In this document: piece after piece, positions 1 through 64,000 of the stretch
How positions within the stretch are numbered: the first letter of the stretch is position 1
How the letters are laid out: every line of letters starts with the position of its first letter
Assembly (NCBI RefSeq): GCF_963921235.1
Contig: NC_086108.1
Span: forward strand, 18,910,001-18,974,000
From: Mobula hypostoma
Taxonomy: Eukaryota
DNA: 64,000 nt
Direction: 5' to 3'
Position numbers and translations under genes: made by a program
Notes under the pieces: model-generated
The model's database searches: none
What the model was told of the DNA's origin: nothing
What the model saw: the letters and a program-made list of their open reading frames with translations, nothing else

Positions 1-3000
1 AGGAGGGAAGAGAGGACAGCGGTAGTGATAGAGGATTCTATAGTCAGGGGGGTAGATAGGAGATTTTGTGGGGGAGATCTGGAGTCTCGGATGGTATGTT
101 GCCTCCCTGGTGCCGGGGTCCGGGACATCTCAGATCGGTTGCAGGTTATTCTCGAGAGGGAGGACAAGAATCCAGATGTTGTAGTCCATGTAGGGACCAA
201 CGACATGGGTAGGAAGAGTGAGGGGGTCCTGCGTAGTGAGTTCAGGGAGTTAGGCGCGAAGCTGAAGGGCAGGACCTCCAGGGTAACAATCTCAGGATTG
301 CTACCTGTGCCATGTGCGAGTGAGGTGAGGAACAGAAGGATTATACAGATCAATACATGGCTGAGAGGATGGTGCAGGAGGGAGGGCTTCAGGTTTTTAG
401 ATAATTGGGGTTTGTTCCAGGGAAGGAGAGATCTGTTCCGACGGGACGGTTTACACCTGAACTGGAGGGGTACTAACATTCTTGCAGGAAAGTTTGCTAA
501 TACTGCTTGAGGGGGTTTAAACTAAATTTTCAGGGGGCAGGGATCCAGAATGTGAGAGAGGATAGCGAGATGAAGTATAAAGGACAGGTGGGGACTACGC
601 GGTTCCGGAATATTAAGTGTGAAGTAGAGAAAGGTGAGGCGGAACGAGTGATAAGGAGGATACATGTGCAGAGGGATGGTCTGACGGAGCATGGAGTTAA
701 ATGTGCAGAAAGAGTAAGTAAATTTAAGAAGGACAACAAAATTCAAGGGGCGTATAGCCCGGTGACAGTTCGGAGAGCTGGGTTATGCACAATAGGCAGC
801 AATTTAAACAGAGAGAGGAGAAATGGGTTAAAAATTCTGTATCTTAATTTACGAAGTGTCAGAAATAAGGCGGATGAGCTTGAAGCTCAGGTGCGAATGG
901 GTAACTATGATGTTGTTGGGATAACGGAGACATGGCTGCAGGGGGATCAGACCTGGGAATTGAATGCACAAGGGTATACGTGCTATCGAAGGGACAGAAA
1001 GGTGGGCAGAGGGGTTGGGGTGGCCCTGTTGGTGAGGAGTAAGATTCAGTCCCTTGCAAGGGGGGACATAGAATCAGGAGAAGTAGAGTCAGTGTGGATA
1101 AAACTGAGGAACGGTAAGGGTAAAAAGACCCTAATAGGTGTTATCTACAGGCCCCCAAACAGTAGCATGGATATTGGGTGCAAGTTGAATAGGGAGTTAA
1201 CAATGGCATGTGGCAAAGGAAATTCACAGTAGTTATGGGGGATTTCAACATGCAGGTGAACTGGGAAAATCAGGTTGGTACTGGACCCCAGGATAGGGAG
1301 TTTGTAGAGTGCCTACGGGATGCATTTTTGCAGCAGCTTGTACGAGTGCCGACCAGGGATAAGGCTATTCTGGATTTAGTGTTGTGCAATGAACAGGATT
1401 TGATAAGTGATCTTGAAGTAAAGGAGCCATTAGGAAGTAGTGACCATAATATGATAAGTTTTTATCTGCAAGTTGAGAGGGATAAGGGCAGATCAGAAGT
1501 GTCAGTATTGCAGTTGAACAAAGGAGACTATGGAGCCATGAGGGAGGAGCTGGCCAAAGTTGACTGGTCGGATATCCTAGCACAAAAGACAGTGGAACAG
1601 CAATGGCAGGTATTCTTGGGAATAATGCACAAGGTGCAAAATCAGTTCATCCCCCGGAGAAGGAAGGATTCAAAGGGGGGAAAGTGGCCACAGTGGTTGA
1701 CAAAGAAAGTCAGAGATAGCATAGCATTAAAAAAGAAGTATAACAGAGCTAAGATGAGTGGGAAGACGGATGATTGGGAAATTTTTAAGGAGCAACAGAA
1801 CTTAACTAAAAAGGCAATACGGGGAGAGAAAATGAGGTATGAACGCAAGCTAGCTAGGAATATAAAGGAGGATAGCAAAAGTTTTTTTTAGGTATGTGAA
1901 GAGAAGGAAGATAGTTAAGAACAATGTTGGGCCCTCGAAGAATGAATTGGGAGAAATTGTTATGGGAAACAGAGAAATGGCAGACGAATTTAATAAGTAC
2001 TTTGGATCTGTCTTCACTAGGGAAGACACAAGCAATCTCCCAGATGTATGGATGGGCCAAGGACATAGGGTAACAGAGGAACTGAAACAGGTTGACATTA
2101 GGAAGGAAACGGTGATGAGTAGACTGATGGGACTGAAGGCTAACAAATCCCCAGGTCCAGATGGTCTGCATCCTAGGGTACTAAAGGAGATGACTCTGGA
2201 AATTGCGGATGCATTGGTGATCATTTTCCAATGTTCCTTAGATTCAGGATCAGTTCATGAGGATTGGCGAATGGCTAATGTTAACCCACTTTTTAAGAAA
2301 GGAGGGAGGGAGAAAACAGAGAACTATCGCCCTGTTAGCCTAACATCAGTAGTGGGGAAGATGCTAGAGTCCATTATTAAAGATGAAATAGCAGCATATC
2401 TTAATAGCAGTGATAGGATTGGGCCAAGCCAGCATGGATTTACCAAGAGCAAATCATGCTTGACTAATCTATTGGAGTTTTTCGAGGACGTAACCAGGAA
2501 GATAGACGCGGGAGATTTAGTGGATGCGGTGTACCTTGACTTTCAGAAGGCATTTGATAAGGTACCACATAGGAGATTGGTGGGTAAAATCAGAGCTCAT
2601 GGCATTGGGGGGAGGATATTGACATGGATAGAAAACTGGTTGGCAGATAGAAAGCAAAGGGTAGCAGTGAATGGGTGTTTCTCGGAACGGCAGGTGGTGA
2701 CTAGTGGGGTGCCACAGGGCTTGGTATTGGGACCACAGATGTTTACAATTTATGTCAATGATTTAGAGGAAGGCATTGTGAATAACATCAGCAAGTTTGC
2801 TGATGATACTAAGCTGGGTGGCAGTGTGACGTGATGAGGATGTTAGGCGAATTCAAGGTGACTTGGATAGGCTGGGTGAGTGGGCAGAAACTTGGCAGAT
2901 GGCGGTTAATGGGAATAAGTGTGAGGTTATTCACTTTGGGAGCAAGAACAGGAAGGCAGATTATTATCTGAACGGTGTGGAGTTAGGTAAGGGTGAAATA

Positions 3001-3720
3001 CAAAGAGATCTAGAAGTACTTGTTCATCAGTCTCTGAAGGTGAATGAGCAAGTGCAGCAGGCAGTGAAGAAGGCTAATGGAATGTTGGCCTTTATTACAA
3101 AGGGAATTGAGTACAACAGCAAGGAAATCCTTTTGCATTTGTACAGGGCCCTGGTGAGACCACACCTGGAGTATTGTGTGCAGTTTTGGTCTCTAGGGTT
3201 AAGGAAGGACATCCTGGCTGTGGAGGAGGTTCAGCGTAGTTTCTCTAGGTTAACTCCTGGGATGTCTGGACTGTCTTACGCAGAGAGGTTACAGAGACTG
3301 GGCTTGTACAAGCTGGAATTAAGGAGATTGAGGGGGGATCTGATTGAGACATATAAGATTATTAAGGGATTGGACAAGATAGAGGCAGAAAATATGTTCC
3401 AGATGCTGGGAGAGTCCAGTACCAGAGGGCATGCTTTAAGAATAAGAGGTAGGTCATTCAGGACAGAGTTGAGGAGGAACTTCTTCTCCCAGAGAGTTGT
3501 GGAGGTGTGGAACACGCTGCCTCAGAAGGCAGTGGAGGCCAATTCTCTGGATGCTTTCAAGCAAGGAGCTAGATAGGTATCTTATGGATAGGGGAATCAA
3601 GGGTTATGGGGACAAGGCAGGAACCGGGTATTGATAGTAGATGATCAGCCATGATCTCAGAATGGCGGTGCAGGCTCGAAGGGCCGAATGGTCTACTTCT
3701 GCACCTATTGTCTATTGTCT
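1..3720 (+). mobile_element. CR1-clade LINE (copy A), near full length and frameshifted: ORF1 C-terminus plus ORF2 (APE endonuclease and RT)
   Basis: 25-510 SGNH-esterase-like ORF1 (DSIVRG, CLPGA, VHVGTND, DGLHLN). APE motifs GITETWL, YRPP, MGDFN, SDHN. RT motifs PGPDG, QHGF, YLDFQKAFDKV, GVPQG, KFADD. C-terminal VRPHLEYC. 3' tail (ctattgt)n ends at ~3720. Frameshifts at ~1222, ~1889 and ~2832. Confidence 0.95.
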
Positions 3721-4189
3721 TATAAAAGAGTTTAAAATTAAGAGAGGCATGCATAAGGTGTCTCAGGGCAGGGAAGTTAAAAACTACAAGACATTGGTTT
3801 TGGATGAGAAGGAAAAGGTTTAAAAGGAGCCATAGGGTCAACTTTTCACAGAGAGAATGGTGAGTTTATGAGAACTGCCAGAGGAAGTGAAGGTATAATA
3901 GTATAAATGAAGAAGCGCTTGGATATGTACACGGAGGAGTGGAGCTTGGAGGGATATGGGCCAAATGCAGGGAAGTGGGACTAGCTGGGGGGAGGGTCAC
4001 TGTGGTTGGCATTGACTGGTTACTCCAAAGAGCCTGTAACTGTGCTAAATTGCTTAATAATCATGACCAAGGTGGGTGCCTACTGCCTTACAGAAAGGTG
4101 GTTTGCACAATTCATACCCCAAGAACAAAATCCATCTTATTGATTCGATCTACGTGGATACAATCATTAATATTTTTGCTCACTTTGAT

Positions 4190-6415
4190 AAGGACAATAA
4201 GGAACTAGTGACGAGGCTCTTACACTGGACAGAGGAACTACACCAACACTGAACATATATGAGGTGAGGTGTGTACTCCGTAATGTCAACACATACAGAG
4301 CAGCAGGACCAGACGGCGTACCTAGACGGGACTGCACTGACCATCTGGAGGAAGTTCTGACGGATATTTGCAACCATCATACCAATCCCCAAGATGTCAG
4401 CAGCAACATTTCTTAATGGCTACAGATCGGCGGCCCTCACTCCCATATAGTTGCCAAGTGCTTGGAAAGATTGGTCATGTCCCACATCAAGGGCGTAATC
4501 CCAGCTATCTTGGACCAGCACCAGTTTGCCTACAGGTTGAATAGATCAACTAAAGATGCTATTTCTATCGCCCTTCATACTGTCTTGTATCACCTGGAGC
4601 ACAAGAACACTTATGTTTGGATTCTCTTACGGCGGGAGGAGAGAGAGCACGCGCCACATGTGCGCAGCCCTCCGGTGGAAAATGATATCGTATCCGTTAA
4701 GTAGGGGCCGTGGACAATTCTGATTTGATGGAGACGGACAGGAAATCACAGAGGAACATCTGGAGAAATTTCTGAAACGCTCGTTCGCTGCTGTCATTAC
4801 TGCGCGGTCGGGAATCTTCCAGAAGGAAGGCCTCAAAATCCCTGGCTTTGCCTGCTGTTGGCGACCGAGATTGAGGTCAAATCGTTCGGACAGAGATGGC
4901 GCTCAGTACTCGGTGTCGGAGAGCTGATCAGAACTCCAAGTTTTCCGATGACTCAGAGACGGATTGTGGTTGGGCGTGGCAGGGAGAGTTTTTCTTCCTT
5001 CTCCCGACTGCGTGAGATGTGGGCATTTGAGAGACTTTGAACTTTTTACCGTGCTCATGGACTTCTTCATCAAGTTATGGTATTGTTGCACTGTTGTAAC
5101 TATATGTTATAATTATGTGGTTTTGTTAGTTTTTTCAGTCTTGGTCTGTCCTGTATTTTGTGATATCACACTGGAGGAAATACTGTATCATTTCTTAATG
5201 CATGCATTACTAAATGACAATAAAAGAGGACTGCGTGTCTTCATAATCTAAATCTTTTCTTTGATTACAACTCAGCCTTTAACAGCATACTAATGAACAA
5301 GCTGACTGTAGAGCACCACTATCTACATCTCCACACATAAACCCTGTAATTGGATCTTGGTCTTCCTCACTAATTGTACCCAGATGGTGAAACTAGGCAA
5401 GCACACATCGACCCCCCCTTAACCCCAAACACAGGTGCCCCGCAGGGGTGTGTGCTGAGCCCACTTCTCTACTCTCTTCATCTATGACTGCATTCCTGTT
5501 CATGCAGCAAACTCAATCATCAACTTTGCAGATGACACAACAGTGTTTGCCTAATCACAAACAATAATGAATCTGCGTATAGAGAGGGGGGTGCTGAAAC
5601 TGTCCGATTGGTGCAGGAACCACAACCACTCAGTGGCTGAGTGAAATGGCCACTCAGCATCAAGAAGACAAAAAAAATGATAACTGATTTCAGGAAGGCA
5701 AGAGGTCCTGAACAAGCTCACTATTCATAAATGGTGAGGTAGTAGAAAGGGTCTCCACTTTCAAGTCTTTGGGGATGAACATCACCGAAAAACTCTCTTG
5801 GCTTATCGACACAACCTCAATAGTAGAGAAGACACAGCAGCAACTGTACTACCTGAGGTGCTTAAGGAGAGCTAATCTGCCCCCAGAATTGCTGGCTAAC
5901 TTTTATCAATGTGGGATAGAGAGCATACTGACATATGGAATGACAGTGTGGTACTCTAGCTGCAGCAAAACAGATCACAAAGCACTCCAACGACAGCTGG
6001 AGTAGGACAGCTCAGCACATCACTGGGCCTCAACTACTGGACCTGGAGACAATCTGCAACTCTTGATGCCTATGGCACATTCATAGAATCATTAAAGACC
6101 CATCCCATCCCAGACACTGTTTGTTCAATCTCCTGCCATCTGGTAGGAGATACAGAAGCATCTTAGCCAGGACAGTAAGGCTGAAAAACAGTTTCTTCCT
6201 GAGGGCTGTTGTGAAGCTGAATAATGCTATACCCCAGCTTGCCAATGTTCTTTGAATGTTATGGACTATCAAAGTCACTTGTTGCATGTAAATATAGTAT
6301 TTTTAAAAATTAACCTGTAGCGCATACATTGTAAATATCTGTTTTGCATGGACTGGAGTAGTACAGTAATCTTGTTGTCTTGAGCCATGACAATAAAGTT
6401 CTATTCTATTCCATC
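4190..6415 (+). mobile_element. Degenerate Rex1/Babar-like non-LTR retrotransposon (RT and 3' end), interrupted by a SINE-like insert
   Basis: Fragments read KCLERLVMSHIK...[59 protein letters not shown]. Ends with aataaa and a (ttcta)n tail. Confidence 0.8.
4630..5255 (+). mobile_element. Non-autonomous SINE-like element (~625 bp) inserted in the Rex-like RT
   Basis: Splits the RT between YVWIL and FFDYNSAFN. CpG-rich head; 3' aataaa, then hairpin gaggac..gtcttc and an aatct tail. Related copy at ~29600-30285. Confidence 0.7.
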
Positions 6416-6948
6416 CTAATATCAAACAGAAGAGACAGGCAGTACTTGGAACAGGCAGTGAACAAGGTTGCCTGGATCCCACAGGTTGAAGATTAACCAC
6501 CAGGAAGGTATGAGAAGTCATAAAATCATTAAAAGCACTGCTTTCTTTCTCCTTTCATTATTGTAGGCAGATTATTACTTCTAAAAATGAAGATGTGATA
6601 AAAAGGTTTTTTAGACTAACATTCAAGAATAATTCAATTGGCTTTTAACTTTAAAAAGTGGTCTTATAGAAGGAAATGAATCTGTCATGATGAAATGGTG
6701 GAGCAAAATGGATGACGGGCCGACTGGCCTATTTCTGCTCCTACATCTTATGGTCTAACTACAGATGCTAGAATCTGGAGTAACAAGGTATCTGCTGAAG
6801 GAATTCAACAGCTCAATCAGCATCTGTTGGGCAAGGGGAAAGAGCTGTCAACATTTCAAATGTCTACATCAGTCCTGAAACTTTGACAATTCCTTCCCCC
6901 AACCAATGGTCAACCTGACATCCTAAAGCAGATTGGTTTGTTGTTCCA

Positions 6949-7188
6949 CAAACACAAGAAAATCTGCAGATGCTGGAACTCCAAGCACCACATAACATCC
7001 TGGGGGAACTCAGCAGGCCAGGCAACATCTATGGAAAAGAGTACACAGTGATGTTTTGGGCTGAGACCCTTCATCAGGACTGTCCTGATGAGTCCTGATG
7101 AAGGGTTGCAGCTGAAACATCAACCGTGAACTCTTTTCCATCGATGCTGCCTGACCTGCTGAGTTCCTCCAGCATTTTGTGTGTGTGC
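6949..7188. mobile_element. Palindromic (fold-back) Penelope-derived mini-element with degenerate hammerhead motifs
   Basis: Two inverted copies of the Penelope terminal sequence joined at tcatcaggac-t-gtcctgatga (7071-7091). Probable TSD ttgttgtt(c/t)ca at 6938-6948 and 7189-7199. Confidence 0.75.
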
Positions 7189-7379
7189 TTGTTGTTTCAA
7201 TTGGCTGACGAAGGTAGGGCCTCACAATGATGGACATGCGGGTGACAAATATGCATGTGATGGGGCAGGACAATCTATTTTAGGAGTGAAACCCCCAGGC
7301 AAACTTCCAAATAAAATCAGTTAGCTTAAGTGGAGACACAAAGACTGAAATTGCTGGAATCTGGAGGAACAAGTAATCT

Positions 7380-9795
7380 TAAACACGAGGAATTCTGCAG
7401 ATGCTGGAAATTCAAGCAACACACATCAAAGTTGCTGGTGAACGCAGCAGGCCAGGCAGCATCTCTAGGAAGAGGTACAGTTGATGTTTCGGGCTGAGAT
7501 CCTTCATCAGGACTAACTGAAAGAAGAGCTAATACGAGATTTGAAAGTGGGAGGGGGAGGGGGAGATCCAAAATGACAGAAGAAGACAGGAGGGGGAGGG
7601 ATGGAGCCAAGAGCTGCACAGGTGATTGGCAAAAGGGCTATGAGAGGATCATGGGACAGGAGGCCCAGGGAGAAGGAAAAGGGGAAGGGGGGAAAAACCC
7701 AGAGGATGGGCAAGGGGTATAGTCAGAAGGACAGAGGGAGAAAAAGGAGAGAGAGAGAAAGAATGTGTATATATAAATAAATAACGGATGGAGTACGAGG
7801 GGGAGGTGGGGCATTAGCAGAAGTTAGAGAAGTCAATGTTCATGCCATCAGGTTGGAGGCTACCCAGATGGAATATAAGGTGTTGTTCCTCCAACCTGAG
7901 TGTGGCTTCATCTTTACAGTAGAGGAGGCCGTGGATAGACATATCAGAATGGGAATGGGATGTGGAATTAAAATGTGTGGCCACTGGGAGATCCTGTTTT
8001 CTCGGGTGGACAGAGCCTAGGTGTTCAGCAAAACAATCTCCCAGTCTGCTTCGGGTCTCGCCAACATATAAAAGGCCACATCAGGAGCACCGGACGCAGT
8101 ATATCACCCCAGCCGACTCACAGATGAAGTGTTGCCTCACCTGGAAGGACTGTCTGGGGCCCTGAATGGTGGCAAGGGAAGAAGTGTAAGGGCATGTGTA
8201 GCATTTGTTCTGCTTACAAGGATAAGTGCCAGGAGGGAGATCAGTGGGGGGGGGGATGGGGGGGACGAATGGACAAGGGAGTCGCGTAGGGAGCGATCCC
8301 TGCGGAAAGCAGGGGGGGAGGGAAAGATGTGCTTAGTGGTGGGATCCTGTTGGAGGTAGTGGAAGTTACAGAGAAAAAGTTACAGAGGCTGGTGGGGTGG
8401 TAGGTGAGGACCAGGGGAACCCTATTCCTAGTGGGGTGACGGGAGAATGGAGTGAGAGTAGATGTGCGTGAAATGGGGGAGATGCATTTGAGAGCAGAGT
8501 TGATGGTGGAGGAAGGGAAGCCCCTTTCTTTAAAAAAGTAGGACATCTCCCTCATCCTGGAATGAAAAGCCTCATCCTGAGAGCAGATGCGGTGGAGATG
8601 GAGTAATTGCGAGAAGGGGATGGCATTTTTGCAAGAGACAGGGTGAGAAGAGGAACAGTCCAGATAGCTACCCCACCTCCAACGGGATCCCACCAATAAG
8701 CACATCTTTCCCTTCCCCCTTCTCTCTGCTTTCCACAGAGATTGCTCCCTACTCGACTCCCTTGTCCATTCGTCCCCCCCACCCCTCCCCACTGATCTCC
8801 CTCCTGGCACTTATCCTTGTAAGCAGAACAAGTGCTACACATGCCCCTACACTTACTCCCTTACCACCATTCAGGGCCCCAGACAGTCCTTCCAGGTGAG
8901 GCGACACTCCACCTGTGAGTCGGCTGGGGTGATAAATAACGGTTGGGGTACGAGGGGGAGGTGGGGCATTAGCGGAAGTTAGAGAAGTCAATGTTCATGC
9001 CATCAGGTTGGAGGCTACCCAGATGGAATATAAGGCGTTGTTCCTCCAACCTGAGTGTGGCTTCATCTTTACGGTAGAAGAGGCCGTGGATAGACATGTC
9101 AGAATGGGAATGGTGCTCCGGTGCTCCCGATGTAGCCTTCTATATATTGGCGAGACCCAAAGCAGACTGGGAGATTGTTTTGCTGAACACCTACACTCTG
9201 TCTGCCAAAGAAAGCAGGATCTGCCAGTGGCCACACATTTTAATTCCACATCCCATTTCCATTCTGACATGTCTATCCACGGCCTTCTCTACCATAAAGA
9301 TGAAGCCACAGTCAGGTTGGAGGAACAACACCTTATATTCCATCTGGGTAGCCTCCAACCTGATGGCATGAACATTGACTTCTCTAACTTCCACTAATTC
9401 CCCACCTCCCCCTCGTACCCCATCCGTTATTTATTTATTTATATATACACATTCTTTTTCTCTCTCTCCCTTTTCTCCCTCTGTCCCTTTCACTATACCC
9501 CTTGCCCATCCTCTGGGTTTCCCCCCCCTTTTCTTTCTCCCTAGGCATCCTGTCCCATGATCCTCTCATATCCCTTTTGCCAATCAACTGTCCAGCTCTT
9601 GGCTCCGTCCCTCCCCCTCCTGTCTTCTCCTGTCATTCTGGATCTCCCCCTCCCCCTCCCACTTTCAAATCTCTTATTAGCTCTTCTTTCAGTTAGTCCT
9701 GATGAAGGGTCTCAGCCCGAAACGTCGACTGTACCTCTTCCTAGAGATGCTGCCTGGCCTGCTGTGTTCACCAGCAACTTTGATGTGTGTTGGTT
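7380..9795. mobile_element. Penelope-like element (RT C-terminus and GIY-YIG endonuclease) arranged as a ~2.4-kb inverted duplication
   Basis: Minus arm: YLD.SSSHPVSCKNAIPFSQ...RICS (PLE RT thumb region). Plus arm: C..C.LLYIGET..RL..CFAEH...PVATHFN...LEEQHLIF.LGSLQPDGMN (GIY-YIG). Arms ~7420-7950 and ~9260-9795 are near-identical inverted copies. TSD gaacaa(g/a)taatct at 7367-7379 and 9796-9808. Confidence 0.88.
9694..9731 (+). ncRNA. Minimal type I hammerhead ribozyme (intact core) in the Penelope-like terminal repeat
   Basis: tagtc [stem I] ctgatga [core] a gggt-ctca-gccc [stem II] gaaa cg tc^ gactg [stem I']. Stem III is reduced to the palindrome ACGU. Predicted cleavage after 9726. Confidence 0.8.
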
Positions 9796-10339
9796 GAACA
9801 AATAATCTGCTGGAAGAACTCAGCAATACTGTGATAGAACAACCAACTAGCAAGTTGTACAGAAAGTGATATAACTAACAATCTGGGATCACAGTGCTGA
9901 CCTTCCACACAACACCTCAATGAGGCACTGGGTTTTATTTCTTGAAGACCTTGGAGTCAACCAAGTACTCCAAGAGTCTACAGTCAGAAATTCTTCACCT
10001 TTTTTATTAACTGCAATAACAAGATAAAGTTCCTGGCCTTCTGAAGCACCTTCAATTACTCCAAAAGACTGAGGTTTGGTAAAATACTGAAAGGCTTTTA
10101 TTCGCTGTACAATACGACCTCCACAGTGAGTGTCTGCCCCCGGACTGAGGGGGAGGGGCAAGGCGAACACCTTTATACAGGACTCTGTGGGAGGAGCCAC
10201 AGGGGCAGTCAGCAGAGGGGTGTGTCCAGACAGGTAACCGAGTTACAACATATATACATGGCTTACCACATTCACCCCTCCTTTTTTTAAAAAGAGTCCC
10301 ACGGGGTGAAGTGACTGACAATATTTACAAGAAGTATAT

Positions 10340-11505
10340 TTACAGGTTAAGTCTATCAGGCGGTCGAGTCCGTCGCTGTGATCTACGTAGCACCGGCGAT
10401 GGCAGTTGTGCTGCCTCTGGCCTGACTTCAGGTGCCAGCACGTTAGGCGTCGGTAATCCCTTGTGCGTGTGCGTCGCGCCCGGTATGGGAGTGTCGTGTG
10501 GTGTCTGTATAGGGTTTGGGGTGCACGGTGTCTCGTAGGTACATACATTGGTGGGTACGGGGTCAATAGTCACCACGGAGTGTTCAGGGTAGGGGCCCGG
10601 AGCTCCTGCGGGCGCCAGGTCGCAGATGGAGACCGTGCCCTCCCGCCCATCAGGTAAAACCACGTAGGCATACTGGGGGTTCGCATGAAGTAAGTGAACC
10701 CTCACAACTATCGGGGAGTATTTATTGCTCCTCGCATGTTTCCGGAGCAACACTGGCCCCGGGGACGTCAGCCAAGATGGTAGGGTGGTTCCAGTGGTCC
10801 ATTTTCTGGGAAAAGAAAAGAGCCGCTCATGAGGGGTGGCATTGGTGGCTGTGCATAACAGGGAGCGGATGGAGTAGAGTGCCTCGGGAAGGACCTCCTG
10901 CCAGCGGGAGACCGGCAGTCCCTTTGACCTGAGGGCTAAGAGTGTGGCTTTCCACACTATGCCATTCTCCTTCTCTACCTGTCCATTCCCCCGGGGATTA
11001 TAGCTCGTGGTCCTACTGGTTGCAATTCTCCTAGCCAGTAGATATTGGCGCAGCTCGTCACTCATAAACGAGGACCCTCTGTCACTGTGGATATAGCATG
11101 GGTATCCGAACAGAATGAAGAGCTTGCGCAGGGCTTTTATAACTGATGTGGTAGTGGTGTCGGGGCAGGGGATGGCGAAGGGGAACCGCGAGTACTCGTC
11201 AATTACGTTAAGAAAGTACACATTGCGGTCGGTGGAGGGAAGGGGGCCCTTAAAGTCAACACTCAGTCGCTCAAAGGGGCGGGTGGCCTTGATGAGTGGT
11301 GCCTTTTCGGGTCGGTAGAAGTGCGGTTTGCACTCTGCGCAGACTTGGCAGTCCCTGGTCATCATCCTGATCTCCTCAAGGGAGTAAGGCAGGTTCCGGG
11401 CTTTCACAAAGTGGAAAAGCCGGGTGACTCCCGGGTGGCAAAGGTCTACATGTAGGGCGTATAGCCGGTCGATCTGCGCGCTGGCGCATGTTCCCCGGGA
11501 TAGGG
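10340..11505 (-). pseudogene. Gypsy pol fragment: integrase
   Basis: HHCC zinc finger (H..LCHPG...CQVC), DDE core (SVDFKGPLP, IDEYSRF, HSDRGSSF, GNGQVE), Pro-rich C-terminus ending LRRSQR..RPPDRL. Confidence 0.9.
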
Positions 11506-12560
11506 CTGTACATGATGTCATAGTTGTAGGTGGAGAGTTCGATTCTCCACCTCAGAATTTTATCATTTTTGATTTTGCTCCGCTGCTGATTATTAAACAT
11601 GAATGCAACTGAGCGCTGGTCAGTTAGCAGGGTGAACCTTTTGCCGGCAAGATAGTGCCTCCAGTGCCTTATAGCTTCCACTATGGCCTGGGCCTCTTTC
11701 TCTACCGCAGAGTGCCGAATTTCAGGGCCTTGAAGGGTACGGGAGAAGAACGCCACCGGTCTTCCCGCCTGGTTGAGGGTAGCAGCCAGCACAAAGTCGG
11801 AGGCGTCACTCTCTACTTGGAAGGGAATGGCCTCATCCGCCACATGCATTGTTGTTTTGGCAATGTCCCCTTTTATGCGGCTGAAGGCTGCGCGGGCCTC
11901 AGCTGAGAGGGGGAATGTGGTGGACTTGACCAGGGGGCGGGCCTTGTCTGCATAGTTAGAGACCCATTGGGCATAATATGAAAAGAAGCCCAGGCACTTT
12001 TTGAGGGCTCTGAGGGTATTGGGAAGAGGGAGTTCCAACAAGGGGCGCATACGGTCGGGGTCAGGGCCAATGACTCCATTCTCCACGACACACCCAAGGA
12101 TAGCAAGTCGGGTGGTCCCAAATACACACTTGTCCTTGTTATAGGTGAGGTTGAAAGATTTGGCCGCTTGGAGAAATTTTTGGAGATTGTTGTCATGATC
12201 CTGCTGGTCGTGACCGCAGATGGTGATGTTATCCAGATATGGGAACGTGGCCTTCAGTTGGCACTGGTCCACCATCCAGTCCATTGCCCTCTGGAAGACA
12301 GATACACCATTCATGACACCAAAGGGGATGCGCAGGAATTGATAAAGCCTGCCGTCCGCCTCGAAGGCAGTGTAAGGGCGGTCCTCCCGGCGGATGGGGA
12401 GCTGATGGTAAGTGGATTGTAGGCCTATGGTCGAGTACACCTTGTACTGTGCTATCTGATTGACCATATCCGCTATGCGGGGTAGAGGGTACGCGTCAAG
12501 CTGCGTGAACCTATTGGTGGTCTGGCTATAGTCCACGACCATCCTATTCTTCTCCCCGTT
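11505..12560 (-). pseudogene. Gypsy pol fragment: reverse transcriptase and RNase H
   Basis: RMVVDY, DAYPLPRI, TAF, PFG, YLDNITICG, K..F, LGFFSYY; RNase H ESDASD, VAFFSRTL, EKEAQAI, LLTDQRS. A small deletion at ~11505 frameshifts the link to integrase. Confidence 0.88.
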
Positions 12561-13250
12561 CCGGACTGAGGGGGAGGGGCAAGGCGAACACCTTTATACA
12601 GGACTCTGTGGGAGGAGCCACAAGGGCAGTCAGCAGAGGGGTGTGTCCAGACAGGTAACCGAGTTACAACATATATACATGGTTTACCACACCTTGTTAA
12701 ATGTGAAATGCCAATCTTGTCTATAATTATATAATTTACCATCAGAGTTGTTCCATGCAGAGCTGAATGTAACAAAGAGAAATGGCACTACCTGGTAAGT
12801 GCAAATCTTTCTCAAACCCCACATTGTGCAAAATGCCATATTTATCATTTAACACCAGGGAGGGCTTCTCTAGATCCTGTTCAACAGCTGGGAGGAAGCA
12901 GTGGGGAGATAAACGAGAAATCTAGCTTAGAGCTCTTGCACTTGAAGGGGAGGTGGAAGTGGGAACATATAGGGTTGGTGATCCTCATCTGACCAATCTT
13001 TTGTATTTTTGGCTCATCTACTCACATTCTACCTTTCCCCTTTCCGCCAATGTTCCAGCTATCCAGTACTGTACCCTTTCTTCTCGTCTTCAGGTTGACC
13101 ACAGTCATTGCAGCATAAACAAGACTCCTTCAGTCTGACACTATATTTAAGTTCCTTTGCTCCCCACAGATAAATCACTTTTCACTTGGAATTTTATTTG
13201 GCATTTCCTTATATTGCTTATCAATGGCAAACCCTCTTAATCAAGTTTTC

Positions 13251-13364
13251 TGCTGAAGGGTCTCCACCTGAAACTTCCATAGATACTGCCTGGCCTGCTG
13301 AGTTCCTCCAGTATTTTGTGTGTGTTGCTTGGATTTCCAGCATCTGCAGATTTTCTCTTGTTTG
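13251..13364 (+). mobile_element. Penelope-derived mini-insert starting at a degenerate hammerhead core
   Basis: Begins (c)tgctgaagggtc...tgaaac and continues with the Penelope terminal sequence. TSD taatcaa(g/a)ttttc at 13238-13250 and 13365-13377. Confidence 0.75.
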
Positions 13365-13459
13365 TAATCAAATTTTCCAATCTGTTTCAGACATTTAGCA
13401 TAAATGACTTCATTAATTTTCAAGTCACTAGGGCTTTTAAGTCCACAAGGATTCTCTTG

Positions 13460-13940
13460 AACTTCTGAGATGGTCCATAGAAACTACTCTGACAGGTTGC
13501 ACCTCAGCCTTCATGGCAACTGCTCTGCTCTGGACCGACAAAGCCTGCAGAGAGTGGTAATTTGACAACCCAGTCAATTACAGGCTCATCACTGCTTTTC
13601 TCCCAGCCTATCTTCACTGTGCTTTGCTTCAGGAAGGTTAACAATATCATTAAGGATGGCTAGCCATTTCTGGCTATTCCTTTTTCTCTCTCTTCTATCT
13701 TCTGGGAGAAGATGCTTAGAAGCCCAGGTGTCCAGACTTAAGAGTAACTTCTTCCCCACTGCTATCTGACTCTAAAACTAACCATCTCTTTCTCATGCCC
13801 TTTCTAGCAGTGCTGCCATGTTCCTGTACTCTTAATTCTACCTCGCTCGGTTATTCCGCTATTGTCACTTCAGCATTTCATTTGTACTTCCTCCTCAGCT
13901 TGCACCACAGTCTGACAATAAACTAATCTAATTGCAGACT
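13460..13940 (+). mobile_element. Old Rex/Babar-like LINE 3' fragment
   Basis: Degenerate similarity to the 3' end of the 4190-6415 element; ends gacaataaac. Confidence 0.5.
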
Positions 13941-16637
13941 GAATTGTGCCCCTCCCAAACTGAGTAAAATTCAAACACAATAATCCCTTACCGTTGGATT
14001 ACTAATTATATACACAGGCTTAAAAAAAGATTTCTATTTGGTTTCAAGAAGTACTGTCTCAGAAAATTTTATTGAATGCATTCCATGGAATTCATCCTCC
14101 AAACTACTTTTGCCAGTTTAATCAGCCCATTCTACAGGAAGTTTAAAATGTCCCAAACTATTCCATTACTTTGCCCAAGGTTTGTACAGACATTCTGAAA
14201 AAGAACTGATCCATTTATAATCTTACCCCCTCTTAGATGATACTTTAAATAGACAGGGAAAGTTGTTATTAGCTTACTGTTCTTCAACAGGCATCAATCA
14301 AACGAATCAAATGAGTGAACGTCCACACCTGCCAATGGGAAATACTCAGAAAGTCAGGCAGGGTTTGTAGAAAGAGAAATAGAGCTAAAATTTGAGGGTG
14401 AAGATCCTGCTCTGTTGAGGAATCTTGAGGTTAATTAGGTTTCTCTCTCCACAAATGCTCCTTGACCTGCATTTCCTGTAAATTGTCTATTTTCTCCTTG
14501 GTGTTTATGGTACTGTATCTTGCTCTGCACAGATCAGCAGGGGCCTTTCCTGTGTAATGACAGTGACTAGTCTTCAAAAGCTGAAATATCCTGTGGATGA
14601 AAAGAACACTAAATACACTTTACATTTTTTTAAACTTTAGTCAGATTCACACAGCAATTCCAGCTCTGTGGGAGAGGCTTCCCAGTGCCTCTTGCTCTCT
14701 CATATCTTCCACTTTGGCACAGTGTCCGATTTCTTTCTAGTTTCCCCATCTGCAAAGTGCCTTGGGGTGTTGTTCTACATTAAAGGTGCTGTACAAGATG
14801 CACCATTGCTTTGATTGTCAGATTGGAAGCCCGTGAAACTATCTCCCAGAGAGAATCTATGCCTTAAGGAGAGGAAGGAGGAGAAGTTGTGGCAAGTCAT
14901 AAATCAAAGAAAGAACTGGCCTGCCACTGAAGCTCAAGGGTTTTTAAGTGCGTAAATTCTTGGAAGAGTGCATGGTTGCATTTCAATGGCTGTTTTGAAA
15001 ACAGTGGATAACTATTTAATTTGTGCGGCATTTTCTGCAAATTGTGCAGTCAGGAGCCTGGGTGAAGGGTGACTAACTCTGGAGTACGATGTGGAATGGT
15101 CTGATTCTTCTCGGCAAGCTTAGAGTGTAGACGATCAGCTCCCGCCCTGTTATTAATCACCTCCTACCCTGACAGCCCTGATCCTTAGATAAAAGGAAGC
15201 CACTGCAAAACAGACTGAAATCAAAACAGGGCTGAAAAAATAAAACCCTCAATGTATCATATTCTCAGCAATGTTACTGGGCGGGATGCCAATTACATTA
15301 CACTAACCGGTTCACCACAGGTTCCTAGTCTCGTCGCACTTTTCCTGCTCACACGTTATTTACACACCTCCCCAGCATCCCTCCTCCTCAAAAATAAAAT
15401 CTACCATGTCCTGGAGCTCTTTGTTTCTTGTCACCCAGCCAGCTCTCTGCCCATGTCTGCACCATACCACCTGTCCCACCTGCTTTAATCTTGCACTCTG
15501 CTATGGAACCTCATCGAAATTTTCCTGGAAGTCCAAATGCAGCACATCCACTGATCCTTTTGTATTTATTCTCCTGGTGTATCCTGAAAGTAGTTCAGTG
15601 AGTTTGTCAAGAATGATTTTCCTTCAGTAAATTTGTGGCAGATTGCAGGGCTAGGGAGGTGTGCTGGCACGCCATATGTGGAAAGAAATCTCCCATTTCT
15701 GTGCTTCACAAACTCTAGTCCCTCCCTGGGCAAGCACAGGCCAGCTTTCATCCTAGGTAGTCAACTAGTTCCCTCTCACTGAAGCAAATGCCCATCTACC
15801 ACACCTCACAACAGAGGGAGTGGGTGGAGGGAGGGTAAAAGGAATGTAGGGTAAAGTACAGTGTCCATTTTGCAGTTGCCATTGCATAAGTGGGCCAGTG
15901 TAGGAGTGGGAATCTGAGGGTTTTGACTCACAAGACTTCAATGAGGAGGCACTGATGAGTAACAGGTAAGGTTGATTTATAGTAGTTAAATAAAAACACA
16001 ACAAATCACAACTAATGAAACAAAGTATACAGGATCAAGTGATGTGTTGTAGCTACATGATAATAGGAGATGGTGGATGCAATTGTAGATATTAGTAAAG
16101 CCTCAGCATCACATGCTTGCTCTTATGTTCCAGTCCTTTCAAAATGATTGCTAAGATTGCATTTGCCTTCCTTACCTACCAGTTAAACTTTAGGGAATTC
16201 TGCACAATGACTCCCAAGTCCCTTTCCAAGTCCTATTTTTGAATTTTCTCCCAGTTTAGAAAGTAGTCCACGCCTTTATTCCTTCTATCAAAGTGCATGA
16301 ACATACACTTCCCTGTGCTATATTTCATCTGCCACTTCTTTGCCCATTTTTCCAATCTGCCCAAGTCCTTACCTGCTTCCGCAATACTACCTGCCCCTGC
16401 ACCTATGTTTGTATCATCTGCAAATCTGGCCACAAATCTATCAATCCCATCATCCAAATCATTTACAAGAAGCGATCCCAATATCGACTCTTGTGGAACA
16501 CCACTTGCCACCGGCAGCCAACCAGAATAGGCCCCTTTTATTCTGACTCTTTGCCTCCTGCCAGTCAGCCAACGTTCTATCCATGCTAGTATCTTTCCTG
16601 TAATACTGTGGGCTCTTACCTTGTTAAGCAGCCTCAT

Positions 16638-19600
16638 GACATAGGCAGGAAAAGGGAAGAGGTCCTGAAAGGAGAATATAGGGAGTTAGGAAGGGAGTTG
16701 AGAAAAAGGACCGCAAAGGCAGTAATCTCGGGATTATTGCCTGTGCCACACGACAGTGATAGTAGGAATGCGATGAGGTGGAGGATAAATGCGTGGCTGA
16801 GGGATTGGAGCAGGGGGCAGGGATTCAAGTTTTTGGATCATTGGGACCTCTTTTGGCGCAGGTATGACCTGTACAAAAAGGATGGGTTACACTTTAATCC
16901 TAGGGGGACCAATATCCTGGCGGGGAGATTTGCGAGGGCCACTGAGGTGACTTTAAACTAGAATGGTTGGGGGTGGGAATCAAATTAAAGAAACTAGGAG
17001 AGAGGAGGTTAGTTCACAACAGAGGGATGGGAACCAGTGCAGAGAGACAGAGGGGTGTAAAATGAGGGTAGAAGCAAAAAGTAGTAAGGTGAAAAGTAAA
17101 AGTGGCAGGCCGGCAAATCCAGGGCAAAAATCAAAAAGGGCCACATTTTAACGTAATTGTATAAGGGCTAAGTGTGTTGTAAAAGCAAGACTGAAGGCTT
17201 TGTGTGTCAATGCAAGGAGCATTCGTAACAAGGTGGATGAATTAAAAATGCAGATTGTTATTAATGAATATGATATAGTTGGGATCACAGAGACATGGCT
17301 CCAGGGTGACCAGGGATGGGAGCTCAACATTCAGGGATTTTCAATATTCAGGAGGGATAGACATGAAAGAAAAGGAGGTGGGGTAGCATTGCTGGTTAGA
17401 GAGGAGATTAATGCAATAGAAAGGAAGGACATTAGCCGGGAAGATGTGGAATCGATATGGGTAGAGCTGCGTAACACTAAGGGGCAGAAGACGCTGGTGG
17501 GATTTGTGTACAGGCCATCTAACAGTAGTAGTGAGGTTGGGGATGGTATTAAACAGGAAATTAGAAATGTGTGCAATAAAGGAACAGCAGTTATAATGGG
17601 TGACTTCAATCTACATATAGATTGGGTGAACCAAATTGGTAAGGGTGCTGAGGAAGAGGATTTCTTGGAATGTATGCGGGCTGGTTTTTTGAACCAACAT
17701 GTCGAGGAACCAACTAGAGAGCAAGCTATTCTAGACTGGGTATTGAGCAATGAGGAAGGGTTAATTAGCAATCTTGTCATGAGAGGCCCCTTGGGTAAGA
17801 GTGACCATAATATGGTGGAATTCTTTATTAAGATGGAGAGTGACATAGTTAATTCAGAAACAAAGGTTCTGAACTTAAAGAAGGGTAACTTTGAAGGTAT
17901 GAGACGTGAACTAGCTAAGATAGACTGGCAAATGACACTTAAAGGGTTGACAGTGGATATGCAATGGCAAGCATTTAAAGATCGCATGGATGAACAACAA
18001 CAATTGTTCATCCCAGTTTGGCAAAAGAATAAATCAAGGTAGTGCACCCGTGGCTGACAAGGGAAACTAGGGATAGTATCAATTCCAAAGATGAAGCATA
18101 CAAATTAGCCAGAAAAAGTGGCTCACCTGAGGACTGGGAGAAATTCAGAGTCCAGCAGAGGAGAACAAAGGGCTTAATTAGGAAGGGGAAAAAAGATTGT
18201 GAGAGAAAACTGGCAGGGAACATAAAAACTGACTGTAAAAGCTTTTATAGATATGTGAAAGGAAAAAGATCGGTTAAGACAAATGTAGGTCCCCTACAGA
18301 CAGAAACAGGTGAATTGATTATGGGGAGCAAGGACATGGCAGACCAACTGAATAACTACTTTGGTTCTGTCTTCGCTAAGGAGGACATAAATAATCTTCC
18401 GGAAATAGTAGGGGACAGAGGGTCTAGTGAGATGGAGGAACTGAGGGAAATACATGTTAGTAGGGAAGTGGTATTCGGTAAATTGAAGGGATTAAAGGCA
18501 GATAACTCCCCAGGGCCAGATGGTCTGCATCCCAGAGTGCTCAAGGAAGTAGCCCAAGAAATAGTGGATGTATTAGTGATAATTTTTCAAAACTCTTTAG
18601 ATTCTGGACTACTTCCTGAGGATTGGAGGGTGGCTAAGGTAACCCCACTTTTTTAAAAAGGAGGGAGAGAAACCAGGGAATTATAGACCGGTTAGCCTAA
18701 CATCGATGGTGGGGAAAATGCTAGAGTCAGTTATCAAAGATGTGATAACAGCACATTTGGAAAGCAGTGAAATCATCGGACAAAGTCAGCATGGATTTCT
18801 GAAAGGAAAATCATGTCTGATGAATCTCATAGAATTTTTTGAGGATGTAACTAGTAGAGTGGATAGGGGAGAACCAGCGGATGTGGTATATTTGGATTTT
18901 CAAAAGGCTTTTGACAAGGTCCCACACAGGAGATTAGTGTGCAAACTTAAAGCACACGGTATTGGGGGTAAGGTATTGATGTGGATAGAGAATTGGCTGG
19001 CAGATAGGAAGCAAAGAGTGGGAATAAACGGGACCTTTTCAGAATGGCAGGCAGTGACTAGTGGGGTACCGCAAGGCTCAGTGCTGGGACCCCAGTTGTT
19101 TACAATATATATAAATGACTTAGATGAGGGAATTAAATGCAGCATCTCCAAGTTTGCAGATGACACAAAGCTGGGCGGCAGTGTTAGCTGTGAGGAGGTT
19201 GCTAAGAGGATGCAGGGTGACTTGGATAGGTTAAGTGAGTGGGCAAATTCATGGCAGATGCAATTTAATGTGGATAAATGTGAGGTTATCCACTTTTGTG
19301 GCAAAAACAGGAAAACAGATTATTATCCATATGGTGGCCGATTAGGAAAAGGGGAGGTGCAACGAGACCTGGGTGTCATTATGCACCAGTCATTGAAAGT
19401 GGGCATGCAGGTACAGCAGGCGGTGAAAAAGGCGAATGGTATGCTGGCATTCATAGCAAGAGGATATGAGTACAGGAGCAGGGAGGTACTATTGAAGTTG
19501 TACAAGGCCTTGGTGAGACCACACCTGGAGTACTGTGTGCAGTTTTGGTCCCCTAATCTGAGGAAAGACATCCTTGCCATAGAGGGAGTACAAAGAAAGT

Positions 19601-20090
19601 TCACCAGATTGATTCCTGGGATGGCAGGACTTTCATATGATGAAAGACTGGATCGACTAGGCTTATACTCGTTAGAATTTAGAAGATTGAGGGGGGATCT
19701 TATTGAAACATATAAAATCCTAAAGGGATTGGACAGGCTAGATGCAGAAAGATTGTTCCCAATGTTGGGGAAGTCCAGAACGAGGGGTCACAGTTTGAGG
19801 ATAAAGGGGAAGCCTTTTAGGACCGAGATTAGGAAAAACTTCTTCACACAGAGAGTGGTGAATCTGTGGAATTCTCTGCCACAGGAAACAGTTGAGGCCA
19901 GTTCATTGGCTATATTTAAGAGGGAGTTAGATATGGCCCTTGTGGCTAAAGGGATCAGGGGGTATGGGGGGAAGGCTGGTACAGGGTTCTGAGTTGGATG
20001 ATCAGCCATGATCATACTGAATGGTGGTGCAGGCTCGAAGGGCCGAATGGGCTACTCCTGCACCTATTGTCTATGTTTCTGTGTTTCTAT
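16638..20090 (+). mobile_element. CR1 LINE (copy B): ORF1 3' end plus ORF2, frameshifted
   Basis: ORF1 remnant ISGLLPVP..DGLHFN; APE 17200-18042; RT 18042-19992 (YLDFQKAFDKV, GVPQG, KFADD). Tail ctattgt/ctatgttt. Confidence 0.95.
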
Positions 20091-20151
20091 GTGCTGTACC
20101 TTGTCAAAGACCGTCTCAAAATCCAAGTCAACCACATCTACTAACTCCCCG

Positions 20152-20940
20152 TGTCATGGTCCAGTCCGTGGATTCCATACTCCAGTTCTTCCGTTTTTCC
20201 CTTGTTCCATTGGGTGCCTTAATTGAGACACCTGATTCTCGTTTCAGGCTGGAACCATAAATAGCTCTGGGATCCACTGATTCCTTGCTGGACTGTCCTC
20301 ATCAGTAACCTCGTTAGTAACCTTGGCAGTAACCTCGTCAATAACCTCATCAGTAACCTTGTCTCTGCTGGGTAGATCTGGCCGTTTTGCCGCGACTCTG
20401 AGTTGGGAACTGTCTCTTCATGTCCTGTGTCCAAGGAGGTGCTCCGGCTCCGTGTCCTGTGTCTCAGAACAGTCCTGGCTCTTTGTCCTGTGTCCAAGGA
20501 GGAGTCCCGGCTCAGTGTTCTTTGTCCTGTGTCTAAGTTCAGTCTGAGCCTAGTCCAAGTCAAGGGTCAAGTTCCAAGTCCAAGTCGAGAGCCATGTTCC
20601 AAGTCCAAGTCGAGAGTCAAGTCCAAGCCAAGTCTGAGTCAAGTCCAAGCCAAGTCCAAGTCCAGTCCAAGCCAAGTCCTAGTTCTAGCCAAGAGCCAAG
20701 TCTAGACCCAGGTGCCGAATCCCGGCCAAGATCCGAGGTCCCAGTCATGACCTGAGTTCCTAGTCAAGTTCAAGTCTCAAGTCCAGGTTTTCCGGTTTGT
20801 CACTCCATGTCTACGTTCGTGTTATCATTTTGTCCTCGCACCTTGGCTTTCCTAGAATTCTTAATAAACATAGTCCAGGTCTTAGTACTTCAGTGTCTGT
20901 GTCTTGCATTTAGGTCCGCTTCCATCGCCCCCTTATGACA
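20152..20940 (+). mobile_element. Probable solo LTR (~790 bp) of an LTR retrotransposon
   Basis: TGTCAT...ATGACA termini, TATA-like cataaata (~20256), aataaa (~20863), internal (ccaagt)n and cagtaacctcgt repeats. Interrupts the old CR1. The TSD is not clean. Confidence 0.72.
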
Positions 20941-21094
20941 CTCCTTTGTTAATCTGGCCTGTTATTTCTTCAAGTAAATCCATCAGATTTGTCAGGCAAG
21001 GTTTTCCATAAAAGAAACCATGCTGACTTCAGCCAACTTTATCATGTGCCTCCAAGTATCCCAAAACCTCATCCTTAGTAATGGACCCCAGCAT

Positions 21095-24000
21095 AGAACA
21101 GGGAACATAGAAATCTACAGCACATTACAGGCCCTTCTGCCCACAATGCTGTGCTGACCATGTAACCTACTCCAGAAACTGCCTAGAATTTCCCTACCAC
21201 ATAGCCCTCTATTTTTCTAAGCTCCATGTACTTATCTAAGAGTCTCTTAAAAGACCCTGTTGTATCCGCTTCCACTGCCGCCACCAGCAGTGCATTCCAT
21301 GCACCCACCACTCTCTCTGTGAAAAACTTACCCCTGACATCCCCTCGGTACCTATTTCCAAGCACCTTAAAACTATGCCCCTCGTGTTAGTCATTTTAGC
21401 CCTAGGTATCCAACAATCAATGCCCCTCATCATCTTATACACCTCTATCAGGTTCCCTCTCATCCTCCATCGCTCCAAAGAGAAAAGGCCAAGTTCACTC
21501 AATCTATTCTCATGAGGCGCACTCTCTAATCCAGGCAACATCCTTGTAAATCTCTTCCGCACTCTTTCTATAATATCCACATCCTTCCTGTAGTGAGGGG
21601 ACCAGAACGGAACACAGCACTCCAAGAGGGGTCTGACCAAGGTCTTATACAGCTGTAACATTACTGCACGGCTTTTGAATTCAATCCCATGGTTGATGAA
21701 GGTCAACACACCATACACCTTCTTAACAACACTGTCAACTTGACTTTGAGTGTCCTATGGATATGGAATCCAAGATCTCTCTGATCCTCCACCCTGCCAA
21801 GAGTCTTACCATTAATATTATATTCCGTCTTCAAATTTGACCTACCAAAATGAACCACTTCACACTTATCTGGGTTGAACTCCATCTGTCACTTCTCAAC
21901 CCAGTTCTACATCCGATTGATGTCCCGCTGTAACCTCTGACAACCCGCCAGACTATCCACAACATCCTCAACCTTTGTGTCATCAGCAAACTTACTAACC
22001 TACCCTTCTACTTCCTCATCCAGAACAGATCCCTGTGGAACACCACTGGTCACTGACCTCCATGCAGAATACAAACCATCTACAATCACTCTTTGCCTTC
22101 TTGGCAAGTCAATTCTGGATCCATAAAGCAAGGTCTCCTTGGATCCCATGCCTCCTTACTTTCTGAATGAGCCTCGCATGGGGAACCTTACCAAATGCCT
22201 TACCGAAATCCATATGCACTACATCCACTGCTCTACCTACATCAATATGTTTTATTGCATCCTCAAAGAATTCAATCAGGCTCGTAAGGCACGACCTGCC
22301 CTTGACAAAGCCATGCTGTCTATCTCTAATCAGATTACGTCTCTTCAAATGCTCATAATTCCTAACTCTCAGGATCTTCTCCAACAACTTGCCCACCACT
22401 GAAGTAAGATTCACTGGTCCATAATTTCCTGGGTTATCTCTACTCCCTTTCTTGAACAAGGGAACAATGGTTACAACCTTCCAATCCTCTGGTACTTCTC
22501 CTGTCCCTATTGATGATGCAAAGATCATTCCAGAAGCTCAGCAATCTCCTCACTCGCTTCCCACAGTAGCCTTGGATATACCTCATCCTGTCCCAGCAAC
22601 GTATCGAACTTATAACTTTTCAAAAACTCCAGTACATCCTCTTTCTTAATGTCTATAAGCTCACGCTTTTCAGTCCACTGTAAATCATCCCACAATTGCC
22701 AAAGTTCTTTTCCCTGGTGAATACTGAAGCAAAGTATTCATTAATTACCTCCACTACCTCCATGCACGTTTCCACTATCACACCTGATTGGTCCCATTCT
22801 CACACAACTATTGCTCTTCACATACTTGTAGAATGCCTTGGGGTTTTCCTTAATCCTGCTCACCAAGACCTTCTCATGGCCCCTACCAGCTCTCCTAATT
22901 TCATTCTTCATTTACTTCCTGGCAACCTTGTAATATTTTAGAGCTCTATCAGTACCTAATTTCTTGAACTTTTTGTAAGCTTTTCTTTTTTACTTAACTA
23001 GATTTTCCACACTCTTTGTACACTGTGGTTCTTTCACCCAACCATTCTTTCCCTCCCTCAATGGAAAATATCTATGCACACCTCCATGCAAATGTTCCTT
23101 GCACATATGCCACATTTCTGCTGCGCATTTCCCTGAAAACACCTGCTCACAATTTATACTCCCAAGTGTCTGTCAAATGTTTTCCCTAAGAGGGATGGGA
23201 CCCATAGCGATGGAGCAGCGAAAGAAGTGCATGGAGTAAAGCCAGATCAAAACATATAGAGAGGCTTTGAGGAAAGAGAAGCAGAATAAACGGAGTAAAG
23301 ACAGTAAGGTAGAAGGGCTGAGGTGTGTGTACCTCAATGCAAGAAGCATCAGGAACAAAGGTGATGAACTGAGAGCTCAGATACATACATGGAATTATGA
23401 GGTAGTGGCCATTACAGAGACTTGGCTGGCACCAGGGCAGGAATGGATTCTCAATATTCCTGGATTTCAGTGCTTTAAAAGGGATAGAGAGGGCGGAAAA
23501 AGGGGAGGAGGGGTGGCATTATTGGTCAGGGATACTATTACAGCTACAGAAAGGGTGGGTAATGTAGCAGGATCCTCTTTTGAGTCAGTATGGGTGGAAG
23601 TCAGGAACAGGAGGGAGCAGTTGCTCTATTGGGGCTATTCTATAGGCCCCCTGGTAGCAGCAGAGATACAGAGGAGCAGATTGGGAGGCAGATTTTGGAA
23701 AAGTGCAAAAATAACAGGGTTGTTATCATGGGTGACTTTAACTTCCCTAATATTGATTGGCCACCTGATTAGTTCCAAGGGTTTAGATGGGGTAGAGTTC
23801 ATTAAATGTGTCCAGGACGGATTCCTGTCACAGTACGTGGACAGGCTGACTAGGGGGAATGCCATACTAGATCTAGTACTAGGTAATGAACCCGGGTCAG
23901 GTCACAGATCTCTCATTGGGTAAGCATCTGGGAGACAGTGACCACCGCTCCCTGGCCTTTAGCATTATCATGGAAAAAGATAGAATCAGAGATGACAGGA

Positions 24001-27000
24001 AAATTTTTAATTGGGGAAGGGGAAATTATGAGGCTATAAGGCTAGAACTCGCGGGTGTGAATTGGGATGATCTTTTTACAGGGAAATGTACTATGGACAT
24101 GCGGTCGACGTTTAGAGATCTCTTGCAGGATGTTAGGGATAAATTTGCCTGGTGAGGAAGATAAAGAATGGTAGGGTGAAGGAACCATGGGTGAAAGTGA
24201 GGTGGAAAATCTAGTCAGGTGGAAGAAGGCAGCATACTTGAGGTTTAGGAAGCAAGGATCAGATGGGTCTATTGAGGAATATAGGGAAGCAAGAAAGGAG
24301 CTTAAGAAGGGGCTGAGAAGAGCAAGAAGGGGGCATGAGAACGCCTTGGTGAGTAGGGTAAAGGAAAACCCCAAGGCATTCTTCAATTATGTGAAGAAAA
24401 AAAGGAAGGCAGGAGTGAGGGTAGGACCGATTAGAGATAAAGGTGGGAAGATGTGCCTGGAGGCTGTGGAAGTGAGCGAGGTCCACAATGAATACTTCTC
24501 TTCGGTATTCACCAATGAGAGGGAACTTGATGATGGTAAGGATAATTTGAGTGAGGTTGATGTTCTGGAGCATGTTGATATTAAGGGAGAGGAGGTGTTG
24601 GAGTTGTTAAAATACATTAGGACGGATAAGTCCCCGGGGCCTGACGGAATATTCCCCAGGCTGCTCCAAAAGGCAAGGGAAGAGATTACTGAGTCTCTAG
24701 CTAGGATCTTTGTGTCCTCGTTGTACATGGGAATGGTACCGGAGGATTGAAGGGAGGCAAATGTTGTCCCTTTGTTCAAAGAAGGTAGTAGGGATAGTCC
24801 GCGTAATTATAGACCAGTGAGCCTTACGTCTGTGGTGGGAAAGCTGTTGGAAAAGATTCTTAGAGATAGGATCTCTGGGCATTTAGAGAATCATGGTCTG
24901 ATCAGGGACAGTCAGCATGGCTTTGTGAAGGGCAGATTGTGTCTAACAAGCCTGATAGAGTTCTTTGAGGAGGTGACCAGGCATATAGATGAGGGTAGTG
25001 CAAGAGATGTGATCTATATGGATTTTAGTAAGGCATCTGACAAGGTTCCACACGGTAGGCTCATTCAGAAAGTCAGAAGGCATGGGATCCGGGGAAGTTT
25101 GGCCAGGTGGATTCAGAATTGGCTTACCTGCAGAAGGCAGAGGGTCGTGGTGGAGGGAGTACATTCAGATTGGAGAATTGTGACTAGTGGTGTCCCACAA
25201 GGATCTGTTCTGGGACCTCGACTTTTCATGATTTTTATTAAAGACCTGGATGTGGGGGTAGAAGGTTGTGTTGGCAAGTTTGCAGAGGACACAAAGGTTG
25301 GTGGTGTTTTAGATAGTGTAGAGGATTGTCAAAGATTGCAGAGAGACATTGATAGGCTGCAGAAGTGGGCTGAGAAGTGGCAGATGGAGTTCAACCCGGA
25401 GAAGTGTGAGGTGGTACACTTTGGAAGGACAAACTCCAAGGAAGAGTACAAAGTAAATAGCAGGATACTTGGTAGTGTGGAGGAGCAGAGGGATCTGGGG
25501 GTACATGTCCACAGATCCCTGAAAGTTGCCTCACAGGTGGACAGGGTAGTTAAGAAAGTTTATGGGGTGTTAGCTTTCATAAGTCAAGGGATAGAGTTTA
25601 AGAGTGGCGATGTAATGATGCAGCTCTATCAAACTCTGGTTAGGCTACACTTGGAGCACTGTGTCCAGTTCTGGTCGCCTCACTATAGGAAGGATGTGGA
25701 AGCGTTAGAAAGGGTACAGAGGAGATTTACCAGGATGCTGCCTGGTTTAGAGAGTATGCATTATGATAAGAGATTAAAGGAGCTAGAGCTTTACTCTTTG
25801 GAGAGAAGGAGGATGAGAGGAGACATGATAGAGGTGTACAAGATAATAAGAGGAATAGATAGAGTGGACAGCCAGTGCCTCTTCCCCAGGGCACCACTGC
25901 TCAATACAAGAGGACGTGGCTTTAAGGTAAGGGGTGGGAAGTTCAAGGGGGATATTAGAGGAAGGTTTTTACTCAGAGAGTGGTTGGTGCGTGGAATGCA
26001 CTGCCTGAGTCAGTGGTGGAGGCAGATACACTAGAGACCACAGACAGGTATTTCCCAATACCAGATCAAGTACAGCCTCTCCTCTTGTAGGCTTATCTAC
26101 ATATTGCATCATGAAATCTTCCTGAACACACCTAACAAACTCCACCCCATCTAAACCCCTTGTGCTAAGGAGATGTCAGTCAATATTAGGAAAGTTAAAA
26201 TCTCCCATCAAAACAACCCTATTATTATTGCAGCATTCCAGAATCTGCCTCCCTATCTGCTCCTCGGTGTCCCTGTTACTATTTGGGGGTTTATAAAAAC
26301 CATCCAGTAGAGTTATTGCCACATTCCTGTTTCTGACTTCCACCTACACTGATTCATTAGATAATCCCTCCATGACTTTCTCCTTTTCTGCAGCCGTGAC
26401 ACGATCCCCAATTAGCAATGCTGCGCCCCCACCTCTTTTGCTTCACTCTCTGTTCTTTTTGAAACATCTAAAGCCTGGCACACTCAGCAGCCATTGCTGT
26501 TCCTGAGACATCCAAGTCTCTGTAATGGCTACAACGTCACAGTTCCACGTATTGATCCACGCTCTAAGTTTATCCGCCTTGTTTATGATACTCCTTGCAT
26601 TAAAATAGACACATCTCAAACTATCAGGCTGAGTGCATCTTTGCTTTAACATCCACCTATCCTTCCTCACAAACTCCCTACAAGCTGTCTCTACTTTTGC
26701 TCCAACTTCCCCATCTTTTGCCTCTTCACTTCAGTTCCCACTCCCCTGCAAATCTAGTTTAAACCTTTCCCAATAGCATTAGCAAACCTCCCCGCCAGGA
26801 TATTGGTCCCCTTTGGATTCAAGTGCAACCCATCCTTTTTGTACAGGTCACACCTGTCCCATAAGAGGTCCCAATGATCCAGAAATCTGAATCCCTGCCC
26901 CCTGTTCCAATCCTTTAGCCACACGTTTATCCACCACTTCATTCTATTCCTACACTCACTGTCGCATGGGACAGGCAGCAATCCCGAGATTACTACCCTT

Positions 27001-27167
27001 GATATCCTGCTTCTCAGCATCCTCCCTAATTCCTAATTCCCTGTATTCTGCTTTCAGGATCTCGTTTCTTTTTCTAACTATGTCTTTGGTACCAATATGT
27101 ACGAAAATATCTGGCTGCTCACCTTTCCATTTCAGGATATTGTGGATGTGTTCAGAAACATCACGAA
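21095..27167 (-). mobile_element. CR1 LINE (copy C), in pieces 21095-~23173 and ~26036-27167
   Basis: 3' tail near 21095; RT fragments 21236-22528; APE (VAITETW) 26443-26670; ORF1 esterase (VHIGTKD, DGLHLN) 26754-27165. Flanked by agcat duplication at 21090-21094 and 27168-27172. Confidence 0.88.
23174..26035 (+). mobile_element. CR1 LINE (copy D) ORF2, nested in copy C and lacking its 3' tail
   Basis: APE (YLNARSIRNK, AITETWL, MGDFNFP, DSDH) and RT (QHGF, GVPQG, KFAED) ORFs 23267-26034. Ends abruptly before the 3' UTR. Confidence 0.92.
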
Positions 27168-28679
27168 AGCATCTTCCCAACTACTGATGTCAGGCTGATT
27201 GGCCTATAATTCCCTTTCTTCTGCCTGCCTCTCTTCTCAAAGAGTGGAATGACATTTTTAACTTTCCAGTCCTCCAGAACCTTTCCAGAATCTAGTGATT
27301 CTTGAAAGATCATTACTAATGCCTCCACAATCTCTTCAACTACCTCTTTCAGAACCCTGTGATGTAGTCCATCTGGTCCAGGTGACTTATCTACCTTGAA
27401 ACCTTTCAGCATCCCAAGCTCCTTCTCCTTATTAATAGTAACTACATTCACTTGTGCGTCCTGACACCCTCGTATTTCTGGCACACTGCCAGTGTCTTCT
27501 ACAGTGAAGACTGATGCAAAATATTTAATTCAGTCTGTTCGCAAATTTCTTTATCCCCCATTACTACCTCTCCAATATCATTTTCCAGCAGTCCAATATC
27601 CACTCTCGCCTCTCTTCTACTCTTTATACCTGTATATCTGTAAAACATTTGATGTTTTTGGCTAGCCTACCTTCATATTTCATCTTTTCTCTCATGTTTC
27701 TTTTAGTTGTATTCTGCTAGTTTTTAAAAGCTTCCCAATCCTCCAACTTCCCACAAATGTTTGGTGTAATAATTTGCTTTTATGCTGTTTTGACTTCCCT
27801 TGTCAGCCGTGGTTGTCTCATATTCCCTTTAGAATACTTCTTTGGGATGTATCTACCTTGTACCTTCCAAATTGCACCCAGAAATCCAGTCTTTGTCGCT
27901 CTGCCATCAACCTTGCTAGTGTTCCCTTACGATTACCTTTGGCCAGCTCCTCTGTCATGCCTCTGTAATTCCACTTTACTCTACTGTAATACTGATACAT
28001 CTGACTTTAGCTGCTCCTCTCAAACTTCAGGGTGAACACTGTCATATTATGATCACTGTCTCCCAAGCGTTCCTTTACCTAAAGCTCCCTAATCAAATCT
28101 GGTTCATTGCAGAACACACAATCCAGAACTGACTTTCCCCAAGTGGGCTGAACTACCAGCACTTTTAAAAAGCCATCTCATGGGCATTCTACAAATTCCT
28201 TCTCTTGGGATCCAGCACCAACTGATTTTCCCAATCTACTTGAGTATTGAAATCCTCATGACTATTGTAACATTGCCCTTATTACATGCCTTTTCTATTT
28301 CCCATTGACTGTTTTATCCCACATTATGCCTACTGTCAGGGGCCTGTATATAACTCACATTAGTGTCTTTTACCCTTGCAGTTTCTTAACTCTACCCACA
28401 TGGATTCTGCATCTTCCCATCCTATGTTACTTCTTTCTATGGTTTTGATTTCATTTTTTATCAACAGGGCCACCCCCACCCCCTCTGCCTATCTGCCTGT
28501 CATTTTGGTTTAAGGTATACCCTTGGATGTTAAGCTCCCAACTATGATCTTCTTTCAGCCACGACCCAGTGATGCCCACATCACACCTGCCAATTTCTAA
28601 TTGCACTACAAGATTATCTATTTTATTCCATATCCTGTGTGTATTCATGTATATTAATATATTGTCCTTACCTACTACC

Positions 28680-30610
28680 CATGAGCTTCAACATCCAGCA
28701 CGTCATTCTCCACAACATCCACCATCAACAGGATCCTAGCGCTAAACACGTCTTCACCCCCACACCCCCCTCCCCACTCTGTTTTCTGCAGGGATTGCTC
28801 TCAACATGACTCCCTTATCTGGTTATTTCTCCCCACTGATGGCCCTCCTGGCACTTATCCCTGCAAGTGAGACATGTGCTACACTTGCCCCTTCACCTCT
28901 TCCCTCTCTACCACTCAGAGTCCCAAACAGTCTTTCCAGGTGAGATCTGTCGGGGTCATCGACTGTATCCAGTGCTCCAGGTGTGGCCTCATCTCCATCA
29001 GTGATACCTGACACTGATTGGGGGACCGCTTCGACCAGCACCTTCCGCCACAACAGGTGGGAATTCCCAGCAGCCGCCCTTTTAAACATGATTTCCCATA
29101 CCCATTCTGACATTCTGTGGACTCCTCTACTGTCACGATGAGCTGTCTCTCATATTCTGTCTGGATAGCCTCCAATCTGATGGCATGAACATTGATTACT
29201 CTCCTCCCCCCCCCTCTCTTTTTCAATTTTCCATTCAGTTCCTCTCTTACTCCTTCTCTTCTCTCTTACACACTGGAGGCTGTGGTAGAACAAAGGACCT
29301 AACAGAAAATGCTGGCAATTCTGGGCAATGTTTCTCACCCTCTGCATGCCACCTTGGCTGAACAGAGGAGCACTTTTAATAATAGACTAAGACAACTGAG
29401 CTGCTCCAAAGAGCGCTATATGAGGTCATTCTTACCCTCGGCCATTAGACTCGATAATGAATCAACCTATAGCCAGGGAAGTGATAACCTCCTTGTGTTA
29501 GACGATTTGAGGTAACTTACTTTTTATTCTTTCTTACTTTTCTTCTAATATTTGTATATCTGTGCACCTGTAATGCTCCTGTGACACCGTAATTTCCTTT
29601 GCGAGGAGCAGAAGATGGCAGTGCGATGCAGTGCGCAGCGGCCACTCCGGTGAATGATATCTGTTATTTGTCAAATAGGGTGCCGTGCACAATCCTGATT
29701 TGATGGAGACAGATGTGAGAGCACAGAGGAACATCTGGAGAAACTTCTGAAATGTCTGCTTCGCTGCCGCTGCTACTGTGCAATCCAGAAACTCCAGAGG
29801 AGAAGACCCCGAGTCCTCCGCTTTGCTTGTTACTCAACAGCCGGGGCGAGGTCGAAGCGCTCAGCAGAGGATGGCGGTCAGGAGGCTGTATCGGAGGGGT
29901 TGGTCAGAGGCTCGAAGTTTTCAGACAGACTCAGAGTCAGCTGTGGTCGGGTGCTTCCAATGCATCGGCAGTTGTCAGCGCCTGGAGGTTTATGGCAGAC
30001 AGAGTTTCTCCCTTTTGCTGCCTGCTATCAGGACTATCGGAACTTTGAGACTTTTTTTTTACAGTGCCCATGGTCTGCTCTTTATCAAATTATGGTATTG
30101 CTTTGCACTGCTGTAACCATGTGTTATAATTTATGTGGGTTTTTTTCAGTGTTAGTCTTTGGTTTGTCCTTGTTTTTTTTGTGATATCACTCTGGAGGAA
30201 CATGCATGCATTTCTAAATGACAATAAACGAGGACTGAGTGTCCTTATAATCTAATCAGTCTAATCTAATCTATCTATCTATCTCTTCTCCTCACCTGCC
30301 TATCATCTCCAACTACTGCCCCTCTTCCTTCCCCTTCTCTCATGGCCCACTGTCCTCCCCTATCAGAGTCCTTCTTCTTCATTCCTTAACCTTCCTACCT
30401 TTCACCTCCCAAATATGCACTTCATCCATCCTCCCCCATTTCCCCACGTCCCCATCACTGATTCCATCTATCACCTGACAGCTTGTGCTTCTTCCCTTCA
30501 CCCAACCTTCTTCTAGCTTCTTTCCCCCTTCCTTTCCTGTCCTCAATTGTTTATTCCACTCCATAGATGCTGCCTGACCTGCTGAGTTCCTCCAGCATTG
30601 TGCATGTATT
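28680..30610 (+). mobile_element. Degenerate Penelope-like fragment interrupted by a Rex-like 3' fragment (~29270-29600) and a SINE-like element (~29600-30285)
   Basis: 28680-29200 resembles the GIY-YIG region at 8670-9390. 30290-30610 resembles the pyrimidine-rich 3' region and terminal repeat. The insert resembles 4630-5255. Confidence 0.65.
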
Positions 30611-30824
30611 AATTATTTACTGTTATCTTTGTGTTGAAGAAGTATAGAACATCACATCAGGAGAGTGAGACTCTTTTGGATTCTCCTGGAGAGTTGCTAT
30701 GTGAATAAAGAATTTATTTTTCTCAGTTACAGCTTCCATGTGGCTCAGCTTTAGTCTGTCACAACAATTACCAGAGCCAGGCACAACAGGGCACAGGGTT
30801 AATAAGATCAGAGAGCTAAATACA

Positions 30825-31025
30825 TGGTGGCACAGTAGCATTGTGGTTAGCACAATGTTTTACACTACTAGTAACCCGGGTTCAATTCCCATCACTCCCT
30901 GTAAAGAATTTGTACGTTCTTCCCATGAATATGTGGGTTTCCTCTGGGTTCTCTAGTTTCCTTCCATAGTCCAAAAATGCACCGGTTGGTAGGTTAAATG
31001 GGCATTGTAAATTGTCCTGTGATTA
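30825..31025 (+). mobile_element. tRNA-derived SINE (V-SINE/HE1-like)
   Basis: A-box-like ggtggcacagtagc..gtggttagcac and B-box ggttcaattccc, followed by the central domain gtgggtttcctc.gggt..tc.gtttcct. Confidence 0.7.
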
Positions 31026-33284
31026 TTTAAATGGGGAGCAAAATCAGAAATTGGAGGTGCAACAGGAGTTGGGAGTCCTCGTGCAGAATTTCCTATAGAT
31101 CAACTTGCAGGTTGTGTCAGGAAGGCAAATGCAATGTTAGCATTCATTTCCAGAGGACTCAAATATAAAAGCAATGATGCAATGCTAAGGCTTTATAAGA
31201 TATTGGTCAGGCAACATCTGAAGTATTGTGATCAGTTTTGTGCACCATATTTAAAGGAGAATGTGCATTTGATGGCTTTAGGCCTGTGTTTGGTGGAGCT
31301 CAGAAGAATGAAGGGTGACCTCTTTGACAGCTACTGAAAATTGAAAGGCCTGGATAGAGTGAACATGCAGAGGATGTTGTCAATAGTGGGAGAATTTAGG
31401 AGCAGAGGGCACAATCCTGACCTCGGGGTGCTGGCTGTATGGAGTCTGCACATTCTCCCAGTGACCCCACAGGTTTATCCTGGGCTCTGTGGTTTCCTCA
31501 CACATCCCTAAACTGATGTAGGTTAATTGGCCATTGTAAATTATCCCTTCAAGGGGCAAAAAAATCATAGCAGTTAGGAACAAGGACAAGCCATTCATTG
31601 GCTGATCATCCAAATTCAATGTAGACACATCAGACTGCAGATGTTGGGATGAGGTGCTGGAGGAATTCTGTGGGTCAAGCAGTGTCTGTGAAGGCAAAGG
31701 GATAGTCAAGAATTCAGGCTGAAACCCTGCATCAGGACTGAGAATGTAAAGGACATTTTTCTTCAGTCCAGCCCAGCTTATCCCTCATCCTTAGACCTGT
31801 GACCCCTGTCCCTGAAACCCTTAAACTAGGAACATTCTAGATCTCAGCTGTCCAGTCCTGTTAAACTTTTGTAGTTTCTAACAGATACCTTCCCTTAAAC
31901 TTCAAGGAATTGAGTAAGCATGTTCTTGCTGTGGAGGGAGTTCAGAAAAAAAATTACCAGAATAATCCTTGGGATGGCAGGACAAATGTATAAAACAACA
32001 TTGTACAAATTGTGATCCAATCTCTCTTTACACATTAGTTCTGCCATCCCAGGGATCAATCAGTCTGATGAATCCGTACTGAATTCCCTCCTTAACAAGA
32101 ACATCCTCCTCAAATATGGAGACCAATATACTCAGTGCTCAATATGTAGTCTCACCAGAGGCCTGCACAAGTACAATAAGACATCCCTACTTATGTACTC
32201 AATTCCACCCCCCTCACCACCCAGTATGAAGGGTAGCATACCGTTTGCATCATTCATTACCTGCTACACTTGCAATCTCATTGATTGGTGCACAAGGTCA
32301 CACAGATCTCATGGCACTCCTCCTTTCACAATCTCTCACAGTCAGTTGATAACTTGCCTTCCGACTATAGCCACCGCAGTAAATAACCCTACCCTTATCC
32401 CCATTACTGTGCATCTGCCATGTTTCTGCCCACTCCCTCAACCTACCCAAATCTCTCTGGAACCTCTCTCCATCCTCTCACAATTGCCTACCTTCTCAGT
32501 TTTGTGCCTTCTGCAAACTCAGAGCCATTACATTTAACTCCCTTGTAAAATTACTGATGTATGGAGAATAGCTGATGTCCCAGCACTGATCCCTATGGGA
32601 TCCCATGAGTCACATCAGAGTAACCACTTGGAAAAAGACTCAGTAACTCCTGCACTTTCTTTCTTGTTAGTGAACCAGTCAGCACCTTACCAACAAAACT
32701 ATCTGCTTTATTTTTACAAGCTCATCTCTTACGTGGGACTCGATCAAAAATTTTCTGGGAGTCCAAATTCACCTCATTTGCTGGCTCCCTCTCATTATTT
32801 TCCTCGTTATATCCTCATAATATTCCAGTAAGTTTGTCAAGAATGATAGCTCTTTAGTAAATTTCTTGACTTTGTCCCATCCTGTCACTCTTCCATCAAT
32901 TGCTTCTCATACCTCCTTATCAGTATCCAGCTCTGGTAGCCCTTTGTGTTTCTGTTTTATCTCCCTCCAGCAGCTGTATCCTCCTTTCACACTCCCGTCC
33001 CCCACCAGACACACACACTCTCTCACACATTTCTCCATCTGTTCTTTATCCTCTTTTCCTCTCTCTCTTTATCTGTCTCTATCTATCATTCACCCACCAA
33101 TGTCTGCCAACTCCACTCTACTCGCCTCCCTTACCTGGCACTACCCGATTGTCATCTTACACCCCTCTTCAGCCCATCAAACACATCAAAATCCTTTCTC
33201 ACTGCTCCTTCTCCTCTTTATATGCATCATCTCCCCTCCCCACTCTTCAATCCTGATGTAAAATTTCGACCCAAAACATCAACA

Positions 33285-34095
33285 ACAGACAATAGACAAT
33301 AGGTGCAGAAGTAGACCATTCGGCCTTTCGAGCCTGCACCGCCATTCTGAGATCATGGCTGATCATTTACTATCAATACCCGGTTCCTGCCTTGTCCCCA
33401 TGACCCTTGATTCCCCTATCCATAAGATACCTATCTAGCTCCTTCTTGAAAGCATCCAGAGAATTGGCCTCCACTGCCTTCTGAGGCAGCGCATTCCACA
33501 CCTCCACAACTCTCTGGGAGAAGAAGTTCCTCCTCAACTCTGTCCTAAATGACCTACCCCTTATTCTTAAACCATGCCCTCTGGTACTGGACTCTCCCAG
33601 TATCTGGAACATATCTTGTCCAATCCCTTAATAATCTTATATGTCTCAATCAGATCCCCCCTCAATCTCCTTAATTCCAGCGTGTACAAGCCCAGTCTCT
33701 CTAACCTCTCTACGTAAGACAGTCCGGACATCCCAGGAATTAACCTAGTGAACCTACGCTGCACCTCCTCCACAGCCAGGATGTCCTTCCTTAACCCTGG
33801 AGACCAAAACTGCACACAATACTCCAGGTGTGGTCTCACCAGGGCCCTGTACAAATGCATAAGGATTTCCTTGCTCTTTACTCAATTCCCTTTGTAATAA
33901 AGGCCAACATTCCATTAGCCTTCTTCACTGCCTGCTGCACTTGCTCATTCACCTTCAGAGACTGATGAACAAGTACTCCTAGATCTCTTTGTATTTCTCC
34001 CTTACCTAACTCCACACCATTCAGATAATAATCTGCCTTCCTGTTCTTGCTCCCAAAGTGAATAACCTCACACTTAGTCACATTAAACACCATCT
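33285..34095 (-). mobile_element. 5'-truncated CR1 (copy F), same young family as copy A
   Basis: Near-identical to 2900-3720 reversed; (acaatag)n tail; carries a 13-nt deletion shared with copy G. Confidence 0.93.
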
Positions 34096-34114
34096 AGCAT
34101 TCCCCTTTCAGATG

Positions 34115-34600
34115 CTCAAAGCATGTCATCAAGTTTGCAGATGGCACCACAGTGGTTGGCCTCAGCAACAACGATGCTGAGATGGAGTATAGAGAAGAAG
34201 TGGAGCACCTAGTGGATTGGTGTGAGAAGAACAACTAAGTCTGAACGTGCAGAAGACCAAGGAACTCATTGTGGACCTCAGGAAGGTGCAGATGAACCAA
34301 CCTCTTCTGCGAATACATGGCTCTTCCGTAGAGAAAGTGAAGTGTACCAAGTTCCTGGGAGTTCACATCATGGATGACCTCACCTGGTCCCTTAATTTCA
34401 CCTCCCTGAACAAAAAGGCACAATTCCTAAGAAGACTGAGGCAAGGCTCCTCCAACCTCCCATCTTAACTGAATTTTACAGAACACCATTGAGAGCATCT
34501 TGACAAGCTATACCTGCATCTGGCATGGAAGCAGCCAAGTATCAGTCCAGAGCTCCCTATGAAGGACTGTGAGAACGGCTGAGAGGGTCATTGGGGATCC
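34115..34600 (+). mobile_element. Degenerate Rex/Babar-like RT fragment
   Basis: KFADG(T)TVVGL, KTKELIVD.RK, KFLGVHI.DDLTWS. Confidence 0.7.
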
Positions 34601-34828
34601 TTGTATCATTGGGGATCCTTGTATCATTGGCAAACTTGGCCACAAAGCCATCAAGTCTGTCATCCAAATCATTGACATATAACATAAAAAAGATATAATC
34701 CCAAAACTCAGCCATGCGCATCACCACTAGTCATCAGCAGCCAACCAGAAAAGAACCCCTTTATTTCCAGAAATATATCACTTTCATATTACTAAAAGTA
34801 TATTAATCCTAAAAATAAATTACTTTCT

Positions 34829-35303
34829 CAGGCTGGAGGAACAACACCTTATACCCGTCTGGGTAGCCTCCAACCTGATGGCATGAACACTGACTTCTCT
34901 AACTTCCGCTAATGCCCCACCTCCTCCTTGTACCCCATCCGTTACTTATTTACATACACACATTCTTTTTCTCTCTCTCCTTTTTCTCCCTCTGTCCCTT
35001 TCACTATACCCTTTGCCCATCTTCTGGGTTTTCCCCTTCCCCCTTTTCTTTCTCCCTAGGTCTCCTGTCCCATGATCCTCTCATATCCTTTTTGCCAATC
35101 AACTGTCCAGCTCTTGGCTCCATCCCTCCCCCTCCTGTCTTTTAACATTTCGGATCTCCCCCTTCCCCTTCCACTTTTAAATCTCTTACTAGCTCTTCTT
35201 TCAGTTAGTCCTGACGAAGGGTCTTGGCCTGAAACGTCGACTGTACCTCTTCCTAGAGATGCTGCCCGGCCTGCTGCGTTCACCAGCAACTTTTATGTAT
35301 GTT
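34829..35303 (+). mobile_element. Penelope-like 3' fragment containing an intact hammerhead
   Basis: Near-identical to 9315-9790. Confidence 0.88.
35206..35243 (+). ncRNA. Minimal type I hammerhead ribozyme (intact core)
   Basis: tagtc ctgacga a gggt-cttg-gcct gaaa cg tc^ gactg. Predicted cleavage after 35238. Confidence 0.77.
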
Positions 35304-37934
35304 ACTTTCTCAGGCAGTTTTATATTTCTTTTCCTTGGATGTACTCCTGTCCCTAGTTTCTTCTATAAGCCATGGTTTTCTTTTCGTACAGGAATGATAA
35401 CTTTGCACCCCCTTTAAACGCTAGCCATTTCCTATCCACTGTCAATCCTTTAAGCAACATTGCCCATTCTATGCTAACCAGATCACATCTCACCTTTGCA
35501 GTTTCCTTTATTTAGATACAGCACACTAATCTCAAAGCAATTTTCTCAGTTTACATCTAAATAAAGAATTCTATTAAAGATGAGTTGATAGCATGAGGAC
35601 AATGAGTAGCGGGAGAGTAGACAGGACAGGTAACAGGATTGCTCTGCTATGGGCTGGCATGGTCCAGATGGGCTGAACATCTTTCTTCTGTGTTGTGAAA
35701 TGATTGAACAGCGCCTTGAATGTTGAACACCGATCTGAGGCATTTTGCAGATGAGAAATGGACCAAAGGGATGATTTAACAAGCTAGATGCATAGAGAGC
35801 TTTCTCCAAGTATCCAGAATTGCTTTTGTGAATCAGACTTCCTAAAAAAAGTGCATTTATATAACACCTTTGATTGGAATGTCAAACCAAAGCTTTATTT
35901 GACTTGGTGTAACATCATTTCAGTGCCTTCGCCAATATCCATGCCTCAGTGAGAAAATTAACTTACTTTACAGATTATGAGATCTTGCTGTGCCTAAATT
36001 GCCTACTCCTTTTCCCACGTTGTATTTCATAGCCTATAAAGTGCTTCGGGGTGCTGCAGGAGAATTCCAAACAAAAATGTTCTTTCTTTTACACAGTGTA
36101 TTAAGACAGATGTTCTTCCTGGAGAAGAGGAGAGTGAAGAGGCTACAGGGCTAAACATTGTGGCTATATGTGTCACTGGGTACACCGAGCATTGCTCTTC
36201 CAGTAATGACCAGTGTCCCAGAAATAACTAAAGGTTGAGGCAAGTACTTAGCTTAAAAGGCAGTTAGACAGGTGCATAGACTGGAAAGGTTTCAATGGGC
36301 CAAACACTGGCAAATGGAGCCAACTTGAATGGGGCACTTTGATTGGCATTGACCATCTGGGCTGAGGGGCCGGTTTCCATCCTGTATAACTCTGACTCTA
36401 CCTACAGTTCACTAAATGATGCCATGAAACTACTTCTTGATTAAGCATGACTGCAGTGTCTACCTTACTGGATCTACCAGACTGTCACAAATTTACTCTA
36501 TTGAGCTAATGGTTCCTCCTCCCACTACAGTACTCCCCTTACCCTATGATTCACCTCCATTGTCAAAACTTACAACCTCTCACAGGTTCAATCACTTTGT
36601 TGATGCAGGGTTCCTTTTCAGATTTCCCACCTCCCATTTCTACAACATCCAATGTCAGACCATCCTGAAGTTCTCTCCAAGTAATGAAGAACCCTTAAAT
36701 ATAGAAACCCATCAACGTGCCAAGTTTCAGTCTGTCCAGTAGTGTTCTCACTAACTGTAAAGGTTGTAGACGTGAAGGGAATCTTAGTGCATAGCAAGAT
36801 CCCATAAACAGTACTACGACAAACCAGGAGCTGATCAAATATTATGCATAAGGCTGGATGAGGCTATTAGGTGGACCAGAATTGTCTACACTTTGGTACT
36901 GGAATACATTGGTTTAGGGATTAGATATACGTGGAGACTTTCCACCACATACTCTTTTTTTCTACAGTCAGTTGAGGGGTATGGTAGGCACACCTGCAAC
37001 AGTCAGCAGCAAGGCAGTTCAGTGTTTACTTGCATCAAAGTCAGGTTCTGCTCTGGATCTCTAAAATAACATCTTTCTTACCTACTGGAGGTGAGCATTG
37101 TAGACATCAATGGAATTTCAGTTTTCTGAATGTCCAGCATAACATGCCCCTTACACAAGGAGCAGTATGTCACTAGATTAAAGACCTAAAAATGTATCGC
37201 CCCTCTCACTCCAACTCAGTCTTACACTATCAGAGATATTCCATTCTGTCCTATCTGCCCCTCCCCACCTTCTCTACACCTTAACACCAACACATTCTTT
37301 TTACTATGCTAAGTCAAACTACATTTATTATTAGAGTATGTATACTATATTCAAGATTCATCTCCTTACAGGTAACCACAAAACAAAGAAACCTGATAGA
37401 ACCCATTTAAAAAATGACTGTCAAACAACCAATGTGCAGGAAAAAAAACAATTGTGCAAATAATTAAAGAAAACAAATAACATTCAGAACTGGAGTTCAC
37501 GAAAGTCAGTCCACAGCCATGAATCCAGTCACAGACAATCCAGGAGCCTGTTAGTTGCAAGCCACGGCCTCAGTTCAGCGCAGAGATAAGTAAACCTCAC
37601 ATAGCAGCGAGCTGAACATTGGCCCATTCCTCACCTCCAGCCCCAACACCCTGACCTTTTCAATCTAGCCCCGCGCTTATATTGGCCAAACCTCGGGTCA
37701 TTCCTCACTCTTGGATCCGGCCCCTGCCACTTTGATATGTCCTCGTCCCCAAGCCCCACCACCTCCATGCCATGCCGCAACCATCCTGCACCCTTGACAA
37801 TTCAGTTCACACCACAAAATAACTAGGTCATTCAGGTGGTTCAAAAGCTCAACTTCAAAAGGGAAGTTACAGGCAATTGATTGCAGAGATCATTTTCAAG
37901 AAAAAGGGAGAGTAATAAAGTAGTTAATATTTGT

Positions 37935-38745
37935 GTTACACCCATCCCTACACCTCCTCCCTCACTACCATTCAGGGCCCTAAACAGTCCTTCCAGATGA
38001 GGCAGTCCTTCTCATGATATCCATCAATGTCGTTTTATTGTATTTGGTGCTCCTGGTGTGGCCTTCTTTACACCGGTGAACACTCAAATTGGAGGATTGC
38101 TTTGTCTAGCACCTTCACTCCGTCTGCCATAACAGTCAGGATCTTCCATTGATCAGCCACTTTAATTCCACTTCTCATTCCTACACCAACATGTCTGCCC
38201 ATGTTTTCCTCTACTTCCAAATTGAGACTAGATGCTGTTTAGAGGAAAAGTGTTTTATATTCCACTTTGATAGTCTCCAACCTGACAACATGAGCATCAA
38301 TTTCTCTAACTTTTTTCCCTTATCCCATCCCAATGTCCCCCATCAACGCTTCTCTTTCCTCTTCTCCACTCTTTTAATCTGCCCATTATACCCACACATT
38401 CCTCCCTCCAAGTTCCCTCCTCACCTCTTTCCCTTCATTCCATGGTCCATTAACCTCCCCTATCAGATTCCATCTTCTTCACTCTTTGTCACTTCCACCT
38501 ATCACCTTTTGGTTCCTTATATCATTCCCACTCTCCCACCCATCACTCCCATCTCACCTGCACCCACCCATCATCATCAGCTCTTGCTCTATCCCTGCAC
38601 AGACCCACCCGCCCCCCACCATCACCACTTTTTTGTACTGGTTGTCTCCCTACAAGGAGCTGGAGGAACTCAACAGGCCAGGCAGCATTCATGGAAAGGA
38701 AATAGTCAACATTTTAGGCCGAGGCCTTTCACAAGGACTGGAAAG
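37935..38745 (+). mobile_element. Old Penelope-like GIY-YIG fragment with an inverted terminal piece
   Basis: SHFNSTSHS..NMS...LEEK.FIFHFDSLQPDNMSINFSNF; an inverted terminal repeat follows at ~38655-38745. Confidence 0.7.
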
Positions 38746-40164
38746 AAAGAGGGATGAAGCCAAATGGTTATGTCTCCTTGCTTGTTACTCTCCCACCATT
38801 GAAAGCATCGAACATCTGCCCCGCTGATTCCCTTTTGGATCTTATATATTTGAGTAAGATCATCCCTCATTCTTCTAATTGCATGGAATGCAGCTCCAAA
38901 TTATTTAGCCTCCCTTTTAGGACAACTCTCTAATTCCAACAATCAGCCTGGTGAATCTCTTTTGGACTGCCTCCACTATTACAATGTTTTTTTTAGGTAA
39001 GGTAACAGTGCACAGTATTCCAGGTGACACCTCACCAACACCCTGTAAAATTGTAACAAAACCACGCGTTTTAACATCCAACCCCTTTGCAATGAAGCCC
39101 AAAATGCCATTTGCTTTCTTAACTAAGCACACTTCAGGGCTTATACAAAGAGAATTCAGGGGGAAGTGGCCTTTATTTATTGGGAAAGGATGCATAGACT
39201 GGGGTTGTCTCCATAGTAAAGAAAAAGCCATGAGATGTTTGCAATTTTGATGCAGTTTGATGGAATAGATTTATTTGTGGGAGAGAGTAAACTAAGGTCA
39301 CAAACTTAAGAGAAGCGTTAGTTGAGACATGTACATCAGTGATTGAGGCAGATGTATTCATGGCAGAGGCAGGAACATAAACAACATTTAAATTTAGACA
39401 GGTACATGGAGAAGAAGGGTTTATAGGTACCTTGGCCAAATGCAGGCAAATTCAACCAGCCTAGGTGGGCATCTTGGGCATGCACCAGTTGGGCCGAAGG
39501 GCCTGTTTCTGTGCTGTATTACTCTATGACTGAGCCCCATAACTTCTGCCATAGTACACACCTTATGAACAAAAATCAACTGAGAATTTCAACTTCACTT
39601 TTTATTTGTATGGTTTGATGAAGGATTGGAATTTCTGTTGGCCTTTGTTCAGTCTCTATTCCCATTTTCTGTTCCTTAATTTCAATGGCAGAGCAAAGGG
39701 AATATTGGGTATATACATCATGTTTCAACATTTCTGTTGAAGCTGTGAGTCAGTGGGCAGGGCAGGGGGAATACTCACTTTCTTCCCTTCTTCCTACTTC
39801 CCTTCAACCATTCAGTTCTTGAACTATTCCACACTAATCACTGCCTTGGTATAGCAACACCACAGACACTTTGCACCACAATGAACTTGTTTTTGTTTTA
39901 ATGGTGTACATTCTTGTATAATTTGTTTTCTTGTAAATGTTTTGTCTCTAGTACGATGTGCCTGTGATGCTGCTGGAGGTAAGATTTTCATCGACAGTAC
40001 ATACACGGACTTATGGATATATCAATAAACAACCTTGATTTTGTCACTCCCTGCCCTTTCTAATGCATGAAAATATTATCAAGTAAAAGACATTCCAAAT
40101 ATAGTTTCATAAATGAATTAGAAGCAGTTGCCTCTTTTGATCATAAGAAGAAAGAGCGTGTATC

Positions 40165-40655
40165 ACAAGGATTCCCATTCCTGTTCTGACATGTCGGTCA
40201 CTGGCCTATTCTTGTGCCATGATGAGGCCACCCTCAAGGTGGAGGTGCAACACCTTATACTCTGTCTGAATAGCCTGAAGCCTGAAACCTGATGGCATGA
40301 ATATTGATTTTTCCTTAAAACAATTCCAGTAAAAAAAATTCCTTCGCCCTCCCTTCTATTCCCCACTCTGGCCTCTTACCTTTTCTCAGCTGCCTATCAC
40401 CTCCCACTGGTGCTCCTTCTCCTTCCCTTTCTCCTATCCTATCAGATTCCTTCCGCTCTAGCCCTTTACCTTTCTCACCCACCTGGCTTCACCGGTCATC
40501 TCCCAGCTATCCTCCTTCCCCTCTCCCACCTTTTCATTCTGTCGTCTTCCCCCTTCTTTTCCAGTCCTGAAGAAGGGCTGCAGACTGAATGTCAACTGTT
40601 TGTTCATTTTTATGGATGCTGCCTGAGCTGCTGAGTTCCTCTAGCATCTTGTGTG
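40165..40655 (+). mobile_element. Old Penelope-like 3' fragment with a degenerate hammerhead (cagtcctgaagaagg, ~40562)
   Basis: Similarity to 9250-9790. Confidence 0.7.
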
Positions 40656-42238
40656 TATATCACAAGGAAGGTGCCTGGCATAGATTCTTCAGTGAGGAAG
40701 CCAAGAACGGCAGACATTTTTGCAGCCAAAATTCATTTTGCTAACTTAAGTGGAAAGTTTCACCTGCAGAGCTCCATGTAAGGTTGGGAAGAATCCTTCA
40801 GAGGGTGTTGAATCTCTGGAATTCTCTACCCCAGAGAAAGTTGTGGAGGGTAGATCACTGATAATTAAAGAGGAAGTAAATAAGTTGTGGAAAGATCAGG
40901 GAATCAAGGGTGATGGGAAATTGGCACAGTGGAGGAGATGAGGCCTGGGGCAGAATAGCCATGATTATATCGAATGATAAGGCAGCCTTGAGGGAACTGA
41001 TAGATTTACTCCTGCTTCAATCTTCCCTAGTGATCAAATGCACAGCATCGAGGTTAAAGTACGAGCACCAGATCCATGGAGTGAAACGCAGGAAGAACCT
41101 TGTCATTCTGCAATCCAACCCAGTCACTAGCCCCACAAAAAAATAAACCAACGTTTGAGATTGATTCTGACTTTCTTATCAACTATAAGCATCGTCTGTT
41201 CAGTTTCTGCCACAGAATCTGAGGCAGAAGCAGCCAGTGGAGGGATGGTTTAGAAGTCTCGTCTCCACAAGCAGGTATTTCTCATGTAAACAGAGTCAGG
41301 ATTATTCCCCGTGTGTGTTACAGCCCCTTGCGTTGGGCTAAACAGGGGACCAGCTGTGTGTATAGCATTTATTCTATTGATGCAAAAGAACGCAAACATT
41401 AATTAAGTTGTCTTTGGAAGGCTCTCAATCTGGAGAGGAAAGGAGCCACTGATGCACTCGCTGAGTTAGTCAATCCTTCATGAAAAAGGAAAGCCAGTAC
41501 AAGATGCCATTGACTAACTCTCGACCCCCACTCTCCAAAATTAATAAAGACCTTGGTTCACAGACATCACTAAGAGGGAGCTGGGGCATTAGTGATCTGT
41601 AATTGGAAATTGTACTCCTCCCGGTAGTCCTTTGTTTACCCAGGATTGTCTCGTCATACTGGGTGAAAGCAGTGATTAAATCTTAGACTGCGGGATTAGA
41701 GGTGGCATATGGGTCTCCAGAGAGCCACCTCTCATCTCTTATATTCTCATAGAAAGTGGCTTTGAGGTACACTCTCTCGCACTTTTAAACCTTCTTTGTT
41801 ATTCTGCTTAGTTTAAATCAGAAGAGATGGGGGAAAGAATTAAAAGAAACGTGCGGACCTTAATGTGACTTTTAACAGAAGGGTGCGAAAGGCCGCAGCT
41901 CGGCTGTGCGGTACTCGAAGTTGAGCAGTGGGATCCTTTCACCACCAGACTGCCCTTTTGGTACATGAGTCCCTCTGCATTATGACTAGCAATATGCCAG
42001 CATTAATCAGGCTCTTCATTCAAACTGTATTTCCTGGTGATAGGCACACAACAGGTGGCCCACTGAGCACAACAATAGGCCCTTCAGCCCATCGATTCAA
42101 TGATGGAACATAGTCCATCAACTCTATTTACACTAATCCCATTTTCTTCTTCCTTACATTCACATCAATCACCTGAAAATTTTTCCACTACCTGCACTGC
42201 ATCTTCTCTGCAACTGTAACACTATACTTTGCATTGTT

Positions 42239-42353
42239 TAAAAACGCAAACACGAGGAATTCTGCAGATGCTGGAAATTCAAGCAACACACATCAAAGTT
42301 GCTGGTGAACACAGCAGGCCAGGCAGTATCTCCAGGAAGAGGTACAGTCGACG
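42239..42353 (-). mobile_element. Penelope-derived mini-insert beginning 4 nt upstream of the predicted hammerhead cleavage site
   Basis: Matches 7381-7485. TSD tac(t/c)ttgcattgtt at 42225-42238 and 42354-42367. Confidence 0.8.
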
Positions 42354-43749
42354 TACCTTGCATTGTTATTGTTTTTCCCTTGTACGATTGTTATTCCATT
42401 TTCCAAGGGTAATGAAATGATCTGTATGGATGGCAGGCAAAAACTGTTTTTCACTTTACCTCGGTACATGTGACAATAATAAACCAAATTACAGAATTCT
42501 ACAGTGCAGAGGATAGCTCAGTGTCTGTAGCGGGGCTGGAAGCAAAGTTCAAAAGGAGTTGTACAGACAATTCAGAGAGGAATTGACAGGGCTAGAGGGG
42601 ATGAGTCTACTGTGCCATAACAGTTTAATTTCTCTACAATAAAAGAAATCACTATAACATAAATGCTCCAAATCTATTGCATCTCCTCTTTCTGACACAC
42701 GCACTATAACCAGATTTATCCCCACACATTAGTTCCATAATGGCAATTGCTGCTAAAATCTTTGACTAGAGAAGGACAGTAGGTAAGCCAATTATGAGAA
42801 AACTTTAGAGAACCTGTTTACCAACAAACTAGTTTCAACATTACAACAGGAACTTCATTACTGCAGGACATTATTAGTTATAATAATGTCCTCCCAGACA
42901 TCCTTGATTATGGAAAGCTCCTGAAAATCTCAAAATACAAGGCTTGCTTTTATCTTATTCTTAAAGTTGACAATTCCCAAAGCCCTCAGGTTCAGTGAGC
43001 CCTGGAGTGGAGGGGTTTGACGTAAGGGAGTTGCAGGTTTCTCTTCCCCCTTATAGTGCCTAAGAATAGAGAATATTGAGGAGGGAATACTAACACAGAA
43101 ATTAAAGATGGATGAGTGCAATTGGGTGATCAATGGTCAGTACAGACTTGGGCGGGGGGACTGTAGGGTTTCTTTACATATTGTACTTCCCTATGGCTAA
43201 GTCTATGAATGGTTTGCCTGTAAGCAGCTTCAGAAAAAGATAGTGCAGCCTTATTATGATTCACAGGTGAACCTCCTTGCCACCAGTATAGTACAGCAGA
43301 AGGGTGAGCTACTGTGAAGGAGAACCAGGTGATTGCTTCCAACTGTAAAACAACCAGCCAGTGAAAGACAGGCCTACTGCTTTCCCTGAAATAAGGATTG
43401 GTGAGGAATTGCTGACATTGTGTCATCCTTTCAAATGTATTTTTTCCCGAGATGTGAGTGTGGAGCCACATCCAGAACAAATATGGGTTCTGGCATTCCA
43501 CTGCACTGCTGTGATTTGGAGTCATATATAAGGACTCAGAAGGCTTTCACATGAACCCAGCAGTGAGCTGGCCAAGTCTAGTTGGAACTGTAGCTGGAGA
43601 CTGCATGACATGACTTCCAGCCTCTAACTTTTTTGCATAGCCCTTTTAACGTTTTAAATAATAAGCTGAAGTATTCATAGAAACAGGGTAAACATCAGTA
43701 CTATTGTTTAAGTTAAGTTTCCTGCTTGTGTGCTGGCAGTGACAATGTA

Positions 43750-44385
43750 CTGGGCTGCCCTGTTCCAACCACATGGACACCATAGCCAAGAAAGTACCTC
43801 TACTTCTCAGGAACCTTAAGAAATTCAGTGTATCCCCACTGAGACTTGCCATTTTTTTAAATAGATGTGTCTCAGTAAACATCCCCTTCAGGTGCATCAC
43901 TGCTTGGAATGGTAACTGCTCTGCCTGAGGCTGCAAGAATCTGCAGAAGGTTGTGGACACAGCTCAGCACATTACTAAAAGCAGCCTCTGCTCCATGAAC
44001 ACTGTCTATATTTCTAACTGCCTCAGTAAGACAGCTAACATAATCAAAGACTCCTCCCACCCTGGACATTCTTACTGCTCCTTTCTCCCATCAGGCACAA
44101 AATGCTATCACGTATCACCAGCTTCAAGAACAGCTTCTATTTCGCTGTTATAAGACTATTAAATGTACCATTTGTACAATAAGATGGATTCATGACTTCA
44201 CCATCCACCTCGTTGTTGCTTTTATTGTCTGCTTGTATTGCACTTTCTCCGACATTATGCACTTTATTATTGCTTTTCCTTTGCACAATCTCACAACCGA
44301 TGTGAGGAATGATCTGTCTGGATGGCATGCAAAACAACGTTTTTCTCTCTATCTCGGTATATGTGGCAAGAATAAAACAAGTTGT
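43750..44385 (+). mobile_element. Old Rex/Babar-like LINE 3' fragment
   Basis: Degenerate LYFLRNLKKF / GCITAW.GNCS / NIIKD.SHPG segments; ends aataaa. Confidence 0.6.
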
Positions 44386-45625
44386 TCTACAGACTAACCT
44401 AAGACTCCTCAAGACCACAGGGTAATCCGAGTGGGTTGGGAACTTAAAGCAAAGCACGTGAAGTTGTGATGTTCTGTACGCTTTTACCAGGAGCCTTCTT
44501 CCATCCCCTTCAGACAACTTTTCCATCCCCTTCAGACAATTCTTCCATCCCTTTCAGACAGCTCTTCTTTCCCTTTTAACACAACACATTCTCCATTATA
44601 CCGATCTGTGTTAATCAAACCTAGAAATTGGTAGCTGAAGATCTCATCGGGGCAGAATATTGACTTTTTTGTAAATAAAATGGCAAAAACCAGTCCTATC
44701 TTATTTTTTCACTGGAGATTAAAGAGTCCCCTGAGCTCTTCAAGTGTCTTTGCGAATATTTTGATAAAATAGTGTTCCATGGTGAAACACATGCAAGAAT
44801 CAGACAGAACAGATACAAAAACTATGATGCTTAGCCGAAGAGCTTGATGAAAAGGCAACTTTCAGAAAAAAAGAGGAACTCCCAAAGGAAGCCGAAGGCA
44901 CAGCCACTCATGCAGAGCAATAAATACTAGGGATGTGTCAGGGGCCAGGATCAGAGGAACAGCGAGTCCTCCTTCATTGTTAGGGCTATAGGCAGTTAGT
45001 TGGTTGGTGAAGTAGTGGATTGACGATCTGAAACAGGACTTAGATATTCCACATTAAACTGTGTTTATGACTCCAGAGGGAATGGGCAAATGGGACAGTG
45101 CAGGTTAGGAGGTGGAGAGCATGTTTTTGATGATATTTACTTTATGGAGAGTGGAAGATAACATTGCAATTCAACAGCATCTCATGAGACCAAATGTAGC
45201 AATAGGTCTCTTGTGCAAGAGCTCCACCTCCTTGTAATCAATACCTCCATCAAGATAATTTCTTCAAAGTCAGCACAAAATATTTAAAAGAAACAATTTT
45301 TTTTCAACCACCACCTGAGTTAACTCCATGTTAATTCCTGCCAATCATTATGCCTTCTTCATGTAATGCAATACCACCACAGAAAAGGCAAGTCTTTCTT
45401 CAAAGAGTGAAACTGGTCCTTAGTCAAATTTGAAGGGTGAGTGTCCCATTGAAAAGAAAATGCTGAGGGGATTTTCCAGGCAGGTTGTGTGTCCATACCA
45501 GCAGTGGAAGTCAGCACATTCCTAGTCACCAAAGACAGTCCGATGCCTCCCTTCAGGGACTGCTGTTGGTGCCTAGAAGCCTTGAAAGGAAGGAAGAGGG
45601 GGAGGGGGGAAGAGGGGCAGTCAGT

Positions 45626-45626
<1 letters not shown>

Positions 45627-45659
<33 letters not shown>

Positions 45660-45660
45660 G
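45627..45660. repeat. (GA)n microsatellite in a purine-rich tract
   Basis: About 12 GA units directly visible. Confidence 0.9.
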
Positions 45661-46254
45661 GAAGGGAGAGAATAAAAGGTCAGGAGGAAGGAAGGAACAA
45701 AAGAGGGAAGGCAGAAGATTGATTTACATACATTAACATACAGCGACCTCATAAATTGTTAAGTCTTTTTTTATAGCCAGTGAAGTATTTATTCAGTGCA
45801 ATGGCTAGGACTGGGCTGGCCAATTTACCCTTGGCCAGCTTGAACAATTGTCCATTTTGGAGATGTTGACTGAGAGAAGAATATTCCCTGGGGCGCTAGG
45901 TGAAGTTTCCCTAACCTGCCATAGGAAGTATTTCACCCTGAGAATGCAGATGGACCTCAGCAGGGCAAGAGCTCTTCAGGTACTTCAGGCAATGTAGTCC
46001 TCTTCCTACTAAAACCATTAGCCAGAGTTAAATCCTTAAAGCTGTGTGTTTCTTCAACCTATGAGCATCTACCTCAGGGGAGAAAGTGCTGCCAACTAAG
46101 ACAGACACTGAGAAACGATAGAAACCTTTTGAAAGATGGTTGCATCTGTAACCAAGCCTCGATATGGTACAATAGAGACAATCATGTGCCGTGAACTCCA
46201 GAATGAAAGGAGTCACCATCTCCAGAAAACTCCCCGACTCTGGTGAGTCTAGAG

Positions 46255-46334
46255 CTGGGGTTCCTAACCTGGGGTCCACAGACCCCTCAGTTAATGGTAG
46301 GGGTCCATGGCTTAAAAAAGGTTGGGAACCCCTA
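46255..46334. mobile_element. 80-bp hAT (Charlie-like) MITE
   Basis: Imperfect TIRs ctggggttcctaacct / aggttgggaaccccta. 8-bp TSD (g/a)tctagag at 46247-46254 and 46335-46342. Confidence 0.82.
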
Positions 46335-48054
46335 ATCTAGAGGTTTGTCCTTGTATTGTACTTTGAAACTCAAGTAGCTTGCCCTGAATCTGCTTCACTT
46401 TGCAACACCTCCAAAGGCAGAGGGGACTCGCCTTCACAGCTGTGTCAGGCTCTGCTTTGGTACCAGGCAACTGACTGAAATCAAGCATTCTCAGTCATGA
46501 AAGTCTGCAGGTTAATGCAAAGGAGCAATTGAATCATACACCATTGTGCATTCAATTTCACTGCTCCCCCATCTGCCCACACCACTGCACTATTCCAAAC
46601 CCTGAATCCTGCAACAGACTGCTTGGTAGTTGATATACTGAGAGATGCCCTTATCTGGTCTACCAATATCCTTTGGAAGAGAACAACTGCTGTGCCTACC
46701 CGCTCTGCCTTACAATTGATTCCCAAATCATCAGTGTGGCACAGACTCAGTTCTGGCCTCCAATATGTGGACTCTGCAAGTTCTCCCTGTCCCTGAGAGG
46801 GTTTTCTCCGGGTGCTCCAAATGTATGGTAACTGCCTACTGAGAATTGTCCCAGTGTAATTAGCTGGAAGCAGATCAGCTGATGGGTATGTGAGAGAGAA
46901 TAGATCCCAAGGAGCAATGGCACAGATGGAATTACTCTGCATGTGAGAGGTGGCGTGAACAGCCTCCTTCTGTAACAGAATCAGAGAATGCCAGAAAAAC
47001 ATTCAGCAAGTCAGGCAGCATCTGCAAAGAAAGAAGTAATTAGCTTTTCAGCTCAGAAACCCTTGAACAACATGATGTAACAACTGCTAAAATGGTCAAG
47101 AAAAGGGCAACGGAGGATGGGCATGAAGTGCTGCCTTTTGTCAGAAGTATCAGTAAAAGTAATAGATAGAAGAAGTTCTCCTTCTCCCACCATTGACAAC
47201 ATCTACAGGAGGAAGATGTCCATAGGAAGGCAGCACCTATCATCAATAATCCTCACCATCTAGGTAATACTCTCTTCTGACTGCCACCGTCAGGCAGTAA
47301 GTACAGAAACCTGATGTCTCACATCACCAGGTTCACAAGCAGCTACATTCCTACCACCGACCTGGTTCTCAAACTGACCTGCACAACCCTAATCTTACTT
47401 CAGCATCAGAGCACCATGGCCACCTCTTGCTCTATCCTGGACTTGTCTCTGATTGTGGATTTTTGCATTAAGTTCATGTTTGTCTTGATTTGTCTCAGGT
47501 TTTCACATTCCCCTTCTCACAATTGCTCCATCTTCCTCTCAGTACTCTCTCTCTGTCTGCCTTCATCGAGCATTCACCTGCCACTGTCTCCCAACTGCAT
47601 TCCCTCTTCCTCCCTTAACTGGCACCACCTGCCTGGTATCTTACAGCCCTCCTCAGTCCAACAATCGCCTTGGGCCACTGCCCTTCTTTATACTGGCCAT
47701 CTTCCACCCCACTGTCAGTCCTGATGCAAGGTTTTGACTTAAGACATTGACAATTCCTTTCCTGCCCACAGATGCTGCTCGACCTACTGGGTGCTCCAGC
47801 AGATTGCTAATAGCTCTGGGTTTGCAGTCTTCCTTCTTCTACATTTTCTCGTATCATTTTGTGTTTTGTGTGTTTTCTATACCTATGCGCCTCTGATGCA
47901 GTGACAAGCAAGGTTTTCATGGTACCTGAACCTCACCATACTGTGAACATGACAATAAACCTGGCTTCACATTCACCTCTCCTCATCCCACTTTCTCAGC
48001 AAACATGCCCCCCCACCCACCCCCAACAACTGCACAACCAGCTGAGTGGATTAC

Positions 48055-48287
48055 CTGAGTCCGAGGCGGCCGGACTGACCAGGCTCAGGAGCTCCCGTTC
48101 CTTCTCATAGTCACTCTTGCAGAGCAGTTGGCCCTCCTTCAGCACAAACTCGTCTCCCTTGCGCAGCTGGCGCTCGCACACACAGCAGCAGAAGCAGTGC
48201 AGGTGGTAGACGCTCTTCTGGGCACGCATTACGAACTCGGTGGGGGCAATGGTCTCCATGCAGCCACTGCACTTGGCTGCAAAAAGC
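48055..48287 (-). CDS. LMX1A: Internal coding exon (233 bp) of LIM homeobox transcription factor 1-alpha, encoding the second LIM domain
   Basis: Translates [77 protein letters not shown](G), a C2HC/C3D LIM zinc finger. The 'RAQKSVYHL' and '[14 protein letters not shown]' segments match LMX1A rather than LMX1B as I recall them. Canonical acceptor cacag|G at 48288/48287 and donor CAG|gtaatc at 48055/48054. Length is 1 + 77 codons + 1. Confidence 0.93.
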
Positions 48288-48599
48288 CTGTGGACCCAAG
48301 GACAAGAACCTGTTGAACATGGAGCCTTTGGTGGAGATAACATTCGCAACACAGTGCAACTCCATATTTCTGTATGTTTTGCCTTCTGACTTTTTGGGTA
48401 TTCCCTCATTTCCCGCTTGGGGCCATTCTTACACCTGCTTCTGGTCTGGCAGCTGGGACAGGCAAGACAGCTTGGCCCCCTTACCCGATCCCCAACCTCT
48501 GAGGGAGACCTCTCTACCATCACCATCTGACCACATACACAGACTGCTGATGGCAACTCGAACAACAGAATGGACAAAGACTTAAACCTCAACACAGTT

Positions 48600-48870
48600 T
48601 TTTTGTGTATTGAGATACAGCACAGAATAGGCCCTTCTGTCCTTTTAAGCCGCGCAATCCTGCAACCCCCGATTTAACCCTAGCCTAATCATAGGACATT
48701 TTACAATGACCAGTTAATTTACCAAGTAGTACGTCTTTGGACTGTGGGAGGAAACTGAAGAACCTGGAGGAAATTCATGCGGTCATGGGGAGAATATATA
48801 GACAGTGGCAGGAATTGAACCTGGGTTGCTGGTACTATGAAACGTGTGCTAACCACTACGCTACCCTGCT
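48600..48870 (-). mobile_element. tRNA-derived SINE (V-SINE/HE1-like)
   Basis: Reverse A box and B box (ggaattgaacctggg; gtgctaaccactacgctacc). Related copy at 53315-53580. Confidence 0.7.
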
Positions 48871-51800
48871 GCATTTATTTGCATTTGTACCAACAATCCT
48901 CATTTAAGAATTATGAATAGAGGGAGCTTCAGACCCTCCAGCCTGCTCTTGATCACGGCTGATCTTTTATAGTACCTCAGTGTAACTTTCCTGTACCATT
49001 CCCTCACCTTTCATTTCACTTACTGTCTATATCTCTGTTTGAAATGGAATTGTATAAGGCATTCGTGTGACCTCACTAAGAATATTGTGTACAGTTTTAG
49101 TCACTCTGGAAGGTTAGCATTAAGCTGGAAAGAGCACAGAGAAGATTTGCAAGGATGTTGTCAGAACTCGAGGGCCTGAGTTATAGGGACAAGTTGGGTA
49201 GGCTGTGATTTTATTCCTTAGAATGTAGCAGATCTTAAGGAGGTACATAAAATGATGAGGGATAAATTATGGTGAATGCACAGTCTTTTTCCCAGACAAA
49301 GGGAATTAAAACTAGTGGGCATAGGTTTAAGTTGAGCAGGGGGGTGGGGGAAGATTTAAAAGGGAGCTGAGCCAAGTAGAAGGTCGTCCACATAAGGAAT
49401 GAGCTGCCAGAGGGGTAGATGAGGCAGGTACAATAACAACTTTTAAAAGACATTTGAATAAGTACATGGATATGAGGGGTTTGGAAGGATGTGGGCCAAA
49501 CACAGGATAATGGAACTAGCTTGGCGGTCACCATGGTTGGCACTGACTAGCGAGCTGAAGGGGCTTTTTCTGTGCTGTCTTCCTCTATGAATCTCTGACA
49601 GAATCGTCCATGACCATATAGAGAATTCCAGCAGTTCATTCCCATTTCTCCCCAACTCAGTTCTAAATGGCCAACCTTATTTGAAGATCTTAAACTCGAG
49701 TTTTGGACTTTGCAGCCAGGGGAAGATTCTGCCTGAATCTACACTGTGGAGATCGCCTCTCACCCTTAACAATCCCAGTCTATCTCTTCAGAGATGAAAA
49801 CAGACTGGTAAACAATCACTGCGCCCCCTCCTATACCAGCTAAAGAGGTTAAATTGCCCACAGCATTGTGGGCACACTGTCCCAAGGTTACACTACTATC
49901 ATCAGGTCTGCCACTATGAGAAGGACCTGTTTCAGGCAGGGTGTGCCAAAGGCAATTGACACTATCTCTTGATGCCAAGACAGTATCAATATCCATCCAA
50001 CTCTGTCTGCAATTTTGCAATGAGGTTTAGTAACGGAGAACTCCAATCCACTTCCTTCAAAGTCAAGGAGCAGCAAAGTGCATCATAGCCACACCACATC
50101 AATAAATGAAATATATCACCTGCAGATATCACAACAGAAAATACCATTACACACCCATGATATCCTGCTGTTACCTAGTGGGATTAGTAATAGATTGTAT
50201 CAGTGGATATTCATAGAGTTTTACAGGGCTTTTACCCTGAATACCACTACATCAACATTATTATTGTGTGTCGTGTCAATAGCACCACACTAACCCCATT
50301 TAACTTTCCCCTCATTCCCATAAGCTCCCCCCAGACTGTGCACACCAGTGTTAACTTACAGCAGATAATTAACCAACCCATGCACCTTTGGGATCTGGGA
50401 GGATGCTAGAGGACATGCAGGGGAGGGGATACCTACATCTTCACAAGGAAATCGTGCAAACTCCACACAGACAGCACCAAAGCTCAGAAATGAGCCCCGG
50501 TCACTGGAACTGTGAGTCACAGGAGTGCTGGGTGATGGTAACATTAACTGTGGTTTCACCAACTCGCCAGAATGTACAGGTCCAACTACATTCAGGTAAG
50601 AAGCCATGATGGGTGGGGGCAGGGTTAAGAGGCTGCACTCATCAGGTGTGTGACCAGTAAAGGGAAGGGCTGTGGAGACTGGCTGTCACATCTGGGGGTT
50701 TTAGGGGTGTTATGAGGTGGACTGAGTGGATGAGGGGCTTATGGGGAACAATGAGTAGAGGAGAGCAGCTCATTTACCCCAGCAGAAACTCAGTCCCACA
50801 TTGCAGTGTGTCCAGCAATGGTCTCTCCCAGATTAGCACCAGAAAAGAGGGCAGGAGTAGGCCATTTGGCCCCTCAAACCTGTCCCACTATTTACAGCTG
50901 ATGTGCCCCAGGCCTCATCTTGCATACCATCTTGGACAATGTCTCCCATCCACTACATAGTGTACTGGTTGCGCACAGGAGTACATTTAGCCAGAGTCTC
51001 ATTCCACTGGGATGCAACACAGAGCGTCATAGGAAGTCATTCCTGCTTGTGACCATCAAACTTTACAACTCCTCCCTTGGAGGGTCAGAACCCTGAGCCA
51101 ATAGGCTGGTCCTGGACTTATTTCCTGGCATAATTTACATATTACTATTTAATTATTTATTATTTTGTTATTATTTAATTATTTATGGTGCAACTGTAAC
51201 GAAAACCAATTTTCCCCGGGATCAATAAAGTATGACTATGACTATCTTCACTGGTGGCAGTTCCCCAAAGCCCTCAGTGCCTAATTTTTCCAAGCTTGAT
51301 CACGCCCTCTTTAAACATCCCAAATGTTCATTCATCTGGGGTAGCGAGTCCAGTAGATTCATCACCCTCTGGACATCTATTGCATATGCCTTCCCATTAT
51401 CTTGTAAATATGTCCCCACCAATCCCCACTAACACTCACCCTCCCCCCGACAACCCTTCAGGAGAAGGGGAAATGGTGAACAGTTGTTAAACTGGCATGG
51501 GAATCCTGTCAGACATATGTCAGGGACTCACTAGGAAGTGACAATCAATTTTCCAGGAAAAGCTGCCACAACATTTCCTGCCATGGTAGGCACATCTGCA
51601 AACACAAAGCACTGGACTACACATCTCAGCACAGGCTACAGTGGCTCAGCTCTGGGGTCACGTTTCCAGGACGGGGAACAGGGTACAGGCTACCGGAGAG
51701 AGGCAGCCTCAAAGCTAAGTTTTAACATCCTTATTAAATTGCTCCATTCCCTTTTCTAATTAAAGAGGTAGAATGTGTCTTCTGATGTTAGGTTGCAAGT

Positions 51801-52252
51801 AGTTGATTTCAGTAACCAACTCGATCGTCGATGTCAAGTTGCTGTGGGAAGATCAATATTTTCCTAATAATTACTGATTGCAGGGACGTTGTACTTCTCT
51901 CCAATTTCTCCACTCAAATTACTGAATATTCATTTTATTCCACACCTTTTTAATCAAGTGCTGGATTTAGACATAGCACAAATAATACGCATCTCAATGT
52001 AGGTAAGATACAGGAAAAGCATGTTGCAAGATGCAGTAAACCTTGTTTTAGTGTCCATTCCTTTTCATGTGGTCACTGGGGAATGGGAACAATGCACTCC
52101 TGTCGGCAATGACAGTCCCACCTGTGTCTCTTCGTCTGTTCCTCTTCATCCAAGTGCAGGCTGCATTGAAGGAAGCTTCTCTCCTGCTGACACTGTACAA
52201 CCCATGTGTTCATCTGTGTTAGACCAGCTGGTACATATACAGTATCCTGCAT

Positions 52253-52462
52253 GAGGGATCCATCCACTCTCTGGCACTGTACAGTCTCTGTATATCACTG
52301 TTAGACCCTGAAGGATCCATCCACTCTCTGGCTCTGTACGGTCTGGTAGACCCTGAGGGATCCATCCACTCTCTGGCTCTGTATAGTCTCTGTATATCAC
52401 TGTTAGACCCTGAGGGATCCATCCACTCTCTGGCTCTCTACGGTCTGGTAGACCCTGAGGGA
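52253..52462. repeat. Minisatellite with alternating 57- and 45-bp units (102-bp higher-order repeat x2)
   Basis: The ga(g/a)ggat start of the gagggatccatccactctctggc unit recurs at 52253, 52310, 52355, 52412 and (partial) 52457. Confidence 0.85.
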
Positions 52463-52839
52463 TTCAGTCACAGTGGGACTGTACATTCCATGTATATCAA
52501 TGTTAGATGCTGTATGTAAAATACACTAGGTAAAGGAGCCATCCCACTCCTTAGCACCATATGGTCTGTGTGTACCGTTGTTAAACCCTGCACAGTCCTC
52601 TGGGTGAGGCTTGCATCCCATTCTCTGGCACTGTATACCATCCATGGGTATCACTGTCAGATTCTATATGTACAGTACACATTTAATTAGGGAAGGGAAC
52701 TCCCCCAGCTCTGTCCAATGGAAATTCTACCAATCCAATGTAAGCGGACAACTTGTGAACCGAACCCTACCCTCCTGTCCCTCTTCCACAACGCTCCATG
52801 TCCTCTGTAAAGTGTCATTCCAGCTCTCGCAATCTGCCC

Positions 52840-53280
52840 TTCCCCCGCTCAGCTGAATGTCAGCCCGATTTAAATTACAGGAGACAGACAGGGGAAAATG
52901 AAGCCTCACACAGTCCCCGCTCGCCCAACATGTGTTATTAGCTGCATCGCCATGGAGACGGCAAACCCAGTTTAATAAAAAGAAAATATGCTGCTGCTGA
53001 TCTACACTCTCTTCCCTGCACCCCCTCCCTTTACCCCTCCCCTTAATCTGTTTAATCGACCCTTGCTAATCTGTTTAAGAAGCTGCTGCATAATCTGTGC
53101 TATTGTTGGGTAAGCAAGTGTGGAATTTCTTCCATCGCTGGAAGCTTAGCAACAGGCAGGGGGAGGGGAGGGAAAGTGACAATATTTAAACATTTCATTA
53201 ATGAAACATGGCTGACAATCAATCATCTCTAATCGCAGCATCAGTACACTCACAGCCTACTTTGTCCGTGATAAGAAAGG
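52840..53280. promoter_or_regulatory. Candidate conserved intronic enhancer of LMX1A
   Basis: Repeat-free; four TAATC(T/G) sites within 53044-53096, palindrome tttcattaatgaaa (53193-53206), RFX X-box-like atcgccatggagac (52946-52959). Function is inferred only. Confidence 0.45.
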
Positions 53281-53314
53281 AGGGGGAGGAGGGGAATTGT
53301 TGGGTAGTTTGTTT

Positions 53315-53580
53315 ATTTATTTATTGAAAGACAGCGCAGAATAGGACCTACCTGCCCTTCAAGCCGCGCAGCCCAACAGCCCCCGTTTTAACCCTAGCCT
53401 AATCACGGGACAATTTACAATGACCAATTAATCCACAAACCAGTATGTCTTTGTTCTTTGGGAAGAAACCATGTGATCAGAGGATGAACATACAAACTCC
53501 TTACAGGCAGCAGCGGAATTGGACCCAGATCACTAGTACTGCAAAGCACTGTGCTCACCACTACACTATTGTGCCACCCC
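53315..53580 (-). mobile_element. tRNA-derived SINE (V-SINE/HE1-like)
   Basis: Similar to 48600-48870; (ttta)n tail on the left. Confidence 0.68.
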
Positions 53581-53889
53581 AGCGATTGGCATGGAGAGGT
53601 GTGGGTGGGAGGAAAAGGTTAAGTACTGGAGCTGAAATGGATAAACACCCATTTCAGGTAACACTGAGCTTCCTCTATACTCTTGGGTGTGAGGCGGAAG
53701 GGTTCAGATTGGTATTCCAATCACTGGGCACCTTGGCAATGATGGCAGCCCTTGGATTGCCCTGAGACTGCCACATCTCTTCAATCTCTGTGACAGGTGA
53801 GTTCACACTATACAAAGGAGGAGCAAGAGACACTTACAGATGCAGGAATCCGGAGCAACACACTCAAAGCTGGAATCAGAGATATCCAT

Positions 53890-54119
53890 GGGGAGGCACA
53901 GTGGTTCAGCAGGTAGAACTGCTACCTGACAACTGCAGCGACCCTGGTTCAACCCTAAGCTCAGATGTGGTCTGTGTGAAGTTTGCACATTCTCCTTGTG
54001 ACCACGTGGATTTCAGCCAGGTGCCCAGTTTCCCACTTCCAAGCACATGCCAATTGGCCACCATAATTTGACCCAGGTATGTTGTTGCGTGCTAGGATCT
54101 GGGAGGGGTTGATGTGAAA
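53890..54119 (+). mobile_element. tRNA-derived SINE into which CR1 copy G inserted
   Basis: ggcacagtggttcagcaggtaga (A box), ggttcaaccc (B box), then tgtgtgaagtttgcacattctcc. Confidence 0.62.
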
Positions 54120-55841
54120 ACAATAGACAATAGACAATAGGTGCAGAAGTAGACCATTCGGCCCTTCGAGCCTGCACCGCCATTCTGAGATCATGGCTGA
54201 TCATCTACTATCAATACCCGGTTCCTGCCTTGTCCCCATGACCCTTGATTCCCCTATCCATAAGATACCTATCTAGCTCCTTCTTGAAAGCATCCAGAGA
54301 ACTGGCCTCCACTGCCTTCTGAGGCAGCGCGTTCCACACCTCCACAACTCTCTGGGAGAAGAAGTTCCTCCTCAACTCTGTCCTAAATGACCTACCCCTT
54401 ATTCTTAAACCATGCCCTCTGGTACTGGACTCTCCCAGCATCTGGAACATATCTTGTCCAATCCCTTAATAATCTTATATGTCTCAATCAGATCCCCCCT
54501 CAATCTCCTTAATTCCAGTTTGTACAAGCCCAGTCTCTCTAACCTCTCTGCGTAAGACAGTCCGGACATCCCAGAAATTAACCTAGTGAACCTACGCAGC
54601 ACCTCCTCCACAGCCAGAATGTCCTTCCTTAACCCTGGAGACCAAAACTGCACACAATACTCCAGGTGTGGTCTCACCAGGGCCCTGTACAAATGAAAAA
54701 GGATTTCCTTGCTCTTGTACTCAATTCCCTTTGTAATAAAGGCCAACAATCCATTAGCCTTCTTCACTGCCTGCTGCACTTGCTCATTCACCTTCAGAGA
54801 CTGATGAACAAGTACTCCTAGATCTCTTTGTATTTCTCCCTTACCTAACTCCACACCCTTCAGATAATAATCTGCCTTCCTGTTCTTGCTCCCAAAGTGA
54901 ATAACCTCACACTTCTTCCCATTAACTGCCACCTGCCAAGTTTCTGCCCATTCACCTAGCCTATCCAAGTCACCTTGAATTCTCCTAACATCCTCATCAC
55001 ATGTCACACTGCCACCCAGCTTAGTATCATCAGCAAACTTGCTGATGTTATTCACAATGCCTTCCTCTAAATCATTGACGTAAATCATAAACAGCTGTGG
55101 TCCCAATACCAAGCCCTGTGGCACCTCACCAGTCACCACCTGCCATTCCGAGAAACACCCATTCACTGCTACCCTTTGCTTTCTATCTGCTAACCAGTTT
55201 TCTATCCATGTCAATATCCTCCCCCCAATGCGATGAGCTCTGATTTTACCCACCAATCTCCTATGTGGTACCTTATCAATGCTTTCTGAAAGTCAAGGTA
55301 CACCACATCCACTGAATCTCCCGCGTCTATCTTCCTGGTTACATCCTCGAAAAACTCCAATAGATTAGTCAAGCATGAGTTGCTCTTGGTAAATCCATGC
55401 TGGCTTGGCCCAATCTTATCACTGCTATCAAGATATGCCGCTATTTCATCTTTAATAATGGACTCTAGCATCTTCCCCACTACTGATGTTAGGCTAATAG
55501 TTCTCTGTTTTCTCCCTCCCTCCTTTCTTAAAAAGTGGGTTAACATTAGCCATTCGCCAATCCTCAGGAACTGATCCTGAATCTAAGGAACATTGGAAAA
55601 TGATCAGCAATGCATCTGCAATTTCCAGAGCCACCTCCTTTAGTACCCTAGGATTCAGACCATCTGGACCTGGGGATTTGTTAGCCTTCAGTCCCATCAG
55701 TCTACTCATCACCGTTTCCTTCCTAATGTCAATCTGTTTCAGTTCTTCTGTTACCCTATGTCCTTGGCCCATCCATACATCTGGGAGATTGCTTGTGTCT
55801 TCCCTACTGAAGACAGATCCAAAGTACTTATTAAATTCGTC

Positions 55842-55941
55842 AACACACATCAAAGTTGCTGGTGAACGCAGCAGGCCAAGCAGCATCTATAGGAAGAGGC
55901 GCAGTCGACGTTTCAGGCCGAGACCCTTCGTCAGGACTAAT
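55842..55941 (-). mobile_element. 100-bp Penelope-derived insert with an intact hammerhead, inside CR1 copy G
   Basis: Perfect 11-bp TSD ttaaattcgtc at 55831-55841 and 55942-55952. The empty site is visible in CR1 copy A at ~1983-1993. Confidence 0.9.
55902..55939 (-). ncRNA. Minimal type I hammerhead ribozyme (intact core), sense to the LMX1A pre-mRNA
   Basis: Minus strand: tagtc ctgacga a gggt-ctcg-gcct gaaa cg tc^ gactg. Confidence 0.78.
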
Positions 55942-58884
55942 TTAAATTCGTCTGCCATTTCCCTGTTTCCCATAACAATTTCTCCCAATTCATTCTTCAA
56001 GGGCCCAACATTGTTCTTAACTATCTTCCTTCTCTTCACATACCTAAAAAAAACTTTTGCTATCCTCCTTTATATTCCTAGCTAGCTTGCGTTCATGCCT
56101 CATTTCTTCTCCCCGTATTGCCTTTTTAGTTAAGTTCTATTGCTCCTTAAAAATTTCCCAATCATCCCTCTTCCCACTCACCTTAGCTCTGTTATACTTC
56201 TTTTTTAATGCTGTGCTATCTCTGACTTCCTTTGTCAACCACTGTGGCCACTTCCCCGCCCCCCTTTGAATCCTTCCTTCTCCGGGGGATGAACTGATTT
56301 TGCACCTTGTGCATTATTCCCAAGAATACCTGCCATTGCTGTTCCACTGTCTTTTGTGCTAGGATATCCGACCAGTCAACTTTGGCCAGTTCCTCCCTCA
56401 TGGCTCCATAGTCTCCTTTGTTCAACTGCAATACTGACACTTCTGATCTGCCCTTATCCCTCTCAACTTGCAGAAAAGAGGATAGTTGTAAGTAGGTGAC
56501 TGATGGTTGGCTGAAGCGACTCTGTGAAATTACGGATCATGCCTCAATGCCATTGGTAATTACAAGGCACTCCCAGGCAGACCTTGTGTCCTAATTGATT
56601 GGAGCTGAAGGTAGAACTACAATGAGGGACAGTTTCTGCCAATACACAGGTCCCAGTTTCAAGGTGCCCACAGCCGGCCAGTGGTGTAGTGGCATCCGCA
56701 CTGGACTTCGAGGTGAGTGGTTCCAGGTTAAAACCCGGCCAGCTCCTTGCACGCTTTCCATTCGTAATGGGTTGAGCGTCGAGCTAGCAATTCGGCCTCG
56801 TACAGAGAAAATGTTAAAGAAATGGTAAGGATGCTGCCCAATGCATCACAAGGCGGGGAAAGGAAGAACAACAAGGTGTCCATGCCAGTAAAGCCACCTT
56901 CCCAGGCTCTATAGCTTTGCCATTGAATGCCTATCATTGGGTGAGAGAACCTTACTGCATAAGGCCATGTGGTAACCATAATGCTACCCTCTCCCATTAC
57001 ACACTGACAATATATCTTACACAACCACACACTCAAAGCACAAGAACTGCCATATCCCTGAATCACTCCTGTTTTATCCAGGGTTTTACTTATTTACCAT
57101 GATGTAGAAGGAGACATTCAGCCCATTGTCTCCCTGCTGAATCCCTGCAAAGCAATCCCATCAGTCCCACGCTTTTCTCCTTATTCTGCCTCCACATGCC
57201 CATCAATTTCCCTTTGATTCTTTTGTAATTTACAGTGGCCAGTTAACCTACTAGCTCATCCTTGGGTTGAGAGAGAAAACTGGGGCCACAGAAGGAAGCT
57301 CATATGGTCACAAAGAGAATGTGCAAGCTCTACACAGGCAATAGTGAGGTCAGTTTTGAACCTGGGTCCTGGGGCTGTGAGGTAGGAAGATTAACCACTA
57401 AACCACCAAGTTGCCATTGAGATTGTGGGAAGATTGAGGTGCTTACTGATGGCAGGGTTTTAAAAGCAAAGAGACAGGGCTTAGGTAGACAGGAGCAGAA
57501 TGTCCTAGTGAGAGATCCAGAGTTATGCAGAAGTTCTTTTAAACAGAGGCCTCCAACATGTGGAGTGCACTGCTTGCATTGGTGATCAGCACCGAGAACA
57601 TGGCAACATTCCGATACCAGTTAGATAACTGAAGTCCAAGGAGAATGAAATTAAGAAATGTGAACAGAGATGGAAATTGGGCTTATTAGAACTGTTCATA
57701 TGAACAATATATACTACAGAACTGCTCTCTATTTTCACAAAAATAATATTTTCGTTTAATCATCAACCAGGTGATGATGAATGATCTAGGCAGATTTACA
57801 TTCCCAGAAAAATCAAGAAAACAATATTGTCATTTCTTCAGCTACGTGTACTTTCTGAGCTGCAACAGGTGAAGGTAACTTCATGTTTTTTTCCAGCATG
57901 ATGCAGAGGAGCTGACAACACAGGGCACTGGCTGCAGGCTCACCCACAGAAACCTGCAGCTAAGAATAGACATTGCTCCCTGTTCCTTTATTTGGACCAA
58001 ATGCATGCCATTAGTATTGACTGCTCTCACCTTCCATCATATCTGAATGATCAGTTCAAACAAAGGAAAGTCTGAGAACATTCAGGGCAAGGACAGTGAG
58101 TGGGAGATGCTTCCTCATCCTTATAATCAAAATAATTCATGCAGGATGAACTAGATACAGAATAATGGCCACTTTACACCATAACTTCACATACTCATGG
58201 AGCAGGGACAACATGCATTAGATAGAGAGGCAGAGGAGTTAGATACAGAGTAAAGATCACTGTCCCATCACACACTCCCAGGGGAGGGACAATATGGGTT
58301 AGACACAGGGTATGCCCCCTCTGCAAGCCTCAGGGGGTCTCCTCAACCATTGTTCTTGCAGGCAGGATCATGAAGGAGGTGGAGCCAAGTACATTTGGCA
58401 TGGTCCACTCATGTCTGCTTGGAGGACGATAAGAAAAGGAACAAGAAGGGTTTAGAGTCCATTGCCCTTGAGGTGGTGGGCACTCTCATGCTCCTACCTA
58501 GTTTCCCTCAACCCTACTGGGCTTGTGCTAGAAGTTTCTTAAAAAGCCTGTGTTAATGACAGAGGCCTTCCAATGGTGCTGCATGTCAAGGTTTGCAGAT
58601 CATCACTATGATGTTGGAGGTGCTCATTCATGGTACAGTAACTGTTTTGCCACATGCTATTTTACAGTACTGTCTGCCATAGACAGTGACTTCTTAATGC
58701 ATCCTGTATCCAGGAAATGACATTTTAAGTTTTCCGGATGTTTTAGAAATGTTTTTTTTAAACATTTAAATTTGAACTAAAACTTGTCCTTCAGACTGAC
58801 AGGACAGGTATTTGAATCTCCATTTCCTACACAAGACATGCACCTAAATTGTGTTAGTGAGATTAAAATACACCCTGAGCCTCA

Positions 58885-59072
58885 GAAACAAGGAAAAATC
58901 TGCAGATGTTGGAAATCCAAGCAACACACACAAAATGCTGGAGGAACTCAGCAGGCCAGGCAGCATCTATGGAAAAAAGTACAGTCAACGTTTTGGCCCG
59001 AAACATCAACTGTATTTTTCCATAGATGCTGCCTGGCCTGCTGAGTTCCTCCAGCATTTTGTGTGTGTTGCT
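58885..59072. mobile_element. Palindromic Penelope-derived mini-element (188 bp)
   Basis: Perfect ~58-bp inverted arms (58920-58977 and 59015-59072); centre lies in hammerhead stem II. Perfect TSD cctgagcctca at 58874-58884 and 59073-59083. Confidence 0.88.
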
Positions 59073-59806
59073 CCTGAGCCTCATTCTCAGTTGGTCAAGA
59101 GTTTAAGCTGAATCAGTTAAGAGCTTTGGACCTAGTAACTAGCACAGAGAGGTGAAACCTCTCCCCAATTGTAGCCCCTGAGGTATTCTTTTAATATTTC
59201 TTAAAATCTTTATTCATAATTAAAATATATACAAAATAGGAAACAATGCAAACCTCTTCCATTCATGGTCATCATTACATTCACTAGTGTTAACTTTTTT
59301 TAAACCATAACACCATTACACTTCTGTGGCCTTTGGGGTGATACACTATTTCAATATTTGAGGGTCTTCCACACTCAACTCAGTCCTTCCATGTGCGGTC
59401 ACAGAAGGATCTGTTGCATTGGTTGTACCAAGTTTCAATGCATCCCTCAACACATATTCCTGCAGCTGTTGATGGCAGTCTCTGAGGTAACTGCACAATG
59501 TTTATTACTCACTGCTCCACTTTGAACACTGTCAGGTATCATATTCAGAAGATTCATGTCCTGCAGAAGACCTTTAAAAGAGAGAGCAATGCTGTCCTGA
59601 TTAGGACCATGCCCACTGTCAATTTCCCTCTGGATGGGTTTTAGATTTGGCCTCAGCTGAGAATGGAACCAGGCGATCTGCAAAAATTAGCATCAGCAGT
59701 AGGCGTTTGGTGCAGGGAGGTAAGAAGCTACAGACAGCAGAGGATTCAGCCCAATACATCCCAGGAATATCCCTCCCCAACATTGGTAGTATTTACATGA
59801 GATGCT

Positions 59807-60573
59807 TGCATCTTCAGAAACAGCTCTATTTCCATCTTTAATATTTCTATTTTTCCCTTTCAGGGTTCTTTTGAAGACCCTGACCTGGAGTTACACGCTG
59901 ACTTTGGTTCTTTGCGGGAATGGGATCCACTCTCGGGGTGTCATGACTGGCCGTTATCCGACATGCCCAGAGCGCGGTGTAAGAGTTTGGCTCACCTTTG
60001 GAGGCCTAGGATCCGGGGCTCTGGAGACAGGTGGATTGAAGGTCAGTGTCCCAGACCAGTGTGTCATGGGAGCTGGAACATCTTTGGCTATGTGCCCTGA
60101 GACCTGAGATCTTTGGGCACAGAGCTCGGAAAAAGTGACGCAACGGACTTTTAACATTGTAAACCAGCGAGTTGTTTGTTATGCCTCCCCTCTCGCTGTG
60201 AAACAGAGACATCTCTTTCTCCCTTATTAGGGAGAGAGAGCGCCTGTGGTATGTCAAATAAGTGGGTGAACAAATAGTCTTTGGAGTACTGCAAGTGTGT
60301 GTCTTTGCTGTTGCTTTGCTCACGCTTGAGTGCTCTGTGGCGGGTGTCGATGTTTTTTTTGCCGGTGGGGGGGCGGGGTATCGTTTGCTGCTGCTTATGC
60401 ATGGGAGGGAGGGGAGCTGGGGGGAACACTTTGGGGTTCTAATATTTAACTGTCATTCATTCTTTGGGGGCACACCTTTGTTTCGAGGATGGTTGCAAAG
60501 GAAAAGCATTTCAGGATGTATATTGTATACATTTCTCTAACATTAAATGTATCTTTGAAACCCTTGAAACCCT
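59807..60573 (+). mobile_element. SINE-like non-autonomous element inserted in a Rex-like 3' fragment
   Basis: TSD tgagatgct at 59798-59806 and 60574-60582; tail attaaa plus (tgaaaccct)n. The Rex-like sequence resumes after it. Confidence 0.7.
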
Positions 60574-60924
60574 TGAGATGCTGCCTTAAGCAGGCAACAT
60601 CCACCATCAAAGATCAATACCATCTGGGCCTTGCTATCTTTACACAGCTACCATTAGGCAGGAGGTACAGAAGCCTGAAGTCCCACACAAACAGGTTCAA
60701 GGACAGCTATTTCCCTTCAGACTTTCAGATCTTGAGCAAATCTGCACAACACTAATCACTCCACCACCATAGCAACACTATGACCATGTTGCACTAAAAT
60801 GGACTTCTTTTTTGTTCTACTTGTGTTAATTTTTGTTGAATTTATGTTTCTCTGGCAAATGCTGCTTATCTGATGATGCGTGCCTGTAACGCTGCTGCAA
60901 TTAAGATTTTATTTTATTTACTTA

Positions 60925-61920
60925 TATATTTATTTACTTAAATCTTACTTCCATCCCACAACTGAGGGAGTAAAAATCTTTGTGTCATGTTGCAATGTAC
61001 AGGCCTGTGAATTAAAAAGTCTAATGGCTTGTAGAATGAAGCTGTCCCGTAGCCTGTTGGTCCTGGTTTTAAAGCTGGGGTACCATGTGCCAGATGGAAG
61101 CAGCTGTAACAGTTTATGGTTGGGGTGACTGGTATCCCCGAAGATCTTCCAGGCTTTCTTTCTACACTTGCTGCTATAAATGTCGTCAGTGAAGGAAGTT
61201 CACATCCACAGGTGCACTGGGCTGTCCGTACCACTCTCTGCAGTGCCCAGCGATCAAGGTTGGTGCAGTTTCCGTACCAGCTGGTGATACAGCTAGTCAG
61301 GATGCTCTCAATGGTGCCTCTGTCTTGAGGATTTGGGGCCCCATGCCAAACTTCTTCAGTTGTCAGAGGTGGAAGAGACGCTGTTGTGTTTTTTTAGCCA
61401 GTGTGTACAGTCTTCAGTGATGTGTATACCAAGGCACAGCTCTTTTGTTTTTTGGATTTAGGGAGAGGTTGTTATACTGGCACCACTGTGTCAGGGTGTC
61501 AACCCCTCCTCTGTAGGCTGTCTCATTACCACTAAAAATAAAGTTATGCCATCTGCTAATATAATCATCAGAGTGGAGCTGTGTGCCGCAGTACCGTTGT
61601 GGGTGTAAAGGGAGTGGAGGAGGGGACTCAGGACACAACCCTGGGGAGCACCTGTGTTGAGGGTCAGAGGGGCAGAGGTGAGGGAGCCCATCCTTACCAC
61701 CTGTCGGCGATCCGATAGGAAGTCTAGGATCCAGTTGCACAAGGTGGGGTGCAGGACGAGGTCGCTGAGCTTCCTGTCAAATCTGGAGGGGATTCTGGTG
61801 TTGAATGCTGAACTGTAGTCCAGGAACAGCATTCTAACATATACATCCTTCTTCTCCAAGTGAGTGAGAATGGTGAATAGTGCTGCGGCTAAGGCATCAT
61901 CGATAGACCAGTTTCGTCAG
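60925..61920 (-). mobile_element. Degenerate Rex1/Babar-like LINE RT and 3' end
   Basis: [42 protein letters not shown] (ORF 61491-61859). Confidence 0.82.
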
Positions 61921-62599
61921 TATTTTAACTGCACCTGTGCATAAATGTACTTGTACATATGACAATAAACTCAACTTTGACTTTGACTTTTCTCAGGCTG
62001 TCCTTAGTACCTGGCACATTTTAGGATTGGGCTCACAGGATCAAGGAGCCTGCTGGCATTCTCAGCCAAGCAGACACTTTGGTGGTGAAGGGCCCAGGCA
62101 CCCCAAAGGAGAGAGAAGAGAAAGCCAGTGTCACTTCACCCTGGGATCACAGGGTAACCGACCAACAACAGTCAATGATCTCTGGAGTTCAGAAACATGC
62201 AGAGCTAAAGGAATGCAATCCCACGTGAAGTGCTCTCTGAAGTTCTATGTCATTGCATGGATGGAGTGCTTCACAGTCGTTTACCATTCGGATTAAGGGC
62301 CTCTTGAGCAGATTACACCAACATTGAGGGGCTTTAAAGTGGGGTTAGTACACAGAGACAGCCAGGCTCCAGTCGCCTGTTCTCACTCTCAGTTGTCATG
62401 GACACTCTTGAGTACTTTGGTAATTGCAACTCCCAGGAGGTCTCTACAAACTTCAATCAGTTCCAGTCCTTGCACTCAGCAGTGTGGAAGAGTGGGAAGA
62501 TTGCACGATTCAGAGCCAATTAACCTATTCTCAAAGCTGCTTCTGTTACATAGAGACCACTATTTGCAGCACCTGACTTTCTGGGTGTGTGCCCACCAG

Positions 62600-63090
62600 C
62601 TGTACTCTGTCCCTGTTCTGAGAGTGTGTGACCAGATACTAGTGTAGAGGGAGCTTTACTGTGTGTCTATCCCTGCCCTGTAAATGTGTGATAGGACAGG
62701 AAGTTTACTCTGTATCTAATCTGTAGAGGGAGCTTCTGTCCTTCACTGGGAGTGTGTGATGGGACAGTGTAGAGGGCTTTTTACTCTGTATCTAACCACT
62801 TTGTCTCTCCCTACCCCAGAAGTGTTGATGGAACAGTGTAGAAGGAGTTTTACTGTGTCTAATCCCTCTGTACCTGCACTGTGAGTGTGTGATGGGACAG
62901 TTCAGGCAGGGATTGTCAACCTTTTTTATGCCATGGACTGATACCATTAAGCAAAGGGTCCATGGACTCCAGGTTGGGAACCCTTGGGAGGTTCTGCGTC
63001 TAACCACTCTGTCTCTGCCCTGGAAGTGTTTGATGGGACAGTGTAAAGGGATCTTTACTCTGTATCTAACCCATCTGTCCCTACCCTGGA
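62600..63090. repeat. Degenerate ~60-bp minisatellite (gtgtgtgatgggacagtgtagagggagctttactctgtatctaacc) containing a hAT MITE
   Basis: About 6 diverged units; an inverted remnant is at ~58190-58320. Confidence 0.75.
62907..62986. mobile_element. Second copy of the 80-bp hAT MITE (opposite orientation); partial third copy at ~63520-63569
   Basis: cagggattgtcaacctttttt...aggttgggaacccttg resembles 46255-46334 reversed. Confidence 0.75.
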
Positions 63091-64000
63091 GATTATTGGA
63101 GGGGACTTTATGGAGAAGTTAGCGCAGGATGCACATTCTCTGGGAGCCCTCGGCATTGAAATCAGATGACTGAAATGAAAAATGTTCGGTTGCAAGATTT
63201 ATGTTATACAGCAATAATTTATCGCTGTAAATTATGCAGTTGATCAAGCATTTTATTTCACCCACTTGTGAAAATAGGGGCAGTTCGACCAAGCCATGGC
63301 ATTTGGAAAAATCAAACAGAAGTTTTATTCCTTTCATTTGCTGCCAGTATTAGGTGTAACCGTGGAAACCATCTTCCACTGGAGACTGGTAGGCATTTTG
63401 GATCAGCCACACAGTAAAACTCTCAGTGAGGGAGGTCAAACACCAACTTACTGCTTGTCGCAGTGCTACCAAACACTGCAGTCAGAGGAGGCCTGATTCA
63501 ATTCTCCCATTACCTCAGAGGTCCTTTTTATGCCAAGGGGTCCGTGGACCCCACGTTGGGAACCCCTGTCTTCACTGGTTTCAGGAAGGCTAACAGTAAG
63601 TTAGCCAGCCTGTAAGTCTGTGCATATTTGAAGTGTTTTCCAATCCTGTTGTAATACAAGACCCTTTCACTCTTACACCAGAAAATGTTTACTAAACATT
63701 AAATGAAACTATTAACTATTCCAATATCACTCACGAAGCCAGGTGAACGCTTGGTGCCCCACCTCTTCCTAATCTGAAGTGTAAAGGGTGCTACATGTGG
63801 TATGATAAGACTAATAATGCCTACTGTCCAAAGGGCAGATGGTTGATTGATGTTAAAAATGAAGTTGAGGTGAGATGTTGCTGCCTGTGGTACGCTTGGT
63901 AATGTGGGCAGAACACCTGATTTAAAGAACATAGGTAGGTATGTAATAAAAGAGAAATTATCCCTGTTTACATATTGCCTTTTCATACATCACAGCTCCA

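Follow-up and report, generated by a model that had tools for sequence, protein, structure and literature searches.

Penelope-like insertions in the window

The window, a 64,000-nucleotide stretch of the Mobula hypostoma genome (genome size 3.48 Gb), contains abundant CR1-like LINE fragments together with one LTR element and one LIM-domain exon. It also contains 13 arms of a family of hammerhead-bearing elements, present as single copies and as head-to-head pairs (Table 1). Positions on the element are numbered here from the predicted hammerhead cut, 0 being the first base after GAAACGUC; on this numbering the hammerhead motif extends from -32 to +4.

Table 1. Element copies, target site duplications (TSDs) and the intact hammerhead motif in the window
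Feature	Positions	Strand	Extent on the element	TSD positions	TSD
Head-to-head mini	6949..7188		minus arm -33..+105 (tail), plus arm -32..~+68 (no tail)	6938-6948 / 7189-7199	11 bp, 1 mismatch; unscored by the stricter TSD finder
Long rearranged head-to-head insertion, 2.4 kb	7380..9795		left arm with tail, right arm without	7367-7379 / 9796-9808	13 bp, 1 mismatch, read by eye
Single mini, subfamily B1	13251..13364	+	-27/-28..+103	13238-13250 / 13365-13377	13 bp, 1 mismatch
Older 5'-truncated copy, subfamily F	30286..30610	+	-288..+66
5'-truncated single copy, ~470 bp	34834..35301	+	~-410..+65, ends approximate		14 bp
Older copy end, subfamily F	38659..38762	-	aligned -55..+52
Older copy, subfamily D	40232..40656	+	from beyond -372 to +63
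Single mini, subfamily A	42239..42353	-	-4/-5..~+110 (tail end)	42225-42238 / 42354-42367	14 bp, 1 mismatch
Single mini, subfamily A, inside CR1 copy	55842..55941	-	-34..+65	55831-55841 / 55942-55952	11/11
Intact minimal type I hammerhead motif	55902..55938	-	predicted cut between 55907 and 55906
Head-to-head mini, centre in stem II	58885..59072		-18..+104 (tail) and -13..+69	58874-58884 / 59073-59083	11/11

The five mini-inserts to which a first-pass annotation of this DNA drew attention are all present, each flanked by a TSD of 11-14 bp. They were proposed to be separate events, and this is borne out by their individual TSDs and by an empty sister site for the insert at 55842: the insert is absent from the paralogous CR1 copy at 1462-3720, which carries the 11-bp target once, near 1983-1993. 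Since the TSD finder scores just 14 of 1500 mismatched flank pairs, the TSDs of the five inserts are not due to chance. All five were also said to begin or fold back within the ribozyme. The positions given for them are right; however, only three of the insertions (6949, 13251 and 55842) fall in the sharp genome-wide peak described below, with those at 42239 and 58885 in its downstream shoulder, and the five are a selection from the 13 arms in the window, six of which break upstream of -36. The five inserts are the short end of a continuous length range of copies of the same family. The 2.4-kb insertion, for instance, holds an RT carboxy-terminal fragment (8241-8810, minus strand) and a GIY-YIG fragment (8936-9397, plus strand), along with hammerhead motifs at 7478-7514 (minus) and 9695-9731 (plus), and the truncated copy at 34834 has the same right end as the minis.

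The intact motif in the insert at 55842 is predicted to comprise stem I, CUGACGA, stem II, GAAA, a palindromic stem III and GUC. The defining features of a minimal type I hammerhead (min-HHR), namely the CUGANGA and GAAA boxes, stems I and II, palindromic 15.2-16.2 and NUH, are found both in this copy and in the subfamily A consensus; an Rfam scan of the window returned no match at the gathering score. In the insert at 13251 the core reads CUGCUGA, as it does in the subfamily B1 consensus, and the cut site has been lost by a short deletion. The two arms of the insert at 6949 are separated by a linker of 8 nt that repeats -30..-23.

The source element

A locus elsewhere in the genome (L213) contains a 1036-amino acid open frame at 2586-5693, in whose translation DKG, YIDD and VIY..YIGET motifs can be read. 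By this motif reading, the element has the single ORF of an endonuclease-bearing (EN+) Penelope-like element (PLE), with a PLE-type reverse transcriptase (RT) and a carboxy-terminal GIY-YIG domain. The linker between the two, CKRNKCYTC, conforms to the CX2-5CxxC pattern that, in the excerpted account of PMC8557442, marks the Neptune and Nematis clades. The protein matches the Pfam family RVT_1 at E=4.7e-5, which is under the curated cutoff; GIY-YIG was not found in the Pfam search, and a search of the PDB gave no match. Because the RVT_1 match is sub-threshold, the EN+ PLE assignment rests on motifs and architecture. The latter includes a pseudo-LTR (pLTR) or partial tandem, an inverted 5'-truncated copy, a one-sided tail of 30-40 bp and a TSD, all of which are found in this family. 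At a second locus (L214) the pLTR (-302..+103) runs into the ORF, with the ATG of the long frame at about +138. The hammerhead motif has the orientation of the ORF sense strand and lies about 300 nt 3' of the GIY-YIG frame. Judged from its sequence, the source is an autonomous endonuclease-bearing PLE that is of Neptune/Nematis type by its linker. Extrapolated from 307 arms in 1.8 Mb, the family amounts to about 590,000 arms per genome.

A fixed left end at the 5' edge of the hammerhead

Breakpoints were surveyed in 1.8 Mb outside the window (200 kb flanking it plus 32 blocks, each of 50 kb, taken at round coordinates of other contigs). Six subfamily references served for the alignment of the arms, and the similarity of copies to their subfamily consensus is about 77-100%. 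From a total of 320 arms, we removed the 13 in the window, one at a block edge, eight with a 3' end below +40 and one duplicate, leaving 297. Upstream extents are censored at -648 in subfamily A and at -291 to -388 in the others, the consensus extension being folded into the inverted arm. Loose ends at position 5523 of L214 were considered as support and rejected, as they resemble upstream sequence of other subfamilies; it was this artefact that prompted the use of six references together with a pyrimidine check. As a possible leftover of such misclassification, two of the 31 singles in the peak may be unrecognised or deleted long copies.

About one arm in five stops just before the ribozyme motif, away from the predicted cut. 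The zone -36..-28 takes up 59 of the 297 out-of-window arms, where a fitted smooth decay expects 8.7 and none of 5000 simulations reaches the observed number. This zone was picked after viewing the histogram, and a scan simulation corrects for the choice: the best 9-nt window holds 61 breaks, against a maximum of 38 in 5000 simulations. The histogram check called for in the first-pass annotation thus upholds its prediction that breakpoints are enriched at the hammerhead relative to smooth truncation. The break hazard is 0.042 per nt within the zone, compared with flank hazards of 0.0035 (+6..+35), 0.0049 (-37..-66, an upstream shoulder of 17 events) and 0.0018 (-67..-126); inside the motif and through stem II it is 0.009, and 120 of 298 out-of-window arms break in -36..+5. 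The stop is common to the subfamilies (16 of 87 arms in the young subfamily A, 43 of 210 in the others) and is found in singles (31 of 180), in inverted arms (28 of 117) and among TSD-verified arms (25 of 83). By extrapolation, there are about 114,000 peak arms per genome.

Exact junctions counted genome-wide show the same profile, with an abrupt drop upstream of -32 and a shoulder downstream. At -32 there are 1474 junctions in 35,656 (a corrected share of 10.4% of the copies at risk), compared with 620 at -30 (4.4% corrected), 234 at -34 (1.5%), 122 in 50,955 at -57 (0.67%), 95 at +8 (0.5%) and 490 in 89,086 at the cut site (1.2%); the denominators for -34, -30 and +8 were taken from neighbouring patterns. 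In the sample, breaks at -33..-30 occur in the ratio 6:15:13:6, and the excess in the cut-site zone is not significant (p=0.12). A hand count of 100 listed -32 junctions showed about nine that resemble long copies of other subfamilies and 27 that are ambiguous between -32 and -30 through an AG microhomology, and we therefore state the mode as -32..-30.

Right ends, tails and TSDs of the family

Long copies and minis have the same right ends, at about +67 or about +105. The right ends that the first-pass annotation noted some 65-115 nt past the cut are the two that are usual for the family as a whole. Of 58 inverted pairs, 47 have the tail on one arm and not on the other, and 34 of 59 inverted insertions have TSDs, with a mode of 13 bp. 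The strict finder identified TSDs in four of the 31 singles in the peak and in 11 of the 110 outside it, and a relaxed search in 18 of 141 singles against six of 300 in its null; the boundaries of most singles rest on alignment. A 5' transduction or host exon in the peak singles was also considered and rejected, as a far-upstream TSD was found in just one of 31 beyond the adjacent ones, against a null of eight in 1000 in a search of low power. The earlier proposal that these insertions were made, as separate events, by the Penelope RT/GIY-YIG protein is supported.

Possible run-off at an RNA 5' end

An RT copies RNA from 3' to 5', so that a stall is expected near +4 and the end of a cleaved template at 0. 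A stop at the 5' edge, after the whole motif has been copied, and no significant excess at the cut site count against cleavage, and against a stall on the fold, as the source of the peak. The explanation we favour, and to which we give about an even chance of being right, is that the copied RNA begins at the 5' edge of the hammerhead and the RT runs off its end. The abrupt upstream drop, the short linkers (in 21 of 23 pairs they reach at most 17 nt beyond the stop) and the absence of pairs between peak and long arms all fit a template end. In particular, none of the 58 inverted pairs joins a peak arm to an arm longer than -60, against 5.8 expected (p=0.0009), which is what an RNA ending at -32..-30 would give if it served as template for both arms; pairs of short and long arms are also depleted (4 versus 11.2 expected), which makes the former result unspecific, and it may reflect a shared time limit.

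The sequence at -32 matches the initiator (Inr) consensus YYANWYY in five of six subfamily consensuses. An extra G at the junction, the signature of a cap, does not emerge as a clear signal: it occurs in 11 of 22 junctions at -32/-31 where 6.2 are expected (p=0.024, post hoc), and in 12 of 46 over the whole peak (12.9 expected); in a hand count of the first 100 listed genome-wide -32 junctions it occurs in 25, which is about background, with a pattern that excluded T at -34. The two PLEs with mapped starts both begin transcription inside the pLTR, according to excerpts of PMC2377424 and PMC8557442. Ribozyme cleavage probably does not set the boundary.

Alternative explanations

The first-pass annotation regarded the minis as a separate, non-autonomous and hammerhead-delimited class resembling retrozymes. 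Such a class would be amplified from mini masters or circles. The fixed left end and the very high copy number would suit such a class, as would a few head-to-tail doublets in the sample of 307 arms and one possible trimer, which consists of three matches 145 bp apart starting at -30 on contig C2, at 12242897. In a nearest-neighbour test on an 86-nt core (61 minis, 105 long arms), the nearest-neighbour share is 0.48 versus 0.37-0.38 by chance, a slight excess that falls short of significance (p=0.08, or 0.12 when the test is confined to families). Of 17 variable columns tested in subfamily A, four differ (p=0.01-0.02, uncorrected), which may reflect sub-lineage age. The minis, however, occur in five of the six subfamilies of the test set, each with its own junction, and have right ends, tail asymmetry and TSD length in common with long copies, which argues against a lineage of their own. 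Their boundary also differs from the cut site, with ends peaking at -32..-30 and not at 0, and they do not include the RNA downstream of the tail on which the anole protein depends in vitro (PMC11167929, in excerpt). Tandem arrays are rare here, and none of the five inserts is a head-to-tail tandem with complete HHRs, whereas non-LTR retrozymes are defined, in the excerpted text of bioRxiv 10.64898/2026.07.22.740005, by repeats in tandem that include two or more complete motifs. The minis fall outside this definition, and a retrozyme class, which we consider very improbable, is not supported. Still harder to credit is that hammerhead cleavage gives the template its 5' end. The corrected rate at the cut site is about twice that at two control positions (0.5-0.7%), but it is about eightfold below that at -32, 31 of 100 listed cut-site junctions (hand count) are microhomology products (16 of snap-back form and 15 stem skips), and the sample excess falls short of significance. 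The first-pass annotation had likewise judged plain copying of the cleaved product to be the poorer fit, and this view is supported.

That annotation favoured RT stalling or template switching on the folded ribozyme. The fold, however, is met first at about +4, its 3' foot, where a stall should sit and where the excess is not significant, and the peak lies at -32..-30. In a wider form, in which the peak comes from cDNA annealing or snap-back at the self-complementarity of the ribozyme, or from release of the RT once the fold is unwound, a role of structure would account for several observations: three subfamily A pairs join at or beside the near-palindrome at -31..-24, the partner arm ends at -2..+8 in four of 23 peak pairs, as stem I snap-back predicts, and both the snap-back junctions at the cut site and the elevated hazard through stem II are in line with it. 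Against this, singles show the same peak, snap-back accounts for a minority of junctions, and the motif folds no better than its shuffles (z from -1.1 to +1.3), the monomer MFE lacking the full fold. Thus snap-back and palindrome annealing explain some of the inverted junctions and not the singles, and we think it unlikely that they produce the peak. The main rival, which we hold possible, though doubtful, keeps the same element and priming and takes -32..-30 to be a 3' splice site, at which either splicing factors block the RT or the copied RNA is a spliced one whose first exon is very short. All six consensuses have a pyrimidine tract and a YAG at -33..-31, in agreement with the acceptor consensus, and branch-point motifs occur upstream (yUnAy in subfamilies B2 and F, a TACTAAC variant in subfamily A). 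Microhomology with an AG at the exon end would move an apparent -30 to -31 or -32, with which the 6:15:13:6 ratio is compatible. In the Penelope element of D. virilis, moreover, the 3' boundary of the intron falls at the 5' edge of helix I (PMC4209133, in excerpt), the start site lying 46 nt upstream of the intron (PMC2377424, in excerpt). There is, however, no common upstream exon in our data: the bases preceding the junctions are heterogeneous, the linkers are short, with many of them derived from the element, and in no peak single is element sequence found immediately upstream, joined at a donor. Junctions at the exon-start positions -34 (234) and -30 (620) are rarer than those at -32 (1474), a simple block should let some partner arms through where none of 23 extends beyond -60, and the AG belongs to stem I, which accounts for its conservation. 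Six of 22 contig runs, 18 of the 22 being RNA by guess only, were searched over the stretch to -309 and showed no GT-AG joint ending at the acceptor.

A proposed mechanism and its implications

If run-off at an RNA 5' end is correct, the insertions could arise as follows. As suggested by the activity of an anole PLE in vitro, the protein would nick both strands of the target, and cDNA would be primed at two internal sites, here at about +67 and about +105. The transcript would start at the initiator-like -32 in the 5' pLTR, and priming 100-140 nt downstream would then give a run-off cDNA that may join the target or a second cDNA via microhomology or short re-primed pieces. Long copies would derive from RNAs that extend upstream of -32, through read-through or tandem arrangement, or from a jump between templates. 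The minis are probably dead by-products.

In LTR retroelements, minus-strand strong-stop DNA is primed near the 5' end of the RNA and runs off after about 100-200 nt. PLE replication might conceivably follow a similar course, a suggestion that we put forward tentatively and consider rather unlikely: the RNA would start at the 5' edge of the hammerhead, and the RT, primed 100-140 nt downstream, would run off and would have to jump. A jump to the repeat at the other end of the RNA, possibly trimmed by the ribozyme, would generate long copies and pLTRs, and in that case the stubs, roughly 100,000 in each genome, would document like fossils the jumps that failed. Here, in contrast to strong-stop DNA, the primer would be target DNA that has been nicked, and the short product becomes integrated, with strand transfer as a hypothetical step.

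The element type and the insert architecture are already known, and the fixed stop is a testable variant feature; our searches of the openly accessible literature on PLEs found no report of left ends fixed just at the hammerhead's 5' edge. A stop that lies 32 nt upstream of the cut and is common to subfamilies points to the copying of uncut RNA in vivo. The stop bears on the formation of pLTRs and on the role of PLE hammerheads, gives an exact nucleotide to examine, and offers a simple source for the numerous minimal hammerheads that occur singly, and for the retrozyme 'monomers', of vertebrate genomes.

Comparison with known systems

The family described here has much in common with the EN+ PLEs of the Neptune and Nematis clades, including those of Adineta vaga, as portrayed in excerpts of Craig et al. 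2021 (PMC8557442) and of PMC3846280. These likewise have a single RT + GIY-YIG ORF with a CX4CxxC linker, heavy 5' truncation, an inverted copy placed head-to-head, a one-sided tail of 30-40 bp and a TSD, a pLTR that runs into the ORF, and solo pLTRs with and without TSD. Truncation is described there as frequent, and the excerpts mention no fixed stop, whereas here about 20% of arms end within a 9-nt window.

The minimal hammerheads studied earlier are of the same type I with a palindromic stem III, occur mostly as singles or as opposite-strand pairs 100-700 bp apart, and were read as truncated PLEs. That study proposes template cleavage and circularisation; here, in contrast, the breaks lie 32 nt upstream of the cut. 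The non-LTR retrozymes (bioRxiv 10.64898/2026.07.22.740005, in excerpt) are similarly short and non-coding, carry a type I hammerhead and are related to PLE pLTRs; they are tandem, however, and the inserts described here are dispersed monomers or head-to-head pairs, probably without a lineage of their own.

An experimental parallel is the Poseidon element PAc of Anolis (Frangieh et al. 2024, PMC11167929, in excerpt), in which two internal RT starts downstream of the hammerhead define the tail, matching the two right ends found here. In vitro, the PAc protein nicks both strands, uses uncleaved RNA templates and inserts independently of the HHR. PAc belongs to the Poseidon clade and its ORF starts inside the ribozyme, whereas the present element is of Neptune/Nematis type with its ATG at about +138. 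The excerpted account of PAc reports no 5' stop site.

Target-site duplications and inverted junctions

The mini-insertion at 55842-55941 (-) is present in one young CR1-like copy, and the empty site is visible in another. Sample-wide, among arms from 1.8 Mb outside the window, a majority of inverted insertions (34 of 59) carry a detectable target-site duplication (TSD), unlike single-arm copies, where one is detected in 18 of 141 overall and in 10 of the 69 that are young. The long Penelope insertion in the window is itself rearranged (see table); its tail, the extra 3' part of the element, is confined to one arm, and its RT and endonuclease pieces are internally inverted.

Features of the window (window positions)
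Feature	Position	Strand	Remarks
Young CR1-like copy	1462-3720		95-97% mutual likeness (three copies)
Young CR1-like copy	54125-56477		
Young CR1-like copy	33281-34095		
Penelope insertion, long, rearranged, head-to-head	7380-9795		TSD 13 bp
LTR retrotransposon piece	10140-12691	-	RT, RNase H, integrase frames
LIM-domain exon	~48079-48270	-	PF00412
Local tandem/near-tandem repeat	52252-52507		self-comparison
Local tandem/near-tandem repeat	62670-63085		self-comparison

In the self-comparison, 131-bp direct repeats (98.5% identical) bracket the LTR retrotransposon piece. The LIM-domain exon resembles Lmx1a, and the inserts may therefore sit within introns of this gene.

Inserts outside the window

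Two inverted junctions lie in sampled 50-kb blocks, with positions counted from the predicted hammerhead cut. In the block that begins at L098 (31821-32074), a sense piece from -25 to -2 is followed by one G and then by a start at -32; this single case could be the trace of a jump that left the RNA's 5' end and landed on an end close to where the ribozyme cuts. In the block that begins at L073 (48488-48729), the junction's linker matches the final bases of the tail, as if the RT, once at -32, had re-started from its own initiation site. Elsewhere in the genome, a Penelope-like ORF copy (L216 2765-5230) has a proline/serine-rich N-terminal segment of ~70 aa in three in-frame repeats.

On another contig (G000:C2:12242897-12243219, -), three matches spaced 145 bp apart all begin at -30 and may be a trimer, joined head to tail, of the short 5'-truncated end piece (stub) of the element. 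Such a trimer would resemble a retrozyme array, or else repeated re-priming.

Follow-up and report, generated by a model that had tools for sequence, protein, structure and literature searches.

A minimal type I hammerhead ribozyme motif in the terminal repeat of a Penelope-like element of the ray Mobula hypostoma

A 64,000-nt stretch of the Mobula hypostoma genome (contig NC_086108.1 of assembly GCF_963921235.1, positions 18,910,001 to 18,974,000; hereafter the window) holds at 9694-9731 of its plus strand a 38-base motif that an earlier note, made from the letters alone, described as an intact hammerhead ribozyme in a Penelope-like terminal repeat. The locus raises the questions of whether this motif is a genuine hammerhead, which element carries it, and whether, as the note proposed, element RNA is processed through pairing and cleavage of two copies.

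The motif is a genuine minimal type I hammerhead (min-HHR) of the terminal repeat of a Penelope-like element (PLE), a kind of ribozyme that is already known. The three copies claimed as intact were recovered with zero mismatches and with the right coordinates and strands, their mismatch-free core motifs spanning 9699-9726 (+), 35211-35238 (+), and 55907-55934 (-). The copies and the anatomy of the flagged one are as follows:

9694-9731, plus strand: flagged intact min-HHR (sequence, motif scan, descriptor, covariance model)
9694-9698 with 9727-9731, plus strand: stem I of the flagged copy (sequence)
9699-9705, plus strand: core of the flagged copy (sequence)
9706, plus strand: extra A of the flagged copy (sequence)
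9707-9718, plus strand: stem II of the flagged copy (sequence)
9719-9722, plus strand: G12-A15.1 of the flagged copy (sequence)
9722-9725, plus strand: 4-nt palindrome of the flagged copy (sequence)
after 9726, plus strand: predicted cut of the flagged copy (sequence)
35206-35243, plus strand: intact min-HHR; the 5'-truncated copy that carries it spans about 34828-35307 and is flanked by a 16-bp target-site duplication (1 mismatch) (scan, model)
55902-55939, minus strand: intact min-HHR in a hammerhead-plus-tail insertion of about 100 nt (55842-55941) inside a LINE (alignment, model)

The complete catalytic core (C3-A9, G12-A15.1, U16.1, and H17) is present in all three, in agreement with the claim that no core nucleotide is missing, and the minimal type I architecture with a vestigial, palindromic stem III was likewise borne out, since loop 3 is absent and positions 15.2/16.2 are palindromic. 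The flagged copy has the G10.1-C11.1 pair; in the other two, U at 11.1 makes it a wobble pair. The extra A after CUGANGA had been taken for a family-specific feature, but the general consensus, in the accessible part of the source, is CUGANGAH (PMC4209133), and 21 of 22 unique relatives also have an A at this place. A 6-nt palindrome at 9724-9729 straddles the predicted cut site. Every sequence-level feature of the published min-HHR is found here, extra nucleotide included, and self-cleavage as a dimer or with protein help is predicted.

That the likeness to a hammerhead arose by chance is almost certainly wrong. A motif scan allowing up to three mismatches gave six matches in the window against 0.00 across 100 shuffles, a generic type I hammerhead descriptor matched exactly three loci (mean 0.01, maximum 1 in 200 dinucleotide shuffles), and a covariance model built only from 20 relatives outside the window placed the three intact copies on top, with rough E-values of 5e-9 to 7e-7. 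In favor of chance, Rfam gives no hammerhead match at E<=5, as foreseen in the claim that a standard repeat annotation would miss the motif; the Rfam matches at 58941-59051 arise from a short inverted pair there and not from hammerhead families. The shuffle controls, the covariation described below, and the independent covariance model refute it.

The Penelope-like terminal repeat was correctly named as the home of the motif, which lies on the sense strand in the pseudo-LTR (pLTR) behind the ORF. About 300 nt separate the stop of the GIY-YIG-type ORF (9395-9397) from the motif at 9694, and the hammerhead lies 70-110 nt ahead of the two 3' ends of the element. The flagged copy is part of the right arm of a single inverted insertion (7380-9798) whose two arms are 92% alike:

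7367-7379: left copy of the 13-bp target-site duplication (1 mismatch) of the inverted unit (alignment)
7380-8670, minus strand: left arm with RT/thumb end, CX4CxxC linker, endonuclease, pLTR, hammerhead, and long-form tail (alignment, translation)
8675-9397, plus strand: right-arm coding remnant with CX4CxxC linker and GIY-YIG-type endonuclease (ORF/translation)
9398-9798, plus strand: pLTR/3' region with pyrimidine-rich stretch, hammerhead, and short-form tail (sequence, alignment)
9796-9808: right copy of the 13-bp target-site duplication (alignment)

The right-arm coding remnant is split by an inverted copy (8932-9113) of its own downstream sequence, and the left arm has an endonuclease (8242-7820) with one stop and a decayed hammerhead (7478-7515). 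The whole unit apparently landed in the tail of an older family member (7337-7379 and 9799-9830). The 64-kb window contains only truncated copies of the element; full-length relatives carry DKG, RT, the CX4CxxC linker, and the GIY-YIG endonuclease. The closest named proteins, which lead the 13 longer homologues found, are from Mobula and Hypanus (91% and 84% identity, respectively). Among seven close homologues, Pfam gave GIY-YIG in four (E 5e-4 to 2e-3) and RVT_1 in one, all below the Pfam cut-offs, while three protein fragments of the window gave no Pfam match; this support is weak but consistent. A CX2-5CxxC linker distinguishes the Neptune and Nematis clades; in the portion of the source at hand, inverted partners with a 30-40 bp tail on one arm are given as typical of these elements (PMC8557442). 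The element is most likely a Neptune-type, endonuclease-bearing PLE of the ray, with Nematis as a less likely placement. Five named ray and skate protein models (P0003, P0004, P0008, P0010, and P0013) include translated pieces of the element, through either exonisation or annotation error. Scans for the tail motif gave one unrelated match in viral contigs and none in metagenomes, and a protein scan of viral contigs confirmed none of 19 candidates.

Conservation was assessed in the best 80 of 383 confirmed metagenome loci, taken by protein; the 49 with 400 nt or more beyond the estimated ORF end were used, and the 31 with less were set aside. Both core strings occur behind the ORF in 25 of these 49 protein-anchored loci when pairing is not required; with pairing required, the motif was found in 20/49 on the sense strand, in 1/49 on the reverse strand, and in none of 100 shuffles. 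The remaining 24 relatives lack the exact core, and five of them have a near match with one change. Stem I pairs 1 to 3 each form in 20 of 22 unique relatives, compared with 7, 4, and 11 of 22 in a slid control, and 15.2/16.2 pairs in 20 of 22 as well (CG 18, TA 1, TG 1). The covariation of stems I and II proposed as a check is indeed seen, with a score, which is not a probability, of 0.83 against 0.20 for shuffled and at most 0.13 for slid alignments of 20 pre-selected, related sequences; seven of eight pairs show two-sided changes among the same pre-selected relatives. The invariant letters are the catalytic ones, and the stem letters exchange freely. Several relatives share the hammerhead of the Acropora Neptune entry in the accessible part of PMC4209133. 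Another relative (L069) has a canonical-type hammerhead on the minus strand, some 680 nt past the end of the ORF, which differs from the Neptune-type motif in its 6-nt palindromic stem III and the absence of the extra base.

The proposal that two copies pair through the palindrome and process element RNA fared less well. As a monomer, the motif is predicted to fold into an inactive rod, its core base-paired to the cut-site strand, with a probability of 0.001-0.012 for a hammerhead-like open fold. The active double hammerhead is compatible with a nested fold but lies 8.7-20.6 kcal/mol above the best alternative fold, by nearest-neighbor energies that ignore the non-canonical pairs and stacking of the core; the same gap occurs in 20/20 relatives (5.5-16.3 kcal/mol), so the ray family is not singled out. 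The self-duplex of the cut-straddling 6-nt palindrome is also stronger than that of the 4-nt stem III palindrome (-10.3 vs -1.7). In published experiments, as far as the available parts of the papers go, the monomer is without activity and the dimer has low activity in vitro (PMC4209133), and the hammerhead of the Anolis Poseidon element PAc cuts only with the protein of the element, while uncut RNA is the insertion substrate; core mutants abolish cleavage, a double mutant restores it partly, insertion is unaffected by the core mutants, and no RNA-seq ends are reported at the cut (Frangieh et al., 2024, PMC11167929).

Target-site duplications were searched in 7 of the 13 hammerhead- or tail-bearing units of the window and were found in 7/7, with lengths of 11-16 bp and scores of 9-14; of 400 random anchors, eight reach a score of 9 and one reaches 11. 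The clearest case is the 100-nt unit at 55842-55941, which has a perfect 11-bp duplication and an empty site in a LINE paralogue near 1985. The other short units are as follows:

6950-7191: short inverted pair with decayed hammerheads at 7045-7082 (-) and 7089-7127 (+), both arms beginning at the 5' edge of stem I; 11-bp duplication (alignment)
13250-13363, plus strand: short insertion from the core on, cut-site region deleted, long tail; 13-bp duplication (alignment)
42248-42354, minus strand: short insertion whose start lies 5 nt upstream of the predicted cut, with a long tail and a 14-bp duplication (alignment)
58885-59072: short inverted pair with its joint inside stem II; perfect 11-bp duplication (alignment)

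All seven duplication-bounded units retain sequence upstream of the predicted cut and none begins at it, the closest start being that at 42354. Because sequence upstream of the cut is kept in 7/7, these insertions derive from uncut RNA or from a re-ligated circle; they record only RNAs that got copied and are silent on the share of RNA that is cut. Three units of the window are inverted, each with one long and one short tail, and copies are solo or inverted only, with no same-strand tandem pair within any single element of the window.

These results bear directly on the model of the earlier note and of Cervera, in which copies in a tandem transcript pair via the palindrome, self-cut, and release a unit-length, perhaps circular, insertion template. 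The palindrome is kept and covaries (the CG, TA, and TG pairs above), the nested fold is possible, the low dimer activity in vitro agrees with the model, and a circular template would likewise yield insertions that span the cut. The model is nevertheless unlikely, given the absence of units that start at the cut, the energy gap and the stronger rival 6-nt duplex, the insertion by core mutants in Anolis, and the absence of a cut-site end among the loose ends listed for run X1.

Another alternative is that the motif is retained as a structure, a protein-binding site, or a site of RT pausing rather than as a cutter. The 5' ends or inversion joints of 5/5 short units (7081/7091, 13250, 42354, 55941, and 58996) lie in or border the 38-nt motif, which hints at an RT stop or an RNA start there, and Naiad elements spread without canonical hammerheads in the portion of PMC8557442 available. 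This reading is quite improbable, as invariance is confined to precisely the catalytic letters and the stems exchange freely, and the Anolis mutants described above lose and partly regain cleavage (PMC11167929, accessible part).

Decay across the family was followed in run X1, in which 109,365 contig pieces, which are not a copy count, align to 9400-9900 at 80% likeness. The eight variants listed within the motif are all at CpG sites. The depth-weighted contig share of the CpG-decayed letter, which comes from an incomplete count and is not a copy number, is 53% at N7, 43% in loop II, and 34% for the 11.1 wobble, and it reaches 17% at G12, which exceeds the background of 10-14% at 15.2, 16.2, 17, and 1.1; the variation in stem III, C17, and 1.1 is symmetric, as CpG decay predicts. 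The source elements appear to keep the core; inserted copies would decay neutrally, and tolerated changes would become fixed in the sources. The commonest loose ends among those listed in X1 are at 9695-9697 and 9730-9734, the edges of stem I, and those at 9730-9734 rejoin the tail; because they fall at both stem I edges, other subfamilies share the motif without its immediate flanks, and the 5' loose ends mix truncations with older subfamilies.

Within the window, the core or stem III is damaged in 9 of 12 aligned copies. The nine decayed copies given in the earlier note can all be aligned, but only those at 7045 and 7478 pass the covariance model at E<0.01; the scores at 7090, 31703, 38703, and 40562 are at noise level, and 13250, 33250, and 47716 are absent from the model matches at E<=10. 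The locus given as 7050-7125 consists of two copies on opposite strands, and the partial copies at 42248-42354 and 58885-59072 were absent from that list. The statement that the changes are mostly of CpG type holds at core and stem III positions (15/26) but not overall (33 of 91 differences) in the 12 aligned copies. The remaining decayed copies are as follows:

31703-31740, minus strand: decayed hammerhead of an older subfamily (alignment)
38703-38740, minus strand: decayed hammerhead of an older subfamily (alignment)
40562-40598, plus strand: decayed hammerhead 3' of an endonuclease remnant (40173-40313) (alignment)
47714-47753, plus strand: strongly decayed hammerhead with a tail remnant (alignment)
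33245-33285, plus strand: doubtful remnant with 15 differences in 38 nt, tail absent, missed by blastn and the model (alignment)

In addition, a copy at 30540-30613 has a pLTR end and a tail, its hammerhead being deleted internally.

It is highly improbable that the host has co-opted the flagged copy for cutting or regulating a transcript. Three copies are intact, and the one at 55902 (-) would be in sense if the LIM-domain gene with an exon near 48056-48271 on the minus strand were transcribed across it. The intact copies, however, belong to a subfamily that is young, judging from arms 92% alike; the palindrome is gone from the sister arm of the flagged insertion; and most aligned copies are damaged as counted above.

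The reading that we prefer, with a probability of roughly 0.7, is that a slow, conditional ribozyme is selected in the source elements, that insertions are copied from uncut RNA, and that the copies in the window are passive passengers. Selection would act in the few transposing source elements, where the ribozyme would be a slow, conditional cutter. Stem III is modeled to require a second copy, joined via the 4-nt palindrome, and the element's own protein is probably required as a chaperone, by analogy with a Schistosoma element and the Anolis Poseidon element, neither of which is a Neptune. Reverse transcription of new insertions would start at a tail site on uncut RNA; the cut would not be the source of the template and would more likely trim or retire element transcripts at another step. 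The window copies, including the flagged one, would be truncated passengers in neutral decay. The steps from anatomy to catalysis are inferred from folding models and from these analogous elements.

A more speculative and very unlikely extension is that sense-oriented intact copies in host introns are switched on in trans by the element protein or a partner RNA and cut host pre-mRNAs, as a retroelement-triggered ribozyme network. If this were true, the short hammerhead-plus-tail units with 5' ends clustered at the motif would be the spreading form of the network, and the abundance of the family would place many intact sense copies in introns, possibly including 55902 in the LIM-domain gene.

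Several other features were noted around the motif. A pyrimidine tract at 9440-9692 ends in CAG just before stem I (AG at 9690-9692) and resembles a splice acceptor, as do the sequences before other copies, and the insertion at 55842-55941 begins there. A splice acceptor is not supported: of 22 relatives, one alone has an AG close to stem I, and the ratio of loose ends at 9697 to those at 9695 is 0.27 in run X15 (presumed RNA) and 0.30 in the DNA run. An ORF start at the ATG of the core was rejected, as C stands at position 7 in both other intact copies and accounts for 47-72% of the aligned depth. The LIM-domain exon (about 48056-48271, within 47996-48330, minus strand) has a GT donor, its best solved matches are Lhx4/Lhx3, and no homeodomain motif was found in six frames. 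We presume that this exon resembles LMX1A. The window also contains an LTR retrotransposon at 10140-12691, whose two 131-nt repeats share 98% of their letters and whose minus strand carries RT, RNase H, and integrase frames, and many LINE-type RT/endonuclease remnants at 501-3576, 16233-19992, 21236-27529, and 54119-56477, two of which are 95-99% alike.

The ray hammerhead resembles the metazoan PLE min-HHR, as presented in the accessible parts of PMC4209133, in its type I topology, full core, extra nucleotide between 9 and 10.1, G10.1-C11.1, missing loop 3, palindromic 15.2/16.2, short stem I, U-rich upstream sequence, pLTR position, many solo copies, and opposite-strand pairs. Cartilaginous fish, however, are absent from Table S1 and Figure S3 of that work, the stem I/II letters of the ray are its own, and its copy number, judged from the contig pieces of X1 and not from a copy count, looks far above the 4,000-9,000 given there. 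Similarly, the element shares with the Neptune EN+ PLEs (PMC8557442; Acropora digitifera entry, PMC4209133; both as available) a C-terminal GIY-YIG, the CX2-5CxxC linker, and inverted 5'-truncated partners with a 30-40 bp tail on one arm only (PMC8557442), but the seven ray units have no microsatellite targets and show clear 11-16 bp duplications. The Anolis PAc element has, in the part of PMC11167929 at hand, a pLTR hammerhead ahead of two 3' ends, insertions from uncut RNA, mostly AT-rich targets, and insertion into its own pLTR, which the 7380-9798 unit apparently repeats; it belongs to another clade, and its protein dependence and start sites were measured directly. The non-LTR retrozymes (bioRxiv 10.64898/2026.07.22.740005) are likewise described, in the portion available, as short, non-coding, PLE-pLTR-derived units with type I hammerheads, but they form head-to-tail arrays with hammerheads in consecutive units, and none occurs in the window. 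The same portion describes retrozymes and sampled PLEs from one chondrichthyan; the ray family may be among them. No description of a ray PLE hammerhead family or of elasmobranch hammerhead ribozymes was found in the literature searched outside subscription journals and Repbase.

This kind of hammerhead has been in print since 2014, and a ray family is added to it here. Its large size and young age make the family suitable material for work on the role of PLE hammerheads: with so many copies, one can ask statistically whether new insertions begin at the cut in any case and whether selection on the core is confined to source elements.
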